Program-made: the position numbers and the translations under genes
From: an uncultured Candidatus Saccharibacteria bacterium
Lineage (GTDB): Bacteria; Patescibacteriota; WWE3; UBA101185; UBA10185
Length of the DNA stretch: 64,000 bases
Assembly: GCA_964643995.1 (NCBI GenBank)
Contig: CAZXUJ010000001.1
Location: 5,622-69,621 of the forward strand
Direction: 5' to 3'
Notes under the pieces: generated by a model
Told to the model about the DNA's origin: nothing
Seen by the model: only the letters and a program-made list of their open reading frames with translations
Databases searched by the model: none
Shown: positions 1 to 64,000 of the stretch, in pieces
Numbering within the stretch: the first letter of the stretch is position 1
Layout of the letters: each line of letters begins with the position of its first letter

Positions 1-4
1 ATAA

Positions 5-586
5 ATGACACAGAACTTGCCTAAAGTCTTTATTAAAATAATCGAATGGTCTGTATTTTTGCTCATGCTGATTTTAACAGCTTTGCTTTTGTCCCCTTTA
101 CTACCCACAGACTATGTTGTGTCACCTTATGTGATTGTTTCCAACTCAATGCACCCTGCTGTTTCCAGGGGTGATATGGTGTTTTCATTTCCAATTGATA
201 AGACGTTTCTCGAACTTGGTGACATTATTGCTTTTTCATCGCCATCAGACCCAGGAACTGTAATTGTTCATAGAGTAGTTGCCAAAGAAAGGGATGGTTA
301 CAAAACTAAAGGTGACAACAACAGTGTATCGGATAATTGGACAGTCACTGACTCACAAGTTATAGGTCGAATTGGTTTTACTATTCCCCACTTTGGTCAT
401 CTTGTCTCTAGCATCCAGTCTCCTCGAGGTTTTGCTTTGATAATAGGTCTACCAGCCCTTTTGTTGCTGGTTTTGCAGATCAAGAAAATATTTGAGGGTA
501 TCGAAGAAGAAATTCAAAAACGTGCCCGAATGACTTTAGAAAAAGAACTTGTAACACCTGATAAGTTTGTGAGGACAATACTATAG
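5..586 (+). CDS. sipW: Signal peptidase I, SipW/archaeal-ER type (S26B)
   Basis: Single N-terminal TM anchor; Ser box VSNSMHPAVSRGDMVF (SxSMxP...GDxxF), His box VIVHRVV, GDNN box (KGDNNSVSD). ATG at 5 with plausible anchor; gene could extend upstream of the window. Confidence 0.72.
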   Translation: MTQNLPKVFIKIIEWSVFLLMLILTALLLSPLLPTDYVVSPYVIVSNSMHPAVSRGDMVFSFPIDKTFLELGDIIAFSSPSDPGTVIVHRVVAKERDGYKTKGDNNSVSDNWTVTDSQVIGRIGFTIPHFGHLVSSIQSPRGFALIIGLPALLLLVLQIKKIFEGIEEEIQKRARMTLEKELVTPDKFVRTIL

Positions 587-588
587 AT

Positions 589-1494
589 ATGAGAAAAAAA
601 ATACTTGTTTTATTTCTGATAGGTATTTTCAGTATGCTTGGTGTGAAGTCCGCACAAGCACTCTTTAATGATTCCGCAAAGTTAGTTTTAGGCTTATCTA
701 CTGCAATTTATGAAATTCAAGGCTTTTTGCTTCTTATTGAGAATAAACCAATAGACTCTTCAGATATGATTCCAGGACAATGGTCCGAGTACGGAAAACT
801 CAAAGTTACCAATGATATTGTGCCTAGCTCGGATTTTTACATGTACATTTCTCACACTGACGGTAACATTTGTCCTGATCTTATAATCAGTCTTGAGGTA
901 GCTGAGGACGAACAGTCTGAATGGGTTGAAGTGTATACAGGTGATCTTGAGGAAATAAGAGGAAACAATGACAGTATCCTGCTGCGTATGGGAGATTCTG
1001 GCACAGAAAGTATCTTTGTGCGACAACGTGTTCAATTCAAAGAGTCTGCTAATAAAAATAAGGCAGGTAAGCAATGTTTATGGAATGAGGTTTTTAGATT
1101 ACAAGGTTTTCCTAAGGAGATTTATAAGGAACAGGTTTTAACTAGAAATGTGATGGGGGCGGGTTATTGGATTCCACCTTCTGTAGAAATCAAAGAACCC
1201 AAAGCCAACAAGTCGTATGAGTTGAGTTCAGTCATGAGTATAAAATGGAAGGTCAAGAGTCATACTCATGACAAAAGTGAAAGCATTAAAATAAAGCTTG
1301 ACTTGTATGATTTCTCAGGTAAAACCCTAGTTCTAAACATCGCACAAGATTTAAGCAACTCCGGTTCATACAAATGGCTTTTGCCTTCCGATCTTTCAGA
1401 AGGTGCTTACAGAATTAAAATTGAGGCTGTAGATGGAGAAAGTTTATCAAATGCAGCCTTTAGTGATACTTTCACTATCATGCTAGAAGACTAA
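589..1494 (+). CDS. Secreted protein with SipW-cognate-like signal peptide (TasA/camelysin-like N-terminus), function unknown
   Basis: Starts 3 nt after sipW stop. Hydrophobic signal peptide followed by AQALFNDSAKL, resembling the A-x-F-[SN]-D SipW-cognate signal class (TasA AFNDIKS). Confidence 0.5.
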   Translation: MRKKILVLFLIGIFSMLGVKSAQALFNDSAKLVLGLSTAIYEIQGFLLLIENKPIDSSDMIPGQWSEYGKLKVTNDIVPSSDFYMYISHTDGNICPDLIISLEVAEDEQSEWVEVYTGDLEEIRGNNDSILLRMGDSGTESIFVRQRVQFKESANKNKAGKQCLWNEVFRLQGFPKEIYKEQVLTRNVMGAGYWIPPSVEIKEPKANKSYELSSVMSIKWKVKSHTHDKSESIKIKLDLYDFSGKTLVLNIAQDLSNSGSYKWLLPSDLSEGAYRIKIEAVDGESLSNAAFSDTFTIMLED

Positions 1495-1571
1495 TGGTGG
1501 GAGGTAAGGGATTTGAACCCCTGACCCTTCGGATGTAAGCCGAATGCTCTGACCAGCTGAGCTAACCTCCC
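1495..1571 (-). tRNA. tRNA-Val (anticodon TAC)
   Basis: Reverse complement GGGAGGTTAGCTCAGCTGGTCAGAGCATTCGGCTTACATCCGAAGGGTCAGGGGTTCAAATCCCTTACCTCCCACCA; 7-bp acceptor, anticodon stem TTCGG/CCGAA, loop CTTACAT, T-loop GGTTCAAATCC, encoded CCA. Confidence 0.85.
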
Positions 1572-1612
1572 AAGTGAAAACATTTTATCATATTATTGGT
1601 AGAATAACCTAG

Positions 1613-2551
1613 ATGTATCATAACTTAAAACCCATATTGCTTGGTATTATCTCTGCTCTTTTGTTATTCGTATTAGCAGGGCATATCAAGAAAGTTAATT
1701 TCGTAAACCGCAGTATAGCCTTTAATTTGCATGAAAAGGATCTACCTGTAGGTTTAGTTCGTAACGCTAGTCAATTAGACAAACCCACTGAAAGCAATGC
1801 CGCTAGTGATTTTAGTGCCTTGGTTAATAGCATATCTCAAAAAAGTGGAACGTACTCAGTTTACATAAAAAATCTTTCAACAAATGAGATCCTCCTGCAC
1901 AATCCCAATGAAATCTACTATGGGGCTTCTTTATATAAAGTGCCGATTGCTCTAGCTGTTTTGCATGAAATTTATGTTGGCGCCATTGACGCTGATAAAA
2001 CGATTGAATATCTCCCCGAGGATTTTTCTGATGGTAGTGGTACGATTCCCAGAGATCAGTATAACGTGGAATATAGTGTTTCAGATTTACTCAGTAAATT
2101 GCTTAAAGATTCAGACAACTCTGCTCAATTAATGTTAACTCGCTCTATATCAAGTTCCAGTATAAATCAGTCATTCTCAGTAGCTTCCCCTTCAACAAAC
2201 ACAAAACTTTACGAACTTAACGAAGGTACTGCAGAAGACTATGCGTATGTTTACAATTATCTTTTTCTTACTGCACTTAATCGCAATGAGGACAGCTTTA
2301 TAGGTCAAAAAAATGCGTTGCATATCCTTGGATTAATGAAAAACACCTCATTTGAGGATCGTATCAGCACAGGGTTTGTTGATTCAGACTTTTCTCATAA
2401 AATTGGCAATTGGGGTGATACGGGTTCTTGGCATGATTGTGGGCTAGCGTATACTAAAGATCTTCACATCGTATGCATGATGAGTAAAAATACCACTTAT
2501 GAAGATGTTGTTGAGGTTGGGCGCTTGGTAGGTGAATTTATAGAAAATTAG
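1613..2551 (+). CDS. Class A beta-lactamase-like serine hydrolase (secreted)
   Basis: N-terminal TM/signal segment; SxxK motif in GASLYKVPIALAVL. Family-level call only. Confidence 0.55.
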   Translation: MYHNLKPILLGIISALLLFVLAGHIKKVNFVNRSIAFNLHEKDLPVGLVRNASQLDKPTESNAASDFSALVNSISQKSGTYSVYIKNLSTNEILLHNPNEIYYGASLYKVPIALAVLHEIYVGAIDADKTIEYLPEDFSDGSGTIPRDQYNVEYSVSDLLSKLLKDSDNSAQLMLTRSISSSSINQSFSVASPSTNTKLYELNEGTAEDYAYVYNYLFLTALNRNEDSFIGQKNALHILGLMKNTSFEDRISTGFVDSDFSHKIGNWGDTGSWHDCGLAYTKDLHIVCMMSKNTTYEDVVEVGRLVGEFIEN

Positions 2552-3632
2552 TCATATTTTGTTTTTCAAGCTCTTTTTGGATGTCTTTTACTTTATCGGC
2601 TTTATCTCGGGGCACAATCAGTAAAATATCTTCTGTATCAACTACCACCATATTATCTAGCCCTAAAATAGCTATCAATTTTTCTTTGTTACTACTCTTT
2701 ACTAGGGACCCCTGTGATTCAATGGCTATCACTTGCCCATCAGAATAGTTGCCAGATTCATCCGACATGTATTCGTAAAGTGAGTTCCATGTTCCTATGT
2801 CAATCCACTTGAAAGGTAAAACAACGGCATATCCATAATCAAAAACATGCTTAGTAACCTCTTCTGTTGGGCCTTCTGCCATAGTTTCGTATATCATCTC
2901 TATCTTGTGATCCTCGTCAGCAGTACCTATAACATCCTTTATATCCATCAGTGCTTTATGCCAGTCAGGGCGATACTTTTGGTACGCTTCAAGCATCAAA
3001 TCTGGAAACCAACAGGCATGATTGCAATGCATAACAACATTGTTCTCTTTTATTAACTTCTCTGTTGCATGATAATCGTCAGTCCTACCTAGAAACTCCT
3101 TAATTTCGTATGTAACAATATCGTCTTCACTAGCTACCTTTTTTCCAAGTAAGAAGTAATCTACTCCCAAAACCGGATACGTAGTCTCAATTCCTCCTGT
3201 CAAAAACTTCTTGTCTCTCCTAACTATTTTTTCCATAGTCTTGATCATTTTGAGATATTTTTTTGCAGGCAGTCTTATATCGTCAGTTTGTATAATCATA
3301 AAGGGTTCATCGGGATGTGCTAAAGATAATTTTAGAAAAGCTAACCCCTCACCGGGGCCTCGATTTTTGGCAACATCTGGCTCTATAATATAGTTTTTTA
3401 AAGGAATCCTTGGTGCTTGATCCAAAGCGATCTTCAAGTATTTTCTTTTTGTTGAAATAAATATATCTTCAGCGGGATGTTCTTCTAATAAAAGGTTGAT
3501 ATTGTACGTAAACAATGACTCATCACCAACAATCTTCTGAAACTGCTTTGGGTAGTCCTTACGACTATACGGCCAAATTTTCGTGCCTTGGCCACCTGCG
3601 GTAACTATAAATTTCATAGGTGTATTAATCAT
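2538..3632 (-). CDS. Sugar-phosphate nucleotidyltransferase (mannose-1-phosphate guanylyltransferase-like)
   Basis: N-terminus MKFIVTAGGQGTKIWPYS (nucleotidyltransferase G-loop, GGxGTRLxP-like). Start placed at MINTPMKF; the longer ORF upstream would overlap the divergent dus gene. Confidence 0.62.
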   Translation of the reverse strand: MINTPMKFIVTAGGQGTKIWPYSRKDYPKQFQKIVGDESLFTYNINLLLEEHPAEDIFISTKRKYLKIALDQAPRIPLKNYIIEPDVAKNRGPGEGLAFLKLSLAHPDEPFMIIQTDDIRLPAKKYLKMIKTMEKIVRRDKKFLTGGIETTYPVLGVDYFLLGKKVASEDDIVTYEIKEFLGRTDDYHATEKLIKENNVVMHCNHACWFPDLMLEAYQKYRPDWHKALMDIKDVIGTADEDHKIEMIYETMAEGPTEEVTKHVFDYGYAVVLPFKWIDIGTWNSLYEYMSDESGNYSDGQVIAIESQGSLVKSSNKEKLIAILGLDNMVVVDTEDILLIVPRDKADKVKDIQKELEKQNMTNFL

Positions 3633-3654
3633 AACATGGGGTACAATAGGCTTT

Positions 3655-4596
3655 ATGAGTTTCTGGCATAATCTAGAAAAACCAATTTCATGTCTCGCAC
3701 CAATGTATGACGTCACCGACGTAGTATTTAGGCAGATAATTGCCGAAACTGCAAAACCAGCTGTTATGTTTACGGAGTTTGTCAACACCGACGCATTTAT
3801 TTCTGCGGGAAGATCTAAAATCGAATCAAAGCTTTGGCATACTCCACCTCAAACACCCGTTGTTGCGCAGATTTGGGGAATAAACCCTGATTCATACCGC
3901 AAGACTGCCCAAGAGTTAGCACAAATGGGATTCGCAGGAATTGATATAAACATGGGCTGTCCCCAAAAGTCAGAAATGAAAATAGGTGCATGTGCTGCCC
4001 TAATAAGTAACCCAGATTTAGTGAAGGAAATAATCGCCGCTACAAAACAAGGAGCTGGAGATTTACCAGTAAGCGTAAAAACTCGTATTGGGCTAAAAAA
4101 AGTGAATACAGAAGAATGGATTTCATTTCTATTGAAGCAAGATATTTCCGCCTTAACTATTCATGCGCGTACAGCATCACAAATGTCAGACGTGCCTGCA
4201 GATTGGTCGCAAATTGCCAAAGCCGTTAAGTTGAAGAATATTATAAATCCAAAAACTATTATTATTGGAAATGGAGATGTAAAAGATTGTGTTCATGGAA
4301 AAAGCTTGTGTAATGAAACCGGTGCAGATGGATACATGATTGGTCGAGGAATATTTGAAAACCCATGGGCATTCACACACCCGGTCAGAGAGATCGAAAA
4401 CCGCCGTGAGAAGCTGTTACGATTAGCTGTCAAACACTTAGAACTTTATAAGGACACGTATAAAGGTGAACGAAACTACAACATTATGAAAAAATTTTTT
4501 AAAATCTATGCTCGTGATTTTGAAGGTGCCGGAGAATTAAGAGCAAAGCTTATGGATACTAACAGTGAGGAAGCAGCTATTTCAATTTTGTCTTAA
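3655..4596 (+). CDS. dus: tRNA-dihydrouridine synthase
   Basis: LAPMYDVTDVVFR (Dus LAPMAGVTD motif), FMN/TIM-barrel motifs GIDINMGCPQK and VSVKTRIG. Start chosen at an internal Met upstream of LAPM. Confidence 0.8.
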   Translation: MSFWHNLEKPISCLAPMYDVTDVVFRQIIAETAKPAVMFTEFVNTDAFISAGRSKIESKLWHTPPQTPVVAQIWGINPDSYRKTAQELAQMGFAGIDINMGCPQKSEMKIGACAALISNPDLVKEIIAATKQGAGDLPVSVKTRIGLKKVNTEEWISFLLKQDISALTIHARTASQMSDVPADWSQIAKAVKLKNIINPKTIIIGNGDVKDCVHGKSLCNETGADGYMIGRGIFENPWAFTHPVREIENRREKLLRLAVKHLELYKDTYKGERNYNIMKKFFKIYARDFEGAGELRAKLMDTNSEEAAISILS

Positions 4597-4702
4597 TTTA
4601 TACTGGAATTTTATTTAGTGAATTTAAAAAAGTTAAGCAAGATATGGGATGACTATTCAATGAAGAATATGTCATGGGTCAACCCATATCTTGCTCATAA
4701 TG

Positions 4703-5074
4703 TCAGATGCTAATTGAAGTAATCAAAACTACAATTGTACTGACTAGTTGAACCGACTTGTTGCCAGTTCTGATGGAGCTTGCCAAAAACAACAAACCAA
4801 ACGTGCGTAGCCCATAGACTACAACCCCAAGGATTGTTATTGTTAAGGCATAGCCATCTAGTAAATCCCGCAACAAAAAAGTTAGTGCATCCTGTGGAGA
4901 ATGCTCCAACATATATATTCCAGCCCCATAGGACAGGGTAAACAAGGATACTAATACCCCATAAATTCCCCCATGGATGAAGAAAACGATACGTACGAAA
5001 CGCTCAGTGGTTTGCTCCTTGCTAAGCAAAATTAAAACCAGAGAAATTACACCAATAACTGGCAAACTTATCAT
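4703..5074 (-). CDS. Small multi-pass membrane protein, unknown
   Basis: ORF with 3-4 hydrophobic helices; no recognisable motif. Confidence 0.4.
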   Translation of the reverse strand: MISLPVIGVISLVLILLSKEQTTERFVRIVFFIHGGIYGVLVSLFTLSYGAGIYMLEHSPQDALTFLLRDLLDGYALTITILGVVVYGLRTFGLLFLASSIRTGNKSVQLVSTIVVLITSISI

Positions 5075-5160
5075 TCAGTACAGTCTCCTATGTGTTGTGT
5101 AACAGGATGTGGGTCTTCATTTGTAATGAAAACTTGTGGAAGAATCCACATCCTGAAATC

Positions 5161-5592
5161 CTATAAACTCACCATCCAAAAAAGTATGTCGATTGCTATG
5201 CCGACATAATTGGAGTAAGCCAATAATAAGATTACTACCCCGAGCAGAAGAGTAGCTGGGCTTTCCACCCGGTCATCCTTGAATGCTTTTCCAAGAAAAT
5301 GAAAAGCGACCATTCTGGTAAATAGCAGAGCAATATTGGTCAAAAGTCCAGAAAAAATCGCTGTCAAACCTTGGAAAATGGCTCCATCCTCTAGTTCAGG
5401 GTACTTCAGCAAGGAACACCCCATCATAAAGAGTGTTCCAACGTAGAGGATAATCGCCCACTTAAACCCCCCTCTTATAGAAAACAATACAGCATTGGCT
5501 GTAAGAGAAAGGCGATAGGTTTTCAGCCAGACAAGCAGGCTGAGCAGAATAACTACGAGATGTACAAGCAGTTCGAACGGTAAACGGTCCAT
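5161..5592 (-). CDS. Membrane protein, unknown
   Basis: ORF of 143 aa with 4 predicted TM helices. Confidence 0.4.
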   Translation of the reverse strand: MDRLPFELLVHLVVILLSLLVWLKTYRLSLTANAVLFSIRGGFKWAIILYVGTLFMMGCSLLKYPELEDGAIFQGLTAIFSGLLTNIALLFTRMVAFHFLGKAFKDDRVESPATLLLGVVILLLAYSNYVGIAIDILFWMVSL

Positions 5593-5723
5593 TTGTGTCT
5601 CCTTTTTATCACATATGATTTAAACCAAGTTATATAACTCTATTATACACCACTACTATAGGTCCTAATTAATGCGTGTCAGGAAATAGTTGCCATAACA
5701 AGCAAAGAAGTGTCTATTTAATG

Positions 5724-6743
5724 CTATTGTTTAAGGAAATTCAAGCGGCTGCTAAATGTTGTTATATCAGTAAAGTTTGAAAGATCTAGCAGTTTTATGT
5801 CGATTTTCTCCCCAGAAGACTTGCTGGAATCCCATTGTTTTGGAGATAGAATCCTTTCATAAAGCTTACCACCGTCCTGTTCTAGCACGCCTACACCAGC
5901 CCAAAACTTAGCTTTAGAGGTTGATATAGAACCAATATCAATTCCATTTGGAATTGGGTTTGAGAATAGAACTATTTTGTCCTCGCCACGTACAAATTCT
6001 TTTCGTTTACTTAGTTTCAAGTATGCGTCACTCCAATACAGCAAGTTATCATATAATGTATCGAAACTAACTTTATCTGCATCGGTATAGTCTACGGCCC
6101 CTTTCATCATAAAGTTGAAATCAGCAAATTTCTTGATTCGTTCTTTACGTTCTAATGTTAGTCCGGTTTCCTTCAATTCCTCAAATAATGCACGGTATTC
6201 ATTTCTATATTCTAGTTCGGAATACATATCTGGGACTACCTGCTTGAGCTCCATTTTCATGTTCTTAGGGAAATATTTCTGAAATTCTGTGATCAAACTT
6301 TTGAATGATTCCACATATTTATCTAGTGATTCACGTGGATAATTGTCTATTAACTCAATGCATACGTCATCGGATGAAAAGTAGAATTCCACGCCCGGTT
6401 CATATGAGGCCAAGATTGGGGCAACATATCGGCTAACATACGAGATGACGAAAAACTCGGCCCAGTCGACATATGGGTACGATTCAACCCGCCAAATTTT
6501 GTAACCGCCAAATGGATAGGTGAATTTTATTGGCTCATTCTTTGCAACATTTAAAGCTATCGCTTCTTGTACCCTTTTTTGAGAATCTTCATCAACCTTG
6601 GTTTTGCGAAATTTCTTGGAGGTTACTTTGCTGTAGATAAACTTTTCAATACCTTCGAATTGTATAGTTTTTTTCTCCTCGTCAGACAACGTATATTTTG
6701 TTGGATTTTTTAGTCTGTCTTCTAGATGTTCTTGTGCTGTCAT
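5724..6743 (-). CDS. Hypothetical protein (339 aa), downstream of LmbE-Nudix gene in same orientation
   Basis: Long ORF with protein-like composition; no family recognised. Confidence 0.45.
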   Translation of the reverse strand: MTAQEHLEDRLKNPTKYTLSDEEKKTIQFEGIEKFIYSKVTSKKFRKTKVDEDSQKRVQEAIALNVAKNEPIKFTYPFGGYKIWRVESYPYVDWAEFFVISYVSRYVAPILASYEPGVEFYFSSDDVCIELIDNYPRESLDKYVESFKSLITEFQKYFPKNMKMELKQVVPDMYSELEYRNEYRALFEELKETGLTLERKERIKKFADFNFMMKGAVDYTDADKVSFDTLYDNLLYWSDAYLKLSKRKEFVRGEDKIVLFSNPIPNGIDIGSISTSKAKFWAGVGVLEQDGGKLYERILSPKQWDSSKSSGEKIDIKLLDLSNFTDITTFSSRLNFLKQ

Positions 6744-6803
6744 TTCATTCGGGGATGGAGAATGGATTTAGCCATTGTCTTCCATACGAGATGGACATTT
6801 TGA

Positions 6804-7910
6804 TCAAACTACCCCGTCCATGTTCTTTGATTCTATCACTTCTTGTATATATTCTTTGAATGTCTGTGCGGCAGACTTGGGTTGAATAGTTAGTTCAAGC
6901 GAGTCTTTTAACGATACCCACATTGGTTCGTAAAAGTTACTCGGGTTTCTTTCCATTTCTTCCTTTTCTGGCGCATTAACCAAACTTGGTTCTCCAGAAA
7001 CATACTCACAAACATATATGAAACTGCATTTGTTAGTATCTTCAAAAAAACCCAGTTGTTCATTTACTTTGATTCTAATGGTTGTTTCTTCGAAAATCTC
7101 CCTCTCAACAGCTTGTTGGTTGTTTTCGCTATCCTCGACCTTACCTCCCGGAATCGAATAATACTCCTGCCCATTGTTACGCCTGTGAATTAAAAGAACA
7201 CTAGTATCTCTTGTTACAATTCCTCTACTTGCAACACGTTTTTTCTCAACAAGATGATAATACTCATTACGCACGAGGTACAAAAATTTTAGGGTCTGTA
7301 TAAAATTTGCAGTAGCGCTAACTTGGCTTCTATGGAGTTTAAGCGCGTGAAGTTTTGTAAAATATGCCTTTAAAGATAGCTTATACGTAAAATTAGGTTC
7401 AATAGGTTTAACCTTTTCTGGTTCCTTTGCCATTTTAAGTGAATCTTTCGATGGTTTATACCCTTTAGCCACTGTTGCGTAAATAAGCCTCCATGATGAC
7501 TGAAGTGCTAATTCTGAAATAACCCTACTTAAATGTATGTGGTCTGGATGCCCATATATTCCACATGGTTCATAAGTTATTACGGTAGTTGGCTGAAATT
7601 TTTCTATATGGTCCGCGACTGTGGTGCCAACAATAGGATTTGTATCAAGTTGCCCGTCACCAAGGTCTAGAATTGTATAGTTGCTAACCCCAAGGTAGCT
7701 CATTACCTCGATAAACTCTTTTTCACGTACAGTAGCTAGAGCTTCATCTGTTCCGTGATATTTTAGTGTTGAAGCCTCTCCTTTTGTTAGGCACAAGACG
7801 CAAACTTCTTTAGTAGATTTTACTAAATCATAAATGAGCCCCCCACTGGCGAATGCCTCATCATCTGGATGTGGAAATATAAACATTACTCTTGAGCCAA
7901 GCTTTTTCAT
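6804..7910 (-). CDS. Fusion protein: N-terminal PIG-L/LmbE-family deacetylase + C-terminal Nudix hydrolase
   Basis: N-term MFIFPHPDDEAFASGG (LmbE HPDDE zinc motif); C-term Nudix box GGKVEDSENNQQAVEREIFEETTI (Gx5Ex7REUxEExGU). Confidence 0.7.
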   Translation of the reverse strand: MKKLGSRVMFIFPHPDDEAFASGGLIYDLVKSTKEVCVLCLTKGEASTLKYHGTDEALATVREKEFIEVMSYLGVSNYTILDLGDGQLDTNPIVGTTVADHIEKFQPTTVITYEPCGIYGHPDHIHLSRVISELALQSSWRLIYATVAKGYKPSKDSLKMAKEPEKVKPIEPNFTYKLSLKAYFTKLHALKLHRSQVSATANFIQTLKFLYLVRNEYYHLVEKKRVASRGIVTRDTSVLLIHRRNNGQEYYSIPGGKVEDSENNQQAVEREIFEETTIRIKVNEQLGFFEDTNKCSFIYVCEYVSGEPSLVNAPEKEEMERNPSNFYEPMWVSLKDSLELTIQPKSAAQTFKEYIQEVIESKNMDGVV

Positions 7911-7948
7911 CTGTTCATTATAACCAAGAAACGGCTATAATTTAACTA

Positions 7949-8512
7949 ATGTCTAGAAACATGTTTACATTTCTTGTAATTTTTATACTTTCGTTAACAA
8001 TTGTTAGTCTGTTGTATTTGAAAAGAAACCCAATTTGCCAATGTGGTTACGTTAAGATCTGGCATGGTGTGACAAAAAGTTCTGAGCAATCGCAACACTT
8101 GTTCGACCCTTATACTTTCACACACTTTGGGCATGGCATAGCTTTGTATTTTGTTCTTTGGCTGCTCGCAAGGAAGCTACATGTCACTGTAAAATTTGTT
8201 ATAGCCCTTGGACTTGAAAGCCTGTGGGAGGTTATAGAAAACACTAGTTTTGTTATTGAGCGTTATAGAACCGCAACTATATCGTTGGATTATTATGGAG
8301 ATAGTATTGTAAATTCATTAGGAGATATTTTCACGATGGCTGGAGGTTTTGCATTTGCATACTACCTACCTGTGATAGTTACTATATGTGTGTTAGTTAC
8401 TATAGAGATTGCGCTAGGTTATTTTATAAAAGACAACCTCACACTTAACGTTTTTATGCTTTTAAACCCATCGACTCATGTTAAAGAGTGGCAAAGTTCA
8501 CGCTCGCTCTAG
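7949..8512 (+). CDS. Integral membrane protein, unknown
   Basis: 187-aa ORF with about 5 TM helices and an FTHFGHG motif. Confidence 0.4.
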   Translation: MSRNMFTFLVIFILSLTIVSLLYLKRNPICQCGYVKIWHGVTKSSEQSQHLFDPYTFTHFGHGIALYFVLWLLARKLHVTVKFVIALGLESLWEVIENTSFVIERYRTATISLDYYGDSIVNSLGDIFTMAGGFAFAYYLPVIVTICVLVTIEIALGYFIKDNLTLNVFMLLNPSTHVKEWQSSRSL

Positions 8513-9889
8513 GATTTCAATCACCCCGTTCTTTGCATCAACCCTTATGCGATCACCATCGTGTATTGAGTGAGTAGCATTCCCGGTTGCTACTACACAT
8601 GGTGTGTTGAGCTCCCGACTTACGATTGCCGCATGCGAGGTGATACCCCCAATATCTGTAACGATAGCAATGGCTTTTCGCATAGCGAGGATGTAACTAG
8701 GCTGTGTCTTCTCAGCAACTAAGATGTGCCCGCTTGGGAAGTTTTCAAGATCCTTTTGTGTACGTACAATTTTTGCTACGCCTTCCACGAGGCCAGAACT
8801 TGCTGATTTTCCGATGAGCTTTATATTAGATTCATCGTAAATCTCAACTATAATCCATGAGCGTATCTCCGAATATGTGGTGTCCCCAAACCAAAGTACA
8901 TGAGTTTTTCCTTCATCAGCAAATACTAAACTGTGTTGATACAAGCGATTCCTATATATGTTTAACTGCTGGCCTCCAAGAACATCTTTTAACTCAGACA
9001 ATGTAAGTTTTTCGATGATTCTTTCGTTGTATAAATCGCGCAATACACCTTGTAAATACTTCTGAAAATGAAAGTCTAGCTCAATTTGTAAATCAGCTGC
9101 GATGTTATCGTTTATGTTTAGTTCAATTAATGGTTGTATAACTTTAGTATCTTTGTCAGACAACGTAATATGTTGTATGGGTTCAGTAAGCCTAAGATCT
9201 CGCAATTGATTCAAAAAATCATTGTAGTCCCATGCTGGCCGCCCTTTTTCACCCGTGTTTATCCATCCATAATCCTCTGCATGCTTGTCTAGTTGCTCAA
9301 TGACATTTTTGGGTAGTTTGGTATTTTTAACAAAGTAATCCTCAAAAAGTGATTCATTTAAGTGATAAAGCTCAAGTAGCGACTTGTTACTTTTGTTTAG
9401 CGCAGTGACAGATGACATCTGCACAACATACTTGTTGAGCTCCTCGGGTGTTACATTCATTTTCTTACTCAAATACTTAAGGTGCTGTACTAAAAGTGGA
9501 TCAAATACAACTGAAACCGAAGCCATCAAGAGGGATAAATCAGATTGAATCCTTCGATATAAATCAAAGTCAAATACACCCAAATCCGATTTCATATTTC
9601 CTAGTAGTTCCGCTGCTTCAGTGACAATAGCCCTCTGTTTCTTTAACAAGTCTGATACTTTTTCTGTTGAGTTGAAAAAACCATGGTAGGGCTCTTTAAC
9701 CTTGTCATTCGTGGCCATATTTAGAAATTCGTCATCAAAGACCGGTTGAAAGTAGTTGATAGCTACTGGATAATCACCGTATGCCATTGCACCAACAAAT
9801 AGTTCAACAATGTACATGTCAAATTCCCACGTTGAACCTTTGCGCCATTTTTGTTTTTGCGCTAACTGCTTGAGATAAGAAACGTCCAT
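8498..9889 (-). CDS. Protein with C-terminal PEP-utilising-enzyme mobile (swivelling phosphohistidine) domain; N-terminal ~370 aa unknown
   Basis: C-term AIVTDIGGITSHAAIVSRELNTPCVVATG matches the PEP-utilizers domain of PEP synthase, PPDK and rifampin phosphotransferase (conserved His in GGxTSHAAI). Confidence 0.6.
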   Translation of the reverse strand: MDVSYLKQLAQKQKWRKGSTWEFDMYIVELFVGAMAYGDYPVAINYFQPVFDDEFLNMATNDKVKEPYHGFFNSTEKVSDLLKKQRAIVTEAAELLGNMKSDLGVFDFDLYRRIQSDLSLLMASVSVVFDPLLVQHLKYLSKKMNVTPEELNKYVVQMSSVTALNKSNKSLLELYHLNESLFEDYFVKNTKLPKNVIEQLDKHAEDYGWINTGEKGRPAWDYNDFLNQLRDLRLTEPIQHITLSDKDTKVIQPLIELNINDNIAADLQIELDFHFQKYLQGVLRDLYNERIIEKLTLSELKDVLGGQQLNIYRNRLYQHSLVFADEGKTHVLWFGDTTYSEIRSWIIVEIYDESNIKLIGKSASSGLVEGVAKIVRTQKDLENFPSGHILVAEKTQPSYILAMRKAIAIVTDIGGITSHAAIVSRELNTPCVVATGNATHSIHDGDRIRVDAKNGVIEILERA

Positions 9890-9898
9890 ACTTATAGT

Positions 9899-11533
9899 TT
9901 AACCTAATAATGATTTATAGTATGCATCACGGTTGCTGGGATCTACCTGCATAAGTGAGAGTTTTTTGTTTCGAATGAGGTATGAACCTTTAATTTTTAT
10001 TTTGCTTAAGAAATCTATGTTATGTGATATTACAATGACTGCGCCTCTAAAGTTGTTTAATGATTTTATAAGAACCTCTACCGTTTCCACGTCTAGATTA
10101 TTGGTTGGTTCATCTAGCACAACTAGGTCGACTGGAAAAGTTGTTATCATAGACATTATTAATCTAACCATTTCTCCACCACTAAGATTCTTACCTAGTT
10201 TATTCATGTCAATTTCGGTTTTGAATTGAAACTTGCCTAACTGCTCTTTGGCTTTGGACTCAGTGATTAATTTGTTGTAATTCATCAAATTTTCCAAAAG
10301 GCTAAGGTCAGGTTTAATTAAGCTATAATGTTGGTCTACATAAACCCATGCTAGATCGCTTCCGACATATACTTCTCCAGATAGTTCAATATTTGCGGAA
10401 CTTGGTGCATTTACAGTGTTAGTTCCCTTGTTAATAAGGGCTTTTATCAAACTGGTCTTTCCTGAACCATTGTTTCCCGCTAAAACTATTCTATCTCCAT
10501 AGGTCAACGTTAAGTTAAAATCTGAAATTAGTACTTTATCTCCAACTTTTAGAAAGCCTTTTGTAACCTCAAATATCTTTTTATTAAGATGTTCCTTGGT
10601 GTTTTTAATATTTATAAATGCTAGGTGTCTATCTTCAGTCTCATTTTCATCGAGCTTTTCTTCAGCGCTTTCTACTAATCTTTCTAGCATGATGCTGCTA
10701 CCACGCTCTTTTGCTGATGCAGCATTTTTTCCTTCATTGTAGGCCCTCTTGTCAATACTGCCTTTTATAAAAGCTCTTTTTGCTTCATTAGCCTTTTTGG
10801 CGTTCTTTTCGAGTTCTCTTTGTGCAAGTTGTCTTGCTCTTTCGAGTTTCTCCTTTGCTAATTCATATTGCTTTTGAATGCCGCGTAAGTGTAGAGCTTT
10901 TTGTTCTTTATAAAATGTATAATTTCCACCGTATGTTGTGATCGTTTTGCCCTCTAGTTCCCATATGTTGTTTACTACTTGATCCAAAAAGTAGATGTCA
11001 TGTGACACAATCACATACGTATAGTTTGAGTGATTATTAATGAACTCAATCAAGTTGCTTGTTGAAGCTACATCTAGGTGATTTGTTGGCTCATCTAATA
11101 TTAATACGTCAGGATTATGCTTAAGTGCTATTGCTATATTTAGTTTCATCAACTCCCCCCCACTTAAAGTCTTTACCTCAGATTCTACATCTAAAACTAA
11201 TTTAAAAAGATTTTCGGTGTGACTTACAACATCCCACCACTCTTCATAAAACTGAGCTATATATTCAAAAATTTTCATATTTCCCTGTGGAATTGTAAGA
11301 TCAATTTGTGGAACATAGTAAGGCGAGCAGTTAATCTCTTGATTGCCACTTTCAAGTTTCAATTCACCAGTGAGAAGTTTAAGTAATGTACTCTTACCGC
11401 TGCCGTTGGCACCGACTATTGCTGTTTTATCGCCAGCTTTTACGGTAAGTTTGACCTTTTCAAACAAGTACTCTTCCCCAGAATACTTAAATGAGGCATT
11501 ATTCAGCTGTATTAGAACTTTTGCTATATCCAT
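9899..11533 (-). CDS. ABC-F family ATPase (tandem ABC domains, no TM)
   Basis: Two Walker A sites (GANGSGKST; GNNGSGKTS), two signature motifs (LSGGE x2), Walker B DEPTNHLD/DEPTNNLD, and a charged coiled-coil linker (KEKLERARQLAQRELEKNAKKANE). Confidence 0.85.
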   Translation of the reverse strand: MDIAKVLIQLNNASFKYSGEEYLFEKVKLTVKAGDKTAIVGANGSGKSTLLKLLTGELKLESGNQEINCSPYYVPQIDLTIPQGNMKIFEYIAQFYEEWWDVVSHTENLFKLVLDVESEVKTLSGGELMKLNIAIALKHNPDVLILDEPTNHLDVASTSNLIEFINNHSNYTYVIVSHDIYFLDQVVNNIWELEGKTITTYGGNYTFYKEQKALHLRGIQKQYELAKEKLERARQLAQRELEKNAKKANEAKRAFIKGSIDKRAYNEGKNAASAKERGSSIMLERLVESAEEKLDENETEDRHLAFINIKNTKEHLNKKIFEVTKGFLKVGDKVLISDFNLTLTYGDRIVLAGNNGSGKTSLIKALINKGTNTVNAPSSANIELSGEVYVGSDLAWVYVDQHYSLIKPDLSLLENLMNYNKLITESKAKEQLGKFQFKTEIDMNKLGKNLSGGEMVRLIMSMITTFPVDLVVLDEPTNNLDVETVEVLIKSLNNFRGAVIVISHNIDFLSKIKIKGSYLIRNKKLSLMQVDPSNRDAYYKSLLG

Positions 11534-11582
11534 ATAAGTGCAAGATACATTATAGCATTGTAGTTACAATGAAAACAAAGGG

Positions 11583-12190
11583 TTAAATATTCTGTGCACA
11601 ACGTGTAATAGTATCTGACCACTTTTGATAAATTTCCTTCATTTCATGTATAAACCGCGCGCGCTCACCATATTCATCGCCATATTTGCTTAATAGATCT
11701 AGATAAAACAAAATCGCCTGCCATTTCGAAACTGTGTAGTAATAAAAAAATGCGTAATTGGTGACATTTTTCTCCAAAGCAAATATGATCCCAGTCAATA
11801 AGCGAAATCACATCACGATCTTTGTGATCAATTAAAATGTTTCTTGGATTGATATTGTTATGAATTAGTGATTTAAGAGTGCTCTGCTCTAGATATTTAG
11901 AGTAACCCGCCATAATTGACGCATACAGATCCTCAATGTCATGTCCATTAAAAATTTCTAGTGTCTGCAATTTTGGAATTTCGCCAAGGAATCTTTCTAG
12001 CACACCCGTGGGGTTGGGTTTTGTTGGGATATTATGCTTAAGCAATGCTGCGCAAACAGTGACCTCATTATCGTAACCGGTTACCTGATCAGGCGATGCA
12101 GAAACAATCAAGTAAAGATGTTTAGAGCTCCAGCCTTGGAGTTTTTCTAAGTTGATTATTTCATAATCATCAATGCTACCTCGGTTATTT
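11583..12190 (-). pseudogene. Disrupted aminoglycoside/macrolide phosphotransferase (APH)-family kinase gene
   Basis: ORF 11674-12111 carries the APH catalytic-loop region IHNNINPRNILIDHKDRDVISLIDWDH. The C-terminal remainder continues in another frame (ORF 11583-11798) across an A7 homopolymer at ~11744-11750; upstream N-terminal region is also broken by stops. Confidence 0.5.
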
Positions 12191-12415
12191 TTTCCTGACG
12201 TGAGCCCTTATTACCCAAAGTCATTTTCACAATAACGACATCTTTTCCCTATTAGATAAGACGCGCGATTGTACCACCTGCATATATCTCGGCATTGTCT
12301 GGATGTGAAAAAATTAATAGAATCTTGTTTTTATTGTCAAAAATTTTGTTAAAGCTATCTCCAAACATAACTTTATTATAAACGACCTTAAAGCTATGAC
12401 AATTGCAAATTCAAT

Positions 12416-12491
12416 TGGTGGGAAGAGTGGGAATCGAACCCACATAGCCGGTTTTTCAGACCGGTGCCGTGACCGACTTGGCTATCTTCCC
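12416..12491 (-). tRNA. tRNA-Phe (anticodon GAA)
   Basis: Reverse complement GGGAAGATAGCCAAGTCGGTCACGGCACCGGTCTGAAAAACCGGCTATGTGGGTTCGATTCCCACTCTTCCCACCA; anticodon stem CCGGT/ACCGG, loop CTGAAAA. Confidence 0.85.
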
Positions 12492-12545
12492 TAATGCAGT
12501 GCAAAATATCAAGTTGATTGTATCAGATTATTTTGTGGTGTCATA

Positions 12546-14117
12546 CTAAAGTGGTTGTTTATATCTATAGATGACATAGTTTTCTCCTTCAGCCAAGACG
12601 TCTTGCGTGGGTCGAGGTTGTCTATCAAAACTCTGAGGTTTATCAACCCAAACAAAAGCTTCAAACTCAAAATCATCCCACGCAATACCTTGAACGTAAT
12701 ATTTGGAAAGTCGGTACTTTTCATTAGATTTATACTTCGATATCGCAAGTTCATGCAACTTGCTGCCTATTTCCTCCCAGTTGCGGTTGTAAGGAAAGCC
12801 AAACACACCTAACACACCTTGATTTTTTGCTAGGGAGGTGTCCATCGTGCCAGTAAGATATTTTTTTTCATTCCAAGGGTACTCTGGTGTTGTATTAATA
12901 AATGCCTGATGATTAAAGCTGATACTTATGAGTCCTACGAGAGCTGTAATAATGGCAAATATCCTTTTAGTTGATTGCATAGAGTTCGCGTATACTATTC
13001 CAAAAAGTATCAAAACCGGTGTTAAAAAGTTATAGATATGTGTGAGCGGTTTTTGAAACAAGAGGCCATATGTTATGAATGTAAATAAAAACCATATAGT
13101 GACAAAAAACTCAGACGTACTTTCCTTTCTGTCAGATCTCTTCCAAAACAGCAGGGCTAAGTAAACAAATCCGAAAATAACCGAAATGTAGATGAGCGCA
13201 GTGTTTGCAAATACATTGCAAAATCTAGCTACGATTGCAAACACGCCCAATACTAAAACTGACTTTTGGATAATAGTAGTGCTGTTTCTAAGCAAATGAA
13301 ACATCAAAAGAGCTGTAAAGGCTAAAAAAACCATGAGATATTCTTTTGGGTGATAAATGCTCATTAGTTTCACACTATAGTACAAAGAATCGTAGTTGAA
13401 TTCTGAACGTATGCGCTCGTTAGCTAAGTAAAGAAGTGTAGATCTGAAGTTTGGTTGTAGAAAAAATGGCAAATAGAACACACTAACTAGCGCAACAAAG
13501 GGGGTTGTGAGGTAACTAAGGTCAGTGACCTTCTTTTTTATAGTGCTATCTTGAAGAAACATTACAATATAAATTGGCAGTACAAAACTTAAGCTGTCAT
13601 AATGAAATAACAAGCCAATTCCAGCAAATAATCCAATGTATATAAGTTTCTTTCTGTTGTGATCTTGCAGATAACTTAAAAACGCATATACGGTAATCAG
13701 CGAAAATAAAATCACAAATGATTGGTATTGAACTATTCTTGAAAAAGCGATGTAAAGTCCCGAAATAGATATAAGTGTAGTTGAAATTAGTGCTGTTTCT
13801 TCGAAGAAAAATTTTCTACACAACTTGTACTGTACAAAAATTGAAAGTATTCCAGCTACAGCAAAAGGCAAGCGTACGAAGAATTCTTCGTTAGTGTCAG
13901 TTACCACAGCCACAGCATTTGCCATGTAAGAAATGATGTACTGCATAGGTCCAATTGTTCTTGAAAGCAAAAATGGGATAAGTCGTTCTTCACCAAAAAG
14001 GTAGTTTTGTGCCGAAACTTCGTCGCCTTGAAAATCTGAGTACCCCAAATTTATAAAACGGGCGGAGGTGGCTATTAATATTGAACAAATCAACACAAAT
14101 CTTAGGTGCCACGCCAT
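12546..14117 (-). CDS. GT-C fold membrane glycosyltransferase (ArnT/PMT, GT39/GT83-like), paralog 1
   Basis: ~11 TM helices; first extracytoplasmic loop RFINLGYSDFQGDE (DE motif of GT-C enzymes); soluble C-terminal domain. Paralog of 56717-58429. Confidence 0.62.
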   Translation of the reverse strand: MAWHLRFVLICSILIATSARFINLGYSDFQGDEVSAQNYLFGEERLIPFLLSRTIGPMQYIISYMANAVAVVTDTNEEFFVRLPFAVAGILSIFVQYKLCRKFFFEETALISTTLISISGLYIAFSRIVQYQSFVILFSLITVYAFLSYLQDHNRKKLIYIGLFAGIGLLFHYDSLSFVLPIYIVMFLQDSTIKKKVTDLSYLTTPFVALVSVFYLPFFLQPNFRSTLLYLANERIRSEFNYDSLYYSVKLMSIYHPKEYLMVFLAFTALLMFHLLRNSTTIIQKSVLVLGVFAIVARFCNVFANTALIYISVIFGFVYLALLFWKRSDRKESTSEFFVTIWFLFTFITYGLLFQKPLTHIYNFLTPVLILFGIVYANSMQSTKRIFAIITALVGLISISFNHQAFINTTPEYPWNEKKYLTGTMDTSLAKNQGVLGVFGFPYNRNWEEIGSKLHELAISKYKSNEKYRLSKYYVQGIAWDDFEFEAFVWVDKPQSFDRQPRPTQDVLAEGENYVIYRYKQPL

Positions 14118-14120
14118 AGG

Positions 14121-14894
14121 TTATGTGACCCCCTTAACTTTGGAAGCCATAATATCTGCGATGTCTATCACATTTAAGCCCTCGAGATCGTTTTTATCAA
14201 GTTTTTCAAACGCCATAGGTAGCTCGGTGCATCCAAGAAAGACATCCTTAATACTATATTCCTTAAGCTTTTTGACAAGTTCTTTGGTTCTAAGAACTAA
14301 CATATTAGGATCTTCAATGTTTTCTATATCTTTGTTAGCGCTAGAGTAATCAGCAGGTGTTTCGGAGGAAGCTTTGGTGCGCCATATAATCTCCTGAACA
14401 TGCTCCTGAATTTCATCTAGTCCTTTGTTTGTGGGGGTATCAAAATCAGTTGGATTTAGCAGTTTTGAAGTTACAGACGTTCCCAGCCATAATGGTCTTT
14501 TATCGCGTTCTGGGAAAGCTTCTTTTGCAATCTTAAAACTTGAAAATATTTCAAGCCCAGGCATATCCTCGTAAAATTCCCGGTGTTGCTCTAGGTCCTG
14601 AGCCCAAAACTGCAGGGTATTGCAGGCAATTATAATTTTGGTATGGCCTTTTTGCCATTCCTTTCTGATTGCATCTAAAAGATCAGCGTAGACACCTGGA
14701 TTTGTACTTCGAGTATTTTCTACAACTCGAGGTCTAATGCTAACTTCCTGATAGGCAATATCAAGCCCTTGAGCTTTAAATTTACTTTCGAAAGCCCGGC
14801 CAGAAGGCTCATCCGGGGCAATTATTACATACTGTCCTTCAGTTACCTTTTCAAAATTTTCGGTGTGTTCAATACTGTGGACTTCGTTGATCAT
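14121..14894 (-). CDS. Asp/Glu/hydantoin racemase superfamily protein (aspartate racemase-like)
   Basis: Two catalytic-Cys motifs: KIIIACNTLQF and VFLGCTELPM. Confidence 0.68.
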   Translation of the reverse strand: MINEVHSIEHTENFEKVTEGQYVIIAPDEPSGRAFESKFKAQGLDIAYQEVSIRPRVVENTRSTNPGVYADLLDAIRKEWQKGHTKIIIACNTLQFWAQDLEQHREFYEDMPGLEIFSSFKIAKEAFPERDKRPLWLGTSVTSKLLNPTDFDTPTNKGLDEIQEHVQEIIWRTKASSETPADYSSANKDIENIEDPNMLVLRTKELVKKLKEYSIKDVFLGCTELPMAFEKLDKNDLEGLNVIDIADIMASKVKGVT

Positions 14895-14915
14895 AAATAT
14901 ATCAGTTACATATTA

Positions 14916-14990
14916 TGGAGCGAGAGACGGGGATCGAACCCGCGACCTCTTCCTTGGCAAGGAAGCGTTCTACCACTGAACTACTCTCGC
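14916..14990 (-). tRNA. tRNA-Gly (anticodon GCC)
   Basis: Reverse complement GCGAGAGTAGTTCAGTGGTAGAACGCTTCCTTGCCAAGGAAGAGGTCGCGGGTTCGATCCCCGTCTCTCGCTCCA; anticodon stem CTTCC/GGAAG, loop TTGCCAA. Confidence 0.85.
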
Positions 14991-15047
14991 GAGCAAAGCG
15001 AGTGAGAGGTAGTGATGTACTCATCACGTCACTCTCGCAATCAAGCT
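14991..15047 (-). promoter_or_regulatory. Conserved structured leader/upstream element of tRNA-Gly(GCC) (hairpin GTGATG-TACT-CATCAC)
   Basis: Immediately 5' of the tRNA on the minus strand. Homologous element at 39809-39868 upstream of tRNA-Gly(CCC) with a compensatory T:A to C:G change. Confidence 0.45.
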
Positions 15048-15753
15048 AACGTCTAATATACATTACCTTTAATCCACTATCAATCGCTTGACGGACTCTG
15101 CTACAATGCCAACTAATGGATTGTCCATGCCTGTAAGGTCTACAACAGTCATGTTCATCGAGACCTCTATTGGGAACTGCGCACGGCCACACCACCATTC
15201 AAACTTGATATATCAGAATCTGTCTACAACCCATCTCTTGAGCTTTTGTGTGAACTAGACTTAAAACAAAATATGGAGATATTACGTATTCTGACTACCT
15301 ACGAATGCATAACCAAAGTGTTTTAGTGCGTACTCTGTTTGTGCACCATGACTATGAAATTTTTCAAACTGCGGTTATGGAGCTACAACTAGATGCTTAT
15401 GTAAGCGAGGACATACAAGTGCAGCTCGGCTTTTTTCATGATGCGTAGCGTAGAGAGGATATTTTAACTCTCGATGATCCTGATACGATTCAGTAGCTGC
15501 TTGATGAATACACTAGTTTAGAGGATCCCTTATCTATCAATGAATTCAAAACCAAATATAGTAACCATATGTCATCTATAAGATTTATGCAAATATGTGC
15601 AACGAGGTATCCTAAGGAAAAATATCGTTCGCGAGATCCGAACTCTGGCGAGACTCTTGAATACTCACATGAACATCACCAGAACACACCAATATCCATG
15701 TCTGAAATGCTTGCGATATTTGCTTTCCCCTACATTTTAAATACAATTAATTC

Positions 15754-17028
15754 GTGAGTGTAAACTTCCATCCCATTAGTGAAAAGATAAAAAAATCCTT
15801 ACTTGATGAAATTTTTATGAAGAGTCTTAAGAATCTTCACGTTTCACTTTTTACCTTTAGGGGGGCAGGAAAACCCTATGAACTACAATATATCCTAGAA
15901 AAGGAAAAAGAGTTTTTTAAACCTGATAGAGTATTTGTTTGGATTGATTTACGTTATATTTTTAATCAAGCTTTTCTTAGTCAAGCCTGCCATGTATATA
16001 CCTTTTCTAGCGAGATTAAGCTACCTGGTAAATTCGATGCATGGGAACAATATCTAGCATTCTTTCACGATGAGTATGTTGCAAAAGGCTACAACATTAC
16101 ATTTGTATTTCAAGGTATGCGTTTATGCTATTCATTAGGGTATGATCCTGTACCATATGTCAGTGTTATCTCAACATTGTTGAGACTAAATCCTGATAAA
16201 TGCTCTGGAATATTTCTAGTTGATAAAGAACTTGATAACAAAACAAAAAACACATTGCTAGATATTTATCAAAGCATGCTTCACGATATTGTATGGGGTG
16301 GGACAGTTCTGTTTGACATTGAGTCAGCCAAGTATTTGTTTGATCAAAACTCTAGTATTGTAACTGAGGTAAGATTCACTGAAGAGTTTAAAACAGCGCT
16401 TACAGAAATGTGCATAGGTGATCCTAATGCTACCAAACATTTTATAATGAAAGTTTATGCGGAGCCGACCTTACAAGAAAAATTTGTAGCGGGGGACAGC
16501 AGTGCTAGATTTGATTTGTTTGATTCTGTATGGCTAAACACAAGGTTTGAGGATATCCTAGACAATCTCACATTTGCATCAAAACATTTCCTTCTGACAC
16601 AAGAGGGCACACCATCTGAATTCTTACTTAAAACAGGCTTGGTATCTGAAATGCCCATAGCGCACGGATATAAAGTTATGAGTAAGCTTTTTGAGCTATG
16701 GCTCAATCACAACAAGAGCAGGTTACTCGCTCCTGTAGAACAAACAATCACTCAAATAACTTCAAATGATAATAAGGCAATTGGAACAAAAATTAATGAT
16801 GCATTAACTGCACAAGAACTACTTGTCTTTGAATATCTACAAAAACACTATAGTGAACTTGTGACGAAGGATAGTTTAGCACAAGTGATATGGGGTAATG
16901 ATTGGGAAGAAAACTATAGTGACTGGGCACTAGATAAATTGACATCTAATCTTAGAAAAAAGCTGAAGGAAACTAATGCTCCATTTAACTTAAAGTCTTC
17001 AAAAGGTAAAGGCGTTGTACTGATATAA
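15754..17028 (+). CDS. Putative transcriptional regulator: C-terminal OmpR/PhoB-type winged-helix DNA-binding domain, novel N-terminal domain
   Basis: C-terminus LLVFEYLQKHYSELVTKDSLAQVIWGNDW...LDKLTSNLRKKLKE...KGKGVVLI matches the Trans_reg_C pattern. No receiver domain. N-terminal ~300 aa unassigned (FTFRGAGKPYE is a possible P-loop-like segment). Confidence 0.5.
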   Translation: MSVNFHPISEKIKKSLLDEIFMKSLKNLHVSLFTFRGAGKPYELQYILEKEKEFFKPDRVFVWIDLRYIFNQAFLSQACHVYTFSSEIKLPGKFDAWEQYLAFFHDEYVAKGYNITFVFQGMRLCYSLGYDPVPYVSVISTLLRLNPDKCSGIFLVDKELDNKTKNTLLDIYQSMLHDIVWGGTVLFDIESAKYLFDQNSSIVTEVRFTEEFKTALTEMCIGDPNATKHFIMKVYAEPTLQEKFVAGDSSARFDLFDSVWLNTRFEDILDNLTFASKHFLLTQEGTPSEFLLKTGLVSEMPIAHGYKVMSKLFELWLNHNKSRLLAPVEQTITQITSNDNKAIGTKINDALTAQELLVFEYLQKHYSELVTKDSLAQVIWGNDWEENYSDWALDKLTSNLRKKLKETNAPFNLKSSKGKGVVLI

Positions 17029-17140
17029 ATGAAAACAGGCTAGTCAACATCTCAAAATAAATAATATCCTGGCGGGGATAGAATGATATTTTGGTTAGTC
17101 TTCTAGCCTGTAAGTTCTCGTTAAACGAGTCTACTGTTAG

Positions 17141-18085
17141 CTACCTACTTACAACGTCTTCCGGGAGAGGTACATAGGTTGTACCAATGCTTCCAATACC
17201 CTCAATTGCGATGTAAGCGTTTTCACGTGGAATTGTCATGTAGCGCCCGGAATCACCTTCGCTGACAATTGAAATTCCCTCACGATGAGTCGCTACATCT
17301 AAGCAACTGGCGCCTTCGCCACATCCTGAGGAACCTACATAAAAACTTACCCCTGCGCGCTCAAAACTTGCAAAACCCGATTTGTAGTTCGCGCTTTCAA
17401 GCCAAAGCCAATCACCGGTGTAGGTGATGGTGAAGAAGTACCTCTCTTGGTTTCTTTCTCCCTCACTTGGGAATGTTTCAACCAAAAGCTCTATGATCGA
17501 GAAAACCGGCAATTCAACGAAGAATCTTCTGCCTGATGCAACCACGTAATTGTCAATGGTCGCATCATAGAGCGTTAAGTCAGCATTAGCAGTCAAGGTC
17601 ACATCGAGTAAAAAGGTCCCCTCGTCGAGGCCAAACTCCAAACCAGCGGGCAACCAGTTTTGCCCGATTTTGTTATCCAGATGGGCGTAAACTTCGATTT
17701 CACCCCACCGATAACCCCCATTAGGTAAACCGTTATGCAAGTACTGCTCCCAGCTGACTCTGATAGTTTCCTCGTCTAGGCTGGACAAGCGCAAACCATT
17801 TTGCGTCTCCTCCCACTGTGTGTAAACTTCAACATCACAGGTTTGGTGCTCGTAAGGAACTTGATCCCCATCACCCTTAATTTGAACTACACAGGGTGTG
17901 CTGGTAGGCGTTTCGGTTGGGGTATTGGTTGGCGTGCTTGTCGGCGTTTCGGTAGGGGTATTGGTTGGTGTGCTTGTCGGCGTTTCGGTTGGGGTATTGG
18001 TTGGTGTTTGAACACTCTCAGGACAGCCGCAGGCACTGAAAAACAATACCATAAATACAAAACTAATAACCAATTTCTTAGACAT
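17141..18085 (-). CDS. Lipoprotein/secreted protein with Thr-Pro tandem-repeat linker
   Basis: Signal peptide plus Cys (LFFSACGC); PTNTPTETPTSTP x3 encoded by a 36-bp tandem repeat; globular C-terminal domain unknown. Confidence 0.6.
   Translation of the reverse strand: MSKKLVISFVFMVLFFSACGCPESVQTPTNTPTETPTSTPTNTPTETPTSTPTNTPTETPTSTPCVVQIKGDGDQVPYEHQTCDVEVYTQWEETQNGLRLSSLDEETIRVSWEQYLHNGLPNGGYRWGEIEVYAHLDNKIGQNWLPAGLEFGLDEGTFLLDVTLTANADLTLYDATIDNYVVASGRRFFVELPVFSIIELLVETFPSEGERNQERYFFTITYTGDWLWLESANYKSGFASFERAGVSFYVGSSGCGEGASCLDVATHREGISIVSEGDSGRYMTIPRENAYIAIEGIGSIGTTYVPLPEDVVSR
17895..18010. repeat. 36-bp tandem repeat x ~3.2 (ggtgtgcttgtcggcgtttcggttggggtattggtt), in-frame within CDS 17141-18085
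   Basis: Three near-identical consecutive 36-mers seen directly; encode TPTSTPTNTPTE units on the minus strand. Confidence 0.85.
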
Positions 18086-18581
18086 GTTTTTGTCCTCCGT
18101 ATTGACTGTTGATAAGGATTAGTATTAGCTTCTCCGCCAAGAAGCTAAAGTAACCGCGCTGAATACAAATTATGTATTGTACTCAAAACGGTTACTTCAA
18201 CATAGCGGAACAGCTTAGCTAACAGTAGGTTTTCAATGTTCAGAAACCTTGTTTGCAACAAAATTTCTGACCCCATTTTATACTATAGGTTGTCTGTAGC
18301 TTGAAGTATCTTGAGCCAACCTGACATATTCTGACTAGCGTTTTTTGCTTTAGTTATAAATGAAATTTAAGGTTTATGGAGCACCAGTCGAGTCTGGAAA
18401 CCCACAAGCAAATTATACTCTCCAGGCTAGAAATGAGACAAATAAGACACTATAAAAAAGGGAATGGTTCTATAATTCTCTAGGTTATGCAATTTTGCCG
18501 AGAATCGTTTGGTTAATAGTTTTGTATATAGTATTTAAGCCTCGTCAGTACGTTGTAGCCAGTGATATAATCGCAATTGAA

Positions 18582-20402
18582 ATGAAGTTAACTACCGTTA
18601 AAATAGAAAATTTTAGATCCATAAAAGATCCCATAGAGGTTTACATCGAGGACACTACCACTATTTTTTTAGGTGCTAACGACCACGGCAAAAGCAACTT
18701 GCTCTATGCGATTCAGAAATTAAACGCTGACAAGCCTATTTTAGAAGAAGAACGAAATTGGGATGTGCCTCAAAGTGTAGGTGAGCCACGAATTGAGTGG
18801 TCATTTTCTTTGTCGAATGAAGATAAGGATAGTTTAACAAAGATGTGTGTTCCTGCCGTTGTTAAAGTAGCTGAGAATAAAGATGGTGTGGAGGCTCAGT
18901 CTGCAGAAGTATTGGATGCCACGGTTTATTTAAAAACTAATTCTTTAGGGACACTGACTTTTGAACGTTTGGGAGTCAATACTCCGATTAAGGTGATAAG
19001 CGTTCCTGATGAGTTTGAAATACCCAATTTAGAAGAAAATGAGAGCAAGTTAGTTGCAATGATACCGAATGTGGAGCTTTTTGAATCTCCAGAAATTAAG
19101 GTTATCGATAGTATAACTAGGGAAGAATTGGATAAAAGTGACTTTATGCAGGGTATATTCATGTTGGCAGGAATTTGGGACCAAAAGGATGAGGTGTTTA
19201 ATCAAAATCCCAAAACTGAAAAAATGCTATCCCAAGCTTCTGATAAATTAACCAAGGAGTTAAGGAATACCTGGCAACAAGGATCCAAACTAGAATGGAG
19301 GTTTTCCCACCTTAGAGAGGAAAACCGTATTGGAATAACCATTGGGGATCCTGCTGTTAGCACTACTTTTGTCAAGCCTTCGTTAAGATCGTCTGGTTTT
19401 AAAACATTCTTTTACATTTCAATGACGATTGATGCCCGTTCCAGAAAAAATAATAATGGTCATTTTATATTTATGTTTGATGAGCCAGGTACATATCTTC
19501 ATCCAGCCGCGCAAATAGATTTACAACGTAGCTTTGAAAAGATTGCGGAAAAAAATCAAATTATATATACAACTCACTCCATATTTCTGATAAGTAAAAA
19601 CTACCCGAAGCGAAATAGAGTGGTCTTAAAAACTGATAATGGCACCAAAGTTGATCAGAAGCCTTTTAGAAAGAATTGGAAAGCCGTTAGAGAGTCCCTA
19701 GGTGTTTTATTAAGCAATAACTTTTTAATAGCAGACAAGACTTTATTAGTAGAGGGACCTTCGGACATCGTTTATATTTGGTTAGCGTTGCGAAAACTTA
19801 AAGATGCTGGAAAGGTAGATATAGATTTAAACGATATAAATATGGTAGATGCTAATGATAAAAGAAATTATATCTTAATGGCGAAGTTGATGTTAACCGA
19901 GGGTAGAAAGGTTACTGCATTAGTGGATGGTGACGATGGAGGTAAAAGTATTCAGGATGATTTAAAGAAGCTATGTGGTGGAGAGTTGAAAAGTAAAGAC
20001 CTCAAGCCGTTCATTTTGGAAAGCAATAAATCTATAGAAAATGTTTTGGCGGATGTAGACACATTAAAGATTGCGGCAAAACAAGTCGCTACAGAGCTTG
20101 TGGGCGCTGGGTTACTTGCATATAAATCTGGTGTGGCTATTGATACTGCGGTTAACGATATTAAGGAGGATTCCAGTGTGACGTTAGGTAAGACCCTAGA
20201 AAATGTTACAGGTACATGGTTTGAAAACGAGCAATCTTTATCAAAATTGCAGGTAGCAATGAAGTATGAGGACATTGTTCTTAGTGGTGGCGGAAACATA
20301 AACGAACGTTCCGCGGAAACATGGTTTAAGAGACTTCAAAAAGAGATGGAACTACGTAGTGAAAAAGAGCCAGAAAGCGGAGTTATAGATCAAATAGATT
20401 AG
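18582..20402 (+). CDS. OLD-family (overcoming lysogenization defect) ATP-dependent nuclease: N-terminal ABC-type ATPase + C-terminal TOPRIM
   Basis: MKLTTVKIENFRSIKDP...FLGANDHGKSNLLYAI (OLD N-terminus/Walker A); FMFDEPGTYLHPAAQ...IIYTTHS (Walker B, H-loop); C-term LLVEGPSDIVYIW (TOPRIM). Start set to Met at 18582; ORF extends to 18495. Confidence 0.8.
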   Translation: MKLTTVKIENFRSIKDPIEVYIEDTTTIFLGANDHGKSNLLYAIQKLNADKPILEEERNWDVPQSVGEPRIEWSFSLSNEDKDSLTKMCVPAVVKVAENKDGVEAQSAEVLDATVYLKTNSLGTLTFERLGVNTPIKVISVPDEFEIPNLEENESKLVAMIPNVELFESPEIKVIDSITREELDKSDFMQGIFMLAGIWDQKDEVFNQNPKTEKMLSQASDKLTKELRNTWQQGSKLEWRFSHLREENRIGITIGDPAVSTTFVKPSLRSSGFKTFFYISMTIDARSRKNNNGHFIFMFDEPGTYLHPAAQIDLQRSFEKIAEKNQIIYTTHSIFLISKNYPKRNRVVLKTDNGTKVDQKPFRKNWKAVRESLGVLLSNNFLIADKTLLVEGPSDIVYIWLALRKLKDAGKVDIDLNDINMVDANDKRNYILMAKLMLTEGRKVTALVDGDDGGKSIQDDLKKLCGGELKSKDLKPFILESNKSIENVLADVDTLKIAAKQVATELVGAGLLAYKSGVAIDTAVNDIKEDSSVTLGKTLENVTGTWFENEQSLSKLQVAMKYEDIVLSGGGNINERSAETWFKRLQKEMELRSEKEPESGVIDQID

Positions 20403-20449
20403 ACATTCATAGTCGTTTAACTATTCATCTTTACTCGTATACTCTAAAT

Positions 20450-22231
20450 TTACTTTCTATTTTCCTCATTTTTCTTTACACTCAACATTAAACTTTTCTT
20501 TTCATCTGACCAGTACAGTTTTATATCCTTCTCTTTTTTAGGCGGATACTTTTCTAAAAAATCTTTGTTCTCGGCTACCATAAAAACCTTACAATATATG
20601 GAACCTTTAATATCTTTCAGCTGCCTTGCTTTTAAAAACCCTTGTCTAACAAGTTTATCCCTAGTAGATGGATGTACACTATAGTCCGACTGTATCTGCC
20701 AATCTGATATCCACTGGCCTTCATTACTATAAACATGTTTTAGATCATGCGGTATAACGCCTTCCTTAATATTTCTCCAACAATCAGCACATCTAATACC
20801 GTCAAGATTCCACCACATTTTGTCGCCTGCGAAGGATCTTCCGCATATTCCACAGGTATAGCTTCCACCATCAGATACCTCAAGGAAGAAACCCTCGGGC
20901 TCTTTTTCCAATCTTCGCTTACGAATATTTTCTATGGCATCAAACTTTCCCATATGCCTTGCCAGTTGCACAATATTGTTTAGTTCCAAATGTGATCTTT
21001 TATTAGGGTCGCTAATTGGGTTTGGTTCTTCCTTAATTTTCCCAGTTATCGTTATTAAATCTTCCTCACGCTCGTAGCCTTTAAGTTTTCCGGATATAAA
21101 TCCAAGCCTATTTGATAAACCCTCTGGCATTAACCGCCAATTAGTTTTTTCAAGTGTATCTTTAATGAGTTTTTGAAGATCATACATGCTTACACGCTTA
21201 TTCCTCTGAGTTTCAGTTTCCTGAAATGAAAACGGAACAATTACAAACTGACCCATCTCAGGTTTATCGAGTGAAAATTTAACATAGCCTTGTTTTTCAA
21301 AAAGGGGAGTTAGGAGCTTTTCAAGTTCTCCGATTCCAAGCTTTTTAATTTTGGAAACCTGCTCATAAACTGGATTATCGTATTTACGCATCTCATCGTC
21401 ATGCGCAAACTTGGAATATTCCAATGCTTCTAATATTTCGAGGTTTTCTTGACCCTGTTTATCATCAAGGCAGTATTCCGCACGGTATTTTTCCAAAAGC
21501 GCTTTGTTTTCAGCTTCTTCTTTCGCCCGTTCTTCATCTTTTTTACTAAAATCATCTACGTCAATATCTTTATAACCGCAGGAAGCACATTTGGTAGTCC
21601 ATGTAATGACTTTATCCTTAACTTTAGTTGTGACTTTTACTTCTTTACCGCATTTAGGGCAAAGATTTGGTTTTGGAACATAAACTTCTCCGTTATCATA
21701 AATAGCTTGGCGTTTCTTACAGGCAGAACAGTCAAACATGAAACAAACCCGCATCGGGGTATCCGTATAATCCTCAAGGACTTTAGAACTGTAGCTCATT
21801 TGAGTGTTGCATTTTGGGCATATAACATTTTTTGGTTCTGTCGCGTTATCGTAATAATCCTGCTTGGCTTTATCCTCAGCCATTATTTTCTCAATAAAAT
21901 CCTTTTTTCTTTTATATTCGTTTGTTTTAACTACAAATAAATGCCTGCCTAAAATAAGGCCAAAATCATGTTCTTTTTTCTCATCTGTTAAGGATTTAAG
22001 TTCGGGATCGTTAAAGTGTTCTTTGTATGCTTTTCGCCAAAATTCTATTGTGCGTAGACATTCGCGTATGGTTGAGAGGTCGTATATATCTATGTAGTAT
22101 TGCTCGGGTTTTAGATATTCCACTAAAAACAATATACTACTTTCTAATGTGAGTAGAATATTCACGATTTTCTTATAAAAAACTCGTGTTATTCTGGTAA
22201 TATAAGTTAAGATGACAAAATCAGAAGACAT
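20450..22231 (-). CDS. Large multi-zinc-ribbon protein, unknown function (start uncertain)
   Basis: At least three C-x2-C...C-x2-C pairs (CPKCNTQM...CSACKK; CPKCGKE...CASCGY; CGICGRS...CADCWRN). Convergent with OLD gene, divergent from MTase. First ATG would overlap the MTase start by 20 bp, so the true start may be an internal Met (e.g. ~21883) or a non-ATG start. Confidence 0.45.
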   Translation of the reverse strand: MSSDFVILTYITRITRVFYKKIVNILLTLESSILFLVEYLKPEQYYIDIYDLSTIRECLRTIEFWRKAYKEHFNDPELKSLTDEKKEHDFGLILGRHLFVVKTNEYKRKKDFIEKIMAEDKAKQDYYDNATEPKNVICPKCNTQMSYSSKVLEDYTDTPMRVCFMFDCSACKKRQAIYDNGEVYVPKPNLCPKCGKEVKVTTKVKDKVITWTTKCASCGYKDIDVDDFSKKDEERAKEEAENKALLEKYRAEYCLDDKQGQENLEILEALEYSKFAHDDEMRKYDNPVYEQVSKIKKLGIGELEKLLTPLFEKQGYVKFSLDKPEMGQFVIVPFSFQETETQRNKRVSMYDLQKLIKDTLEKTNWRLMPEGLSNRLGFISGKLKGYEREEDLITITGKIKEEPNPISDPNKRSHLELNNIVQLARHMGKFDAIENIRKRRLEKEPEGFFLEVSDGGSYTCGICGRSFAGDKMWWNLDGIRCADCWRNIKEGVIPHDLKHVYSNEGQWISDWQIQSDYSVHPSTRDKLVRQGFLKARQLKDIKGSIYCKVFMVAENKDFLEKYPPKKEKDIKLYWSDEKKSLMLSVKKNEENRK

Positions 22232-23057
22232 TAAAATTAATCAAATAATTCTTGGGGATTGCATAACAGGTATGGAAAAACTACCTGATAGGTCAGTTGA
22301 CTTAGTGATTGCTGATCCCCCTTACAATGTATCAAAAGGTAACAAATGGAAGTGGGATAACAGCGTTAAATTACAGGGATTTGGTGGAAATTGGAATAAA
22401 ACCATGGAAGATTGGGACAACATGTCACTTCAAGATTATTGGAGTTTCACTGAAGCTTGGTTAAATCAGGTTTGTAGAGTGTTGAAACCCTCGGGGTCTC
22501 TTTGGGTATATGGAACTTATCACAATATTGGAATAATTAATGTAATTATGCAGAAGCTGGGGGTCGAAATGTTAAATGAAATAATATGGTTTAAACGAAA
22601 TTCATTTCCTAATTTATCGGGCAGACGATTTACTGCCAGTCATGAAAATTTGATTTGGGCCCACGTCGGTGGAAAAAAGCGACAGTACTATTTTGATTAC
22701 AAGAAAATAAAGGAAATGCAATTTCCTGAAGACAAGATAAAAACTCCAGGAAAACAGATGAGAACTGTATGGGACATACCAAATAACAAGGAGGCTTCGG
22801 AATTGAAATTTGGAAAACATCCTACCCAGAAGCCGTTGCGTTTATGTAGAAGAATTTTATTAGCAACAAGCAGGCCATCAGACTTGATATTGGTCCCATT
22901 CTGCGGTTCTGGAAGTGAATGTGTTGCCGCAAAAATGCTTGATAGGAACTTTATAAGCTTCGAAGTAGATCAGAAATATGTTGATATCGCTAATAAGCGT
23001 ATTGAGAATACTGATGTTAAAGCAAATTTATTTAATCTTTCTTTGGATACTCTATGA
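22212..23057 (+). CDS. DNA amino-methyltransferase, beta-class (N4-cytosine or N6-adenine)
   Basis: Motif IV LVIADPPYNV precedes motif I ILVPFCGSGSECVAAK (beta-class order). Confidence 0.8.
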   Translation: MTKSEDIKINQIILGDCITGMEKLPDRSVDLVIADPPYNVSKGNKWKWDNSVKLQGFGGNWNKTMEDWDNMSLQDYWSFTEAWLNQVCRVLKPSGSLWVYGTYHNIGIINVIMQKLGVEMLNEIIWFKRNSFPNLSGRRFTASHENLIWAHVGGKKRQYYFDYKKIKEMQFPEDKIKTPGKQMRTVWDIPNNKEASELKFGKHPTQKPLRLCRRILLATSRPSDLILVPFCGSGSECVAAKMLDRNFISFEVDQKYVDIANKRIENTDVKANLFNLSLDTL

Positions 23058-23911
23058 ATGAAGTCGGTAAAAAATTAATTCCACCTGTTATTAAGTGGAG
23101 CGGTAGCAAGAGACCTGTTGCTTATCAGTTATCACAGTATTTTCCAGAGACTAAAAGGTTCTTTGATCCATTCGTTGGAGGTGGTTCTATATTACCGTTT
23201 TTCTTTGGTAAAAAGGCTTTTGTTGGTGACGTAATTCCAGAGTTAATATTTCTTTGGGAATCGATTAAAACGGATCCAGACAAAGTTATTAATGAATATA
23301 GAACTAGATGGGAATCACTTAAGAATAATGGATACACTGAGTATTACTCCATTCGGGACACATTTAACGTAACAAGAAATCCTATGGATTTCTTGTTTTT
23401 AAGTAGAACCTGCGTGAACGGTTTGATTAGGTATAACAAAATAGGGGAATTTAATAATTCATTACATCATACACGCTCAGGTATAGATCCCGAACGTTTT
23501 GCCCCTATAATTAAAATGTGGAGCAAATGGATTCAACAAGTGTCGTTTCTCAATCAGGATTATCGATTAACATTAAAGGAAGTTACTAAAGGAGACACGG
23601 TATTTTTAGATCCCCCATATGTGGGTACAAAATCCAGATACATACCTCAAAAATTCGACTATGCAATTTTCTTTGATGAACTTGAGAGGCTAAACAGCAC
23701 TGGTGTTAACTGGATTCTCACCTTAGACGGTAATGCAGGGGATAGATATTATGATAGCAAGATTCCAAAAGAATTATATAAGGCCAGTATTAAGGTAAAT
23801 ACAGGAAAGTCACCGTTTTCAAAAGTAATGAATAATAAACAAGACAGTATTAGCGAATCAGTGTACTTCAACTTTCAACCAATTGCCAAAATGCCTAACG
23901 CGGTTTTGTAA
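23054..23911 (+). CDS. Dam-family (D12 class, alpha) N6-adenine DNA methyltransferase
   Basis: N-term IKWSGSKRP...FDPFVGGGS (motif I) then LDPPYVGTKSRY (motif IV); start overlaps previous MTase stop (ATGA). Confidence 0.8.
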   Translation: MNEVGKKLIPPVIKWSGSKRPVAYQLSQYFPETKRFFDPFVGGGSILPFFFGKKAFVGDVIPELIFLWESIKTDPDKVINEYRTRWESLKNNGYTEYYSIRDTFNVTRNPMDFLFLSRTCVNGLIRYNKIGEFNNSLHHTRSGIDPERFAPIIKMWSKWIQQVSFLNQDYRLTLKEVTKGDTVFLDPPYVGTKSRYIPQKFDYAIFFDELERLNSTGVNWILTLDGNAGDRYYDSKIPKELYKASIKVNTGKSPFSKVMNNKQDSISESVYFNFQPIAKMPNAVL

Positions 23912-25855
23912 AAATGATTCCAACCATTTAGCAGATTCCTTAGTTTTTATATGCAGATGTACCTGTCCATTTTCTATAAACTCCACGCCAACTATTACAT
24001 CAGAGTTACTTTTTGAGTTTGCAATATTCATATCCTCGTATTTTGTATATCTAAAAGCAGCTACCGAGAAAATCTTTTGCTCCTTTTCCTTGTACTCTTT
24101 ATCGAATACTCTCCATGAGACTTCATCTTTTTCTCTATATACATTAGGCCCAGTTCTGGTTAATTCCTTAACATATTTGATAAGTCGGGATCCAATATCC
24201 GTTTCTAACGATACGCTCGTATCTTTAGATTCGATGCTTAAAATATATACTTGGTTATTTGAGTGTTTTATTTGAAAAATATGGTCAGGTCTTTTAGAGA
24301 GTGTACCAGATACACGTGGTAAGGATACCCATCTATACTCGGTACCATCTTCAAAATTAAAGATTGATATACCACTCCAATTACCTCCTGGAGGGTTACA
24401 AAGACCTTCGAAGAAAGTCTCATCTTTATGTAAGTAAAATATTTCATGTAATACCGAATCTACATCGTGTTCGCCAAACTTTTTTGGCATAAAGGTATTA
24501 ATTGGTTTGTCTAATCCTGCTTGTAAGTGTTTCTCATATTTAGTTGGTATAACATACATTACTTTGTCAGATCGTTCTGTTGTTTTAGTGTCCACAATTA
24601 TTGCGTTGCTATAATTTAATACCGCTTGCCAGAGTCCATTTGTTTGAGCCAATTTCCAAATGTTACCAGTAACTTCTTTTAATGTTGTAGTAGGACAAGG
24701 ACCGTAAATTATTGTTAAAACATCGACATCATTTTCTCCTGTTACCATGCGCAAAAGTGGTACTAGTCCTCTGTCCGGTCGTGAGTCATCCCCTCTAGGC
24801 TTGAATCCAGCAACCCACGCTATGAACAATGGTTTCTCTCCATTTTTTATCCAATTTATAGATTCTGCGTCTACCTTTGATCTGTATATTGTTGCTACAA
24901 GCTGACCAAGTTTATGTCGTTCAGTAGTACTTAGCAAGCAAAACGGAAGATCTCCCGAACACACAGCTACAGCCTTGTTATTTGAAACACTTGAAAGCAA
25001 CTTCTTAAATGAATTAGATGTTGGAATTGAAACGCGCTTATTCCATGGTATTCTCTTATCAATAAGTAAATCGGCTATTTGAGATCCTTTGTCAAAGTTC
25101 AACAATTTTTTCCATTCGTTGTCTTGTAATATGCCACCTTTGTTTTTCCTTTGGCTGGCAAGAAACAAAGTGAGTTCCAACGCTTTATTAGCTAAACTTT
25201 CTGCATAGCTGCTGTAATTGTCATTTTCTAGGATAGCTTTGATAAATAGCTGTAGTTCTTTACCAGCAAAGAAACGAGAATATTTTTTGTATAAGTCTGC
25301 AGAAATGGATGGGCTGGGAGAATAAATTGGAAGTGTAATAGTGCTATATCTTTTACCAAGGGATAGGTATGAAAACGGAATGATTGGGTTTGGAAATCTA
25401 GCGGCCTTAGTATTTCTATCTGAATCTAACTCTATACCGCCTAATTCTGCAAAATATAAATACGGTATTTTAGCCTGAGCACTACTAATAGCCCTGCCAC
25501 TTCTTTGCCATGCATTATTACCTGCGGGTAAGGCACCACAAAATTCCATTGATAGGATTGGCTTTTCGATTTGTAACCCATTTTTTTCATATTGCTTCGT
25601 AACTATTGCATCTGTAGCCTCTCTAAGTTTTGCCCCGTTTACTTCTAAAACTGTTTTAATGTCATAATCCCATCTATCGTACCCTGGAAATAGCTGTATC
25701 TCATATCTTATTTCAGAGTTGGAAAGTGAAAATTTTGGAACATAAAGTGGACCATCGATAGGTACAAGTTCAAGCTCCAATGATGAGGAAATAAGCCTTA
25801 GTGCTTCTTCACATTCAAGAATATTATCACCGTAGATATTTAGTTTTGTTACCAT
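23858..25855 (-). CDS. Putative restriction endonuclease (candidate Type IIS-like partner of the two MTases)
   Basis: 665-aa ORF convergent with and overlapping the 3' end of the Dam-like MTase gene. C-terminal PD-x17-ExK-like arrangement: RPDHIFQIKHSNNQVYILSIESKD. No other family signal. Confidence 0.4.
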   Translation of the reverse strand: MVTKLNIYGDNILECEEALRLISSSLELELVPIDGPLYVPKFSLSNSEIRYEIQLFPGYDRWDYDIKTVLEVNGAKLREATDAIVTKQYEKNGLQIEKPILSMEFCGALPAGNNAWQRSGRAISSAQAKIPYLYFAELGGIELDSDRNTKAARFPNPIIPFSYLSLGKRYSTITLPIYSPSPSISADLYKKYSRFFAGKELQLFIKAILENDNYSSYAESLANKALELTLFLASQRKNKGGILQDNEWKKLLNFDKGSQIADLLIDKRIPWNKRVSIPTSNSFKKLLSSVSNNKAVAVCSGDLPFCLLSTTERHKLGQLVATIYRSKVDAESINWIKNGEKPLFIAWVAGFKPRGDDSRPDRGLVPLLRMVTGENDVDVLTIIYGPCPTTTLKEVTGNIWKLAQTNGLWQAVLNYSNAIIVDTKTTERSDKVMYVIPTKYEKHLQAGLDKPINTFMPKKFGEHDVDSVLHEIFYLHKDETFFEGLCNPPGGNWSGISIFNFEDGTEYRWVSLPRVSGTLSKRPDHIFQIKHSNNQVYILSIESKDTSVSLETDIGSRLIKYVKELTRTGPNVYREKDEVSWRVFDKEYKEKEQKIFSVAAFRYTKYEDMNIANSKSNSDVIVGVEFIENGQVHLHIKTKESAKWLESFLQNRVRHFGNWLKVEVH

Positions 25856-26141
25856 ACAAGTCTATCCAATTTAATTGATATCCCAAAAATTTATCAAGAA
25901 ATATTAATTTCACTTTATAGGATATTGCAATATGGCCTTTTTATCAAGGAACTTAGGAAATTTTAAGCGGGATACTAATCTTGCACACTTTTTCGCTAAA
26001 ATAGAATTAATAAGCTTAAAAACTTATTTAAGAAATCTGAACAAAGGCACTTGTCACTTTAGACTTTAGCCATTGAACACGCCAAATGACCAAAAAGCAT
26101 ATGTAAAGTATGTAGTTATTTTTGTGCCTAAAAGGAGGCTT

Positions 26142-27470
26142 ATGGAAGAAAAATTAAATATAGTTTACGTACAAGTTAATAAATTAAACCCTGCCCCATA
26201 TAACCCCAGAAAGTGGGATGAGGACGCGTGTACAAAGTTAAAAGAAAGCCTAACAAAATTTGGCTTTGTTGACCCGCTGATAGTTAACTCGGCTCCAAAT
26301 AGAGAAAACGTGGTCATCGGAGGACACTTCAGGCTCAAAATGGGTATAGAGCTTGGTTTCAAAGAAGTTCCCGTTGTCTACGTTAATATTCCTGAGCTTG
26401 AAAAAGAAAAGGAATTAAACCTAAGACTTAACAAAAACGTTGGTACTTGGGATTTTAAACTATTGGCAGAGTTTGATGCATCGTTACTTGGTGATATTGG
26501 CTTTTCGAGCGAGGAGTTGGACGATATATTTGGAATCGACGATACACCTGAAGAATTCGACCTTCAAAAAGAACTTCAGAAGCTAAATATTCAAAATATT
26601 AATATCAAAAAAGGCGATGTGTATAAGCTTGGTGATAGTAGGCTAATGTGTGGCGACTCTACCGTCGACACAGATGTTCTAAAGCTATTTGGTGATGAAA
26701 AAGCCGATATGTGCTTTACCGACCCACCCTATATTCTTGATTACTTAAAAGGTAAGAAAAAAGCTGGTAATGCAATTACTGGCTTTGGTGCGAAACGTGA
26801 TCGTAGGTACCTTGAAACCGATGTTTTGCCCGATGATTTTACTGAAAAATGGATGGCAAATATTGCAAAGATCCAAAAGGAAAGCTTTTCAATTATTGTT
26901 TATGAAAATTGGAAAAACATACGAACCATTTGGGGCGAAATGGAAAAGTATTGGAAAGTTAAAAATATGATTGTGTGGCATTTACCAAATCGTACCCAAG
27001 GGTTTGCAGGCAAGTATAGATTCTTTTCCAAGCACGATATTGCAATGGTCGGAGCTTCTCCGAATGCCAATATCGATTATAACTTAGAACCCGAAGAAGA
27101 CGGTCTTCAAAACGAATATGAAACAGCACTTTATGCGATTTCAGGTAAACCTCAATGGGAAAGCTATAAGCATGGTAAAAAGTACCAGCCAACGGACTTT
27201 ATTGAGTATGTTGCCTCGGATGAAAAAAGCTCAGGCCAAGGCATCATATTTGGCACGAAACCACTTGAAATACTAATTCCATACATCAAAGTACTTACAA
27301 AACGCGGAGATCTAATTGTTGAACCTTTCGGTGGAAGTGGTTCAACTCTAATTGCGGCTACAAAAATGAACCGCAGATGTTACTTAATGGAAAAGTCGCC
27401 TGTTTATGCTGAAGTTATTAAAAACCGTTGGGAAAAACTTACGGGTCTTAAAGGGGAGCGATTATTATGA
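26142..27470 (+). CDS. ParB-like nuclease domain fused to beta-class DNA amino-methyltransferase (phage-type)
   Basis: N-term ParB/Srx fold (LNPAPYNPRKW...VIGGHFRL); MTase motif IV FTDPPYILDY then motif I VEPFGGSGSTLIAA. Start set to ATG at 26142, which has AGGAGG 6 nt upstream; ORF extends to 26073. Confidence 0.75.
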   Translation: MEEKLNIVYVQVNKLNPAPYNPRKWDEDACTKLKESLTKFGFVDPLIVNSAPNRENVVIGGHFRLKMGIELGFKEVPVVYVNIPELEKEKELNLRLNKNVGTWDFKLLAEFDASLLGDIGFSSEELDDIFGIDDTPEEFDLQKELQKLNIQNINIKKGDVYKLGDSRLMCGDSTVDTDVLKLFGDEKADMCFTDPPYILDYLKGKKKAGNAITGFGAKRDRRYLETDVLPDDFTEKWMANIAKIQKESFSIIVYENWKNIRTIWGEMEKYWKVKNMIVWHLPNRTQGFAGKYRFFSKHDIAMVGASPNANIDYNLEPEEDGLQNEYETALYAISGKPQWESYKHGKKYQPTDFIEYVASDEKSSGQGIIFGTKPLEILIPYIKVLTKRGDLIVEPFGGSGSTLIAATKMNRRCYLMEKSPVYAEVIKNRWEKLTGLKGERLL

Positions 27471-27886
27471 GTAAAGCAATTGAAGATAGGCAGAAAAAAG
27501 AACGCGCGCTACTTCTTGAAACGTTTAAGAAGACTCCAATTATTCAACTGGCTTGCGAAAAGTCTGGTGTTGGCAGAGCAACATACTATCGATGGCGACA
27601 TGAAGATTCCGAATTTGCACTTCAAGCAGATTTGGCTTTAGAGGAAAGCGTGGGGCTTATGAATGACCTTGCCGAATCTCAGCTTTTATCTGCGATAAAA
27701 GAAAAAAACATTACAGCTATTATATTTTGGCTTAAGAATAGACATAAGGCTTATACAAACAGGGTTGAAATAAATGCAAAAGTAGAATCAAAAAATGCGG
27801 AACTTAGCCCAGAACAAGAAGATCTAATAAAAAAAGCGCTTGGCTTATCAAGCATTGTTGCAAGCGGAGGTACGAAGGATGATTAA
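27467..27886 (+). CDS. Phage terminase small subunit-like HTH protein
   Basis: 139 aa, HTH IQLACEKSGVGRATYYRWRHEDSEF, immediately upstream of and overlapping terL; ATGA overlap with previous gene. Confidence 0.5.
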   Translation: MSKAIEDRQKKERALLLETFKKTPIIQLACEKSGVGRATYYRWRHEDSEFALQADLALEESVGLMNDLAESQLLSAIKEKNITAIIFWLKNRHKAYTNRVEINAKVESKNAELSPEQEDLIKKALGLSSIVASGGTKDD

Positions 27887-29396
27887 CTCCAGTTTATGCA
27901 CGGATGATATTGATAAGATAGTAAAAGACCCTAAGGTCAGAAAAGAACTAACCCGCAAAAGTCATTATTTGTTTTTCCATATTTACTTTGCTAGGTACGT
28001 CAAATATCCAACAGCTGATTTTCAAAAAGAAATATTTGAGCTGACTGAAAAGCCAGACGCGATGCTGTATGAAATCATTGCTTTTAGGGGTTCTGCTAAG
28101 TCTACAATAATGTCGTTATCACTCCCGATTTGGTCACTTATTAATGAGTCACAGAAGAAATATATTTTGCTTTTGAGCCAAACTCAGCAACAGGCTAGGC
28201 AAGCGTTAATCAATATAAAACGAGAGCTTGAAAGTAATGCATTACTTATTAATGACTTTGGACCATTTGATGAGGATAGTGATGAGTGGCGCACTAATTC
28301 ATTAGTTATTCCTAAATTTGATGCTCGAATTTCCGCGGCTTCTACTGGTGAAAGTATTCGAGGTGTAAAGCACGGTGAGTATCGACCTGATTTAATAATC
28401 GCGGACGATGTGGAGGATTTATCATCAGTTAAAACAAAAGAAGGTCGGGATAAAACGTACGATTGGTTTACTGGTGAAATCGTTCCCGCAGGTGATGTAA
28501 ATACTCGAATATTTTTAATTGGTAACCTTCTACATGATGGCTCTTTAATGGTTCAAATTAAAGAACAAATTCTTAGTAAAAAATTACGGGGTATATTCCG
28601 CGAGTACCCATTGGTAAGTGAAGACAAACAAATATTGTGGGCTGGCAAGTTCCCAAACAATGAGGCCATTGAGGCGTTAAAAGCTACAGTACCTAGTGAA
28701 TCAGCCTGGTCACGGGAATATTTGCTTAAAATAATCTACGACGACGATCGAGTCATAAAACCTGAGTGGATTCATAGATACTCCGATTTACCTCAAATAT
28801 CATGGGAAGGTTACCAATATACTGCCGTTGGTGTTGATATTGCAGTTTCTGAAAAAGAGCATGCGGATTATAGTGCAATTGTTGCAGGTATGGTTTTTAA
28901 AAAGAACGGTAATACATCCATTTATATATTGCCCTATCCAGTTAATAAGCATTTAACTTTTCCCGAACTGGAAGAAGCAATCCGTGATTTAGCTAGGTCA
29001 TTACCTACAAAAAGAAAAGTTAAATTATTCATTGAGGACGTTGGGGCTCAAAAAGCATTGGTTCAAAGGCTACAAATGTATGGGTACGATGTAGAAGGCA
29101 TAGTACCTAGGGCTGATAAACGAACTAGACTTGGTTACACGGCACAACCGTTAAAATACAAGACCGTGCAGTTGTGTAAATATGGCTGTGATGAATTAGT
29201 AGACCAGCTAAGCAATTTTGATTATGTAAGGCATGATGATCTTGCTGATGCCTTTTCACTGCTTGTAAATAAGGTTTTAGACGACGCTACAATAAAAAAG
29301 ATACAACCAAATATCCGTGTTCTATCTTCCACTAATAGTTTTAGAACGGTAGGTGGTGGAAGTGCCAACGACGTTGCAAGTTTCTTAAGAAGCTGA
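27879..29396 (+). CDS. Phage terminase large subunit (ATPase + RNase H-like nuclease)
   Basis: Walker A FRGSAKST, Walker B DLIIADDVED, C-terminal nuclease motif GVDIAVSEKEHADYSAIV. Start set at ATG 27879, preceded by GGAGGT. Confidence 0.75.
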   Translation: MINSSLCTDDIDKIVKDPKVRKELTRKSHYLFFHIYFARYVKYPTADFQKEIFELTEKPDAMLYEIIAFRGSAKSTIMSLSLPIWSLINESQKKYILLLSQTQQQARQALINIKRELESNALLINDFGPFDEDSDEWRTNSLVIPKFDARISAASTGESIRGVKHGEYRPDLIIADDVEDLSSVKTKEGRDKTYDWFTGEIVPAGDVNTRIFLIGNLLHDGSLMVQIKEQILSKKLRGIFREYPLVSEDKQILWAGKFPNNEAIEALKATVPSESAWSREYLLKIIYDDDRVIKPEWIHRYSDLPQISWEGYQYTAVGVDIAVSEKEHADYSAIVAGMVFKKNGNTSIYILPYPVNKHLTFPELEEAIRDLARSLPTKRKVKLFIEDVGAQKALVQRLQMYGYDVEGIVPRADKRTRLGYTAQPLKYKTVQLCKYGCDELVDQLSNFDYVRHDDLADAFSLLVNKVLDDATIKKIQPNIRVLSSTNSFRTVGGGSANDVASFLRS

Positions 29397-29427
29397 CTGA
29401 TTTTATAGTATAATTCCTTTATAAAAC

Positions 29428-29560
29428 TAAATCTCAGCGGCGAAACTGAAAATCCTTAAGTCTTTGACTTGAGGTCATCGAACCTAAAAAGGGGCTACCC
29501 TCTAGGGTTCGATGCTTCGCCGCTGAGATACTACAAGGGTAGTCCCTTTTTGTTTGTAGT
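29428..29560 (+). terminator. Multi-stem structured element ending in a rho-independent-terminator-like hairpin + T-tract
   Basis: 14-bp long-range stem ATCTCAGCGGCGAA(29431-44)/TTCGCCGCTGAGAT(29516-29) enclosing hairpins AAGTC-TTT-GACTT and CATCGAACC...GGTTCGATG; then AGGGTAGTCCCTTTTTG. Confidence 0.5.
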
Positions 29561-29657
29561 GTCTTAACATAGCTTAAGATCAAATAAAAGACTTGCCTTT
29601 GATTAGTTTTTGCGTCATCCATTGGCGCTAGTAAAAACTTATTTCAAAGGAGGTCTT

Positions 29658-30557
29658 ATGGATCAAGCTAAACAGGTTGAAACTGCTACGCCACAGTATA
29701 AAAACCTAGTTAAAAACTTATGGCGTAAAAGCTGGCTTCTAAAGCTTGTACTTATTGCACTTTATCCGCTATCTCTTACTTATTTAATTTGGAAATCTCA
29801 TAGACTGCCGAAAGTTGTAAAAGGCATACTTCTTTTAGTAATGTGGTTTTTTGTTATTGTATTTACTGCTGCTTTTTCAAGTCCAACAAGTCAGCAAGCA
29901 TATCAAGAAGGTCAAAAAGCAGGGCAAGAAGCCATTCAGAAGAAAGAAACTACTGAAAAGACAGCCACAACACAAGTTGCTGAGAACAACCAGCTAGTTC
30001 AAATACCTACTGAGCAACCTCAACCGACCGCAGCAGCAACACCGACTCCTACACCCACACCCACGCCAACAGCGCAGGTAGCCGAAAAGCCCGCGGAGCA
30101 AAAACCATATAACATTTACGACGATTTATGGAAAGCTCTGGATACTAGCTTAAAGACTCGAAAAAACATTGATATTAAATATGACGCGACTACAAAGATG
30201 GCAACGCTTTTGGTAAACGAAAACGAAACTTATTGGGATGAAACCGCTATGTTAAACAGTGCATATGCAAGACTCGTTAAATATGGCAAATCTGCCTTTG
30301 AAATAAACGGAGTAGATCAGGTAGGTGTAAACATAAGCACGAAAATGATGGATTCACATGGTAAAGAAAGCGTAGAGGAAGTAATCAGAGTAGCAATTAC
30401 CAAAACAAGCTACAAAGACTATAACTGGGATAACATGCAATACGTCGACGATTTCTACAACAAGATGGTGGATGCGGTAAGCGTTAATTACATAAATCCT
30501 GGGATTTTTAGAAAGCTGAATCTAGATAAGGTTCACCTTAACTTACTTTTGAATTGA
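29658..30557 (+). CDS. Membrane-anchored protein with Pro/Thr/Ala-rich linker (PTPTPTPTPT), unknown
   Basis: Start at ATG 29658, preceded by AGGAGG; two TM helices; low-complexity linker; C-terminal globular domain. Confidence 0.5.
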   Translation: MDQAKQVETATPQYKNLVKNLWRKSWLLKLVLIALYPLSLTYLIWKSHRLPKVVKGILLLVMWFFVIVFTAAFSSPTSQQAYQEGQKAGQEAIQKKETTEKTATTQVAENNQLVQIPTEQPQPTAAATPTPTPTPTPTAQVAEKPAEQKPYNIYDDLWKALDTSLKTRKNIDIKYDATTKMATLLVNENETYWDETAMLNSAYARLVKYGKSAFEINGVDQVGVNISTKMMDSHGKESVEEVIRVAITKTSYKDYNWDNMQYVDDFYNKMVDAVSVNYINPGIFRKLNLDKVHLNLLLN

Positions 30558-30607
30558 GAGAACTGGTGCGTAAGTATATACTTACGCACTATCTTAAGAT
30601 ATTTTAA

Positions 30608-30931
30608 TCAGCAACAAATCTTAAGTAGATTAATGTATCTTGTTAAACCGTCGGATTTCTTTCCGTAAGTTCGGAATAACTGCATCACGTTTTTTAGTAT
30701 TTCCTGTAAGTATTTCTTTTCCTCATTAGTAATATCGGAATTATTGAAAAGTTTAGTTCTTAGCGATATTAATTGCTCATTGCTATCTTGTTTCATACTC
30801 AAGATATGGTCTAGGTATGTCGCTACGTCAGTATTCGTAACAGTATCTTTTAAAAATAACATATCTATCTGATCTAGTTGTGTGTTCATATGCCTATTAT
30901 AACGTAAGTCAGCTATATGTGTTGTAACCAC
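30608..30931 (-). CDS. Hypothetical small protein (107 aa)
   Basis: ORF only. Confidence 0.3.
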   Translation of the reverse strand: MVTTHIADLRYNRHMNTQLDQIDMLFLKDTVTNTDVATYLDHILSMKQDSNEQLISLRTKLFNNSDITNEEKKYLQEILKNVMQLFRTYGKKSDGLTRYINLLKICC

Positions 30932-30978
30932 GCCACTCTTACTCTAACAAGATTCTTACCTTTTGGTATAATACCTCT

Positions 30979-32322
30979 ATGCGTATTGCGTTAATAACAG
31001 CCAGAATCGATCCTTTTATATCACCAATTGATATGGATGGTGGCTGTGTTATGGTGCGTAACTATATAAAATCCCTATATGATTTTGGACATGATATTCA
31101 TGTTTTTACTAGACTTGTAGAAGAATCTCCCATTAATAGTGAGCAGTTAAACACTAAAGCACGTATGCAAAAACAAGCAGGTGTTGGTAAGGTCAAAGTA
31201 AACTCCCGACTTACTGTTTATCGATTACCCTATACGTCCTTAAACTCAGAGGAGAAAGTATGGGAAAAACAACTTCAGGAGTCTTCATCGTTTCTAAGCA
31301 ATGTGAAGGTTTATCTTGATGCACAAAGTTTCGATGTATACCACTATTTTCATTTGCTATCTATAGCTGGATGGTACTTGCTTGATTCTGAAATTCCATT
31401 TATTGAAAAGACAACTTTTAGTCCTTTATTCTTGAGCATTGGACGGCAATTTGAATACCTGCCCGATGCGAGAATTGATATGGAAAGAAAAATCTTGGAA
31501 AGAGTACCTGCTGTAAGTGGCCAATCAAATGGTGAACTTAAAACTATACGTAAATCATACGGAATAGAAGATGAGAAGTTAGTAAAGGTACCTTTGGGGG
31601 TTGATACGAGTATTTTTTACCCTAAAGAGGAATTCGATTCTGTAACAACTAATAAAAAGGTAATTTTGATAAGTCCAAATTCAATAAAACCTCAAAAAAG
31701 ACAGTTGGAAGTTGTAAACATTGCAGGTGAACTCAGAAATCGTGGACATAATGTTTTAACAATAGTAATGGGCAGAATAAAAGATCCTGACTATTACGCA
31801 CAAATTCAAAAACGTATTGAGGAACTTAATCTAAGTCAGGCTTCTAGGGAGGATATTCCAACAAGATCAGAGTTATTAGCACTAAACTCGGATATATTAT
31901 TTTTACCGGGTAAAAAAGAAAAGGAGCTTTCTGACTTATTACGAACAGCTGATATAGCCGTTTTTCCCTCCACAGATGAAGGTTTTGGTTTGTTAAATCT
32001 AGATTGTATGGCATGTGGTACTTTAACTGTGTGCTCTAATCTAAAAGAATATGGTGACTATCTTATTCCAGGAGAAAATGCCATTGCAGTTGATGTTGAA
32101 AGAGGAATAAATGGTTTCATAGAGGAACTGGATGGTTTACTTAAAAATAAAGAAAAGATCGTGAAAATGTCAAAAATTGCAGTGAACAGTTCTCAGAATT
32201 TCTCGTGGGATAAACTTATAAAAAAACAACTGTTTGTTTATAACACCTTGTTTAATAATGAACCTGTTAATTACACAAAATTTCATACTTCAAATTGGGT
32301 AAATTTGAATGAGCAGGATTAG
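30979..32322 (+). CDS. GT4-family (GT-B fold) glycosyltransferase
   Basis: C-terminal GT4 signature region FPSTDEGFGLLNLDCMACGTLTV (ExFG...E motif). Confidence 0.68.
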   Translation: MRIALITARIDPFISPIDMDGGCVMVRNYIKSLYDFGHDIHVFTRLVEESPINSEQLNTKARMQKQAGVGKVKVNSRLTVYRLPYTSLNSEEKVWEKQLQESSSFLSNVKVYLDAQSFDVYHYFHLLSIAGWYLLDSEIPFIEKTTFSPLFLSIGRQFEYLPDARIDMERKILERVPAVSGQSNGELKTIRKSYGIEDEKLVKVPLGVDTSIFYPKEEFDSVTTNKKVILISPNSIKPQKRQLEVVNIAGELRNRGHNVLTIVMGRIKDPDYYAQIQKRIEELNLSQASREDIPTRSELLALNSDILFLPGKKEKELSDLLRTADIAVFPSTDEGFGLLNLDCMACGTLTVCSNLKEYGDYLIPGENAIAVDVERGINGFIEELDGLLKNKEKIVKMSKIAVNSSQNFSWDKLIKKQLFVYNTLFNNEPVNYTKFHTSNWVNLNEQD

Positions 32323-32327
32323 TTACT

Positions 32328-33194
32328 ATGAGAAAAGTAGTCAAAACAGACGCTGAACTAATTTTTGACACTGACAAGGTGTATAAACGGTTTACCACGT
32401 CCTCTGTAGATACAAACGTATTAAACGATCTAATTAGACTAGATAAACAGGCAAATCCAATTCCACATTTTTTGGGAATTTTACCTTATTTGGATACACC
32501 TTTTTGTAGTGAGGCTCTACCCGATGATACTCAAATATTAGTAATGGCTTATTTGCCTGAGCAGTACTTTCTAACAAAAATTACTGAAAGGGGTGAGTTG
32601 ACAGATACGATCTTGCAAAAAATGGCGCACGCCCTCTATAGCTTTCACTCAAAAATGACCATTGTTTCAGAATCTTTTGGAGGAAATTATCTTCTAAATA
32701 GATTTACAAAAGATAGGGAGTTAGTTGCAGACAAAGTAATATTGAATGCTGATGTAGCTTCATATCACAAAGGATTTACGAAAACACTTGATAGTAGCGT
32801 AGAAATTATCCAAAAAAGGTATCAAAATAACCGCTTAGTCGAAGGACATGGGGACTTGAATTTGGATCATATACATCTACAAAAAGACACTCTTACGTTT
32901 ATAGACTTTTCACACAATACAAAATATAGATTTGATGACGTTTCCCGAGATATCGCGGGCATTTATCTACATTTTATAGAACTTGGAAAAAAAGATTTTG
33001 CAACTGCTTTTCTGAGTGAGTATCGTAAGCTTAGTAACGACGCCGATCTTAATTTAATGGTAAATCTTCAAGTTGCTAAAAAGGTGTTAGTTAAGTATTT
33101 CATATACATAGGTGGATTTGATCCCAAACACTACGATGAAAAGATGCTTCAATCTGTTATTAACACTATAATCGACTTAGGAAACGTATACTAA
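32328..33194 (+). CDS. APH/choline-kinase-fold small-molecule kinase (candidate sugar or antibiotic kinase), paralog A
   Basis: Catalytic loop HGDLNLDHIHL and metal-binding FIDFSHN (HGDxxxxN...D motifs of the APH/ePK-like fold). Confidence 0.55.
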   Translation: MRKVVKTDAELIFDTDKVYKRFTTSSVDTNVLNDLIRLDKQANPIPHFLGILPYLDTPFCSEALPDDTQILVMAYLPEQYFLTKITERGELTDTILQKMAHALYSFHSKMTIVSESFGGNYLLNRFTKDRELVADKVILNADVASYHKGFTKTLDSSVEIIQKRYQNNRLVEGHGDLNLDHIHLQKDTLTFIDFSHNTKYRFDDVSRDIAGIYLHFIELGKKDFATAFLSEYRKLSNDADLNLMVNLQVAKKVLVKYFIYIGGFDPKHYDEKMLQSVINTIIDLGNVY

Positions 33195-33197
33195 ACT

Positions 33198-34253
33198 ATG
33201 CATATTTTAGAAATATCATCTTTACAGGAATTAACACCCCCAGAGGGTTATGGAGGTACAGAAAGATTTGTTCACTGGCTTTCAGAAGCTTTTGTAGAAA
33301 ATGGTAACCAGGTTAGTGTAATCTGCAAACAGGGATCCAAAGGTGGTACCTACCAAACAGTTTTCACAGAACAAGAGCAACTGACAGAAACTGTTAGGAA
33401 CTTTATTAAAAACAATGAGGTACAAATTATTCATGTAAATACTAAAGATAAATTCTTACTAAATTATTTAAAAACAACAAAGATTAAAGTAGTTATAACC
33501 CTTCACAATAATTTTAGGCGAACAAGTAGTTGGGTGGATTTAATAAAAGAAAACAATCCAAATTTTTACGTCACAACTATTAGTGAAAACTTAAAAAAGC
33601 GAGTTTTAGAAGCCCTTGAATTTAATTCTGTAACAATACCCACAAATGGAATTACTAATCTTGGCTTTGGTATGCCTATTACGAAAATAGTTAATAACGA
33701 AGATCCACAGTATTATTTATACCTAGGAGTGATGGCTAGATATAAAGGAGTTTTGGATATAGTAAAAGCTTTTTCTAATACAACCAAACAATTACTATTA
33801 GTTGGACCCTGTAACGACCCAAAGGAGAATGAGTATTTCAAGGAAATATTAGAATATACAAAACGTTATACAAATATTAAGTATTACGATGCTACAAAAG
33901 ATAATTCCGAAAAAGTGAATCTTATTAAAAGGGCAAAAGCTTTGATAGTGGCTACTGGATACGATCCTCTAGAAAGTGATTGCCACGAAGCTTTTGGACT
34001 TGTAATGCTTGAGGCAAATAATTTGGGTGTGCCCGTTATTGGTTTCGCAAAAGGGAATATAGAGGATTACATAGTAAACGGTGTTAACGGATATAAGTTT
34101 CAAGATATCAACCAGTTGCCTGAATTAGCCGATAAAGTTGAACAGAGTGACCTTAGTGAAAAGTGCATTGCTACTGCTGAAAAATATGATATCAATAAAA
34201 TCGCTACACAATATCTAAATTTCTTTACAAATATTCTTCAACAAAAGTATTAA
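33198..34253 (+). CDS. GT4-family glycosyltransferase
   Basis: EAFGLVMLEANNLGVPVIG (GT4 E-x7-E region). Confidence 0.68.
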   Translation: MHILEISSLQELTPPEGYGGTERFVHWLSEAFVENGNQVSVICKQGSKGGTYQTVFTEQEQLTETVRNFIKNNEVQIIHVNTKDKFLLNYLKTTKIKVVITLHNNFRRTSSWVDLIKENNPNFYVTTISENLKKRVLEALEFNSVTIPTNGITNLGFGMPITKIVNNEDPQYYLYLGVMARYKGVLDIVKAFSNTTKQLLLVGPCNDPKENEYFKEILEYTKRYTNIKYYDATKDNSEKVNLIKRAKALIVATGYDPLESDCHEAFGLVMLEANNLGVPVIGFAKGNIEDYIVNGVNGYKFQDINQLPELADKVEQSDLSEKCIATAEKYDINKIATQYLNFFTNILQQKY

Positions 34254-35079
34254 GCATACTCACGCTATTAGTTAATTTATCCTTATCGTAATGTACAACA
34301 TTGTACCCACCAGAATAGACAAAATATTTCATTAATACTCGTTTAGCTACTTGTAGTATTATAAGTTTTCTAATTAATTCATCAGACGTATATGCGAATA
34401 GTAATAAGTTGGAAAGCTTTTTAGAACCGCGCTGATACAAATCGAGGAAAAGAGTAGCGATATCCCTAGTCGGATCATCAGTTCGATATTTTTTTCTTAA
34501 GTAAAAGTCTATTAAACAAAAATTATCCCCTTCTTTAAAAAGATGTTCTAAGTTTACATCACCATGTATTTGTTTTATGTAACCCTTATTTGCTCTCTCA
34601 AGTATAAAGTCTCGAAGACTATTAAGTTCTTTGTCTATCTTTTCTAATATAGAGACTATGTTCTCATGCATATGAGGTAAGGTTCTAATACGAACGATAT
34701 CCTCCTTCATACGACTGTATAAATAGTCATTAGGTTGCTTATTATCAGTTGGGCATTTTGAATGAAAATTGTTTAGATACATACCTAATGGTTTTATTAT
34801 CTGTTCTAAATCATTTGTCTGTATAAGACAATCATCCTCATTTAATTTTCTCATAACCATAACGGGAGTGTTTGTGATATTAGGCCAAAAACCCTCAAAT
34901 TCTTTTGAAGTTTGCATTCTTAAAATAATAGGCTTTATGTTTGCTAAAGAGTCTAATAGGGGAATGTCAGTAAGGTCATCTTTCGTTACTTTGCCGTCTA
35001 AAATAAGCTTATAAACCTTATCTTTAGTAAAGACAATATCGACATCATCTTTGGTAATTCTTTTTAAAATTTCCTGCAT
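34225..35079 (-). CDS. APH-fold kinase, paralog B (inverted orientation relative to paralog A)
   Basis: IHGDVNLEHLF and LIDFY motifs; N- and C-termini alignable with 32328-33194 (DKVYK..., VAKRVLMKYFVYSGG vs VAKKVLVKYFIYIGG). Confidence 0.55.
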   Translation of the reverse strand: MQEILKRITKDDVDIVFTKDKVYKLILDGKVTKDDLTDIPLLDSLANIKPIILRMQTSKEFEGFWPNITNTPVMVMRKLNEDDCLIQTNDLEQIIKPLGMYLNNFHSKCPTDNKQPNDYLYSRMKEDIVRIRTLPHMHENIVSILEKIDKELNSLRDFILERANKGYIKQIHGDVNLEHLFKEGDNFCLIDFYLRKKYRTDDPTRDIATLFLDLYQRGSKKLSNLLLFAYTSDELIRKLIILQVAKRVLMKYFVYSGGYNVVHYDKDKLTNSVSMLNTFVEEYL

Positions 35080-36479
35080 TATCTAGGGTAATATGTACTA
35101 AAAATACGTTTCTTATCAAACTGTAAAACACTATTTCTGTTTTGTTCTTCATTAAATTGTTTTGGTAATTCTGTATAGTTAATTGAATTATTCTTATTAC
35201 AGTAGGAAAGATGTCCTCCTCTTTCAAACTGAGTAATCACTGTACAACCACAAGCTAGTGCTTCAAGTGGTGCTAACCCAAAAGGTTCTGTCCATTCGGG
35301 TTTTTCTAATCCAGCAAGGAAAATAAAGTATTTGTAGTCGTTTAGCACCTTAACTTTTTCTTGATCCCCTATTTCTCCCATTAATCTAGCCTTAGGATAG
35401 TTTTTCACTGCTGTCAGAAACGTATCTCCATACTCTTTTTCATTCTCACTAAAAATTATTGGACCGTAAAAATCTATTCCTAGATTGTATTTCTTTGCAT
35501 ATTCCAAGCAGGCTAGTGGGGATTTATGTTGTCCGATAGCTCCTATATACACGATATCTTTATCTCTATTGGTTTTATTTAGTGAGTATAAAGAAAAATC
35601 TATGCAGTTAGGTTTTATTTCATACCCAATACCTAAATTATTGAAATATTGTGTCTGCTGATCCCCTGATAACACAAAACATTCGCATCTTTTCAAATCC
35701 TTCAAATAAGCTAACTTTTCAGAGTAGTTGTTTTCAAGTATTACAAATACACGTCTCCCACATTTATCGAGTCTTTGGATTAAATCTTTCCCATAAGTAT
35801 ATGTGATGATCAGTCTGTAGTTTCCTAAATCAACATCCGCTAAATCTTCCAGACTAAAAGTGTGGTAATCAGAACCAACTTTTGATGCTATATCAACTTC
35901 ATAACCTAAATCCTTATAGTACTCGTACGCTAGTGCAGCCATACGTTCTCTACCACCATATAACTTAGGTGGTACACATATCGAATCGGGGGCTATTATC
36001 AAAACCTTCTTACTTAATGATTTTATATTTGTATCAAAAAAAGCAGGTATTTCTTTGTTTTCAAAATACTTTAATAGAGCGTTTTTGGATTCTACAGGTG
36101 TGATATTCAGATCTTTTAATTGGCTTATATCCACCCACATTGGAAAATATTGCTCATTTTCATTCATGTGTTCCTTTTCGGGGCCACCAAGCTCTAATTC
36201 GCCAGAGATATAGTTACATGAAAATACAAAATTTAAACGGGATTCCGTATCCAAATAGTAAATTAAGCGGTCTACAACAGCTTCTACATTAAATTCTTCT
36301 TTTATTTCACGCTTACAGGTTTCTTCTAGTGTTTCGCCATCTTCCCAATGTCCACCGGGAAGGGTATAGAAGACTTCTCCTTTAAGCACTTGCTTCATAA
36401 GAAGAAGTCTTCCATTGTCTATTACAACACCCGTTGACCTGAAACCGCGAGGTCTGTTTTTTAGAATAACTTTTTTCAT
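35079..36479 (-). CDS. Fusion: N-terminal Nudix hydrolase + C-terminal GT4 glycosyltransferase
   Basis: Nudix box GGHWEDGETLEETCKREIKEEFNVE; GT4 region EPFGLAPLEALACGCTVIT. Confidence 0.65.
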   Translation of the reverse strand: MKKVILKNRPRGFRSTGVVIDNGRLLLMKQVLKGEVFYTLPGGHWEDGETLEETCKREIKEEFNVEAVVDRLIYYLDTESRLNFVFSCNYISGELELGGPEKEHMNENEQYFPMWVDISQLKDLNITPVESKNALLKYFENKEIPAFFDTNIKSLSKKVLIIAPDSICVPPKLYGGRERMAALAYEYYKDLGYEVDIASKVGSDYHTFSLEDLADVDLGNYRLIITYTYGKDLIQRLDKCGRRVFVILENNYSEKLAYLKDLKRCECFVLSGDQQTQYFNNLGIGYEIKPNCIDFSLYSLNKTNRDKDIVYIGAIGQHKSPLACLEYAKKYNLGIDFYGPIIFSENEKEYGDTFLTAVKNYPKARLMGEIGDQEKVKVLNDYKYFIFLAGLEKPEWTEPFGLAPLEALACGCTVITQFERGGHLSYCNKNNSINYTELPKQFNEEQNRNSVLQFDKKRIFSTYYPR

Positions 36480-36480
36480 A

Positions 36481-37176
36481 CTAAATCATCCGTTGAGCAA
36501 ACAGTAAACCGTGACTTTCCAGCTCAGCTATGCTCTCAGGACTATGTACAAGGTTATCACGTACAGTGCCTTTTTTAAAGGGAATGTAGGTTTTAGCTGC
36601 AAATCTAAATACCCTTTTCAGATACGCAACTTGGCGCATTAAAATCTCCTCACTGACTTTGTGATTCCTTACAGTGAGCACTGTATATAACCCTGAGTTA
36701 TTCCTGCGAACTCCCTCGAGGAATGAAACTTGGTCAGGTGCCGTTTTTCTTGGTTCATCAAAGAAACCTACGAAGTCGGGATACACGACTTCAAAGAATA
36801 CTTGATCGTCGTGTGCTACCTTGGCTACAGCTTTTTGATGCTGAGTTACTCCGTAGCTTTGAAGGTATGCGATGAATACACCACCAAGAATAGTGCATCC
36901 ATATTTCCACGCCATCCCTTCCGCATCTCGTAACGGTACTGTTCCGTAGCGAACAGGTGGGCAATGTACAGGATATTTGGAATCAACAGAGTTGGTTCCT
37001 GTAACAGTGCCAGGTATGAAATTGTTCAAGAAAACCAGCATTTCAGAGATCGTGCTCTTGCTGGGCTCAAACATACCATCCCTGATGCGATAAATGCTTA
37101 AACCGCAACGCTCTGCAGCGTAGGGCTTAAGCACAACAAATGGTGCCTTTCCGCTTGCCAGCGTTTTTCGGTTCAT
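36481..37176 (-). CDS. Hypothetical protein with noticeably higher GC and different codon usage than neighbours
   Basis: 231-aa ORF. GC-ending codons are frequent (estimated by eye as mid-40s % GC against a mid-30s background). No family recognised. Confidence 0.4.
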   Translation of the reverse strand: MNRKTLASGKAPFVVLKPYAAERCGLSIYRIRDGMFEPSKSTISEMLVFLNNFIPGTVTGTNSVDSKYPVHCPPVRYGTVPLRDAEGMAWKYGCTILGGVFIAYLQSYGVTQHQKAVAKVAHDDQVFFEVVYPDFVGFFDEPRKTAPDQVSFLEGVRRNNSGLYTVLTVRNHKVSEEILMRQVAYLKRVFRFAAKTYIPFKKGTVRDNLVHSPESIAELESHGLLFAQRMI

Positions 37177-37259
37177 CTTTCTCTCCTTAGCTTAGATTTG
37201 GCGTCATTATAGCATTTATGTGGATATAAGGTATGATTTTGACTTTATAACTTGGATGC

Positions 37260-37279
37260 GTCATCAATGTGTTGATGAC
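37260..37279. promoter_or_regulatory. Perfect 8-4-8 palindrome GTCATCAA-TGTG-TTGATGAC overlapping the serine recombinase start codon
   Basis: Seen directly; position suggests an operator or recombinase-binding site. Confidence 0.4.
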
Positions 37280-38579
37280 AGAACAAGAAAATAAAAATCT
37301 AAAGTATTGTCTCTATGCTAGAAAATCTACTGAAAGTGATGAACGACAAGCAATGTCAATAGATTCCCAAATCAAAGAAATGATGGAACAGGCTAACAAA
37401 GAAGGTCTGAATATTGTTGAAATTCGCCAAGAAAGCCATTCCGCTAAACTTTCAGGGGCTAGGCCAGTGTTTAAACAATTGATCTATGACATAGATAAAG
37501 GATTATTCAATGCAATTCTTACTTGGGCACCAGACAGACTAAGTAGAAACGCAGGAGATTTGGGGGCTTTAGTTGATTTAATGGATCGTAAACAACTTTT
37601 GCACATCAAAACCTATTCCCAGACATTTTCCAACAATCCAAACGAAAAGTTTCTTCTTATGATTCTTTGTTCTCAGGCTAAGCTTGAAAATGATCACAGA
37701 GGTGAAAATGTTAAACGGGGTATTAGAGCAAAATGTGAACGAGGTTGGAGACCCTGCATGTCTCCACTTGGTTATCATAATAGAACGATAAATGGAGTTA
37801 ACGATCTTGTATTAGATGAGGTTAAAGCTCCCATCTTACGGGAAATGTTTGAATTGGTTGCATACTGTGGGTTTAGCGGGCGCTCTGTTAAAAGATATTT
37901 AGATAAGGAAAAGAACTTTCTATCAAGACGGGGCAAAAAGTTAGCGCTTGGGAGACTTTACGAAATTCTTAAAAATCCATTTTACTGTGGGGATTTTGAA
38001 TATCCTGTTGGAAGTGGAAACTGGTACAAAGGAAAACACGAACCCCTAATAACCAGAGAACTATTCAACAAAGTACAAGAAAAGCTGGCCACTTCTGATA
38101 AACCAAATTCAGAAAAACATGACTTTCCGTTCACACGAACAATAAGATGTTCAACCTGCGGATCGCACCTTACGGGAGAGGAAAGAACAAAGCAATTAAA
38201 GAATGGAAACAGAGTTAAGTATGTTTATTATCACTGTCTGCGTGGCAAGGACAAAGACTTTGACTGCAAGGAACCCTATATCCGTGAGGATGACCTGGTA
38301 ACACAATTAGTTGAAATTATTAACGAGGTGGAAATCGATAAGGATGCTTTTACTAAACTTTTACAGGAGGAATATACAAGGTTTGCAAAATTTAAAGCTA
38401 TTTTAAACGAAGATTCTCAAAATAATGAAGAAAAGCAAAGGCTAAAAGAAATTGATATTAAAACTTTTGCAAAACACATTTTAAGATTCGGATCTAATCA
38501 GGAAAGAAGGGAAATCTTTACATTAATTAAGCAACCACTTTATCTTAAGAACATGAAACTGTATGTACACATTAACTAG
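37269..38579 (+). CDS. Large serine recombinase (resolvase/invertase catalytic domain + recombinase domain + zinc ribbon)
   Basis: YARKSTESDERQAMSIDSQ (catalytic Ser region), RLSRN, Cys cluster CSTCGSH...YYHC. Annotated start is GTG; alternative ATG at 37275. Confidence 0.8.
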   Translation: MLMTEQENKNLKYCLYARKSTESDERQAMSIDSQIKEMMEQANKEGLNIVEIRQESHSAKLSGARPVFKQLIYDIDKGLFNAILTWAPDRLSRNAGDLGALVDLMDRKQLLHIKTYSQTFSNNPNEKFLLMILCSQAKLENDHRGENVKRGIRAKCERGWRPCMSPLGYHNRTINGVNDLVLDEVKAPILREMFELVAYCGFSGRSVKRYLDKEKNFLSRRGKKLALGRLYEILKNPFYCGDFEYPVGSGNWYKGKHEPLITRELFNKVQEKLATSDKPNSEKHDFPFTRTIRCSTCGSHLTGEERTKQLKNGNRVKYVYYHCLRGKDKDFDCKEPYIREDDLVTQLVEIINEVEIDKDAFTKLLQEEYTRFAKFKAILNEDSQNNEEKQRLKEIDIKTFAKHILRFGSNQERREIFTLIKQPLYLKNMKLYVHIN

Positions 38580-39513
38580 TTTTTAACTCTTTTAATAGGA
38601 ATTTTACCCAATCATGATACCAGTACCAATTTTTACCTACATAATTTCCGTAACCTTTTACAGGATCTTTAGCGTTATGTTTTCTCCATAAGTCCGTATG
38701 TGTACTAATCGATATGTTTATTCCTTTTATTTTAAGTTCGTTTATAACCTCTCTAGCTAAAAATAACTTTTCTTTTTTTTCTTTTATAACCACATATTCT
38801 TTACTAATGTTTTTAGCTAACGGTGAGTTAGGGTCAATAAATTCGATAACTCTATCTGCTTGACCCGATCTGTTCGCTGATACCTTTGTAAATAACAGTC
38901 TATATGCGAATCTCTCGTTTTTTAATTCTTCTGACTCCAGTTTGTCGTCAAATGCAGCTACATATGTTCTTATATTCTTGGATATCAATTTATCTTTGTT
39001 TTTGATTACTTGCATTTGGTCAAAATCTAATTCCGCGAATTGTAGGCTCAGCGCAAGATTATTATCCAGACCCTTTTTATCTCCATGAAGAAGCTTAAGA
39101 TAGAAGTTGTAGTTTAACGCGCATGCCTGATATCGTGCGGACATATAAGAATCAAGACCTTGCGCTTTTCTATGTTCAATCTGATTTCGTAATCCTATCA
39201 AAAACTGTAAATTATTTTTTGTATTTTTGTCCAATGGGCTCGCTGTATTGGAAACGCACTCCTGTAGATCCCAGTATTTTATACTTCCATCAGGATTCTT
39301 AATGTACCTTTTTCTATTTCCTTTTCCAGTATGGTATCTATATTCAATAGCGTGTTCTTTGTAGTAAGCGTGAAGTAAATAAGTCCATGCAATCATAGCT
39401 AAAACAATGAATGATTCAGACTTAAACATTATTAATGGGTTATTATATATCTGCACTGCAGATAACATAGCTTCCCGTGATTTATCAATTAGGTCAATTT
39501 TTTCTGCACGCAT
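38572..39513 (-). CDS. Hypothetical protein (313 aa), convergent with serine recombinase
   Basis: ORF only; its 3' end overlaps the recombinase 3' end by 8 bp. Confidence 0.4.
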   Translation of the reverse strand: MRAEKIDLIDKSREAMLSAVQIYNNPLIMFKSESFIVLAMIAWTYLLHAYYKEHAIEYRYHTGKGNRKRYIKNPDGSIKYWDLQECVSNTASPLDKNTKNNLQFLIGLRNQIEHRKAQGLDSYMSARYQACALNYNFYLKLLHGDKKGLDNNLALSLQFAELDFDQMQVIKNKDKLISKNIRTYVAAFDDKLESEELKNERFAYRLLFTKVSANRSGQADRVIEFIDPNSPLAKNISKEYVVIKEKKEKLFLAREVINELKIKGINISISTHTDLWRKHNAKDPVKGYGNYVGKNWYWYHDWVKFLLKELKTS

Positions 39514-39733
39514 ATTTTATATAAACCCCTAGTATGGATTATATCAAGCAACAACAAGTATTTTGGAACGGTCGGAACTTTGGACATAACCTAGGGTCAG
39601 ACGAGTCTGTAAATAGCAAATATTTTTGCTAAAAACGGCAGTAAAAGTATGATAATTTATGGTAACCCAAACGAGTCAGTTGGAACTTCAAGCAAAAACC
39701 TAGGGAGACGGAACGGTCGGAACTTCAAACATC

Positions 39734-39808
39734 TGGAGCGAGGAACGGGGTTCGAACCCGCGACCTCTTCCTTGGGAAGGAAGCATTCTACCACTGAACT
39801 ATCCTCGC
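39734..39808 (-). tRNA. tRNA-Gly (anticodon CCC)
   Basis: Reverse complement GCGAGGATAGTTCAGTGGTAGAATGCTTCCTTCCCAAGGAAGAGGTCGCGGGTTCGAACCCCGTTCCTCGCTCCA; loop TTCCCAA; differs from tRNA-Gly(GCC) at a handful of positions. Confidence 0.85.
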
Positions 39809-39868
39809 AACAAAGTGAAGAGGAGTAGCGATGTACTCATCGCGTCATCCTCGCAACAAAGTGAAATC
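39809..39868 (-). promoter_or_regulatory. Conserved structured leader of tRNA-Gly(CCC) (hairpin GCGATG-TACT-CATCGC) with flanking ~20-nt direct repeat
   Basis: Homolog of 14991-15047. Direct repeat (c/t)atcctcgcaacaaagtgaa at 39802-39821 and 39849-39868. Confidence 0.45.
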
Positions 39869-41315
39869 ATTCTGCTGCAAATACTGGCAGTGCACTTGAA
39901 TATAGCAGATACATAGATTTTGTAATATAGGCAGGTTTAAGTTTGTTAATTTCTTCAAGCTTCTCGGTTTTTTCCTCTGGTGACATATTGCGAGCACCTA
40001 AACCGTTTATTGAGTAGTACAGATCATCATATCTGGTCAAGATCTGTTCCTCTACGGGCAAATCCATCTCTCGGGTTTTCTCATCCTGAAGAGCAATAGA
40101 TAAGTTGTCATTGACCTCACCCATTCTACGCAGTGCCCTTTGTCCATAACTTTGAGCTATAACCGCCATAGTCCAAGCCGACTCCATACGTGCATTGTAC
40201 CTCTCGATTTCTAAGGCGCTCTCTTGTTCTTCAACATTTTTTACTTCATTTGCTAACTCCAAAACATTGTTTCGAAGTGACATGTATGCACTTTGAAATG
40301 AATCCGTAAGTGGTTTGCTCCAACGCAAGTTCAATAAAACATATCTATCAAATGAACCTGCTGCTACAGTTTTGACTTCAAACTCAGTTCCTTGTTCTTC
40401 CAGATACTCCTTAAGACTGTCACTATCAGACTCTTTAAATTTTTGTAAAAATTCTGCATCGAATATCTCTGAAGGAGATAACAGATCAGCACAATACAAA
40501 ACTGCTGCGGCCCTACTCGTTGGTCTTTCATATTTACCTGCATGCCAGGTATCAAAAAGCTTTTTCTGATATTCCGTTAGATTACCAGATGCATAATCAT
40601 TCTCAGAAGGAACCGCGATTTTAGCCTTGGCCCATTTGTGCCCAGGATCCTCTACTGCCGAAGTGAGTGCAGATGCAACGAAGGGCATAGCTTGGTGTTC
40701 AATTATCATATTTGATACTTGATTAATGTCCTCTTTCTTTAGTCCGGCAACACTTAGTATATTTGAGGCCTCTTCGGCTGACCAAATATGATGCCACAAC
40801 AGACGTTCTTCTTCACTTGTAAAAATTCTATTTTTTTGAACATCATGCAACATAGCACCAAGTTCAGTCAATCTGCGATCTTTAGTCGATAAGGGTAGTA
40901 GGCGCTCCCCCTCTATAAGGTCAGCCTCCGAGTGCGCAACAAGTGCAGATGATAACTCCTTGTAACCAATTATTCTCCCTGTAGCTGGGTTGATCTTTAC
41001 TGTTCTAGTCGACGCTAAGCCTCCAAACTCAGCAGCCATAGAGGCTACCAAAGCCACATGCTTATTGTTCATTTCTATCGCTTCTTTTGAGAAAGTGGGT
41101 GATTCCATAGTTGCCTCGTACCATTGTTCTATACCGAGGAACGCATAGGCAATTGTGTTTACCTCTTCTTTAAGCATATTGAACTCATCGTCAGTAAGCT
41201 CATCAATTTCTTTTGATAATTTACCCTTTTCATTAAAGGGCAAATCTATTTTTGTACCTTCAGGAATATAATGTGCAGAATATTCGGGCAAAATAGTATT
41301 TACTGGAGAACTCAT
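39867..41315 (-). CDS. Hypothetical protein, possible HD-domain phosphohydrolase
   Basis: GAMLHDVQK resembles the HD-domain LLHDIGK motif; otherwise unassigned. Confidence 0.35.
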   Translation of the reverse strand: MSSPVNTILPEYSAHYIPEGTKIDLPFNEKGKLSKEIDELTDDEFNMLKEEVNTIAYAFLGIEQWYEATMESPTFSKEAIEMNNKHVALVASMAAEFGGLASTRTVKINPATGRIIGYKELSSALVAHSEADLIEGERLLPLSTKDRRLTELGAMLHDVQKNRIFTSEEERLLWHHIWSAEEASNILSVAGLKKEDINQVSNMIIEHQAMPFVASALTSAVEDPGHKWAKAKIAVPSENDYASGNLTEYQKKLFDTWHAGKYERPTSRAAAVLYCADLLSPSEIFDAEFLQKFKESDSDSLKEYLEEQGTEFEVKTVAAGSFDRYVLLNLRWSKPLTDSFQSAYMSLRNNVLELANEVKNVEEQESALEIERYNARMESAWTMAVIAQSYGQRALRRMGEVNDNLSIALQDEKTREMDLPVEEQILTRYDDLYYSINGLGARNMSPEEKTEKLEEINKLKPAYITKSMYLLYSSALPVFAAE

Positions 41316-42713
41316 TTACTTAAGTATATCTAAAGCAGGGCTGTTTTGTCTCGGGAAACCTATAAAAGACTCCAACATAAGAAATTTGTCTCTCACTAAC
41401 TCTTTTGAAGCCCCTTCAACATTTAGTCTGATCAATGGCTGCGTGTTAGATCCACGCAGATTAAATCGCCAATCATCGAATTCAACAGATATCCCATCAA
41501 ACTTTGATATTTTTCCACCCAAAGACAAGAAGTGATTCTCAAACTTAGTGAATATCTCTGACGAACTAACTACTTCATAATTTACCTCCCCCGAATTAGG
41601 ATAAGTAGCATAAAGATAATCAAGTTCCTTACTCAAATCTAAATCATCAAACAACATATCTAACATTGTAGCGATAGTAGCCATTCCAGAGTCAGCATTA
41701 TAAAAGCTTCTGTAGAAATAGTGGGCACTCATTTCGGCACCGAAAATAGCATGGTTTTCTGCCATTGCTTTCTTAAAATATGAATGCCCTGCTAAGGATT
41801 CGATAGCTTTTGCATTGTAATTATTAGATTCTTTTACGAACGGCCAGGTAATTCTTGGATCATGAATAATAGCCTCTCCATGGGTACCCTTTAGCAGATG
41901 CTTAGCAAATAAAACGCCAGTATAGACACCATCAGGCCTCCTACCAAGTTTGTCTATAAACATAGATCTATCGGCATCACCATCAATAGCAACGCCTAAG
42001 TCCGCCTGTAGTTCAACAACCCGCCTTTTAATTTCTGCAACATTTTCTTCCTCAATAGGATTCGGAATATGATTTGGATAGGTCCCATCAGGCTCAAAGT
42101 ACATTTTTGTTATAGAAAGTTCTGGCATATCACCAAAAACATAATCAAAAACTTTTCCTCCAATACCATTACCTGCATCAACAACTATTTTTAGACTTTT
42201 TCGTTTTGGAGTCTTTATAAAGCTCCTAATCTTTTCTTTAAATTCCGGAAAAATATTTCTGGAGCTCAATTCACCCTTTTGTACGGGAGTTACATACTCT
42301 TTGCTTAACATCAAGTCTCGTAATTCCAAGGCACCTGTGCCGGCACCTATGGCCATTACGTGCTTATCTACCATTTTGCAGCCGTTCCAACCGGCAGGAT
42401 TATGCGATGCTGTAACAACTAAACCCCCGTCATAAACCGCATTAAATTCACCAACTGCAAAATAAATCATTTCGGTGGCAATTTCTCCTAGATCAACAAC
42501 ATCACATCCTGAATCTAAAAGCCCATTTATTAAACTTGCTTTTAGCCCGGCACTCTCTGGTCTAATATCATGTCCGACTACTACTATTCCAGGTTTATAT
42601 TTAGTTGCATAGGCCCGCCCCAAATTATAGAAAAGCTCATTACTTAGTTGCTCAGGATACAACCCTCTAATATCATATGCTTTAAAAATTTTGTTTAGAA
42701 TTTCTTTGTTCAT
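41316..42713 (-). CDS. Phosphoglucomutase/phosphomannomutase (alpha-D-phosphohexomutase)
   Basis: Active-site TASHNPAGWNG (SHNP phosphoserine loop), metal-binding DGDADR. Confidence 0.8.
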   Translation of the reverse strand: MNKEILNKIFKAYDIRGLYPEQLSNELFYNLGRAYATKYKPGIVVVGHDIRPESAGLKASLINGLLDSGCDVVDLGEIATEMIYFAVGEFNAVYDGGLVVTASHNPAGWNGCKMVDKHVMAIGAGTGALELRDLMLSKEYVTPVQKGELSSRNIFPEFKEKIRSFIKTPKRKSLKIVVDAGNGIGGKVFDYVFGDMPELSITKMYFEPDGTYPNHIPNPIEEENVAEIKRRVVELQADLGVAIDGDADRSMFIDKLGRRPDGVYTGVLFAKHLLKGTHGEAIIHDPRITWPFVKESNNYNAKAIESLAGHSYFKKAMAENHAIFGAEMSAHYFYRSFYNADSGMATIATMLDMLFDDLDLSKELDYLYATYPNSGEVNYEVVSSSEIFTKFENHFLSLGGKISKFDGISVEFDDWRFNLRGSNTQPLIRLNVEGASKELVRDKFLMLESFIGFPRQNSPALDILK

Positions 42714-42747
42714 AGGTTTAAGCTGGAATGAAAATGATTATAGCAGA

Positions 42748-44439
42748 TTACCAACTACCCCCACCACCACCGCCACCACCCCCTCCAGAGGATCCACCTG
42801 AAAAACCACTAGAAAAACCCGAAGAGCTTCTTGTAGGAGTCATAGCCAATTGTACGGTTGAATTCATCTTAGTTGTCAGAGCATTAAGCATTACTAGATC
42901 ACTAGTACCCTCAACCCAAGTAGCCTCGCTTAGATTAAGGTCAGGGAATCTTTTTATCCAAACATCTTCAACACCGAAGGCAGTTGCATAAGGTAAAAGT
43001 TTTTCAAAATACATCTGTCTCTCAGCTTGAAAATCATACTGGGCATCTTGTGTGACAATAAAATTTTTTAATGATTGCGCATAGGAATACTGCTCTATAC
43101 CTTTTTCCGTAAGTTGTTGATTCTTTTTAACTACAATCAGCGCAACCAACAAAAGAGGCAAATTTAGTAACATGAACATCGGAATACTTAATAAACCTAC
43201 GAGATTATTTATTTCATCAAGGGATCTTTTTGAGTCACCCCGCTTTTTTAAACTTTGCCCTAGGCTTTTTTTGCACTTATTTATCGCAGTTATAAACTTC
43301 GAATTGTTTTTTAATGACGCTAGTTCGATTTTATTATCTTCCAAAGTTCCAGTGCTAAAGAACGCATCGAAAAGCTCAATTTCAAAATGAAGCAGTTCTG
43401 AATCGGGCTCCTTCAATTTTTGTAGGTAAATCTTATCTTTTGAAAATAGTCCCTTGTTATCTTCATAGATTATTTTAAGATATCCTTTTTGCGCCAGTTG
43501 GATAATAGTTGCTGTAATGTGTTTATTTGTAATGGCTGGATTTACCAATAAAGCGGTTTCAGCTGGCGCATATAGCTTACCTTCTGTCGTTTTGGGTGGA
43601 TCAAACCAAGCTGCTACAATACGTGCAGTCTTCTTTACTTTTTGTAAATCGCGAAAGTTTCGTATAAAAACATAAAAAGGTAATAATATATAAAACGCAA
43701 AAGCAAACATCCAGAGCAAAACTTGAACTACTGGATTAATTAAATGATATTCAACAGGTTCGATTACTTGAACGTAACCTTTTGGTATACCAATAACAAC
43801 TGTTACGCCCTCATTAGGTAACAAGGGTCTAGTTGTAGAAATTTTTAACATACCGCTCTCAAATCTAGACGTACAGTCAGACTCGGTTGACCCGGAATAT
43901 CCCGTGAAACAGTTAAATTTAACGTCAGCATCAGATATACCCTCAGGTAACAATACAACTGCACTAAACTCATTAACAGGTACGTCCCATCCATTTCCTA
44001 AAACATTCCAATATAACTCATCGTGATCAGAAAAATACGTTAGTGCCCCGGTAACAGAATATCTAATGTTGTAGTTGTTAATACCAGTCACATAAATATC
44101 AGGATGTCCAATCTTTAACACAATCTGTTCGGTTTCCTGGCTAAGTGAATATGTTTCGTCTCTATTGGTTTGATTTTCTACAGAAAAATTCTCAAAGGAC
44201 ATGCGAAACTTTTTATTGGCACTGTTAGTTTTTACAAATGGTATTTCACGAAAAATGCCATGTTTTTGAAGAATACCAAAATCATACAAGATATTTTCCT
44301 GAAAATTTACAACGCCTGATTCTGTAATATGTACGACTACATCGTACTCAGTTATGGATTCTTGAGCCAGAGCATGTTGTGCGGCGAAAAAAGTAACAAA
44401 AAGCAAAACAGGTAAAACAAAAAGTTTAGTTTTATACAT
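42748..44439 (-). CDS. DUF2207-like membrane protein with C-terminal poly-Gly tail
   Basis: Signal/TM, extracellular domain, TM helices, C-terminus SGFSGGSSGGGGGGGGGGSW. Start trimmed to Met 44439 because the longer ORF overlaps tRNA-Leu on the same strand. Confidence 0.55.
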   Translation of the reverse strand: MYKTKLFVLPVLLFVTFFAAQHALAQESITEYDVVVHITESGVVNFQENILYDFGILQKHGIFREIPFVKTNSANKKFRMSFENFSVENQTNRDETYSLSQETEQIVLKIGHPDIYVTGINNYNIRYSVTGALTYFSDHDELYWNVLGNGWDVPVNEFSAVVLLPEGISDADVKFNCFTGYSGSTESDCTSRFESGMLKISTTRPLLPNEGVTVVIGIPKGYVQVIEPVEYHLINPVVQVLLWMFAFAFYILLPFYVFIRNFRDLQKVKKTARIVAAWFDPPKTTEGKLYAPAETALLVNPAITNKHITATIIQLAQKGYLKIIYEDNKGLFSKDKIYLQKLKEPDSELLHFEIELFDAFFSTGTLEDNKIELASLKNNSKFITAINKCKKSLGQSLKKRGDSKRSLDEINNLVGLLSIPMFMLLNLPLLLVALIVVKKNQQLTEKGIEQYSYAQSLKNFIVTQDAQYDFQAERQMYFEKLLPYATAFGVEDVWIKRFPDLNLSEATWVEGTSDLVMLNALTTKMNSTVQLAMTPTRSSSGFSSGFSGGSSGGGGGGGGGGSW

Positions 44440-44455
44440 ATATAAATTTTTCTTA

Positions 44456-44541
44456 TGGTGGGCAGAGGGGGACTCGAACCCCCACAGGATTTCTCCCACT
44501 AACACCTCAAGCTAGCGCGTCTACCATTCCGCCACCTGCCC
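44456..44541 (-). tRNA. tRNA-Leu (anticodon GAG)
   Basis: Reverse complement GGGCAGGTGGCGGAATGGTAGACGCGCTAGCTTGAGGTGTTAGTGGGAGAAATCCTGTGGGGGTTCGAGTCCCCCTCTGCCCACCA; long variable arm, anticodon stem CTAGC/GTTAG, loop TTGAGGT. Confidence 0.8.
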
Positions 44542-44599
44542 ATAAGAAAAGAAATTACCAGGATTATATCATCACATATGATTACCTGGTGAAGTAATC

Positions 44600-44686
44600 T
44601 GGTGCCAGAGGAGGGACTCGAACCCTCACTCTCTTTCGAGAACAGCCTTCTGAAGACTGCGAGTCTACCGGTTTCTCCACTCTGGC
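44600..44686 (-). tRNA. tRNA-Leu (anticodon CAG)
   Basis: Reverse complement GCCAGAGTGGAGAAACCGGTAGACTCGCAGTCTTCAGAAGGCTGTTCTCGAAAGAGAGTGAGGGTTCGAGTCCCTCCTCTGGCACCA; anticodon loop TTCAGAA, long variable arm. Confidence 0.8.
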
Positions 44687-44758
44687 TAACAAAATCATTT
44701 TACAACAAAAAAGCTCGCCAGTTATGACGAGCCTTAATGTTCAAGGACTAATCGAAAA

Positions 44759-45514
44759 TTACTCGGTAACTTCTTCGGTTACTACCAAGTCACCACTTAC
44801 TGAGAAGTTAACAACTATTTCATCATCAACTGTAAACACACCTGCCAATGATGGAGGGGTAATTCCAAAGTCGCTCATTAGAATAGTGAAAGTACCTGTA
44901 GCATCAAAATCCTCTTCTACTACAGTACCTTCTACTGCAACAGTAACTTCCTTCTCAAACCCGTTTATAATTAATGTTGCTGGTGTTTCAAGTGAAAACT
45001 CTTCTCCATCAACGATATTGCTAGATGCAAGCTCAATATCTAATGTTGCAGAAGTTTCTTCAAACATACCTAAAACGTCTTTATCTCTTTGAGGTGAATC
45101 AGTAGCCAAAGCAACAAGATCAACATCAGCATGTAGGTTTAAAGCACCTGTCTCCTTTACAATCCAGCCATATCCGGAAACATCCTCAGTAGAACCAGTA
45201 ACTACAGAATCTTCCTTTTGTAAAAATCTCTTTTGAGCAACGTATTCGGTTGAGCCTGTGGTAATTTCATAAACCATAGCTCCTTCAGGAGCACGTTCAA
45301 TGAACAAGGTAAGTTCTGGACTCATTACTTTTTCTTCAACTACTGGTGCTGTATCTACAACGGTTGTGGACTCACGTGTTGAATCAACCGCAGTGTTTTC
45401 AGGCTCTAAAGGATCTGATTCAGAATTTGATGTAACAAAGTAGAAGCCTAAGCCTCCTAAAACTAATAACGCTATGAGAATAAGTAAGTATTGTTTATTT
45501 TGCATATTGGGCAT
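44759..45514 (-). CDS. Membrane-anchored/secreted acidic protein, unknown
   Basis: Start at MPNMQNKQ; single N-terminal TM; rest acidic, Thr/Val/Glu-rich. Confidence 0.45.
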   Translation of the reverse strand: MPNMQNKQYLLILIALLVLGGLGFYFVTSNSESDPLEPENTAVDSTRESTTVVDTAPVVEEKVMSPELTLFIERAPEGAMVYEITTGSTEYVAQKRFLQKEDSVVTGSTEDVSGYGWIVKETGALNLHADVDLVALATDSPQRDKDVLGMFEETSATLDIELASSNIVDGEEFSLETPATLIINGFEKEVTVAVEGTVVEEDFDATGTFTILMSDFGITPPSLAGVFTVDDEIVVNFSVSGDLVVTEEVTE

Positions 45515-45546
45515 TATAACATTTAAATTTTTGATAGAATACCTTA

Positions 45547-46758
45547 ATGATAAAAAAACATTTAGTAATCGTAGGCGGTGGTTTTGGTGGAATTTATACC
45601 GCACGTAAACTCGAAGCATGTGTTTCCAAGGATGTTCTTGAGGTAACTCTAGTCAGTAAAAACAATTATTTTTTGTTCACACCAATGATTCATGAAGTTG
45701 CCACCGGCGGGCTTGATAAAAACAATGTTGTTGATGCAATACGCGAAGTACTCTCAGATAAAATCAACTTTCTTATGGGGGAAGTCACGGAAATCAACCT
45801 CAAGGAAAAATATGTAAAACATAACGACTGCAAGTTGAATTTTGATTATCTGGTCATAGCCACAGGGGCTGTGACAAATTACTATGATATTACAGGTGCG
45901 CAACAATACACATTACCTCTAAAGACTATAAATGATGCACTAAAGATTAAAAATGAAGTTTTAGAATCTTTTGAGAAAGCTGCGTGCACTAAAGATACTG
46001 AGTTACGAAAACAATTGCTTACGTTTGCAATTGTAGGAGGAGGTCCAACTGGCTTGGAATTAACTGCAGAGCTTGTGGAGTTAATACAAGAAAACGCTGG
46101 TAATAATTTCCCTAACCTCTCACTAGATGAAGTTAAAATAGATTTGATTTGTGGGCCATGTATCATTCAATACTTTGATAAAACCTCCCAAGAAAAAACA
46201 ATGAACTATTTGAAAGGACTCGGTGTTTCGATGATTATGGAGAACGTGACTGAGGTTGGGGAAGGATACATCAAATTGACCAGTGGACAAACTATCAAGT
46301 CCAAAAATATTTTCTGGACAGCAGGGGTGAAACCAAACGTACCTGCCATATTCCCTAATCCAGAACTAGATAAAACGGGGCGAATAGTTGTTAATGAATT
46401 CTTTCAAATATCAGGCTACGATAACATTTTTGCGATTGGAGACGTGGCAGCAGGTTGGCCTATGCTTGCATATACAGCCTCAGAACAAGCAAATCATCTG
46501 GCTAGCAACATAATGAATTTAATGTCAAACAAATCTATGAAACCATTCAAATTTAAACCAGCAGTCAAGTTGATGTCACTGGGACAAAAAAATGCAATTG
46601 GAGAGTTTTTCGGGTTAAAATTATCTGGTCGCCCACTTTGGTTTGTATGGCGTACTGTTTATCTTTATCGTATTCCATCCTTCAAAAAGAAAGTTAAAAT
46701 TGCAATAAACTGGACATTCAACCTATTCACAAATAGAGATATTTCAAAAACCAGTTAA
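45547..46758 (+). CDS. ndh: Type II NADH dehydrogenase (NDH-2)/pyridine nucleotide-disulfide oxidoreductase
   Basis: Two Rossmann motifs: LVIVGGGFGGIYTA (FAD) and FAIVGGGPTGLELTAEL (NADH); GD motif AIGDVAAG. Confidence 0.75.
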   Translation: MIKKHLVIVGGGFGGIYTARKLEACVSKDVLEVTLVSKNNYFLFTPMIHEVATGGLDKNNVVDAIREVLSDKINFLMGEVTEINLKEKYVKHNDCKLNFDYLVIATGAVTNYYDITGAQQYTLPLKTINDALKIKNEVLESFEKAACTKDTELRKQLLTFAIVGGGPTGLELTAELVELIQENAGNNFPNLSLDEVKIDLICGPCIIQYFDKTSQEKTMNYLKGLGVSMIMENVTEVGEGYIKLTSGQTIKSKNIFWTAGVKPNVPAIFPNPELDKTGRIVVNEFFQISGYDNIFAIGDVAAGWPMLAYTASEQANHLASNIMNLMSNKSMKPFKFKPAVKLMSLGQKNAIGEFFGLKLSGRPLWFVWRTVYLYRIPSFKKKVKIAINWTFNLFTNRDISKTS

Positions 46759-47285
46759 CTAAGAAACTTAAATCTTCTAAACTCAATAATTCCCTTTTTG
46801 ATGTAAGTATTCCAATCAGTAGCAATCTGAGGTTTATAACTAAAGTTTGGCCCTGAATCTTGCAACACAACTTCCGAGAGTGAAACTCCATTTGGTATTG
46901 AATCAAGATTTGACTGTGCTAACATTAATTTCCCCTCAACCTCAACAATCATCGCAATATGGTTGTAATCAGTTTTACCCTTAATCAAAACTAAATCCAG
47001 TGGTCGCAACTCGTTTGGAGATATCTTACAAATCATCTCTGATGCAAACGTAAATGCTCCAGCATAGTTAACGCCTTGCTTTTCGGGGTTAGGCCAAGCC
47101 AAAGAGTCCATAAATTCTTTACGTAAGCCAGATTTTTCAAAAGCAAAAGAAAGAGTATTGAATACAAAACCTGAACAATCGACACCCAAGCCATAAAGCT
47201 TCATAAATTCTTCAATGCCATAAGAAGTAGCGTTTTTTAGGCTGATGCCAACCTGTTCAGAAATGTGTAAACACATACATCCCAA
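46755..47285 (-). CDS. NlpC/P60-like (Cys-His) hydrolase
   Basis: GVDCSGFVFNTL (NlpC/P60 catalytic Cys context) and downstream His (YNHIAMIV). Confidence 0.45.
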   Translation of the reverse strand: MGCMCLHISEQVGISLKNATSYGIEEFMKLYGLGVDCSGFVFNTLSFAFEKSGLRKEFMDSLAWPNPEKQGVNYAGAFTFASEMICKISPNELRPLDLVLIKGKTDYNHIAMIVEVEGKLMLAQSNLDSIPNGVSLSEVVLQDSGPNFSYKPQIATDWNTYIKKGIIEFRRFKFLS

Positions 47286-47386
47286 GATTATTTATGTAAT
47301 AAGGAGTATTTACTTTTTGCCCATAGATATCGAGATTTTGATAGTGTTTTATGTAACCAACAGCGTGTTTGTTAATTGAAGTTAAA

Positions 47387-47920
47387 TCATGCATATAAGT
47401 CGGGGTTCTTAAAGGGTATCAGCGCCAATATCACTGCTGGTTCATAAAATGTAGTTCTGGTTAGGACATCGCCAGTAAGAATACCTACAGAACCAGTACT
47501 TTGCTTAGAATTTTCCTTTTTAAAGACAAGATCATCTGCTGTACCAAGCTCCATACCCTGCCTAATTAATTCAGCAACCTTCTCAGGTAAAAAGAATGAT
47601 CCCGTTCTGCCCTTACCAACCTTGCCATCGTTACCTATGACAACTATCCATGCGAATGCCTCTAGGCTACCGGAAACTTCTTCAAGACCACCCTCAATAC
47701 CAACCCAAAAATCTCCAGAAGTAGCGATCTTTCGAACATTTTGTGCTCTGTTAAAAGCCCCCTGCAAAGTTTCCTCTTCAGTCATAGGCTGATCCGCCAC
47801 ATCAGAATCTGCTGACACACCTTCAACCTCAAACTGCTCGTCAGGAAACATCTGAAGAAAACCCGCCAGAGTTGTATTAATTTTCACTGGATTTTTTGAA
47901 GCTACAATAATCTTTTTCAT
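47387..47920 (-). CDS. yjjX: Inosine/xanthosine triphosphatase, YjjX family (non-canonical NTP pyrophosphatase)
   Basis: MKKIIVASKNPVKINTTLAGF...SDVADQPMTEEETLQGAFNRAQN...DFWVGIEGG closely parallels E. coli YjjX. Confidence 0.72.
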   Translation of the reverse strand: MKKIIVASKNPVKINTTLAGFLQMFPDEQFEVEGVSADSDVADQPMTEEETLQGAFNRAQNVRKIATSGDFWVGIEGGLEEVSGSLEAFAWIVVIGNDGKVGKGRTGSFFLPEKVAELIRQGMELGTADDLVFKKENSKQSTGSVGILTGDVLTRTTFYEPAVILALIPFKNPDLYA

Positions 47921-48307
47921 TTAGAAATTATAACAAATAATGTTGTCGAAAATTTTGTTAAACAAGAAGTAAGAAATAAAGTCCTAAAGACCCTTAACAG
48001 AATCTTTAGGACATAATATCTACTTCAAATTACACTAGACCAACAAACAACAGCACAACACCAAAAAAGAAAAGCACTAAAGCACATATTAACTTTAGGG
48101 TGTATATTGCCTCTTTTGCCGGTCCCCTCTCTGATTGTAAACTTTGGGTCAAGTAACGCATCCTGCGAAAAAACAAAAATGCAACGATCCCCAAAGTGCT
48201 TACAAGTGCACCAGTCCCGATGCACAATACCTGTACCTGAGCAGGACTAAAAATGGATACAACCACAGAAAGTATACAGTACTATGGGATAGAGATCAAA
48301 AATAATT

Positions 48308-48382
48308 TGGTGAGGGCGGTGGGTATCGAACCCACGACCTACTGGTTAAGAGCCAGTTGCTCTACCACTGAGCTACACCCCC
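48308..48382 (-). tRNA. tRNA-Lys (anticodon CTT)
   Basis: Reverse complement GGGGGTGTAGCTCAGTGGTAGAGCAACTGGCTCTTAACCAGTAGGTCGTGGGTTCGATACCCACCGCCCTCACCA; anticodon stem ACTGG/CCAGT, loop CTCTTAA. Confidence 0.8.
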
Positions 48383-48450
48383 ACACATGAAATCCGCTAA
48401 AGTATACCAAAATTAGTTGTTAAATACCTCTATTTTCATATAATTAACAT

Positions 48451-49293
48451 ATGACCTCAGAAATTCCTTCTGACACTACTGAACAAAGAGCACTTGATGA
48501 GAAACCGCAATACAAAACTCGAACAAGATTCAGAGTATCAGAGGATCCAAATTATGGTTCTAAACATCCAAGAGACGAAATCGTGACTGCGATTGATTTT
48601 CATAGTAGTGACCCAATTACAGTCAAACAAGTGGAAATTGAAGGAGCTCCTGTTTACATTGCTTATACTTGCCCAGTAAAACATCAATATAGAGGCGGAC
48701 AACCAATGCTGATAGACGCACTTGTTACTGGGGATTCTTTGGCGGGTGTGGAATTGGAAATTGCCAAAGTTGTAGAGGACTCCGAGAGTATAAAAACATT
48801 TTACAAAAGTTTTATGGCTGAAAAGATACTTCCACAGATAAAGGGTATTTCTCATCTCATAGGAGCAATGGGTCGCGGAGATGTATTTGATCCTGGAAGG
48901 GTCAGTACCAAACAATCCGATTTAGACATTATGTTGTTTGTTGATTTTCCACTTAGCAATATTGGTATACAAGAACAATTTATCGAACAATTAGGCACAC
49001 TAGATCTACAGTCCGAATATGGGGAACTTGGATTATCTTACAGCGCACATAAAATCACAGGAAGATCAGTTGAAGGTGGAGAGCAAGATCTTATAACACC
49101 AACAAAACGTATAGGGCAGGTCACCTTTGATTTGATATCTTTGCCCGAGATATATAATCTACTAGAAAGGTACCCGGACAGATTTAGGCAGTTGGGAGAT
49201 TACTCAGTCAAGGCTTTTACACAGGGCCCAATAGTAATGGATTCGGAGAATGGAATGATACACAAACTTCAAGAAAGGCTTAAAGCCCTCTAG
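48451..49293 (+). CDS. Hypothetical protein, possible polymerase-beta-superfamily nucleotidyltransferase
   Basis: IGAMGRGDVFDPGRVSTKQSDLDIMLFV fits hG[GS/A]x9-13Dh[DE]h (Gly-rich loop then DxD). Confidence 0.35.
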   Translation: MTSEIPSDTTEQRALDEKPQYKTRTRFRVSEDPNYGSKHPRDEIVTAIDFHSSDPITVKQVEIEGAPVYIAYTCPVKHQYRGGQPMLIDALVTGDSLAGVELEIAKVVEDSESIKTFYKSFMAEKILPQIKGISHLIGAMGRGDVFDPGRVSTKQSDLDIMLFVDFPLSNIGIQEQFIEQLGTLDLQSEYGELGLSYSAHKITGRSVEGGEQDLITPTKRIGQVTFDLISLPEIYNLLERYPDRFRQLGDYSVKAFTQGPIVMDSENGMIHKLQERLKAL

Positions 49294-50147
49294 TTTTCTT
49301 TTTTCAAGAAATTAATGGCGTTAACATACTCTTGCCTCACTTTTAAAACTTGGTCGGGAGAGTTATAGACTGCATGCTCATTACCTACAGTCCTACCCTT
49401 CTCATCTTTTCCAAGCAAATATAATCTACCAAAATTTAATAAAAATGCTGCTTGCATAGCTTGAAAACTTTTTTCTGGGTCTTGCGAATTGTTTAATGAC
49501 GCAACTCTCTGATGATGAGCAAACAAACTATCACCACCAATTTTTGCATCAACCTGAATTTCTCGTGTTTTTGTATTGTGCATGTCAAGTCGCCACGAAT
49601 CTATCTCCCCCATATCACCATCAAGAAACCTTACGTTAAATTGCATTGGAGTATAAGCCTTAGAATCAGAATTTACCTTACTGCCATTACGCAGAACAAT
49701 TTGAACAGTTTCTACAGGCTGTCCTCCAAGTTCTCCCCATGGAATATCTTCCTTTGGAGACATGTTTATTACTAGTCCTCCCAACTCGTCGTCTTGGACA
49801 GCCACTTCATAGCTCTCAATACCATTGAGGTTTTCACAAAAATTATTAAAAAACGTAAGCGCATGTACACCTTCTGCAAATTGCCTTTCATACATACTTT
49901 TTATCGACGAGGATGTAGAAGTTTCGATAAAGTGTGAGGCATTTTGCAATTGGCCAGACATTATTTGAACAACCTCATGTGGAGCCTGACGCAAAGGTTC
50001 TACATATTCGGGTTTTAGCACAGCCTCGTTCACCTCAAACAATGCTCGGAATGATTCCAAAGTTTTAACTTCAGGCTTAATTGCCTCATATGAGAATTGA
50101 TTTTCTTGCGAATAAACAACCTCATCGGGTGTAATTGTATTAATCAT
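49290..50147 (-). CDS. Hypothetical protein (285 aa), 4-bp overlap with upstream ParB-like gene (operon)
   Basis: ORF only. Confidence 0.4.
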   Translation of the reverse strand: MINTITPDEVVYSQENQFSYEAIKPEVKTLESFRALFEVNEAVLKPEYVEPLRQAPHEVVQIMSGQLQNASHFIETSTSSSIKSMYERQFAEGVHALTFFNNFCENLNGIESYEVAVQDDELGGLVINMSPKEDIPWGELGGQPVETVQIVLRNGSKVNSDSKAYTPMQFNVRFLDGDMGEIDSWRLDMHNTKTREIQVDAKIGGDSLFAHHQRVASLNNSQDPEKSFQAMQAAFLLNFGRLYLLGKDEKGRTVGNEHAVYNSPDQVLKVRQEYVNAINFLKKEN

Positions 50148-50935
50148 GCTCCCAAAAGCAACCTCCCAGCTTCTTTGATTTCGTTGTCTTGCTGTCTATC
50201 TACCCAATATTTTTGCACAGCTTCTTTACCATCTGTGCTTCTGTTCATTAACTGCCTTGTAACTGTAATGACTGCTTTGCGTTCCTCCGCGGTACCTTGC
50301 TTGTAAGCAATTGTTAATAAGATAAATGTGCTAGAACCTATTTTTGTTTTCTGCTTTTCATCGGGTATTTGAGTTACAGGATGACCAGCATAAACATGTA
50401 CTTCAGAAACACCGTTTAAAAGCATTTCAGTTAAGCGATGTGAACCGTCTAGCATTCGTAACTTTCCCTCTCTAACTTTTGCTATAAGTTTTGGAAAATT
50501 TATCGGTTTATTAGAGGGTTTAAAAGAAAACAACCCTTGAGGATCGTTATCGACATTTTTTTCAAAATAATCTAGCAAGTAACTCTTAAACTTCGTAACA
50601 TCACCATTAACCTCCTCAGAGAATATAACTTTGTTTACATTTGGATCCATGCCCGTCATAACTAGTTTGTTAATATCCCAAATTTCTTCCTTCCAGTCAT
50701 AGCCTTCCCGTGTAATGTTGTAATACACGCCATTCAAATGATAGGTAAAGGACATAGCTTCTAACAATGAGAAAACATTCTTATCTTTTAGACTATCAAT
50801 GCTGTCCCTAATTAACTCAAAAGGCACTGACGGAAAGAGTTTTGTGAACTCAACCTTTAAGTAATACCTTGCCACTTCAAGGGTAGAAACGTTTTCGTTA
50901 ATAGTTTTTATTGGTTCAGGTTTTTGAGTCTCCAT
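50144..50935 (-). CDS. ParB/sulfiredoxin-fold (DGxHR-type) domain protein
   Basis: C-terminal RMLDGSHRLTEMLLNGVSEVHV resembles the ParB-N/DGQHR core. Start trimmed to METQKPEP (50935) because the longer ORF runs into tRNA-Arg. Confidence 0.45.
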   Translation of the reverse strand: METQKPEPIKTINENVSTLEVARYYLKVEFTKLFPSVPFELIRDSIDSLKDKNVFSLLEAMSFTYHLNGVYYNITREGYDWKEEIWDINKLVMTGMDPNVNKVIFSEEVNGDVTKFKSYLLDYFEKNVDNDPQGLFSFKPSNKPINFPKLIAKVREGKLRMLDGSHRLTEMLLNGVSEVHVYAGHPVTQIPDEKQKTKIGSSTFILLTIAYKQGTAEERKAVITVTRQLMNRSTDGKEAVQKYWVDRQQDNEIKEAGRLLLGA

Positions 50936-50941
50936 GACAAA

Positions 50942-51017
50942 ATTATAACACTGGCGCGCCTGGAGGGAATCGAACCCCCAATCCCTTGTTCCGAAGACAA
51001 GTGCCTTATCCGTTAGG
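50942..51017 (-). tRNA. tRNA-Arg (anticodon TCG)
   Basis: Reverse complement GCGCCTGTGGCCTAACGGATAAGGCACTTGTCTTCGGAACAAGGGATTGGGGGTTCGATTCCCTCCAGGCGCGCCA; anticodon stem CTTGT/ACAAG, loop CTTCGGA. Confidence 0.82.
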
Positions 51018-51080
51018 CCACAGGCGCACAAAGTAGCTACAGTATACCAAATACCCAAACAATGGGAAATTGGCTTAACA

Positions 51081-51464
51081 GTGCTACCAAAACCATGGAT
51101 TAAGTGCCCCATACAAGGCCCTAAAGTACCCCATAGCACAGGCACGAAACGATTTGTAGAGGTAATATTATCTCATTACCCAAAAGGTAAGTTTTATCCA
51201 CAATTCACAAGTTTAAGGAGTACCACAATGTTGATTTTACTGCTTACCCTGTTTTTAGCCTTAGCCTTGATCGCTTTCATCGTCGTTCTGGCCTTGAGTA
51301 TGGCATTAGCTGTTGTTCTGGGCATCGCTATTTCTGCCTTTATCGCATGGGCCGTCGGCTCAGCAACTGGATCTTCAAAAACACTGCGCTATGCTATCTC
51401 AGGTCTTGTATTTGCTTTTGAAGGAATCATTGCATATATTGCCTACTTGAATTACCTCGCGTAA
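51081..51464 (+). CDS. Small hydrophobic membrane protein (true start probably internal)
   Basis: C-terminal two-thirds is three TM helices; followed by a strong terminator. Confidence 0.35.
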   Translation: MLPKPWIKCPIQGPKVPHSTGTKRFVEVILSHYPKGKFYPQFTSLRSTTMLILLLTLFLALALIAFIVVLALSMALAVVLGIAISAFIAWAVGSATGSSKTLRYAISGLVFAFEGIIAYIAYLNYLA

Positions 51465-51476
51465 TCTTTTAGGCTT

Positions 51477-51550
51477 GCGGGTCATCCTCAGACATTCAAA
51501 TTTTTGTAATAACATACAACCATTTGTCTGAGAACGACCCGCTTTTTTTT
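51477..51550 (+). terminator. Rho-independent terminator
   Basis: GCGGGTCATCCTCAGACA...TGTCTGAGAACGACCCGC stem followed by TTTTTTTT. Confidence 0.7.
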
Positions 51551-51576
51551 CCTCAAAATCCTATATAATAATACCC

Positions 51577-52098
51577 GTGAAGAAAATATTAATTGGCATA
51601 TACATATTCACTCTTTTAGGTGGTTATTTGTTCGTTAATGATGCTTTAAAGGGCAATGAGGTTGAGATTAAATCCGACAAAACAGATGAAAAGCACGAAC
51701 CACAAGAAAAGCCAGTTGATGTCACATTTGTATTGGACAATGGAAAAACAGTTAAACAATATTCGAGGAATGTTCAAAATAATGAGACAGTTCTAGATCT
51801 AATAGATTTGCTACGAGCTGAGAGTGAAATTTCGTACTCAAAAACTGCATATACTTACGGAACCGAAATTGCTACCGTAAACAATTTACAGGCAAATGAA
51901 AACTACAAATGGAGAGTCTATATGAGAAACACTGAAAAATCAGTCACTGACCAATTTAAAAATTTGAATCCTTCAGAGTATGATCGGGGGTTATTTCTAA
52001 AAACAGTTGACACCGATTTTGATATAACTTTTGAAATTGCGGAACTAACCTTGCCAGAAAACACTGTTGTAACTCTGAAATACACTAAGGTTAAATAA
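51577..52098 (+). CDS. Secreted protein, unknown
   Basis: N-terminal signal/TM (ILIGIYIFTLLGGYLFV); 173 aa. Confidence 0.45.
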   Translation: MKKILIGIYIFTLLGGYLFVNDALKGNEVEIKSDKTDEKHEPQEKPVDVTFVLDNGKTVKQYSRNVQNNETVLDLIDLLRAESEISYSKTAYTYGTEIATVNNLQANENYKWRVYMRNTEKSVTDQFKNLNPSEYDRGLFLKTVDTDFDITFEIAELTLPENTVVTLKYTKVK

Positions 52099-52109
52099 TT
52101 ACAACCTTA

Positions 52110-53288
52110 TCATTCGTAGCGCAAAGCTTCAATTGGATCTTTCTTACTTGCCTGTATGGCTGGATAGGTTCCAAACACCAACCCTACTAAACACGAGAAG
52201 CCAATTGCAAGAAACACTGACCAGCCTGTGATAGTAGTTGTTATAAAACTTCTGGCGGCTAATGACCCAAGCCATCCAAGTAACAAACCTATTAAACCTC
52301 CTACCAAACTTATAAATAATGCCTCGAGCAAAAACTGAATAGCAATTGTTCTAGAAGTAGCACCTAAAGCCTTGCGTAAACCTATTTCATGAATTCGTTC
52401 TGTTACTGAAACGAGCATAATGTTCATGATTCCAACGCCACCTACTATTAATGATATTCCGGCAATTGCCCCGATACCCATAGTGAGTATCCTAAGTATA
52501 TTTTGAATAGATGCAAGTACATCCGCCTGGGATAGAACTGAAAAATCATCATCCTTAAGATCACGCATTAGTGCTAACTCCAACTTGCGGGTGGCAAGTG
52601 TAACATCAACACCATCCTTAAGTTTTACTGCAATACCGGAGAAGTTTTTTACACTATAGGCATCCCTTATTGTTGTGTATGGGAAAACTATATTTTCATC
52701 TTGGCTTTGACCTTTGGATACGAGTGTTCCAATGACTAGATATTGATTATCACCAACAGTTATATGTGCACCAAGAGGTTCCTGAGAACCAAACAACTCC
52801 TTTCGTACCAAATCACCTATAATTGCAACCTTTTCTTTGGAACGAACTTCTTGAGCGTCAAAGTAGCGGCCAGTGGCAATTTCATAATTAAATATATTTA
52901 ATCCCTCCTCATTACTACCTATAATTGAAGCTTTGTAGGTCTTTGTTTTGTATTTTACGTTGTCGGACAAACGAATCGATGGAGAAAAGTAAGAAACAAC
53001 ATCTGAAGCGTTTGCCTCGATTAAATCTAGATGTTTTTCGTCCAGTTTGTTTCTGCTAAAGGCCTTTGCGGGGTCATCAGAAAAGTTAGCGGTACCTGGG
53101 GCAACAAATATCAAATTTGAGCCTAGAGCATTAAATTGGCCAACTATGAAACTTTCTATTCCCGAGCCTATTGCTACCAAGACTATAACCGAAAACACGC
53201 CGATAACTATTCCAAGCATAGTGAGTATAGATCTCACTTTATTAACAACAATATTTGATAACGCTAGTTTTATAATCTGACTATTCAT
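52110..53288 (-). CDS. ABC transporter permease, FtsX/MacB-type (with periplasmic MacB_PCD)
   Basis: N-terminal TM, large periplasmic domain, C-terminal 3-TM FtsX module (LRKALGATSRTIAIQFLLEA). Confidence 0.8.
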   Translation of the reverse strand: MNSQIIKLALSNIVVNKVRSILTMLGIVIGVFSVIVLVAIGSGIESFIVGQFNALGSNLIFVAPGTANFSDDPAKAFSRNKLDEKHLDLIEANASDVVSYFSPSIRLSDNVKYKTKTYKASIIGSNEEGLNIFNYEIATGRYFDAQEVRSKEKVAIIGDLVRKELFGSQEPLGAHITVGDNQYLVIGTLVSKGQSQDENIVFPYTTIRDAYSVKNFSGIAVKLKDGVDVTLATRKLELALMRDLKDDDFSVLSQADVLASIQNILRILTMGIGAIAGISLIVGGVGIMNIMLVSVTERIHEIGLRKALGATSRTIAIQFLLEALFISLVGGLIGLLLGWLGSLAARSFITTTITGWSVFLAIGFSCLVGLVFGTYPAIQASKKDPIEALRYE

Positions 53289-54462
53289 AACGCAAAGATT
53301 CTATCGGATCCTTTCTACTTGCTGATAAAGCAGGATAAGTGCCAAAAACCATACCAACCACAGCTGAAAATCCGAATGACAAGAACACCGCGACAACGGG
53401 TATTTCTGCACGTAAAAACTGTTGTGCTATAGCCGTGCCAATATATCCGAGGATAAGACCAATTAAGCCACCTAGCACACTCAACATAATAGATTCGATC
53501 AAAAATTGTAGAGCTATTGTTCTGCTAGTAGCTCCAAGTGCTTTTCGAAGCCCAATTTCTTTTATCCTTTCAGTTACGGAAACAAGCATTATATTCATGA
53601 TACCTATCCCCCCAACAATTAACGAAATGCCCGCAATCAGCCCCAAACCCAAAGTAAGTACACCAAGGGTCTCTTGGATAGTACTTAAGATATCTTGTTG
53701 GGACAGCACTGAAAAATCTTCTTTTTTTAAATCTCTTAGCAAAGCGAGCTCAATATGACGCAATGCTACATCAATGTTTTGTGCGTCATTTATTTTGGCT
53801 ACGATACTAGAATAGTTTTTCAGGTCAAAAGTTTCTTCTGCAGATGTATAAGGCAAAATTATCTGGTCGTCGTAGTTACTGCCCTTTTCGTTAAACACAC
53901 CGATGATAGTGTAGTTGTCACCACCAATACTAATGCGCTTGTTTAGCGGGGATTGGTTGGAAAACAACTCCTCTTGTACTAGAGGCCCAATTATTGCAAC
54001 ACGGGAACTAGAGTTTTCTTGAGACTGCGTAAAGTTTTCACCCTCACTTAAGGAATAGTTGAATACGTCTAAAGATTGATAGTTCACCCCTAAAACCTCC
54101 GCGTAAAAGGTTTTTGTTTTGAATTTAACGTTATCTCCAACAATATGGTACGGGATTACTGCAGTAACATAGTCTGAAGCATAGGTAGATATTAGATTTA
54201 TGTGTTTTTGCTCTAGTTGATTTCTGGAGAATGCCTCCGCCGGATCACCAAAGCCGGCTTGCCCAGGAGATATGAAGATCAGGTTCGATCCTATAGCCTC
54301 AAATTCGTCAGTAATGTAATTTTGTACGCCTTGTCCTAAGGAAATCATCATAACAACAGAAAAAACTCCTATAATAACCCCAAGCGTTGTTAATATCGAA
54401 CGACCTTTGTTTGCCAAAATGGCGTCCGAGGATGTTTTTATGGTTAGAAATAAGCTGATCAT
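53281..54462 (-). CDS. ABC transporter permease, FtsX/MacB-type, paralog
   Basis: Same architecture; LRKALGATSRTIALQFLIES. Confidence 0.8.
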   Translation of the reverse strand: MISLFLTIKTSSDAILANKGRSILTTLGVIIGVFSVVMMISLGQGVQNYITDEFEAIGSNLIFISPGQAGFGDPAEAFSRNQLEQKHINLISTYASDYVTAVIPYHIVGDNVKFKTKTFYAEVLGVNYQSLDVFNYSLSEGENFTQSQENSSSRVAIIGPLVQEELFSNQSPLNKRISIGGDNYTIIGVFNEKGSNYDDQIILPYTSAEETFDLKNYSSIVAKINDAQNIDVALRHIELALLRDLKKEDFSVLSQQDILSTIQETLGVLTLGLGLIAGISLIVGGIGIMNIMLVSVTERIKEIGLRKALGATSRTIALQFLIESIMLSVLGGLIGLILGYIGTAIAQQFLRAEIPVVAVFLSFGFSAVVGMVFGTYPALSASRKDPIESLRYE

Positions 54463-54467
54463 AAGGT

Positions 54468-55145
54468 CTATGAGTCCGAAACTACATTGCCATCTCTCAG
54501 AACGATTTGTCTGTCTGCCTGAGCTGCAATTTCATCGTCATGAGTTACTATGACAATTGTTTTACCTTGGGAATGTAGCTTACGAAGAATTTTAATTATT
54601 TCGTTTTCAGTTTTGGTGTCGAGATTTCCGGTTGGTTCATCTGCCAAAATTATTGAGGGATCATTCACTAATGCCCGCGCAATTGCCACCCTCTGCTTTT
54701 GACCACCAGACAACTCATTAGACTTGTTATTAAGTCGATCGCTGAGTTCTACTAAATCAAGCATTTTTTTGGCACGTACGTCCCATTCAGCTCTTGGAAC
54801 ACTGCTATACATAAGAGGGAGTTTTACATTTTCAATCGCCGAAGTTCTTTTCAGAAGATTAAAAGATTGAAATACAAATCCTATCTCTTTATTTCGTACT
54901 TGGGCTAACTTTGGCTCACTATAACTAACAACGTTTTTATCTTGAAGGATAACCTCACCTGTTGTAGGAGTATCCAAAAGGCCAATGATATGCATTAAGG
55001 TTGATTTTCCCGAACCAGATTTACCAATAATAGAGACAAACTCACCTTCTTGTATTTTAATTGATACACCGTTTAGAGCACTAATCTTCTGAGTACCAAC
55101 CTCATAAACCTTTGTAACATTCTTGGTCTCTAACAAAGTTTTCAT
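54468..55145 (-). CDS. ABC transporter ATP-binding protein (MacB/LolD-type)
   Basis: Walker A GKSGSGKST, signature LSGGQKQR, Walker B ILADEPTGNLD. Confidence 0.85.
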   Translation of the reverse strand: MKTLLETKNVTKVYEVGTQKISALNGVSIKIQEGEFVSIIGKSGSGKSTLMHIIGLLDTPTTGEVILQDKNVVSYSEPKLAQVRNKEIGFVFQSFNLLKRTSAIENVKLPLMYSSVPRAEWDVRAKKMLDLVELSDRLNNKSNELSGGQKQRVAIARALVNDPSIILADEPTGNLDTKTENEIIKILRKLHSQGKTIVIVTHDDEIAAQADRQIVLRDGNVVSDS

Positions 55146-55149
55146 ATTG

Positions 55150-56208
55150 TTATTCTTTAACTTGTGTTTTCAAACCTTCTTTTGCTTCTTGATCTGGGTT
55201 TGATGGAACAACTATTGTTTCAGAAATGTCAGATTTGATGTGTGTATAAATATCGCCCTCTAGTCCGATTTCGATGTATTTCTTAGCTAAGACGCCGTTA
55301 TTGTCTACCCAAACATATGGTTTATCTTCATCATCAAAAAAGACTTGATCAAAGGTTAATGTATTAACCTCCTCATTGGTTGTCGCGATAATAATGGACA
55401 CGTCCCCATCCATATTTAGTAGTATCGGCTTATCCTGAGGACTAAGCGCAATTTTAACCAGAAAACTTTCTTGATCTGCTGAGTCTACAAACAATGGGAC
55501 TTCGACAACCTCCCCCATAAATATGTCGTCAGGATAAGAATCTAAAGTAACCTCTGTTTTTTGTCCTAATCGTACAAAACTGAAATCTTCTTGATCTAGT
55601 TCGACCTCTAATACTAATTTTGTAATATCTGCAATTTTAATTACGGGGCTTGTAGCAGACGCGATCTCTCCCACATCACCTTGTACGTCTAGAATAGTGC
55701 CTGTAAAAGGGGCTGTCAGGTAATAACTAGAGAGTCCCATCATAGCAGCTTGATAGGTAGCTTCAGAAGCAGAAACTAACTCCTCAAGACGTCTAACAGC
55801 TATTTCATAGCTTTCAGTTCCTCCAACAGCTTTATGATTGTCCTGATACGTAGCTCTGTAAAGTTCAAGGTCACGTAAGGCTATATCACGAGCATCTTTT
55901 TTTGCCGTGGTAGAGGAATAGGCACCTGAATCATATATACGGGCTAATAGTGTATCTTTCTCAACAAAATCACCCTTTTTTACGTTTAGTTCAGTAATCC
56001 GGCCGGTACCAAGAAATGCTAGATCAGCTTCATTTTCTGATGTGACGACACCACTACCTGAAACTGTTTTAGTAACAACATTTCTCTCCAGTGTGGCTTT
56101 TTCAACTTCAATAGGCTTTGTCGCAGAGCGCTGGGTATATAAATAAATACCAACAGCTAGAATTATAAGAAGAATTATGACTTTTTTGTTTTTCAGTTTT
56201 TTTAGCAT
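55150..56208 (-). CDS. Periplasmic adaptor (membrane fusion protein, HlyD/MacA-like)
   Basis: N-terminal TM, coiled-coil hairpin, beta-barrel/lipoyl-like segments; immediately upstream of the ABC ATPase. Confidence 0.68.
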   Translation of the reverse strand: MLKKLKNKKVIILLIILAVGIYLYTQRSATKPIEVEKATLERNVVTKTVSGSGVVTSENEADLAFLGTGRITELNVKKGDFVEKDTLLARIYDSGAYSSTTAKKDARDIALRDLELYRATYQDNHKAVGGTESYEIAVRRLEELVSASEATYQAAMMGLSSYYLTAPFTGTILDVQGDVGEIASATSPVIKIADITKLVLEVELDQEDFSFVRLGQKTEVTLDSYPDDIFMGEVVEVPLFVDSADQESFLVKIALSPQDKPILLNMDGDVSIIIATTNEEVNTLTFDQVFFDDEDKPYVWVDNNGVLAKKYIEIGLEGDIYTHIKSDISETIVVPSNPDQEAKEGLKTQVKE

Positions 56209-56262
56209 ACTGACGGATTATACTACATTTTAATAATACAGCATGAGTGGTAGAATTTTAAT

Positions 56263-56715
56263 ATGAAGTCATTGTTTATGAGTCATCATCCTAGAAAGCA
56301 TGCTAGAAGCTTCAAGTTTGCATTCGAAGGTATATTTCATGCATTGTTGCACGAACCAAATTTTAGAGTCCACATCGTTGCGACCATAGCTATCATTTGC
56401 TTAGGCTATTTATTTCAAATTTCAAATGTTGAGTGGGCAATTATTGCAATAATATCAGCTATGGTATTAACAGCAGAAATGATGAACACAGTGGTAGAGC
56501 AAGTTATTGATCATCTGTTTAAAGAACAACATCCAGTGGCAAAAATTACAAAGGATCTGGCGGCAGGTTACGTTCTGATATCAGCTATAGCCGCAGTGAT
56601 AATATTTGTGCTGCTGTTTGGACACAGGTTAAGGGGTATTTATGAAACTACGAACACAGGCGAGAGCGAGATATCACAAACAGTAATTTGGACAGAAAAA
56701 AGATTAAGTAGATAG
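56263..56715 (+). CDS. dgkA: Diacylglycerol/undecaprenol kinase (DgkA family)
   Basis: AFEGIFHALLHEPNFRVH and EMMNTVVEQVIDH motifs; three TM helices. Confidence 0.72.
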   Translation: MKSLFMSHHPRKHARSFKFAFEGIFHALLHEPNFRVHIVATIAIICLGYLFQISNVEWAIIAIISAMVLTAEMMNTVVEQVIDHLFKEQHPVAKITKDLAAGYVLISAIAAVIIFVLLFGHRLRGIYETTNTGESEISQTVIWTEKRLSR

Positions 56716-56716
56716 G

Positions 56717-58429
56717 TTAATACCCTTGTTCCTGAATAGGTACCAAACCCCCCGGAGCCATATAGTAAACTTCTGCGACCTTCTCAGAGATTGATATACA
56801 TTTTCCACTGTGTAGCCCAAGTACATCCGAGAAATTACCAGATAATATATCCTCCTGGCAGTTAGTTAAAGTTAAAACTGCAGGATAATTTGCGGCCCAA
56901 TACTCAACTTTCTCTTGGTTAAGATCATGAGAGTAACTTTGAGGATCGCGAATGTACACAAAGTAACCAGCGTTGTTTGTTTCTTTGGAATAAGGAATAT
57001 GATAACGAGCTATAGAATCACGCTCGTTAGTTGAATAAAAAATAATCTTGTCATTTATCTGCTTGCAGGATTCTATAGGCCTATTCTTTGGACATGGCAA
57101 AACACCAGTATCCGATAAAATGAAGTCTGCTATTTCCTCCCAGTGGCGATAGTAAGGAAATCCAAACATACTTAGGTGATATACAGGGCTCGGAGCTGGT
57201 AAAGTCCAAAACATAAACTTTTCGTTGCGCCAAGGATACTCTTTTGTATGATCAACAAAAACTGCGAACGACTGTATAAATATAAATGTGAAAGCCACCA
57301 CAATTCCTACGGTACTAATCACCATTCCAAAATGCTTAAGTAATTTTTGTAGCAGCTGATCAATCATGACTACCCCAAAACCTAGATAGATAAGCATAGG
57401 CAACAAATATGTGTAGATATGGGTTCCAGGAATACTTACTAAAGCCTCAAAAAACAGAAAGGCAACCAAAAACCATATATTTAGTGCTAAAACTTTATGA
57501 AAATTGTCACTAAATGTTAAAACCAATAAAGTGCCAATCTTTTTAAAACGACTGCGCGCAACAGACATCAGAAGTTCAAATCCTATGAACCTTTTGATAA
57601 ATTGAATAAAACCTAACACAAACAAAATCAGATATATTTCAAAGATATAGATTGGTTGGTAAACCGAAAACAAATAAACTGAGCTTGCTAATTTACCGCC
57701 AGTTCCTTCAAGACGACCAGTCCAATAGCTTTTTGTTGCGTCATCGAGGTTAAAAACGAAAGGGATGTAAAAAATGAGCAGTAGAAACATAAAAAGTGAA
57801 CCGGAAAGTAACAAATGCCTGAAATTTTTGAAAATACTCGAGAAATCAAAAACCTGTTTTTTACTCCACCTAAATATTAGATATACAACATAAGGGAAAA
57901 TAAACACACCGTCATAGTGAGAAAGAATCGAAAAAGCCCAAAGTAAGAAACCCAGATATATACCCTTTACAGACCAAACCTTGTCTCTGCTTGCCAAGCT
58001 AAAAAAGTAAAGAGCTGCAATCATAAACATAACTACAAATGACTGATATTGAACTATTCGAGAAAACGCAACAAAAAACCCGTTAGTGATAAGAAAGAAA
58101 GTGGAATAAGTCGCAATCTTTTTATCAAATTCCAATACTAAAAACTTGTAAAAGAAATAAACAGCTAATACACCAGCAAGGGCAAAAGGTAACCTAGCTA
58201 TAAATTCGTTTGAATAATCAGGCGTTACAAAGGTAAGTAAATATGTAACTATAAATTGAACTGGACCTTTACGTTGAGTTAATAGAAACTCGGAAATACT
58301 TTGGTTTGGCTCCGGGATAAAAAGTGCTTTAATCTCGTCGCCCTGAAAGTCCGAATAACCGAGATTTAGCAAGCGCAAAGCTATGGCCAAAAGCACCAAA
58401 ATAATAAGTAAATAATGTTTTTTTATCAT
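56717..58429 (-). CDS. GT-C fold membrane glycosyltransferase (ArnT/PMT-like), paralog 2
   Basis: RLLNLGYSDFQGDE loop-1 motif matches 12546-14117; ~11 TM helices + C-terminal soluble domain. Confidence 0.62.
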   Translation of the reverse strand: MIKKHYLLIILVLLAIALRLLNLGYSDFQGDEIKALFIPEPNQSISEFLLTQRKGPVQFIVTYLLTFVTPDYSNEFIARLPFALAGVLAVYFFYKFLVLEFDKKIATYSTFFLITNGFFVAFSRIVQYQSFVVMFMIAALYFFSLASRDKVWSVKGIYLGFLLWAFSILSHYDGVFIFPYVVYLIFRWSKKQVFDFSSIFKNFRHLLLSGSLFMFLLLIFYIPFVFNLDDATKSYWTGRLEGTGGKLASSVYLFSVYQPIYIFEIYLILFVLGFIQFIKRFIGFELLMSVARSRFKKIGTLLVLTFSDNFHKVLALNIWFLVAFLFFEALVSIPGTHIYTYLLPMLIYLGFGVVMIDQLLQKLLKHFGMVISTVGIVVAFTFIFIQSFAVFVDHTKEYPWRNEKFMFWTLPAPSPVYHLSMFGFPYYRHWEEIADFILSDTGVLPCPKNRPIESCKQINDKIIFYSTNERDSIARYHIPYSKETNNAGYFVYIRDPQSYSHDLNQEKVEYWAANYPAVLTLTNCQEDILSGNFSDVLGLHSGKCISISEKVAEVYYMAPGGLVPIQEQGY

Positions 58430-60486
58430 TCTCCAATAATTACCAATTCATTCATAGCTCGTGTAACAGCTACAAACGCTTTTTTAGCCTCATCAAAATT
58501 GCTTACTTCACTCAAATGTAAGCCTAAGACATATACTTTGGAAAACTCAAGTCCCTTACAATTTTCAAACTTAGTGACATACAAACCTTTTGGTATATAT
58601 GCAATGCGTGTGTGGTCTTCAAGCTTAATAATTTTCTCCGCAGACACCTTCAACTCTGTTCCAAGAGCATCAATAGAGTTCTGAACATCAATTAGCAAAT
58701 CATCACCAAATACAATTATACCTATACTTTTATCCAATTTCTCTAAATCAGAGCGCAGATGATTTTCTAGAATTGAAATCATAGCAGCGTTGTCTGATGC
58801 CTTTTCCTTAACTATTTCCTGACCCATACGATTTATAGACTTGGGTAAATATGTATGCGTGTAAGGCTTAAGAATATTGTTAGCGAAATCAATGATTTGC
58901 TTAGTGCTTCGATAGTTTGTGTCAAGTTCAAAGGTTTGAGCCTCCTTTGCGTCAGAAACCACATCTCTGATAGCCTCCCAATCATCTATACCATCTACAA
59001 CATAACTTTGATTCAGGTCGCCCAAAATGCAAAATCTCCCATGCTGAACAAGCTGGCTCAGTACAAGGTACTCTAAAACATTTAAATCTTGTCCTTCATC
59101 AACAACACAATACTGGTACTTTAATGAGTTAGGCAAACCAAATAAACGGGAGTGTATATAAAGATATACTAAGATTTCCTTGTACCCCATCTTTTCAGCA
59201 AGATTTAATCCCCACTCGTTACAAACACTTACGAGATACTTAGTCTTTAGGTCTGCTCTGATCGTTTGAAGCTTATTGGTAAGCTTACGAAGGTTCTGAA
59301 TATTCTCCTTGAAAATCCAACTTTTCACAGAATTGGGGTTTTCTTTTAACCTTTCCTTTTGGTAGGCTAATTCTTCGTTTAATTCTGACAGTAGATCTTC
59401 AATATTTTCTTTGATGGACACGTTATCATCATGAGCATAACTTGCCAAACTGGCAAAAATATCGTCCTCTAGCAATTTTTTTATTCTTTCAGTAGCAAGT
59501 TTATGGACCTCTTTAACACTTTTCTGTAAACTTTTTATTTTTTTAAGATCGAAATCAGATAAATCCAAGTTAGTATCCAAATCAAACTGCAACTTAACAT
59601 CCTCACTAAATAACAAGCTATAAACCAACTCTCTTAAGGTTTTATAATTAACATCAAAAATACCTAGTTTTGGAAAAAGAGTAGCCAAGTAACTTATCAA
59701 GATACCGCTTTTCGCAACCAAAATAGAACGCTCAGGTTGTATTATTTTTGGAAAATTGAAAAAAATATGTGAAAGTTTGTGTATAGCTACAGTACTTTTA
59801 CCACTGCCTACACATCCTTGAACAATACATACTTTCCTTGGGTCAGCCTCAATGATATCAAGTTGAGACTCTTGAATAGTCTCGATGATGTCTTCTAATA
59901 CACCACCTGTTCTTTCGTTGAGCTTGCCTGTGATTATTTCATTTTCATCTAGTTGTAGGTCATTGTTAAAATATTTAAGCAAGACACTATTGTCTATTTC
60001 ATAGGTTCTTTTTAAAGTTAAATCTTTGGCAATTCGTCCATCTGGTGCATCATAAAAGACATTTTTTTGAGGATAACGATATCTATAGTAAACAGAAGCG
60101 ATCTTTGCACGCCAATCCGTAATAACAGGCTTATCCTCAGTGTACCCAAATTTACCAATATATAGTTCATGCTTATCTTGTGGATTTTTTGGTTCCTCTA
60201 AATCAATTCGTGCAAAGTATGGTTCTCTTGTTAAGTAAGAAATTTCCTCTAGCCGTTTCACCTTGTCCTTAAGATTAAAAGCTTCATTTTTTTCGTGAAG
60301 CTGTTGAACATACATTAAATAGTCAGTACCACTGGTTTCGGGGTTATCTCGAAGTTCTTTCAGTCGGTCAAGATTCCCTGCCCCAAGCTCCTCCATAGAT
60401 TTATCAAGTGCTTTTTTAGCGTCTTGGAGTTTGGTAACTGTTTTTGAGAGATGTTTTTTTTCTAAATCGAATGTTAAATCTTCCAT
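58426..60486 (-). CDS. helD: HelD-like UvrD-family DNA helicase (helicase IV-like)
   Basis: N-terminal HelD-type domain (LTREPYFARIDLEE), Walker A GCVGSGKST, UvrD_C motif VAVTRAMNELVIIG. Confidence 0.72.
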   Translation of the reverse strand: MEDLTFDLEKKHLSKTVTKLQDAKKALDKSMEELGAGNLDRLKELRDNPETSGTDYLMYVQQLHEKNEAFNLKDKVKRLEEISYLTREPYFARIDLEEPKNPQDKHELYIGKFGYTEDKPVITDWRAKIASVYYRYRYPQKNVFYDAPDGRIAKDLTLKRTYEIDNSVLLKYFNNDLQLDENEIITGKLNERTGGVLEDIIETIQESQLDIIEADPRKVCIVQGCVGSGKSTVAIHKLSHIFFNFPKIIQPERSILVAKSGILISYLATLFPKLGIFDVNYKTLRELVYSLLFSEDVKLQFDLDTNLDLSDFDLKKIKSLQKSVKEVHKLATERIKKLLEDDIFASLASYAHDDNVSIKENIEDLLSELNEELAYQKERLKENPNSVKSWIFKENIQNLRKLTNKLQTIRADLKTKYLVSVCNEWGLNLAEKMGYKEILVYLYIHSRLFGLPNSLKYQYCVVDEGQDLNVLEYLVLSQLVQHGRFCILGDLNQSYVVDGIDDWEAIRDVVSDAKEAQTFELDTNYRSTKQIIDFANNILKPYTHTYLPKSINRMGQEIVKEKASDNAAMISILENHLRSDLEKLDKSIGIIVFGDDLLIDVQNSIDALGTELKVSAEKIIKLEDHTRIAYIPKGLYVTKFENCKGLEFSKVYVLGLHLSEVSNFDEAKKAFVAVTRAMNELVIIGE

Positions 60487-60490
60487 GGAT

Positions 60491-61177
60491 CTAAAAGCTT
60501 AAGCCCTCTTTTCCAACTAAAATTACAAACTCCCCTTTTAAGTTACGAGTTGGCAATATTTCAAGCAATTCCTCTACTTTCCCACAAAAAGTTGTTTCAT
60601 GCAACTTAGTCAATTCCTTCACAACGCTAACATAACGATTGCCCAATACAGCATGGATATCTTCTAAGGTTCTCAGAACTCTAAATGGCGATTCATAAAT
60701 TACAAGTGTTGCATCCAAATTACCAAAAGTTTTAAGTATTTCATTACGTTGGCCACCTTTTTTTGGTAGAAATCCTACGAAAGAAAATTTATCCGTTGGA
60801 AGTCCACTTATGGATAGTGCCGAAATAACTGCTGACGGACCTGGAACAGTAATCACCTGTATACCTTTGTTTAGACACTCCCGAACAATCTTATAACCAG
60901 GGTCTGAAATAAGAGGAGTACCACTATCCGAAGTTAATGCAATGGATAAACCCTCCTCCAAATTAGGTATTAGCTGAGGTATAAGCTTTGTGGCAGTTTC
61001 ATCTCGATAGGCTAAAAGTCTTTTGGCGCTTATCTCGTATTTATTTAGTATTTTTGAAGTTTCAGAAGTGTTTTCGGCTAAGATTATGTCCACATTTTTT
61101 AGTATCTCAACAGCACGAAAAGACATATCACCAAGATTACCTATTGGAGTTGCAACAACGTATAGAATACCTTGCAT
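60491..61177 (-). CDS. rsmI: 16S rRNA (cytidine1402-2'-O)-methyltransferase RsmI
   Basis: LYVVATPIGNLGDMSFRAVEILKNVDIILAE N-terminus typical of RsmI/tetrapyrrole-methylase fold. Confidence 0.8.
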   Translation of the reverse strand: MQGILYVVATPIGNLGDMSFRAVEILKNVDIILAENTSETSKILNKYEISAKRLLAYRDETATKLIPQLIPNLEEGLSIALTSDSGTPLISDPGYKIVRECLNKGIQVITVPGPSAVISALSISGLPTDKFSFVGFLPKKGGQRNEILKTFGNLDATLVIYESPFRVLRTLEDIHAVLGNRYVSVVKELTKLHETTFCGKVEELLEILPTRNLKGEFVILVGKEGLSF

Positions 61178-61241
61178 TAGCTCATTATATGTTATTTGTA
61201 CTAATGTTTCACAATCAATACATAAAATGTAAAATTACAGT

Positions 61242-62321
61242 ATGAGTATAGAATCGAAAATGCAAGGTTATGCGAATTTTGAGTATGACAAAGAACCTCA
61301 GTTACTACCGCTAAAAATAGATTACGAGAAGTTGGATTCACTTGATTGGACAGACTCAAAAATGCACAATGGAACTTTTTCATCTGGTTTTGAATTTGAC
61401 GAAAAAAGGTTTGTTAAACTTACTAGGACGGGGTACATACACGATATGGGAACCACTGGCAACCCAAAGTTAACTTTGCAAGATCGTAAGCACCTTGTAC
61501 CTATTGCAGAAACGATAGCAATACCACCACAAGAAGCTTTGGAATACTCATCTGAACAAATTGAGGCACTTCTGAGCGAAACTGATGTAGAAGAATTTAA
61601 CAAAAAACGCGTGGAGTTGTCCTTGAGGAGATTTGCTCAAGAAAAACTTGAGGTTTATACAAAGATTAAGGGTTATTTAGGGGACAATCTACCGGACTTT
61701 TATGGATCAGCCATCATAGAAAGTCCACGGAAGAAGTTAGAACAAGGTAGAAACAGCAGATATGCCAACTACTGGCCTGCAACAGAAACAACACTTATGG
61801 AGGTCTGGGAAAATATAAATCCAGACACACATATTGAAAGGTATGGATTTGCAGGACAACAGGTCTTAAAACATAGAGAGAGATATGTAAATAAGCTTAA
61901 GATTTTCGGAGAAAAAGCTCTGGCACTATTGGAGGAGGGGAAGATTGCTCTTGATATATATGATACTGCAGGAATCAGAGGATTTTCAAGTGAGGGCAAA
62001 CCACACAATATACAAAGCTTTGCTGAGATGTGTGAGTATTTGGATGGAAAACAAGAACCAAGGCATCTTTACCCACGAAATATTGCTTATGATGGGAAAC
62101 GTGTAATCTGTTTTGATATATACCCCGTGGAAGATTTGAGCAAGGAGATTTCTAAAGACACCCTACGCAAAATCAGGGGTGCGGTAGTTTCAAAAAACAA
62201 ACAACAACTTGAAGAAATATATGCCTTTGAAACTTTTGATAACAAACCTATCAAAGGATATATTCTAGATCATTGCACAAGATACTACATCTTGCTTGAA
62301 AGTATGGGCGTAGAGCTGTAA
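61242..62321 (+). CDS. Hypothetical protein (359 aa)
   Basis: ORF only. Confidence 0.4.
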   Translation: MSIESKMQGYANFEYDKEPQLLPLKIDYEKLDSLDWTDSKMHNGTFSSGFEFDEKRFVKLTRTGYIHDMGTTGNPKLTLQDRKHLVPIAETIAIPPQEALEYSSEQIEALLSETDVEEFNKKRVELSLRRFAQEKLEVYTKIKGYLGDNLPDFYGSAIIESPRKKLEQGRNSRYANYWPATETTLMEVWENINPDTHIERYGFAGQQVLKHRERYVNKLKIFGEKALALLEEGKIALDIYDTAGIRGFSSEGKPHNIQSFAEMCEYLDGKQEPRHLYPRNIAYDGKRVICFDIYPVEDLSKEISKDTLRKIRGAVVSKNKQQLEEIYAFETFDNKPIKGYILDHCTRYYILLESMGVEL

Positions 62322-62326
62322 GAAGT

Positions 62327-63250
62327 TTACTCTTGAGGCATCTTGAAAACACGTCCTGGAGTACCATTTGCAATTTCTTCACCGGAGCGGTCTCCATAAG
62401 GGTAAATGATAATCATGGAACCCTCTTCTTTACTCATTTCACTTAGGATCTGTAGCTCACGCAAACGCATACCATGGCGAGAACCGTCTAAAATTGCACC
62501 AGCTTCTCTAATTTTCTCAGCTACAGCAACCTCAGCATCTGCCTGAATCTGCTTTGCCTCCGAAGATCTACGTGCACGCGCAATTACAGCTAACTCTTCA
62601 ATAAGAGATTGTGGTGTGTCAATATCGGTGATACGAACAGCACGCACATCAACACCGTATATAGCAGCGCCTTGATCAATCTGTACTCGTAAAGAGTCAG
62701 CAATCTGATCACGCTCACTCAAAAGCTCACGTAAATCCAAACTTCCAATGGTATTTTTCAAAGCTTCAGTAGAAAGCCAAATAACCGATGATCTAAAATC
62801 ACGTACATCTATGGTCGCTTTGCGAGGATCCTCGACCTTATATTCAACAGCAGCTGTTACTTTTGTGGGAACGTTATCTTTAGTTAATGTCGCAGTAGCT
62901 TCAACCTGCTGAGTAACAATTCTCATATCAACTATATCAGCCACCGAATATATAAAAGGTGGGATCATGAAAAAACCTGCTCCACGCACACCATTAAATT
63001 TACCTAAACGTAAAACAACCATACTTTGCCACTCAGGCAAAATGTAAAACATTCTTGAAATAATCGAAGAAACCCATGCAGAAATTACTGCGCCAGGTAA
63101 CAACAATACTGTCGCATTACCAAAGATTCCTAAGGAAGCTCCTGACAATGGAATCAATAACAAAAAAGATAAAACTGTAAATGAAATTATAAAAGCTATA
63201 AAACGAACAAAAGACTGAACTTGATTAGTTGTAAGGGTTGTAGGTGTCAT
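62327..63250 (-). CDS. SPFH/band-7 (stomatin/prohibitin-like) membrane protein
   Basis: N-terminal TM helices then SPFH domain (VDMRIVTQQVEATATLTKDNVPTKVTAAVEYKV...), coiled-coil C-terminus. Confidence 0.72.
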   Translation of the reverse strand: MTPTTLTTNQVQSFVRFIAFIISFTVLSFLLLIPLSGASLGIFGNATVLLLPGAVISAWVSSIISRMFYILPEWQSMVVLRLGKFNGVRGAGFFMIPPFIYSVADIVDMRIVTQQVEATATLTKDNVPTKVTAAVEYKVEDPRKATIDVRDFRSSVIWLSTEALKNTIGSLDLRELLSERDQIADSLRVQIDQGAAIYGVDVRAVRITDIDTPQSLIEELAVIARARRSSEAKQIQADAEVAVAEKIREAGAILDGSRHGMRLRELQILSEMSKEEGSMIIIYPYGDRSGEEIANGTPGRVFKMPQE

Positions 63251-63348
63251 GAATATAGTATAACAAAAAAAGGGACCCCCAGAGTGTGTGAAAAGCTTAC
63301 AAATATTTATGTAAATTTATACTTCACACGCACTAGAAGTCCCTAAGC

Positions 63349-63561
63349 CTACCGGCCGTCCCAACCATACGAGAACCCGTGTTCCCAGCTGAAACAATAA
63401 AAGTCCGGCAGATAAACACCAAGGCTGTCAGCCCAGTAAACAAACTTTCCTATGTGGGTACACCCTGGGTTTGATAAAACTGAATACAACGCAAAAGCGA
63501 TACATACCAATACGAGCAAGAGTAAAACTCCGATCAGAACAAACAACAAACGACGAGACAT
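63349..63561 (-). CDS. Small membrane protein (70 aa)
   Basis: Single TM; ORF only; a long imperfect hairpin (63271-63340) lies downstream. Confidence 0.3.
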   Translation of the reverse strand: MSRRLLFVLIGVLLLLVLVCIAFALYSVLSNPGCTHIGKFVYWADSLGVYLPDFYCFSWEHGFSYGWDGR

Positions 63562-63700
63562 GATTTTAACTCCTTGTGAATTGGGGATATGACACTAATT
63601 ATACCGCCGTTATTCAAATCTTTTGCCTCTAGAAGGAGTGATTAGATTGAACTAACAGGAAAAGCTCAAAACGGTATTATATTGGTACAAAGGGATTTAT

Positions 63701-63883
63701 TTACTTTAGCTTCTGTACTTCCTTGTGCAAGGTATGACGTCGCAATTTAGGGTTATATTTCTTAAACTCAAGTTTTTCGGGGTTGTTTATAACGTTTTTT
63801 TCACTAACATATGTTCTTATGCCGGTTTCAACGCATTCGAATGCAATTAGTCTTCTGTTTTTCTTCTTTTTGCTCTTTGCCAT
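63701..63883 (-). CDS. rpmG: 50S ribosomal protein L33
   Basis: MAKSKKKKNRRLIAFECVETGIRTYVSEKNVINNPEKLEFKKYNPKLRRHTLHKE matches the L33 family pattern. Confidence 0.8.
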   Translation of the reverse strand: MAKSKKKKNRRLIAFECVETGIRTYVSEKNVINNPEKLEFKKYNPKLRRHTLHKEVQKLK

Positions 63884-64000
63884 AGCTTAGGTAATATATC
63901 ATTTGTTGACACCAATGACAAGATTCCTTAGTATAACGAAATAATCTATAATTAGACCTATATTATGAGCAAGTACAATCACAAAAAAATTGAAGACAAC

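Follow-up and report, generated by a model that had tools for sequence, protein, structure and literature searches.

Transfer RNA precursors carry 5' leaders that are removed by RNase P, and ordinary leaders of this kind are unconserved, are not specific to a single tRNA identity and contain no replica of the acceptor stem. The leader hairpin described here, hereafter the stub, occupies the same place, bounded upstream by a promoter, a gene or another tRNA and downstream by position +1 of a tRNA-Gly gene. Like those leaders, it ends in a short pyrimidine-rich single strand at the cleavage site and is presumably discarded, but it differs from them in conservation, specificity and acceptor-stem content.

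Several described systems share part of this arrangement. The thrS operator and T-box leaders also copy or read part of a specific tRNA in leader RNA, but the genes they precede are synthetase or amino-acid genes, and what they mimic or bind is the anticodon arm or the NCCA end, whereas the stub precedes the tRNA itself and replicates the acceptor helix alone. Minihelix substrates of RNase P have in common with the stub a coaxial helix, a G at +1 with a pyrimidine before it, a single-stranded 3' tail and the closing pairs of an acceptor stem. However, the stub lacks the 3' RCCA and the T-loop of such substrates and of tRNA punctuation, any cleavage there is hypothetical, and the known substrates are not bound to one tRNA species, as the stub is. 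In boxB-boxA leaders (rrn operons, lambda nut sites), a variable hairpin and a conserved single-stranded motif likewise lie early in a transcript that is highly expressed and untranslated; in contrast, the stub has no verified boxA match, also occurs in mid-operon, and has the sequence of its hairpin base set by the tRNA. Lastly, tRNA pseudogenes and partial tandem duplicates resemble the stub in that both acceptor strands are copied in tRNA order, but ordinary pseudogene fragments decay, whereas the stub has stayed at orthologous sites through deep divergence, paired by way of compensatory changes and matched to its functional tRNA. No published description of the element was found in the literature searched, and the stub is apparently an undescribed leader element conserved across many ultra-small bacteria of the candidate phyla radiation (CPR).

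The two tRNA-Gly leaders of the window

The window, which is the whole stretch of 64,000 nucleotides that was analysed, comes from a Patescibacteria (CPR) chromosome and holds eight true tRNA genes, these being all the tRNA calls made by ARAGORN and Rfam. An rRNA operon is absent from the window (Rfam) and from every relative locus retrieved. Chromosomal genes adjoin both tRNA-Gly loci, and the features of each locus are given below in the 5' to 3' order of the minus strand.

Copy 1, upstream of tRNA-Gly(GCC):
15055..15083, minus strand: promoter-like site of tRNA-Gly(GCC), TTGATA-17-TATATT (promoter scan, 10/12 matches)
15031..15038, minus strand: 5' arm (A1), GCGAGAG (15038-15032) and T, an exact copy of tRNA-Gly(GCC) positions 1-8
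15009..15030, minus strand: inner part, GAC GTGATG AGTA CATCAC TAC (folding)
15002..15008, minus strand: 3' arm (A'1), CTCTCAC, a copy of the 3' acceptor strand (CTCTCGC) in which A replaces G71
14991..15001, minus strand: spacer, TCGCTTTGCTC (comparison with L038, L027, L032 and L087)
14916..14990, minus strand: tRNA-Gly(GCC) (ARAGORN; Rfam RF00005, 72 bits), with acceptor stem GCGAGAG/CUCUCGC, U73 and encoded CCA (ARAGORN)

Copy 2, upstream of tRNA-Gly(CCC):
39899..39926, minus strand: promoter-like site of tRNA-Gly(CCC), ATTACA-16-TATATT (promoter scan)
39855..39866, minus strand: X1, TTTCACTTTGTT, an upstream copy of the immediate leader of the tRNA
39847..39854, minus strand: 5' arm (A1), GCGAGGA (39854-39848) and T, an exact copy of tRNA-Gly(CCC) positions 1-8
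39825..39846, minus strand: inner part, GAC GCGATG AGTA CATCGC TAC, one compensatory pair away from copy 1
39820..39824, minus strand: 3' arm (A'1), TCCTC, equal to tRNA-Gly(CCC) positions 66-70 and pairing with GAGGA of A1
39809..39819, minus strand: spacer (X2), TTCACTTTGTT, running up to tRNA position +1
39734..39808, minus strand: tRNA-Gly(CCC) (ARAGORN; Rfam), with acceptor stem GCGAGGA/UCCUCGC, U73 and encoded CCA

Both copies have the same order of parts, namely A1, a variable inner hairpin, A'1 paired with A1, a spacer of 9-11 nt, and the tRNA. In copy 1, A1 reproduces the 5' acceptor strand and U8 of tRNA-Gly(GCC), CUCUC of A'1 pairs with GAGAG of A1, and the inner part folds into a 6-bp stem with an AGUA loop, enclosed by a 4x3 internal loop. 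The spacer of this copy, which is homologous to the family spacer UCRCUUYGYUC, opens with a discriminator-like U and then a C, and stops at the tRNA's RNase P site.

The original prediction placed a hairpin 5' of both tRNA-Gly genes, with inner stems one compensatory pair apart, and the sequences agree (U-A in copy 1, C-G in copy 2). It also had the first 8-20 nt of the tRNA repeated about 48 nt upstream, as if the tRNA 5' end were duplicated around the hairpin. The duplication is borne out by the exact copy of positions 1-8 in both stubs, but only 8 nt of the repeat are tRNA, to which copy 2 adds 11 nt of leader, X1 with A1 and the following T making up a 19-nt perfect direct repeat. The spacing is 48 nt in copy 1 (14 nt repeated at 86% identity) and 46 nt in copy 2 (19 nt at 100% identity). 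The predicted range of 14916-15050 takes in the tRNA itself, the leader element proper being 14991-15041. What had been missed is that the outer stem covaries too (GAGAG/CUCUC against GAGGA/UCCUC), in each copy equalling the acceptor stem of the adjacent tRNA.

The compensatory change had been offered as a sign of function, but inner-stem covariation alone is weak evidence. The 22-mer core occurs twice in the window at up to three mismatches, against 0 expected. Folding z-scores are -1.8 for copy 1 and -2.6 for copy 2, and -3.2 and -3.5 when the stubs are trimmed to A1 through A'1 (copy 1 being represented in the trimmed run by row L089, which is identical to it); taken alone, the z-scores of both window hairpins are modest.

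Promoter-like sites upstream of both copies provide a predicted context that is consistent with transcription of the stub. For copy 1, the -10 box at 15060-15055 would place the start about 10 nt before the stub, and the promoter-region sequence aaaggtaatgTATATTagac is likewise present in an orthologous locus (L087). The site of copy 2 has an extended TG (TGcTATATT, 39907-39899) and sits inside the last codons of an HD-domain ORF (39867-41315); about 65 nt of this region are invariant at the DNA level in four orthologues, the rest of the coding sequence having diverged.

A number of other identities were considered and rejected. At gathering or E-value thresholds, Rfam yields no match that would make the leader a known RNA family or a T-box riboswitch, and the gene downstream is the tRNA itself; an E-value scan of the leader for a tRNA (RF00005) or tRNA-like gene finds the tRNA alone. 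Neither stub combines a GC-rich hairpin with a U tract as an intrinsic terminator does, and no terminator-like site was seen at either, the tails being UCGCUUUGCUC and UUCACUUUGUU. A phage origin was set aside, as a search against phage DNA matched the tRNA only and the neighbours are chromosomal; scans of viral sequence with the hairpin core and the tRNA pattern returned nothing. The repeats flank only 27 nt of hairpin and no att repeat was found, which argues against an att scar or island boundary; a recombinase-bearing island lies on the 3' side of tRNA-Gly(CCC), away from the stub. In copy 2, GAGGA, 7 nt and an ATG opening 13 codons that end within the tRNA suggested a leader peptide, a candidate that was dropped because neither the ATG nor the frame is retained in S-type and L-type stubs.

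Distribution and structure of the stub in relatives

Relatives were scanned by way of the tRNA as anchor, blind to the leader, and distinct leaders were counted with a lenient stub detector. Stubs were found in 23-24 of 64 distinct tRNA-Gly(GCC/CCC) leaders, in 0 of 5 tRNA-Gly(TCC) leaders, in 6 of 171 leaders of other tRNAs (two of the six being artefacts) and in 22 of 4250 shuffled leaders (0.5%). An exact upstream copy of the tRNA's own acceptor 7-mer is present at 12 of 33 tRNA-Gly genes as opposed to 0 of 78 other tRNAs, and the 8-mer GCGAGRRT exceeds chance only at tRNA position +1 and within the 130 nt upstream of +1. A covariance model, R1, with only hairpins in its building set, recovers in the window with filters off just the two copies (35.4 and 32.7 bits), the next match being the tRNA itself at 11 bits; over 459 kb of loci it gives 27 matches at E<1e-3, all directly upstream of tRNA-Gly. 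Dispersed REP- or MITE-like repeats are rejected on these grounds, the copies found by R1 lying only directly upstream of tRNA-Gly and the 8-mer being at chance elsewhere.

Among the tRNAs scanned, then, the stub is restricted to tRNA-Gly(GCC/CCC). The search of relatives and other tRNAs and the covariance model had both been proposed as checks: the module does recur before tRNA-Gly, and R1 matches only sites directly upstream of it. The alternative that had been raised, of only two copies resulting from a recent segmental duplication, fails, since the two loci have unrelated flanks, the two tRNAs differ at 7 positions, orthologues of both loci exist elsewhere, and the module is present in roughly a third of the tRNA-Gly leaders of related Patescibacteria. 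The presence of the same arrangement before only glycine tRNAs in many CPR bacteria likewise argues against chance as well as against recent duplication. The S-type stem UAAGCAAAGCUUG is found again in loci labelled Saccharibacteria and WWE3. No stub is present in about 60% of the loci whose tRNA-Gly fits the same 42-nt 5' pattern, implying that it is dispensable or often lost. A possible stub analogue is seen at tRNA-Leu(AAG) in L020 and L085.

Twenty-five distinct stubs have 22 different inner sequences and a median folding z of -4.1 (position-matched controls, -0.7). The 5' arm corresponds to tRNA positions 1-8 and the 3' arm to positions 66-72 (5-7 nt), with a U73-like U and a C usually next in line. 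In 20-22 of 23 stubs, pairs 3:70 to 7:66 are retained, the observed level of covariation is attained by 0 of 500 shuffles, and 79% of cells pair in register, as compared with 39-50% when the partners are slid. Three acceptor states occur (GAGAG, GAGGA and GAGGG), each mirrored by the local stub, and among tRNAs with variant acceptor stems no stub with a non-matching sequence was seen. The stub is a conserved structured cis-RNA element whose compensatory changes across homologues exceed controls, and on this point both window copies and the relatives uphold the original prediction.

Orthologues, origin and turnover

In orthologues of copy 2, the neighbouring protein is 90% (L001), 69% (L002) and 56% (L004) identical, and the module is in the same place in all. 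The inner 23 nt are identical at 23 of 23 positions in L001 and L002, and are wholly replaced by another hairpin in L004, where the spacer X2 is unchanged from the window; X2 differs at one of 11 positions in L001 and at two in L002. For copy 1, an orthologue recovered through the upstream regulator gene (L087) has identical stems, and only its loop differs, being ATTA. The retention in both sets of orthologues speaks for purifying selection on the module, as does the recurrence of the S-type stem. For copy 1, Logan contigs reached from the racemase-like gene downstream end within the tRNA or the stub repeat.

The arms of the stub are identical to the adjacent tRNA and stand in tRNA order, as in a partial tandem duplicate, and possible intermediate forms exist. 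For instance, 18 nt of the tRNA 5' end are copied in L036, L037 has a tRNA-Gly-like pseudogene without the T arm, and L052 an interrupted pseudo-tRNA-Gly with a stub on each side; L022, among the loci with tandem stubs or pseudo-tRNA fragments, is also counted as an intermediate, and tandem stubs are found in L065 and L081. The stub most probably arose as a truncated tandem tRNA-Gly copy in an early Patescibacteria lineage, and the duplication that gave the CCC gene from the GCC gene most probably carried the stub along.

Perfect direct repeats of 19-25 nt (window copy 2, L001 and L018) and the tandem stubs point to active turnover at the DNA level, which could mimic selection for matching. 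The stub might be a relic with no function: a partial tandem tRNA-Gly duplicate in decay that is re-copied by slippage or unequal crossing-over of the repeated 5' ends, with pairing kept passively since an unpaired arm would poison tRNA folding. Perfect repeats of 19 and 25 nt, the pseudo-tRNA fragments and tandem stubs (L036, L037, L022, L052, L065, L081) and the frequent lack of a stub in related loci are in keeping with this account, as is L001, where the same T-to-A change is found in both repeat copies and the 3' arm has not caught up with the 5' arm, leaving an A.C mismatch. However, in streamlined genomes repeats 46 nt apart should soon delete the stub, whereas it persists at orthologous sites where protein identity has fallen to 56%; the inner 23 nt of copy 2 are invariant beside coding DNA that has diverged to about 60% identity; the same inner stem is present in different CPR classes; and, the possible tRNA-Leu(AAG) analogue aside, nothing comparable was found at the 171 other tRNAs. 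A relic is unlikely.

Candidate roles of the stub

The reading that is tentatively preferred, at somewhat less than an even chance, is that the stub is a leader hairpin from a truncated tRNA-Gly copy that has been retained in the tRNA-Gly precursor as a cis-acting component. It would be transcribed within that precursor and would probably act in precursor stability, in processing, or in insulation of tRNA folding. Each tRNA-Gly gene would be driven by its own promoter, and the stub, being transcribed first, would fold locally, locking both acceptor-strand replicas together so that neither invades the real acceptor stem. The precursor would then consist of a stable 5'-proximal helix and a conserved single-stranded spacer of 9-14 nt presenting the RNase P site, with stub and spacer removed together by RNase P. 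Slippage between the direct repeats, or their unequal exchange, would keep the 5' arm identical to the tRNA, and the 3' arm would follow through selection for pairing. A generic stabilising or processing role alone leaves unexplained why the helix equals the acceptor stem and why it is restricted to tRNA-Gly.

The stub helices are of at least 11 bp, with internal loops, and have a G at +1 in 22 of 23 stubs and a U or C at -1 in most. Hairpins such as pre-4.5S RNA and models of the acceptor and T stems are cut by bacterial RNase P, and by analogy the stub may be a second RNase P site, a minihelix-type substrate cut at its G1 that would punctuate the transcript and release a hairpin with a 3' tail, itself perhaps functional. 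The coaxial helix, the G at +1 and the pyrimidine at -1 fit such a substrate, as do the UC after the 3' arm, similar to U73-C74, and the fact that the leader before the stub equals the leader before the tRNA (X1 and X2 in copy 2 of the window, also L018 and L052). On the other hand, the 3' RCCA is missing after the stub, and many predicted transcripts start only 3-10 nt before it, so that a cut there would achieve little. RNase P also does not read the stem sequence, and the match to the tRNA and the restriction to tRNA-Gly are therefore left unexplained. A second site is distinctly unlikely.

In the MFE structure of leader plus tRNA, A1 is paired with the tRNA 3' strand, which makes the stub a potential competitor of correct folding and not an obvious helper. 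The same pairing would be used by an attenuator-like switch, in which A1, A'1, A2 (the tRNA 5' strand) and A'2 (the tRNA 3' strand) adopt alternative pairings: 1:2 with 3:4 would give stub and tRNA, 2:3 with 1:4 a misfolded or 5'-extended tRNA, and a trans factor binding the stub would choose between these states. The identities of A1 with A2 and of A'1 with A'2 are exactly those needed and are maintained when the tRNA acceptor changes. Moreover, A1 is conserved across all 7 nt although only 5 nt pair within most stubs, but homogenisation of the repeats accounts for this conservation just as well. At -14 to -28 kcal/mol, the stub hairpin greatly exceeds the 2:3 hairpin in stability and would form first in transcription, and we know of no candidate ligand or factor. 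Such a switch is quite improbable.

The spacer and the position of the module bear on antitermination, which the original prediction had suggested as a possible function besides processing. In a boxB-boxA-type or anti-Rho leader, the hairpin together with the single-stranded spacer would bring Nus factors to the tRNA operon; the stub does combine a hairpin with a conserved pyrimidine-rich single-stranded motif near the promoter, and the spacers CGCUUUG and CACUUUG and the flank GCUGUUUGACAAC of L018 bear a putative resemblance to boxA consensus sequences. The module, however, also lies between tRNAs in mid-operon (L014, L038, L070 and L085), and Nus binding needs no resemblance to an acceptor stem; a role of this type is highly improbable.

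A final possibility is that a released stub mimics the acceptor end of tRNA-Gly, as a chargeable minihelix or as a decoy for GlyRS, for enzymes that use Gly-tRNA, or for toxins that read the acceptor stem. The pairs G1-C72 and C2-G71 together with U73 are the bacterial GlyRS acceptor determinants, and U73 and G71 are determinants of TacT (PMC9976931). The restriction to tRNA-Gly suits this proposal, and L014, L038, L052, L065b and L070 retain both pairs and a U73-like U, L028 retaining both pairs with an A at the U73 position. In the family at large, however, pair 2:71 is retained in just 7 of 23 stubs, no stub is followed by an encoded CCA, and the anticodon determinants C35 and C36 are missing. 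The window copies lack the full set of G1-C72, C2-G71, U73 and CCA, copy 1 having C2.A71 and copy 2 being without 1:72 and 2:71 pairing, and mimicry of the acceptor end is extremely unlikely.

Beyond the reading preferred above, the stub might be the sensor arm of a switch on acceptor-stem formation in tRNA-Gly or, in the intact-helix subfamily, a released charged or decoy minihelix-Gly, but this is decidedly improbable. The reader of the acceptor-stem replica in the sensor-arm version would be GlyRS, RNase P or another Gly-specific protein. The minihelix version covers the subfamily with intact G1-C72, C2-G71 and U73, determinants that the window copies do not have; in that subfamily the released stub would be a naturally encoded minihelix that either receives a CCA tail and is charged or serves as a decoy.

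Leaders of tRNAs are usually seen as disposable and unconserved, whereas the stub is conserved across Patescibacteria classes, belongs to one tRNA identity and is matched to its acceptor stem. It represents a clear natural case of a retained tRNA-derived minihelix, and as such bears on the place of minihelices in tRNA evolution. In practical terms, the stub repeat breaks short-read assemblies at tRNA-Gly, as seen in the Logan contigs that end within it, and the covariance model R1 can be used to annotate the element. Were the switch reading true, the maturation of a single tRNA species would be regulated in bacteria with minimal genomes. If the stub is functional, organisms with genomes of about 1 Mb devote a separate cis-element to the biogenesis of a single tRNA, and the element would offer an experimentally tractable handle on tRNA processing in a phylum that is still little cultivated.

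Acceptor-stem replicas in two tRNA-Gly leaders

The window encodes two glycine tRNAs, identified by ARAGORN and Rfam, each preceded by a hairpin in its 5' leader (hereafter the stub), in which a 5' arm (A1) and a pairing 3' arm (A'1) flank an inner hairpin:

14990-14916, minus strand: tRNA-Gly(GCC), preceded by copy 1, GCGAGAG-T-GAC-GTGATG-AGTA-CATCAC-TAC-CTCTCAC-TCGCTTTGCTC
39808-39734, minus strand: tRNA-Gly(CCC), preceded by copy 2, TGA(stop)-TTTCACTTTGTT-GCGAGGA-T-GAC-GCGATG-AGTA-CATCGC-TAC-TCCTC-TTCACTTTGTT

The original prediction held that the inner stems differ by a compensatory change and that the tRNA 5' end is repeated upstream. Both points are borne out: comparison of the leaders finds the inner stems set apart by one compensatory pair, and a repeat finder recovers direct repeats in both leaders, perfect over 19 nt at 46-nt spacing in copy 2 and 86% identical over 14 nt at 48-nt spacing in copy 1. 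Overlooked in that prediction was the outer stem, which covaries too (GAGAG/CUCUC in copy 1, GAGGA/UCCUC in copy 2). In both copies, this stem corresponds to positions 3-7 and 66-70 of the downstream tRNA, and A1 is an exact replica of tRNA positions 1-8. With up to 3 mismatches allowed, the 22-nt core is found at two sites in the window (0 expected), both of them the stubs. Copy 2 also contains a GAGGA followed 7 nt on by an ATG and a 13-codon frame (MSTSLLLFTLLRG; 39838-39800, minus strand) that stops at a TAG within the tRNA; the frame is probably fortuitous, because other stub types do not conserve it.

A conserved leader hairpin specific to tRNA-Gly(GCC/CCC)

The stub is a conserved leader hairpin specific to tRNA-Gly(GCC/CCC); its arms are replicas of the acceptor stem and keep matching it. 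A pattern drawn from the tRNA only, run over genome and metagenome collections, yielded 64 distinct tRNA-Gly leaders. An exact upstream replica of the gene's own acceptor 7-mer is present for 12 of 33 tRNA-Gly genes versus 0 of 78 other tRNAs, and a lenient stub detector picks out 23-24 of the 64 Gly(GCC/CCC) leaders, 0 of 5 Gly(TCC) leaders, 6 of 171 leaders of other tRNAs (2 being artefacts of an adjacent tRNA) and 22 of 4250 shuffled leaders. Of the GCGAGRRT 8-mers, 78 are at tRNA-Gly position +1 and 28 fall no more than 130 nt upstream of it on that strand, the 50 others in 520 kb being at chance level. A covariance model built from the stub alignment, run on the window with filters off, returned copies 1 and 2 and no other site; run on 459 kb of other loci, it returned 27 matches at E<1e-3, all 27 directly upstream of tRNA-Gly. 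Rfam holds no family for the stub. What lies upstream of the stub differs between loci: some stubs follow a promoter, others the CCA end of a tRNA-Leu or the stop codon of an ORF, indicating that the element is tied to tRNA-Gly itself. At another tRNA, tRNA-Leu(AAG) with acceptor strand GGGCGAG, the promoter is preceded by a possible analogous acceptor-like hairpin, GGGCGAC-TTTTTAGA-CTCGC, a sequence homologous between two loci (L020, ~4520-4545, and L085, where the tRNA is at 690-773).

Among the 25 distinct stubs, 22 inner sequences are represented. All 25 stubs fold as hairpins, with a median free energy of -15.4 kcal/mol and a median z of -4.1, compared with a median z of -0.7 when the corresponding segment is taken from 40 leaders that lack a stub. 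In an alignment of 23 stubs that left out the tRNA sequence, pairs 3:70 to 7:66 are retained in 20-22 stubs, 1:72 is a G-C pair in 11 stubs and a G-U pair in 10, and pair 2:71 is retained in only 7. Both partners change at 6:67, at 7:66 and at inner pairs, and the observed covariation was reached by 0 of 500 shuffles; 79% of cells pair in register versus 39-50% with partners slid. It could be supposed that the stub is an acceptor-stem decoy or a chargeable minihelix. However, the bacterial Gly acceptor determinants are G1-C72, C2-G71 and U73 (PMC9976931), and only a minority of the stubs keep them intact, neither copy 1 nor copy 2 among them. This weakens the idea, and we regard such a role as extremely improbable.

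The family shares a plan of A1 (7 nt, usually followed by U), a variable hairpin of 3-40 nt, A'1, and a spacer to tRNA position +1. A'1 comes in two flavours, the first being CUCUCGC-U-C..., a full 7-bp replica with a U73/C74-like UC and then the spacer UCRCUUYGYUC, and the second CUCUC-UU and then a further small hairpin (GAUG-loop-CAUC) ending at position -2. The 12-mer GAUGAGUACAUC is this further hairpin in loci L025 and L051, and the inner hairpin in the window stubs. Small hairpins with an AGUA tetraloop are found on four different stems (GAUG, GYGAUG, ACG and GUCCCG) at differing positions in tRNA-Gly leaders (window 15018-15021 and 39834-39837; L025, L051, L053 and L022).

Orthologous loci, promoters and gene neighbourhood

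Homologues of the HD-domain gene that lies just upstream of copy 2 fall into only three clusters, with 90% (L001), 69% (L002) and 56% (L004) identity, and the order of stop codon, stub, spacer and tRNA-Gly(CCC) is retained in all three contigs. The inner 23 nt are the same as in the window in the 90% and 69% relatives. In the case of L004, where the acceptor stem is GCGAGGG/CCCUCGC, the stub reads GCGAGGG-AU-AUGUGCUG-UUUA-CAGCCAUA-C-CCCUC, with an inner hairpin wholly different from that of the window, closed by L004's own acceptor sequence, and the same following spacer (UUCACUUUGUU) as in the window. In L001, a T to A change is common to both copies of the direct repeat, and the 3' arm keeps the L004-like C, creating an A.C mismatch; this arrangement suggests that the 5' arm is homogenised at the DNA level, with the 3' arm catching up through compensation. 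For copy 1, the orthologous locus L087 (neighbouring protein 83% identical) has identical stems, the loop AUUA versus AGUA, and the spacer UCACUUCGUUC, the form found in Saccharibacteria-labelled loci. At orthologous sites, purifying selection acts on stub and spacer.

The final ~65 nt of the HD ORF (39870-39935, minus strand) are invariant at the DNA level in four genomes (the window, L001, L002 and L004), in an alignment where the rest of the coding sequence is strongly diverged. A promoter scan independently found ATTACA-16-TGcTATATT within this stretch, indicating that coding constraint acts together with constraint on an extended -10 promoter of the downstream tRNA. Upstream of copy 1, the scan found a promoter-like TTGATA-17-TATATT ending 16 nt before A1. 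Thus, both stubs are predicted to lie within 5' leaders of dedicated tRNA-Gly transcripts, with starts placed from these promoter-like sites. A hairpin so placed might be a boxB/boxA-type antitermination leader, a role we regard as very improbable.

The genes adjoining the two loci are chromosomal, encoding a racemase-like protein, a PMT_2 glycosyltransferase, a GlmM-type mutase, the HD-domain protein and a winged-helix regulator, and phage searches with window DNA gave no match besides the tRNA. A pattern drawn from the tRNA body alone, and hence blind to the leader, found 27 loci at one genome per species, nearly all labelled Patescibacteria/CPR (Saccharibacteria, WWE3, Kazan, Microgenomates and Nomurabacteria). 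The window tRNA order, Arg-Lys-Leu-Leu ... Gly ... Gly-Phe-Val, agrees with Saccharibacteria-labelled loci, as does a DUF2207-like gene. The genes concerned here and below are:

42714-44455, minus strand: DUF2207-like gene with a poly-glycine tail (...GGGGGGGGGGSW, then stop), between tRNA-Leu(GAG) and the tRNA-Gly locus
38572-39513, minus strand: DUF3644 gene, beyond the tRNA-Gly(CCC) 3' end
37269-38579, plus strand: large serine recombinase, beyond the tRNA-Gly(CCC) 3' end

The linkage of this Gly-rich-tail gene to a glycine tRNA is conserved; it directly adjoins stub and tRNA-Gly(GCC) in Saccharibacteria-labelled loci (those listed being L016, L025, L032, L053, L062 and L082), and the window has the GlmM and HD genes in between. 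A Saccharibacteria-labelled contig (L027) carries, directly after tRNA-Gly(GCC), an ARAGORN 'tRNA-???' with a 2-nt anticodon (1744-1817). In the window, the stub and tRNA-Gly modules form direct repeats bracketing ~25 kb (14916-39866), an interval that splits the Leu-Leu-DUF2207-Gly-Phe arrangement otherwise conserved in relatives. Synteny with L001, here 93% identical, ends exactly at the tRNA-Gly(CCC) 3' end (39734), with unrelated genes in L001 where the window has the DUF3644 gene and recombinase. This segment (37269-39733, with a probable extension further down) probably represents a genomic island at the 3' end of the tRNA; the search for an att repeat gave none. Public Logan short-read contigs of the organism and close relatives stop inside the tRNA-Gly/stub repeat (L010, 1-70; L089, 1-120; L008 and L009). 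The element breaks up assemblies, and MAGs will often lack it.

Origin and putative role of the stub

Tandem stubs, two each, are found in L065 and L081. In L052, the region ~170-20 nt upstream of an intact tRNA-Gly at 1297 holds a stub, a pseudo-tRNA-Gly (D-loop broken by a ~52-57 nt insertion, truncated past the anticodon) and a second stub. Other loci carry, upstream of the real gene, a tRNA-Gly-like sequence that lacks a T arm but has a CCA end (L037, ~2610-2660), an 18-nt replica of the 5' end of the tRNA together with its pairing near-complement (L036, ~6020-6092), or separate copies of GCGAGA and the D-arm GTTCAGTGGTAG (L022, ~515-584). Such arrangements are consistent with an origin through partial tandem duplication of tRNA-Gly and ongoing unequal exchange among the repeats. 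The stub might then be a non-functional, self-perpetuating relic, which we consider unlikely. Our tentatively favoured reading is that it is an exapted tRNA-derived leader hairpin. By itself, exaptation leaves the restriction to tRNA-Gly unexplained; the restriction would be historical, one ancient duplication having been passed to the GCC and CCC genes.

As an exapted leader, the stub would be transcribed first and fold locally, locking both acceptor-strand replicas together such that neither competes with the real acceptor stem. In the minimum-free-energy fold of leader plus tRNA, A1 pairs with the tRNA 3' strand, so this competition is real in silico; the same pairing could be that of an attenuator-like switch on acceptor-stem formation, a very doubtful proposition. 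In the resulting precursor, a stable helix near the 5' end would be followed by the conserved, single-stranded spacer at the RNase P site, and RNase P would take off both. That the stub provides a second site for RNase P, or is released as a small RNA, is distinctly unlikely; it resembles minihelix-type RNase P substrates in look, but its sequence lacks their RCCA. Tested as a tRNA, a T-box, a REP-like repeat and an att scar, the stub matched none of these, and there is no terminator at the stub.

In how it would work, the exapted leader may be likened to structured tRNA-precursor leaders. We rate the stub class as a cis-acting leader RNA derived from tRNA; neither in Rfam nor in the searchable literature did we find it described. 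While its role is putative, a specialist on tRNA would find its conservation, its restriction to glycine tRNAs and the matching of its arms to the acceptor stem surprising.

Follow-up and report, generated by a model that had tools for sequence, protein, structure and literature searches.

Gene content of the segment between two tRNA-Gly genes

All positions refer to the window, i.e., the whole 64,000-nt stretch of Saccharibacteria DNA that was analyzed, and L-numbers (L002, L107, L128, etc.) are the labels of loci fetched for comparison with it. Two tRNA-Gly genes, placed using ARAGORN and Rfam, enclose the following genes and regions; the mobile element within them begins at 18377.

14916–14990, minus strand: tRNA-Gly(GCC) (ARAGORN; Rfam, 72 bits), a complete gene ending in GCTCCA, outside the element
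15004–15045, minus strand: leader hairpin upstream of tRNA-Gly(GCC), paralogous to 39820–39861
15046–18376: region left of the element, 3.3 kb, with 700 nt of non-coding DNA and two protein genes
15754–17028, plus strand: 424-aa protein with a C-terminal OmpR-type wHTH (Trans_reg_C), outside the element
17141–18085, minus strand: 314-aa repeat protein, outside the element
18495–20402, plus strand: OLD-family nuclease (ATPase and TOPRIM; AAA_15, 1.3e-26; OLD-like_TOPRIM), defence cargo
20450–22231, minus strand: 593-aa protein, backbone gene conserved in this family of elements
22212–25855: type II restriction-modification module (two methyltransferases and a restriction enzyme)
22212–23057, plus strand: N4/N6 methyltransferase (MTase_II PDLC03302)
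23054–23911, plus strand: Dam-type methyltransferase (MTase_II PDLC03302)
23858–25855, minus strand: type II restriction enzyme (REase_II PDLC03434, 1.4e-130)
26073–27470, plus strand: ParB-N/methyltransferase, first gene of the packaging block 26073–29396
27467–27886, plus strand: TerS, same block
27840–29396, plus strand: TerL (phrog_38, E = 1e-72), same block
29610–30557, plus strand: 315-aa backbone protein (75% aa identity to its L118 homologue)
30608–37176: low-GC cargo module (96% nucleotide identity with L127/L128)
37269–38579, plus strand: large serine recombinase (LSR, integrase) with Resolvase, Recombinase and Zn_ribbon_recom domains
38572–39513, minus strand: DUF3644/PADLOC PDC-S19 candidate defence gene (5.1e-124)
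39734–39808, minus strand: tRNA-Gly(CCC) (ARAGORN; Rfam, 69 bits), complete, the occupied attB
39820–39861, minus strand: leader hairpin upstream of tRNA-Gly(CCC), paralogous to 15004–15045

On either side of this segment lie Dus, ABC-F, PMT_2, PGM, NDH2 and a MacB/ABC transporter together with six further tRNAs; these are ordinary chromosomal genes, as a first-pass annotation of the window had held in calling the flanks housekeeping. Profile matches also bore out the accessory-type genes it had listed between the tRNAs (OLD nuclease, restriction-modification, packaging genes, a glycosylation cluster and a serine recombinase). Tetranucleotide composition, which it had named as a check, deviates from the flanks at 18–37 kb (z = 2 to 8) and is uneven along the element itself, with GC content down to 32–34% and z up to 8.3 in the glycosyltransferase cluster.

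The backbone of the element is phage-derived and consists of the 593-aa protein, the ParB-methylase, TerS, TerL, the 315-aa protein and the LSR. The order ParB-methylase, TerS, TerL, LSR is kept in L094, L095, L096, L098, L101, L103, L105 and L125, and TerL is ~25% identical to known phage terminases. Homologues of the 593-aa protein were found in IMG/VR loci L097, L098, L105 and L106 (31–38% identity) and in L127 (96% over the 91 aa present), and searches of Pfam and PDB gave no match to it. The 3' end of the 315-aa gene plus 40 nt (30375–30596, hereafter T) forms a conserved module boundary that is 85% identical to segments in L107–L117. No capsid, portal, tail or lysis genes were detected in 18377–39733 when the ORFs were scanned with Pfam and PHROGs; of those scanned with PHROGs, four were unmatched there, and for most uncharacterized ORFs the matches in any library were marginal and to families of unknown function. 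The 593-aa and 315-aa proteins may prove to be diverged proteins of virion structure or replication. A candidate recombination directionality factor was not recognized in the element, nor were a helper phage, a replication gene, a pac site or a repressor/derepression module found, and phage and plasmid collections held no close match to it.

The LSR probably starts at 37275, judging from the 434-aa gene called by NCBI. Its best solved-structure matches are SPbeta SprA (YokA; 9.5e-14) and also the TP901-1 integrase, and its catalytic serine lies in YaRkS, aligned with YlRrS of SprA; by its domains and this conserved serine the recombinase looks functional. Homologues with 94–97% aa identity occur in many samples, and the disparity between their amino acid and nucleotide identities (~94% vs only ~82%) points to purifying selection.

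Variable cargo (the OLD nuclease, the type II restriction-modification module, PDC-S19/DUF3644 and the glycosyltransferase cluster) fills the slots of this backbone. The OLD nuclease matched the defence profiles AriA (9.5e-29), Old (1.8e-26) and GajA, and MTase_II PDLC03302 matched both methyltransferases (7.8e-107 and 2e-65). Judged from these profiles, the element is a defence island in the sense of several anti-phage systems lying together, with an OLD/AriA-like nuclease, a type II system of two methyltransferases and a restriction enzyme, and the candidate PDC-S19 clustered in it. The low-GC module encodes a 107-aa ORF, two GT4 glycosyltransferases (of three in the segment), two paralogous kinase-like proteins, a NUDIX-GT fusion and a 231-aa ORF, and is missing from the slot between TerL and the LSR in L096, L103 and L125. 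The slot between the LSR and the right end is similarly variable, holding a 256-aa ORF in L107, a 180-aa ORF in L127/L128 and HIT-M23-NUDIX genes in L124/L125.

Element boundaries and attachment junctions

The mobile unit spans 18377–39739 (about 21.4 kb) and makes up most of the inter-tRNA segment. These limits, which replace the extent of 14990–39734 proposed in the first-pass annotation, follow from conserved end sequences common to elements in other genomes:

18377–18382: attL core TGGAGC, the left crossover region
18383–18458: S, the conserved left end (P' arm), beginning ACCAGTCGAGTCTGGAAACCC; 82 nt when counted with the core
39540–39733: R, the conserved right end (P arm), 194 nt, adjoining the tRNA
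39734–39739: attR core TGGAGC, equal to tRNA positions 71–76 (GCUCCA)

S is ~90% identical to its copies in L107, L117–L120 and L123, where it is preceded by either R or unrelated DNA. The final ~75 nt of R are nearly invariant between genomes; its RNA fold was not significant (z = 0.16) and it had no Rfam match. At both junctions TGGAGC is the reverse complement of the tRNA 3' end GCUCCA, and four types of junction were distinguished around it. R-TGGAGC-tRNA occurs in the window and at tRNA-Gly(GCC) in L107, L121 and L124, at tRNA-Gly(UCC) in L119 and at tRNA-Gly(CCC) in L122 and L128, so that the R end adjoins four tRNA-Gly sequences besides the window's own, in other Saccharibacteria. A direct, attP-like joint (R-TGGAGC-S) was found in L107–L118, L120 and L123; x-TGGAGC-S, where x is unrelated DNA, in the window, L118, L119 and L120; and tRNA-Gly(CCC) followed by unrelated DNA, without R, in L002. 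The same six bases are the break point in all four types. Around this 6-nt core the arms are conserved over ~35–40 nt (R end) and ~22 nt (S start), and some units have only ~40 nt of R in common. The att sites lack clear dyad symmetry, and the exact 25-mer GGTCGGAACTTCAAACATCTGGAGC is present in seven JGI metagenome stretches. The window holds a single unit and no array, and tRNA-Gly(CCC) was left intact by insertion at its 3' side (69 bits).

The two tRNA-Gly genes had been described as co-oriented and about 90% identical, which is accurate (91% over 75 nt, one shared orientation, different anticodons), and their likeness extends into the 42-nt 5' leader at 81% identity. High identity is expected for isoacceptors, so it gives no evidence of att duplication. 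Their role as island ends did not hold: tRNA-Gly(GCC) is an intact, separate isoacceptor gene with its own leader, the pair are not att duplicates, and no partial tRNA repeat was found inside the segment at up to 3 mismatches, only the 6-nt TGGAGC being repeated, at 18377, where a classical island would have a distal copy of at least 15 nt of the tRNA 3' end. tRNA-Gly(GCC) is a second, empty potential attB and otherwise an unrelated neighbour of the element; its homologue is the site in use in L107 and L124. The view of a tRNA-targeted island survives as regards insertion at a tRNA; the integrase is an LSR and not of the tyrosine type, the Phage_integrase domain being absent among the 20 island ORFs. 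Separately, the leader hairpin (-14.1 kcal/mol) keeps its pairing despite arm differences between the two copies, its 5' arm is a copy of the tRNA 5' acceptor strand, and it was found at tRNA-Gly genes of this lineage only.

The left 3.3 kb (15046–18376), which contain a 12-nt periodic repeat (D1), fall outside the serine-recombinase element. This stretch, with its wHTH and repeat proteins, lacks close homologues: about 30 full-length homologue clusters were found, the best at 34% identity, and no homologue was present in any fetched locus. The claim that everything between the tRNAs is accessory therefore finds support for 18377–39739 only.

Horizontal movement, tandem arrays and alternative explanations

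L002 (93% nucleotide identity) is collinear with the window as far as 39734, precisely where tRNA-Gly(CCC) ends on its 3' side, and carries unrelated genes beyond it, where the same content would have spoken for an ancestral segment. Together with the tetranucleotide deviation, this loss of homology at the tRNA 3' end sustains the earlier suggestion of acquired, mosaic DNA at a tRNA. As the window's left flank (x, through 18376) has no match in the DNA after the L002 tRNA, L002 is not a simple pre-insertion state and therefore confirms the right junction alone; neither an excised circle nor an empty site was seen for the window's own element.

Sequence comparison further indicates that the element moves horizontally, because the LSR is 94–97% identical where host core proteins share 38–68%; DUF2207 is 38% identical in L107, and MacB and ABC are 50% and 68% identical in L124. 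For the HD-domain protein of the host itself, a set of 5.8 billion proteins contained only three homologues. In L128 (NCBI GCA_964612565.1), 8,437 nt are shared at 95.9% with window positions 30128–38564, followed by R, another tRNA-Gly(CCC) and then an unrelated flank; homology to the window begins at 30128 in both L127 and L128. Relatives also carry tandem arrays between the same att sites, including LSR-less units of 0.6–2.9 kb. The array at tRNA-Gly(GCC) in L107/L108 comprises three units, one of them (2.9 kb) without an LSR, and L120 holds about six small LSR-less units. One LSR-less unit, which carries a 614-aa gene, recurs with 95.4% identity across 2,152 nt in L119, where it stands alone between tRNA-Gly(UCC) and tRNA-Cys, and in L107, where it is the middle of the three-unit array at tRNA-Gly(GCC). 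Overall, we are fairly confident that the segment is mostly one integrative mobile element, from a Saccharibacteria-wide family, inserted by its LSR at the 3' end of a tRNA-Gly gene.

Parts of this pattern could also arise at a hot spot of homologous recombination, with R, S and tRNA-Gly as anchors for module swaps and no current site-specific recombination. R is conserved over 100–200 nt, which is more than an LSR half-site requires, module boundaries coincide with conserved sequence (T, 30375–30596; the 3' end of the LSR gene, 38564; R, 39570), and these shared stretches are where Logan contigs break. Natural competence, moreover, is documented in Saccharibacteria (PMC10633639). We nevertheless consider this explanation unlikely, as it does not account for breaks at the same six bases beside five tRNA-Gly sequences with unrelated downstream flanks, or for units with only ~40 nt of common R, and an intact integrase under purifying selection goes with the sites. 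Homologous exchange probably shuffles cargo within elements and is not the insertion mechanism.

The phage origin of TerS, TerL and the ParB-methylase, the undetected capsid, portal and tail genes, the low identity of TerL to known phage terminases (~25%) and the uneven composition would also suit a decayed, fixed prophage remnant, in which a serine-integrase phage lost its structural genes, became immobile and later gained the defence and glycosylation genes. This is decidedly unlikely given that the layout without structural genes is repeated in eight related loci with differing cargo, that the LSR is intact and 94–97% conserved between hosts with 38–68% core-protein identity, that both att junctions are intact and 8.4 kb recur at 96% in a second genome, and that LSR-less units bounded by the same att sites occur in different genomes.

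Independent Logan assemblies of the same population split the island with breaks inside both tRNA-Gly genes, and their contigs, ending at 39677 and 39772, do not span the R-tRNA junction, as might be expected if a metagenome mis-join at repeated tRNA/att sequences had placed an island foreign to the locus there. Such breaks would also be produced by shared mosaic sequences in a mixed population; the left-flank protein and the LSR lie on one NCBI contig of 403,258 nt, and the architecture of R next to tRNA-Gly is independently reproduced in at least five other assemblies, making a mis-join very improbable. Scarcely any credence is left for a classical tRNA-targeted island over the whole 24.7 kb with the two tRNA-Gly genes as att repeats: the pair are co-oriented, 91% identical and have a leader in common, but the junction data contradict this reading, since both tRNAs are complete with different anticodons, a tyrosine integrase and an internal tRNA fragment are absent, the conserved ends of the element map to 18377 and 39733, and L119 has tandem tRNA-Gly genes 72 nt apart with no island between them.

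Proposed mechanism and comparison with known systems

For an integrative element inserted by its LSR, the recombinase, whose activity we infer from its sequence, would recombine a ~60 bp attP, made up of the R end, TGGAGC and the S start, with a tRNA-Gly gene whose 3' end serves as attB; the boundaries of the integrated product are observed directly. Strand exchange would take place inside GCUCCA (positions 71–76, i.e., two acceptor bases, U73 and CCA) and, being confined to it, would leave the tRNA intact. The products in the window would be attR (R-tRNA, 39733/39734) and attL (x-S, 18376/18377). In these genomes U73 with an encoded CCA is confined to tRNA-Gly genes, which fits the use of GCC, CCC and UCC isoacceptors. 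Transfer between cells would probably proceed either in helper-phage capsids by means of the element's own terminase, in the manner of a satellite as its gene content suggests, or by natural transformation.

Tandem arrays with LSR-less units imply accretion and mobilization in trans, as in SCC/SCCmec composite islands. Canonical LSRs are not known to use attL or attR as partners of attP, so array formation would need an enzyme as permissive as Ccr. There is about an even chance that Saccharibacteria hold a serine-recombinase cassette system anchored on the tRNA-Gly CCA end, in which units bounded by ~60-bp attP-like sites (0.6 to >20 kb) are captured serially and those lacking an LSR are mobilized in trans by the LSR of a terminase-bearing master element.

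Gene acquisition is little understood in Saccharibacteria and other Patescibacteria, whose genomes are about 1 Mb or smaller. The locus points to a defined, apparently widespread route, in which a serine integrase acting on the invariant GCUCCA of tRNA-Gly would carry defence and surface-glycan genes between distant hosts and build arrays of small units. It marks a likely place of strain-level variation in epibiont defence and possibly the cell surface, and would add tRNA ends to the targets of serine integrases. If the cassette system is real, it would be a functional counterpart of integrons and SCC arrays in ultrasmall epibiotic bacteria, and the LSR-att pair would be an integration tool for genomes with such a tRNA-Gly 3' end. 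For engineering the genomes of Saccharibacteria, where few tools exist (PMC10633639), the integrase-attP pair is a candidate.

In SCC/SCCmec of staphylococci, a serine recombinase likewise inserts at the 3' end of a conserved housekeeping gene that is not inactivated, and defence-rich cargo and tandem arrays with recombinase-less units between the same short att repeats are found. Ccr is reported to mobilize tandem, defence-bearing SCC-like cassettes, whose excision is stimulated by phage infection (PMC11470126). The target, however, is the rlmH 3' end rather than the tRNA-Gly CCA end, and ccrAB or ccrC takes the place of a single LSR with SprA and TP901-1 as nearest structures; the element described here, known from sequence alone, also has a terminase backbone and an ultrasmall Saccharibacteria host.

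The large serine integrases of phages (SPbeta SprA, TP901-1, phiC31, Bxb1) share the domain architecture of the LSR, which aligns with SprA and TP901-1 including the catalytic serine, and they too use short att sites with few core bases in common; here as there, the element brings the bases by which its target gene is restored. As far as we are aware, the serine integrases characterized so far insert into protein-coding genes or intergenic sites, and tRNA genes are typically used by tyrosine integrases. In contrast, attB here is a tRNA 3' end in several isoacceptors, and no directionality factor was found in the element.

PICI and P4-like satellites resemble the element in size (about 10–20 kb), in combining an integrase with their own packaging genes and no detected virion genes, and in having variable slots with defence systems. 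The element differs in carrying both TerS and TerL and a serine instead of a tyrosine integrase; helper, replication and repressor modules were not found in it, and its satellite behaviour is presumed.

In CIMEs beside ICESt1/ICESt3 (Streptococcus thermophilus) and in integron arrays, att-flanked recombinase-less units similarly accrue at one site and depend on a neighbour's recombinase, and the single-gene units of L120 are cassette-like. Both systems use tyrosine recombinases, and integron cassettes have a folded single-stranded attC with a dedicated attI and promoter, whereas the sites here are double-stranded and attP-like and the anchor is a tRNA.

The two tRNA-Gly genes and the DNA between them

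An accessory island of about 25 kb (14990-39734), bracketed by two same-strand, near-identical tRNA-Gly genes and flanked by housekeeping DNA, had been proposed in the first-pass annotation. Both tRNA genes were recovered with ARAGORN and Rfam:

14916-14990, minus strand, tRNA-Gly(GCC)
39734-39808, minus strand, tRNA-Gly(CCC)

The two genes are 91% identical across 75 nt, and their 42-nt 5' leaders are also homologous (81%). The 20 ORFs between them agree with the gene list of that annotation and include a 424-aa protein with a C-terminal OmpR-type wHTH domain, a repeat protein, an OLD/AriA/GajA-like nuclease, type II restriction-modification (RM) genes (two methyltransferases and a restriction enzyme (PDLC03434, E = 1e-130)), phage-type genes (ParB-methylase, TerS and TerL (phrog_38, E = 1e-72)), a glycosyltransferase cluster and a large serine recombinase (LSR), as well as a DUF3644 gene with a match (E = 5e-124) to PDC-S19, a candidate defence family of PADLOC. 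As had been claimed, ordinary chromosomal genes occupy the flanks, which also contain six further tRNAs. In the suggested composition check, tetranucleotide usage at 18-37 kb deviates from that of the flanks (z = 2 to 8), with GC down to 32-34% in the glycosyltransferase cluster, and the deviation is much smaller in the 3 kb directly past tRNA-Gly(GCC). The island is acquired and inserted at a tRNA, but it is not bracketed by both tRNA genes; its ends lie at 18377 and 39739. It is better described as a 21.4-kb serine-recombinase element at the CCA end of tRNA-Gly(CCC), beside an unrelated, empty tRNA-Gly(GCC).

The TGGAGC core (14916-14921) and T-arm context of tRNA-Gly(GCC) match those of the occupied tRNA-Gly(CCC) site, and the homologue of tRNA-Gly(GCC) is the occupied target in two loci fetched from other genomes or metagenomes (L107 and L124). 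This unoccupied gene therefore represents a second, empty potential landing site in the genome. The 3.3 kb following it (15046-18376) lie outside the element, contain the wHTH protein, the repeat protein and 700 nt of non-coding DNA, matched none of the fetched loci, and may be resident DNA or an older insertion. About 30 full-length clusters make up the family of the wHTH protein, the nearest being 34% identical. The minus-strand ORF 17141-18085 contains a 12-nt periodic repeat (17895-18007, at least seven overlapping copies) that encodes a low-complexity tetrapeptide-repeat tract of the 314-aa protein, with local GC up to 41-42%.

A leader hairpin is located ~12 nt upstream of both tRNA-Gly genes (15004-15045 and 39820-39861, minus strand) and in the related contig L002 (2358-2405). 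Its 5' arm copies the first 8 nt of the following tRNA (GCGAGAGT or GCGAGGAT), and arm changes between the two window copies preserve pairing (GAGAG/CTCTC vs GAGGA/TCCTC; GTGATG/CATCAC vs GCGATG/CATCGC). Neither the window's six other tRNAs nor the tRNA-Gly genes of less closely related Saccharibacteria have the hairpin, which may act on processing as a minihelix or mimic of the acceptor stem, or may be what is left of a decayed tRNA. On either side of the hairpin at tRNA-Gly(CCC), an exact 19-nt direct repeat (ATCCTCGCAACAAAGTGAA; 39801-39819 and 39847-39865) corresponds to the 5' end of the tRNA plus 11 nt upstream, copied 46 nt further upstream.

Element ends and attachment sites

The conserved right end of the element (R, 39540-39733) is nearly invariant across genomes in its last ~75 nt (alignments A3 and A4) and continues either into a tRNA-Gly body or into the conserved left end (S, 18377-18458 in the window). 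S stands 21 kb left of R in the window and adjoins R in L107 and related loci. In every case the switch point was identical: TGGAGC on the plus strand, equivalent to GCUCCA at positions 71-76 of the tRNA. An exact 25-mer over the R end and core was found in seven JGI metagenome stretches, and the junction of R, core and tRNA adjoins five different tRNA-Gly sequences.

Junctions around the TGGAGC core (x, unrelated DNA; L numbers, fetched loci)
R-core-tRNA: tRNA-Gly(CCC), a different sequence in each of the window, L122 and L128; tRNA-Gly(GCC) in L107, L121 and L124; tRNA-Gly(UCC) in L119
R-core-S: attP-like junction
x-core-S: window, L118, L119 and L120
x-core-tRNA, no R: L002

These four junction types follow the attR, attP, attL and attB pattern of a site-specific recombinase, with putative strand exchange within the six shared bases. 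GCTCCA is the terminus of every tRNA-Gly gene examined, which accords with a specificity for glycine isoacceptors; the window's other six tRNAs end in CACCA or GCCA. Some units have in common only the last ~40 nt of R, and S is conserved over ~22 nt beside the core, together giving an att site of about 60 bp. Sites of ~60 bp are typical of serine integrases. Exactly one S and one R are present in the window, where extra copies of either were sought and none found, and the mobile unit therefore spans 18377-39739 (~21.4 kb), leaving the tRNA intact after insertion. No internal partial tRNA-Gly copy (3' fragment) was found within the element. Excision would be predicted to produce the circle junction ...GGTCGGAACTTCAAACATC-TGGAGC-ACCAGTCGAGTCTGG... 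and the restored site ...AAATTTAAGGTTTA-TGGAGC-GAGGAACGGGGTTCG...

Dyad-symmetry analysis of the att sites was uninformative. For R, neither an RNA structure signal (z = 0.16) nor any Rfam family apart from tRNA was obtained, and both R and S scored at chance level when scanned for consensus promoters and terminators. R carries three copies of a GGAACTT(C/T)(A/G)A(A/G)CA-type motif (39565-39587, ~39679-39699 and 39710-39732), the distal one preceding CAGACGAGTCTG, which is similar to the start of S; on this likeness R may include a relict att junction or additional sites for recombinase binding. A 22-nt inverted repeat (91% complementary; 18052-18073 and 18509-18530) spans the left junction and S, where the divergent repeat-protein and OLD genes have their 5' ends.

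The host lineage is sparsely sampled. A phosphoglucomutase scan of GTDB returned Candidatus Saccharibacteria MAGs as closest (50-60% identity, no synteny), which identifies the phylum, not an empty site, and the left-flank racemase-like protein led to a 57%-identical relative (L087) with no synteny to the window. The HD-domain protein adjoining tRNA-Gly(CCC) yielded no relative in GTDB genomes and JGI metagenomes, and a set of 5.8 billion proteins contained just three homologues of it. L002, a contig with 92.9% nucleotide identity to the window, encodes one of these (90% aa identity) and is collinear with the window leftwards from 42213 to 39734, where tRNA-Gly(CCC) has its 3' end. Past this end, L002 encodes DUF1428, a secreted 435-aa protein and DUF1361, all three missing from the window; shared gene content, which would speak against an island, was therefore not found. 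The empty site sought by the first-pass annotation was obtained in part: the tRNA side is unoccupied and without R, but L002 confirms this junction only, because 15046-18376 does not follow its tRNA. Logan contigs of the window's own population (100% identity) end within the two tRNA-Gly genes (39772 and 14963/14971), at the 3' end of the LSR gene (38455) and within R (39677). Breaks of this kind are what mosaic sequences shared within a mixed population would be expected to cause, which suggests that several element variants coexist in the sample.

Backbone, cargo and horizontal spread

The block of ParB-methylase, TerS, TerL and LSR is kept in IMG/VR contigs (LSR 47-54% identity), several of which also retain a homologue of the element's 593-aa protein, and in L125 (94%). 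A 315-aa ORF downstream of TerL has a 75% identical homologue in L118, and its 3' end (30375-30596) forms a recurrent module boundary. Neither the 593-aa nor the 315-aa protein matched PDB sequences, Pfam, PHROGs or NCBIfam.

Cargo of related loci
L104: type I RM and a ThsB-like TIR protein
L106: type IIG RM and an SNF2/PLD helicase
L098: GmrSD, DUF2779, reverse transcriptase and a large helicase
L125: type III-like RM

Among the ORFs that were scanned here and in the window element, none matched a capsid, portal or tail family. With TerL as seed, relatives in the GenBank phage collection and IMG/VR were only ~25% identical, and the complete element had no megablast hit to plasmids or phages.

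In the window, the glycosyltransferase cluster is the cargo between the 315-aa ORF and the LSR. L127 and L128 share this cluster (95.9% nucleotide identity over 8,437 nt) and have another gene in the DUF3644 slot; L128 sits at a different tRNA-Gly(CCC) with an unrelated host flank, and L127 is without the 8 kb bearing the RM and terminase genes. Parts of the element are thus exchanged, making it a mosaic in keeping with the earlier idea of a composite, although the mosaicism falls within one att-bounded unit and not across several insertions. Inside the cluster, two paralogous proteins on opposite strands (32328-33194 and 34225-35079, ~29% identical) have weak APH/kinase-like matches, and 35079-36479 encodes a NUDIX domain fused to a GT1 domain, of which a NUDIX-only relative (50% identical) is cargo beside R in L107, L124 and L125.

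The LSR contains Resolvase, Recombinase and Zn-ribbon domains, and its alignment to SPbeta SprA and the TP901-1 integrase shows the serine to be conserved. The ORF finder placed its start at GTG 37269 (436 aa) versus 434 aa in a 100%-identical NCBI protein, so the gene probably starts at an ATG two codons downstream (37275).

The element has spread horizontally: many samples from NCBI, JGI, ENA and Logan contain LSR homologues that share 94-97% aa identity with the window protein. Of the loci carrying such homologues, L107 has a core protein (DUF2207) only 38% identical to that of the window, and L124 has MacB at ~50% and the ABC ATPase at 68% identity while retaining the right-flank synteny (two tRNA-Leu, tRNA-Lys, tRNA-Arg, MacB-MacB-ABC). 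The layout after the LSR gene is the same throughout: one to a few variable convergent genes, R and the tRNA-Gly 3' end. IMG/VR homologues at ~50% identity stand 128 nt from a tRNA-Gln 3' end (L095, 5443-5515) and 1.7 kb from a tRNA-Ser 3' end (L097, 12988-13073), in both cases without a delimitable junction; more broadly, this LSR clade may use other tRNA ends as targets.

Arrays in relatives and movement of the element

One contig (L108, L117 and L118) carries three tandem units, each running from S to R, at tRNA-Gly(GCC). The first (7.7 kb) and third (6.1 kb) contain an LSR; the second (2.9 kb) has none and encodes Mrr and a 614-aa protein. A unit with the 614-aa gene (95.4% identity over 2,152 nt) stands alone in L119, bounded by R and S, in the interval from tRNA-Gly(UCC) to tRNA-Cys. 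No LSR occurs over 13.5 kb of L120, where approximately six units (0.6-1.7 kb) past tRNA-Gly(CCC) encode thymidylate kinase and ThyX, a nucleotidyltransferase, DUF5680, a hydrolase and a methyltransferase. Recombinase-less units that share these bounding sites in different genomes imply mobilisation in trans. Inside the L120 array (4540-4589), a partial tRNA-Gly 3' fragment (cgaatcccgtcgcccGCTCCA) fused to an R-like end looks like an attR junction that either came along from a former host or was produced by tandem duplication.

Such arrays could form by homologous exchange through R and S; we infer instead that they arise through site-specific accretion, which would need an enzyme more permissive than canonical LSRs. 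The window copy is probably still active. Transfer may proceed satellite-like, the element's own terminase packaging it into the capsids of a helper phage, or by natural transformation, which is documented in Saccharibacteria (PMC10633639). No directionality factor, replication module or helper phage was found.

As a tRNA-associated island the element is ordinary. Its interest lies in a serine integrase acting on a tRNA end, a terminase-bearing backbone in which structural genes were undetected, recent spread across distant Saccharibacteria and the SCC-like arrays of its relatives. No description of this element family was found in the searchable literature. The closest documented parallel to these arrays, with their recombinase-less units, is provided by SCC-like defence cassettes arranged in tandem at rlmH, which Ccr serine recombinases move (PMC11470126).

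What the first reader, a model, noticed from the sequence alone, without database searches (positions are those of the whole stretch)
18495..25855. Compact defense locus: standalone OLD-family nuclease + large zinc-ribbon protein + two-MTase restriction-modification cassette
Within about 7.4 kb there is an OLD-family ATPase/TOPRIM nuclease with no adjacent UvrD/GajB-like helicase and no reverse transcriptase or AriA-like partner. It is convergent with a 593-aa multi-CxxC protein of no recognisable family. Immediately after, divergently, come a beta-class amino-MTase, an overlapping Dam-like alpha-class MTase and a convergent 665-aa protein with a C-terminal PD...ExK-like motif. The OLD gene's only immediate neighbour is this uncharacterised zinc-ribbon protein, which could mean an undescribed two-gene OLD-associated system or simply a Class-1 OLD lying next to an RM system. 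Established knowledge: OLD proteins occur as standalone Class 1 (P2 Old), with UvrD (Class 2/Gabija), in retrons, and in PARIS. The pairing with a large Zn-ribbon protein is my inference.
Basis: partly seen in the sequence, partly recalled or inferred. Interest (0 to 1): 0.8.

Follow-up and report, generated by a model that had tools for sequence, protein, structure and literature searches.

The report
Defence-gene hotspot around a conserved zinc-ribbon gene
The OLD nuclease and the zinc-ribbon protein are not a two-gene system: the zinc-ribbon gene is a conserved backbone gene of an integrated mobile element of candidate-phyla-radiation bacteria, and the OLD gene and a BsmI-type restriction-modification cassette are swappable defence cargo in the two slots beside it.

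Summary
All five genes exist as described; only two start codons need correcting (OLD 18582, 606 aa; zinc-ribbon gene about 22123, 557 aa). The OLD protein has intact, conserved ATPase and TOPRIM residues and no helicase, reverse transcriptase or AriB-type partner, so it is a single-gene, Class-1-type OLD. The 665-aa protein is a BsmI homologue with both catalytic sites intact. With its beta- and alpha-class methyltransferases it forms an ordinary BsmI/Mva1269I-type IIS restriction-modification system.

The zinc-ribbon protein belongs to a large uncharacterised Patescibacteria family (about 1000 clusters at 50% identity) with no sequence or fold relative. None of 63 other loci of this family has an OLD of this kind. 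None of five OLD-homologue loci has the zinc-ribbon gene.

The zinc-ribbon gene instead recurs with a ParB-methylase, small and large terminase and a large serine recombinase. Its immediate neighbours vary: CBASS parts, Shedu, type I restriction, KAP NTPase, Dsr1, PifA. DNA comparison with relatives shows exact cassette replacement on both sides.

The zinc-ribbon protein's own function is unknown. A conserved non-coding motif at 18397-18483 is also unexplained.

The parts
18582..20402 (+). Single-gene OLD-family nuclease (ABC ATPase plus TOPRIM), 606 aa. It is the cargo of slot B.
   Evidence: Pfam AAA_15 and OLD-like_TOPRIM; PADLOC Old, AriA and GajA. Identical 606-aa protein P0121. Catalytic residues conserved. 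Best solved relative is the Class 1 Thermus scotoductus OLD 6p74. Absent from all other zinc-ribbon loci.
20450..22123 (-). Conserved zinc-ribbon protein of an uncharacterised Patescibacteria family, about 557 aa. It is the anchor/backbone gene between the two cargo slots.
   Evidence: 360 homologues at about 50% identity over 90% of the length. 1005 cluster representatives with E<=1e-3. Start inferred from homologues. AF2 model pLDDT 88 with no informative fold match. DNA 82-87% identical to L001 and L006 over 20535-22120.
22212..23057 (+). Beta-class N6/N4 DNA methyltransferase (M1) of the type IIS RM cassette
   Evidence: Pfam N6_N4_Mtase 1e-52. Matches the first half of the fused PADLOC MTase_II model PDLC03302. 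DPPY at residues 35-38, FxGxG near the C-terminus.
23054..23911 (+). Alpha-class (D12/Dam-like) N6-adenine methyltransferase (M2). Overlaps M1 by 4 bp.
   Evidence: Pfam MethyltransfD12 7e-33. Matches the second half of PDLC03302. Motif I precedes DPPY.
23858..25855 (-). BsmI-family type IIS restriction endonuclease with two catalytic sites, 665 aa
   Evidence: PADLOC REase_II PDLC03434 1e-130. phmmer hit to BsmI (PDB 9f38) at 6e-91 over residues 5-602. D10, D...E...QR and PD...ExK align with the BsmI catalytic motifs given in PMC11889245.
22124..25960 (.). Cargo slot A, between the zinc-ribbon gene start and the conserved ParB-methylase upstream region. It holds the RM cassette here and a KAP NTPase gene in the close relative L001.
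   Evidence: blastn breakpoints window versus L001. Gene tables.
18489..20558 (.). Cargo slot B, between the 3' end of the zinc-ribbon gene and a conserved non-coding motif. It holds OLD here, LexA-like plus DUF2188 plus a DEAD helicase in L001, and five other genes in L006.
   Evidence: blastn breakpoints. The motif lies 24 nt to 9 kb downstream of the zinc-ribbon gene, with 0-10 genes between, in other loci.
18397..18483 (-). Conserved non-coding motif: GAGACA / TGTCTCAT-TTGTCTCAT / GAGACA half-sites, then GGTTyCAGACC...GCTCmGCCA. It marks the far edge of slot B. Its function is unresolved.
   Evidence: nhmmer gives 44 hits in 37 sources, always co-oriented with and downstream of the zinc-ribbon gene. 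It is also widespread without the element in metagenomes. No Rfam or tRNA match.
26073..27470 (+). ParB-N-domain DNA methyltransferase, a backbone gene of the element
   Evidence: Pfam ParB_N plus N6_N4_Mtase; phrog_498. Found in 24 zinc-ribbon loci, 91% identical in L001.
27467..27886 (+). Terminase small subunit, a backbone gene
   Evidence: Pfam HTH_Tnp_1_2 and PHROG small-terminase families. Found in 20 zinc-ribbon loci.
27840..29396 (+). Terminase large subunit, a backbone gene. No portal or capsid gene follows it.
   Evidence: phrog_38 1e-72. Found in 17 zinc-ribbon loci. In other loci it is followed by the serine recombinase or by cargo, never by portal or capsid genes.
37269..38579 (+). 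Large serine recombinase, the probable integrase of the element
   Evidence: Pfam Resolvase plus Recombinase plus Zn_ribbon_recom. Homologues in 15 zinc-ribbon loci, 58% identical in L001. DNA similarity to L001.
14916..15045 (-). tRNA-Gly(GCC) plus a 42-nt flank, the left copy of a duplicated tRNA-plus-flank that brackets the 24.8-kb island
   Evidence: ARAGORN. Direct repeats D2 and D3.
39734..39861 (-). tRNA-Gly(CCC) plus a 42-nt flank, the right copy (91% and 81% identical to the left copy)
   Evidence: ARAGORN. Direct repeats D2 and D3.

Best explanation
The 7.4-kb stretch is a defence-gene hotspot on an integrated mobile element, at least 18.4-38.6 kb of the window. The element sits in a 24.8-kb island between two tRNA-Gly genes of a Patescibacteria (candidate phyla radiation) genome.

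It holds three independent units.

(1) A single-gene, Class-1-type OLD nuclease. By analogy with P2 Old, Thermus OLD and Vibrio OLD it would use its ABC ATPase to control a two-metal TOPRIM nuclease that nicks or degrades DNA during phage infection. This mechanism is inferred, not shown here.

(2) A BsmI/Mva1269I-type IIS restriction-modification system. A monomeric endonuclease with two different catalytic sites cuts first one and then the other strand at an asymmetric site. Two separate methyltransferases each protect one strand.

(3) Between them, a conserved about 557-aa zinc-ribbon protein. It is a backbone gene of this element family, not a partner of OLD.

Shown here:
- The zinc-ribbon gene travels with the ParB-methylase, terminase small and large subunit genes and a large serine recombinase.
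- The sequences on both of its sides are replaced wholesale between close relatives, giving slot A and slot B.
- Across the family these slots hold many different defence systems.

Inferred:
- The zinc-ribbon protein is a DNA-binding factor (three zinc ribbons, a coiled coil and a possible winged-helix C-terminus) needed for the element's own life cycle. Candidate roles are replication initiation, control of excision, or regulation.
- The element is a satellite-like or cryptic island, because it has terminase genes but no capsid genes.
For: Gene content and motifs.

BsmI homology with both catalytic sites.

OLD has no conserved neighbour in five independent contexts, and in L196 it is solitary among housekeeping genes.

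Zinc-ribbon family:
- About 50% identity over the full length in hundreds of Patescibacteria records.
- Two copies in some genomes (L008/L020, L023/L034).
- Co-occurrence with ParB-MTase (24 loci), TerS (20), TerL (17) and serine recombinase (15).
- TerL is followed by the recombinase or by cargo, never by portal or capsid genes.

Variable neighbours:
- Pfam families: DUF2779, KAP NTPase, SMODS/SAVED, Shedu, type I RM, PLD-SNF2 plus Eco57I-type MTase, RNase_H_2, AAA_13.
- PADLOC hits: CBASS cyclase, E2 and effector, Dsr1, PifA, PDC-S06.

Exact DNA breakpoints against L001 and L006, whose backbone is 80-87% identical while the RM is replaced by a KAP NTPase and OLD by LexA/DUF2188/DEAD-helicase.

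OLD and the zinc-ribbon gene are convergent, with stop codons 47 nt apart.
Against: - The function of the zinc-ribbon protein is not shown. No sequence or fold relative was found. The winged-helix/excisionase-like reading of its C-terminus rests on faint, non-significant hits.
- In 48 of 61 loci the upstream variable gene is co-oriented and tightly spaced with the zinc-ribbon gene. This could also mean functional coupling to the cargo.
- Only 32 of 61 loci show a hallmark backbone gene within 10 kb. That is partly because contigs and flanks are short.
- The element ends in the window are not defined at base level, and no second copy of the conserved motif was found near the recombinase.
- A glycosyltransferase cluster (30979-37176) lies between TerL and the recombinase, so the element may be composite or decayed.
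Confidence: 0.78

Rival explanations
1. OLD and the zinc-ribbon protein form an undescribed two-gene defence system.
For: They are adjacent, with 47 nt between their stop codons. Neither has another obvious partner. The zinc-ribbon protein has no known function.
Against: No OLD of this family in 61 genome and 2 viral zinc-ribbon loci. No zinc-ribbon homologue in five OLD-homologue loci. The closest relatives of the zinc-ribbon gene carry other genes in the OLD position, with sharp DNA breakpoints. The genes are convergent, so not an operon.
Confidence: 0.03
2. The zinc-ribbon protein is itself defence-related. It would be a conserved sensor, regulator or adaptor that works with whichever variable defence gene lies just upstream, or a stand-alone defence protein.
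For: The upstream neighbour is on the same strand in 48 of 61 loci, mostly within -20 to +40 nt. Those neighbours are largely defence proteins. KAP NTPase genes of two different clusters abut it in two distant lineages. It is always embedded in defence islands.
Against: About 50% identity across the family while the partners change completely is unusual for a component that must match many different effectors. In the window the upstream gene is divergent and belongs to a self-sufficient RM system. The gene is inherited at DNA level with the ParB-MTase/terminase backbone. No PADLOC model matches it.
Confidence: 0.12
3. The zinc-ribbon gene is an ordinary chromosomal (host) gene of these bacteria, next to which mobile elements and defence islands happen to integrate.
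For: The conserved motif downstream of it is widespread in these genomes without any element genes, so it could be a host integration target. Only about half of the loci show backbone genes within 10 kb.
Against: Sporadic distribution: 61 loci in a scan of 185,579 species genomes, though that scan was pattern-limited. Two copies in single contigs (L008/L020, L023/L034). In L058 and L065 copies of the motif bracket recombinase, terminase and the zinc-ribbon gene together. Frequent truncated, split or short forms.
Confidence: 0.07

Closest known systems
Class 1 OLD-family nucleases (P2 Old, Thermus scotoductus OLD, Vibrio cholerae OLD)
   Same: N-terminal ABC ATPase plus C-terminal TOPRIM with conserved catalytic residues. 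Single gene with no UvrD-like helicase, no reverse transcriptase and not split into AriA/AriB. Carried on a mobile element, as P2 old is. The best solved relative is the Class 1 TsOLD 6p74. Class definitions come from PMC10568477.
   Different: Only distant sequence similarity to the studied members (E 7e-5 to 6p74). It lies inside a defence island, whereas the review describes Class 1 genes as not proximal to other defence genes. Activity and phage targets are untested.
BsmI / Mva1269I type IIS restriction-modification systems
   Same: The endonuclease aligns with BsmI over about 600 residues, with both catalytic motifs present: N-terminal D...D...E...QR and C-terminal PD...ExK. There are two methyltransferase activities for an asymmetric site. 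They match the two halves of one fused PADLOC methyltransferase model.
   Different: The endonuclease is a diverged relative of BsmI (HMMER E 6e-91; percent identity was not computed), so the recognition sequence cannot be assumed. GAATGC is not significantly depleted in the window (20 observed, 28.7 +/- 5.6 expected). The host is a Patescibacteria genome rather than a Bacillus relative.
Defence hotspots of prophages and phage satellites (P2/P4 hotspots, PICI-borne immune systems). This comparison is from my own knowledge of the literature and was not tested against those sequences.
   Same: Conserved backbone genes bracket positions where unrelated defence systems replace one another between close relatives. 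The element has an integrase, terminase genes and, in many relatives, a LexA/S24-type repressor, but no capsid genes.
   Different: The backbone genes are unrelated to those of P2, P4 or PICIs. The integrase is a large serine recombinase. The element carries both terminase subunits and a ParB-methylase. The anchor gene is a protein family with no known relatives. Mobility and helper dependence are unknown.
Gabija (GajA-GajB), retron-OLD and PARIS
   Same: The OLD-type ATPase-TOPRIM protein matches GajA and AriA models in PADLOC.
   Different: No GajB/UvrD helicase, no reverse transcriptase or ncRNA, and no separate AriB next to it.

Membership tests
OLD family, Class 1 (single-gene) | N-terminal ABC-type ATPase with Walker A, Walker B and H-loop | tested here: met
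   AAA_15 1e-26 over residues 30-366 of the ORF. G31-x4-GK37, D300-E301 and H332 are at least 95% conserved among 120 homologues.
OLD family, Class 1 (single-gene) | C-terminal TOPRIM domain with catalytic Glu and DxD | tested here: met
   OLD-like_TOPRIM 5e-5, above the Pfam cut-off. E391 and D449-G-D451 conserved.
OLD family, Class 1 (single-gene) | No conserved partner gene (no UvrD/GajB helicase, no reverse transcriptase/ncRNA, not split as AriA/AriB) | tested here: met
   Neighbours in the window. Five homologue contexts share no neighbour; one is solitary.
OLD family, Class 1 (single-gene) | ATP-dependent nuclease activity and phage defence by the single gene | not testable with these tools
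   Needs biochemistry and plaque assays.
Gabija (Class 2 OLD) | Adjacent GajB (UvrD/PcrA/Rep-like helicase) | tested here: not met
   No helicase domain in any ORF from 15.7 to 29.4 kb.
Retron-associated OLD (Class 3) | Adjacent reverse transcriptase and msr/msd ncRNA | tested here: not met
   No RT domain. No Rfam hit other than tRNAs in 14-40 kb at E<=0.1.
BsmI-type IIS restriction-modification system | Monomer-type endonuclease homologous to BsmI with two catalytic sites | tested here: met
   phmmer 6e-91 to 9f38 over residues 5-602. D10, TD...E...QR and RPD...ESK align with BsmI D9, 90-PD-X17-E-X12-QR and 527-PD-X17-E-X-K.
BsmI-type IIS restriction-modification system | Methyltransferase activity for each strand of the asymmetric site | tested here: met
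   Two complete MTase genes with SAM and DPPY motifs, translationally coupled. They match the two halves of fused model PDLC03302. Strand assignment was not tested.
BsmI-type IIS restriction-modification system | Recognition of GAATGC | tested here: inconclusive
   Site count 20 versus 28.7 +/- 5.6 expected, no clear avoidance. Specificity cannot be read from a relative this diverged.
Mobile-element defence hotspot | Conserved flanking backbone with unrelated defence cargo at the same position in relatives | tested here: met
   DNA breakpoints versus L001 and L006. Neighbour diversity over 61 loci.
Phage satellite (PICI-like) | Integrase, repressor, replication module and packaging gene(s), no structural genes, helper-phage dependent mobilisation | tested here: inconclusive
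   Serine recombinase, TerS and TerL are present and no portal or capsid gene follows TerL. A LexA-like repressor occurs in 19 related loci but not in the window. No recognisable replication gene. Helper dependence is not testable.

The most novel reading that the evidence does not exclude
The zinc-ribbon protein is not just a passive backbone gene. It would be a conserved component that functions together with whichever variable defence gene is encoded immediately upstream, as a common sensor, regulator or adaptor of CPR defence islands. Alternatively it binds the conserved TGTCTCA-repeat motif downstream and directs cassette capture at this site. Either reading would define a new organising principle for defence islands in Patescibacteria.
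Probability: 0.12. Interest if true: 0.8.

Novelty: new variant of a known kind. Interest (0 to 1): 0.42.

Why it matters
The individual defence genes are ordinary: a Class-1-type OLD and a BsmI-type restriction system. What is new is the setting. An unnamed, strongly conserved zinc-ribbon gene marks a position in Patescibacteria mobile elements where very different defence systems are exchanged.

Such an anchor gene is a practical handle for mining defence systems. About half of the neighbouring genes have no known family. The bacteria concerned are uncultured, have tiny genomes and are thought to be poor in known defences.

It also points to a terminase-bearing, capsid-less, serine-recombinase element family in these bacteria that may be satellite-like.

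Tried and rejected
- Sequence profile of the zinc-ribbon family against all PDB chains: nothing below E 0.01.
- C-terminal domain alone against PDB and Pfam at permissive thresholds: only faint excisionase, HTH_17 and AbiEi hints, none significant.
- Retron or other ncRNA next to OLD: none.
- Promoter and terminator scan: no more sites than in shuffles.
- GAATGC avoidance as a test of BsmI specificity: not significant.
- Exact look-up of the window's OLD protein for its source contig: not on record.
- The conserved motif as tRNA, tmRNA or a known RNA family: no ARAGORN or Rfam hit.
- The conserved motif as a structured RNA: RNAalifold gave no consensus structure, and the window copy folds no better than shuffles.
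- The conserved motif as the promoter of one conserved gene: its neighbours in 80 metagenome loci share no family.
- The conserved motif as an element-specific att site: weakened because most metagenome copies have no element genes nearby.
- A second motif copy at the recombinase end of the window element: not found.

Full report
OBSERVATION.

The OLD ORF carries AAA_15 and the OLD-like TOPRIM domain and matches the PADLOC Old, AriA and GajA models. Its TTG start at 18495 is an artefact of ORF extension. The ATG at 18582 gives a 606-aa protein that is identical to a public protein (P0121) and aligns end to end with homologues. Walker A (G31-x4-GK37), Walker B (D300-E301), H332, the TOPRIM Glu (E391) and D449-G-D451 are present and at least 95% conserved in 120 homologues.

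The 593-aa ORF has no Pfam or PADLOC family. It has six invariant CxxC pairs. All homologues begin at its residue 36-37, where a GTG lies at 22123, so the gene is about 557 aa (NCBI aa). It does not really overlap the methyltransferase start.

The two methyltransferases are beta class (DPPY before FxGxG) and alpha/D12 class, and they overlap by 4 bp.

THE RM CASSETTE. The 665-aa protein is a clear homologue of BsmI: phmmer E 6e-91 to PDB 9f38 over residues 5-602, and PADLOC REase_II at 1e-130.

The BsmI structure paper (PMC11889245) gives two catalytic motifs, 90-PD-X17-E-X12-QR-123 and 527-PD-X17-E-X-K-548, with D9, D91, E109, E470 and D528 binding metal. In the alignment the window protein has the matching residues: GDN...; TD...MEFC...AWQRSGRA; GEHD; RPDH...SIESK. 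Both sites look intact.

The two methyltransferases match the two halves of one fused type II methyltransferase model (PDLC03302). That is what an asymmetric site needs. This is a complete, known kind of type IIS system.

Its specificity cannot be read from the sequence. GAATGC is not clearly avoided in the window (20 observed, 28.7 +/- 5.6 expected).

THE ZINC-RIBBON PROTEIN IS A CONSERVED FAMILY. A word-indexed search returned 360 proteins, most about 550 aa and about 50% identical over about 90% of the length. Nearly all come from Patescibacteria/CPR records such as Woesebacteria, Shapirobacteria and Levyibacteriota. An exhaustive profile search found 1005 cluster representatives with E<=1e-3 and 375 with E<=1e-30. 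They include a more diverse short form of about 360 aa that lacks the C-terminal module.

An AlphaFold2 model built on 121 sequences is confident (pLDDT 88, pTM 0.69). Its parts, in order, are:
- a long helical hairpin;
- a double zinc-ribbon beta module;
- a coiled coil;
- a small alpha/beta domain;
- a third zinc ribbon;
- a C-terminal helix-strand domain.

IS IT A PARTNER OF OLD? No.

I collected 61 genome loci and 2 viral loci of the family with up to 10 kb on each side. BLAST and an HMM built from 120 OLD homologues find no OLD of this family in any of them. The nearest things are a distant ATPase-only gene and one distant OLD-like gene, each 6-8 kb away inside type I RM operons of the viral contigs.

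Conversely, five independent contexts of OLD homologues (45-50% identical) contain no zinc-ribbon homologue:
- next to PLD-SNF2, an MmeI-type MTase and GmrSD;
- next to a serine recombinase;
- next to NERD and Mrr genes;
- solitary among housekeeping genes;
- next to GmrSD and transposases.

These contexts share no other partner either. The two window genes are also convergent. OLD here is a single-gene, Class-1-type OLD as the classes are defined in PMC10568477.

WHAT THE ZINC-RIBBON GENE TRAVELS WITH. Clustering of all neighbours shows a recurrent backbone:
- a ParB-N-domain methyltransferase (24 loci);
- terminase small subunit (20 loci);
- terminase large subunit (17 loci);
- a large serine recombinase (15 loci);
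- often a LexA/S24-type repressor (19 loci).

All of these except the repressor are present in the window (26073-29396 and 37269-38579). After TerL there is never a portal or capsid gene, only the recombinase or more cargo. The element therefore looks like a satellite-like or cryptic island rather than a full prophage (inference). Several genomes hold two copies of the family, which argues against a housekeeping gene.

THE NEIGHBOURS VARY AND ARE DEFENCE GENES. The gene just upstream is on the same strand in 48 of 61 loci, usually within a few tens of bases, but it belongs to many unrelated families:
- Pfam: DUF2779, KAP NTPase, SMODS and SAVED, Shedu, HsdR/HsdM, PLD-SNF2 with an Eco57I-type MTase, RNase_H_2, AAA_13, Endonuclease_NS, Schlafen-AlbA.
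- PADLOC: CBASS cyclase, E2 and effector, Dsr1, PifA, PDC-S06, type I REase.

DNA comparison with the closest relatives makes the point exactly. L001 and L006 have zinc-ribbon proteins 84% and 88% identical to the window's. The segments conserved at 77-87% are:
- the zinc-ribbon gene (window 20535/20559-22120);
- the ParB-methylase region (25961-27749);
- the post-TerL region (29401-30555);
- the recombinase (37299-38081);
- a short non-coding segment (18373-18488).

What lies between these segments is unrelated. Window 22121-25960 holds the RM cassette where L001 has a KAP NTPase (slot A). Window 18489-20558 holds OLD where L001 has LexA, DUF2188 and a DEAD helicase, and L006 has five other genes (slot B). 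OLD and the RM system are thus independent, exchangeable cargo on either side of a conserved anchor.

ISLAND LIMITS. A tRNA-Gly(GCC) with a 42-nt flank (14916-15045) is repeated as tRNA-Gly(CCC) with flank (39734-39861), 24.8 kb away. Everything discussed lies between them.

Other genes inside this interval:
- A glycosyltransferase cluster (30979-37176) sits between TerL and the recombinase. It has homologues next to the zinc-ribbon gene in L019, so it is probably further cargo.
- Genes 15754-17028 (winged-helix regulator) and 17141-18085 (secreted TPT-repeat protein) have no counterpart in related loci. They may be host genes or another insertion.

AN UNEXPLAINED CONSERVED MOTIF. The non-coding segment at 18397-18483 (zinc-ribbon strand) is found in 37 sources. 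In those loci it is always intergenic, always co-oriented with the zinc-ribbon gene, and 24 nt to 9 kb downstream of it with 0-10 genes between.

Its anatomy:
- GAGACA / TGTCTCAT-TTGTCTCAT / GAGACA half-sites.
- Then, at spacings stepping by about 11 nt, GGTTyCAGACC-N5-TGCTCmGCCA.

In L058 and L065 copies bracket the whole element, as att repeats would. However, an exact 23-mer of it has more than 120 hits in metagenome contigs, most of them without any element gene nearby. It also sits upstream of unrelated genes, and in at least one locus (L076) upstream of a tRNA gene. So it is a widespread multi-copy sequence of these bacteria.

It matches no Rfam family or tRNA and shows no consensus fold. 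Candidate roles are an integration target of the serine recombinases, a conserved promoter/operator with leader (the window copy has TTGTCT-18-TATAAT), or a small RNA gene. I could not decide between these.

VERDICT.

The locus is a defence hotspot on a serine-recombinase element of a Patescibacteria genome. It holds a Class-1-type OLD, a BsmI-type RM system and, between them, a conserved anchor gene of unknown function. That gene most likely serves the element itself as a DNA-binding replication, excision or regulatory factor (inference, moderate confidence).

The residual novel possibility is that the anchor protein cooperates with whatever defence gene lies upstream. Its tight co-orientation with upstream cargo keeps this open, and I rate it at about 0.12.

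Noticed in passing
window 18397-18483 (minus strand); also L001 15942-16030, L013 11727-11779, L058 2294-2337 and 13631-13669, and 80 metagenome loci L075-L154: Conserved non-coding motif with four TGTCTCA/GAGACA half-sites, followed 20-95 nt later (in steps of about 11 nt) by GGTTyCAGACC-N5-TGCTCmGCCA. It is always downstream of and co-oriented with the zinc-ribbon gene, but it is also a widespread multi-copy sequence in CPR metagenomes with no element nearby. No Rfam or tRNA match. Its role (att target, promoter/operator with leader, or small RNA) is unresolved.
   Followed up: partly
window 14916-15045 and 39734-39861: tRNA-Gly(GCC) and tRNA-Gly(CCC), each with a similar 42-nt flank, bracket a 24.8-kb island. 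The island contains the whole defence locus, the terminase genes, a glycosyltransferase cluster and the serine recombinase.
   Followed up: partly
window 26073-29396 and 37269-38579; L001, L031, L040, L058, L065: ParB-methylase, TerS and TerL are followed by a large serine recombinase with no portal, capsid or tail genes. This suggests a terminase-bearing, capsid-less (satellite-like?) element family in Patescibacteria.
   Followed up: partly
L001 7207-10011 and L004 7881-9983: KAP-family P-loop NTPase genes of two different clusters abut or overlap the start of the zinc-ribbon gene in two distant lineages (zinc-ribbon proteins 84% and 50% identical to the window's). This is the only neighbour type seen to recur at that exact position.
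   Followed up: partly
L067 3939-5972 and L197 3866-4879: A GmrSD_N (DUF262) protein lies immediately upstream of the OLD homologue in 2 of 5 independent OLD contexts. This is a possible recurrent association and was not examined further.
   Followed up: no
window 30979-37176; L019 9630-13655: A glycosyltransferase/NUDIX-glycosyltransferase cluster lies inside the island between TerL and the recombinase. It has 45-50% identical homologues next to the zinc-ribbon gene of L019, so it seems to move with these elements.
   Followed up: no
window 17141-18085 (minus); repeats at 17895-18007: A 314-aa protein with a signal-peptide-like N-terminus, a Cys, and (TPTNTPTETPTS)n repeats encoded by a 12-nt periodic DNA repeat. 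It has no homologue in related loci.
   Followed up: no
L074 (IMGVR_UViG_3300020195_001307), motif copies at 5259 and 14376: A 26-kb 'viral' contig is built of a 9.1-kb unit repeated in tandem: TerL, TerS, ParB-methylase, two unknown genes, the motif, then NUDIX, ribonucleotide reductase and a PfkB kinase. The unit is 92-98% identical at protein level to part of L040 and has no zinc-ribbon gene. It may be a concatemer, a circular form or an assembly artefact.
   Followed up: no
L046-L058, L072; A short form of the zinc-ribbon family (about 360 aa) has the helical hairpin, double zinc ribbon, coiled coil and alpha/beta domain but lacks the C-terminal zinc ribbon and helix-strand domain. It is more diverse than the long form and sits in the same kind of neighbourhood.
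   Followed up: no
window 38572-39513 (minus): A DUF3644 protein is encoded directly after, and overlapping the end of, the serine recombinase gene, at the right edge of the island. Its function is unknown.
   Followed up: no
L071 2233-3699 and L072 2014-3726: Distant OLD/ABC-ATPase genes (the same PHROG 4747 as the window OLD) are embedded within type I RM operons, between hsdM and hsdS or after hsdR, in the two viral contigs that carry a zinc-ribbon homologue.
   Followed up: no
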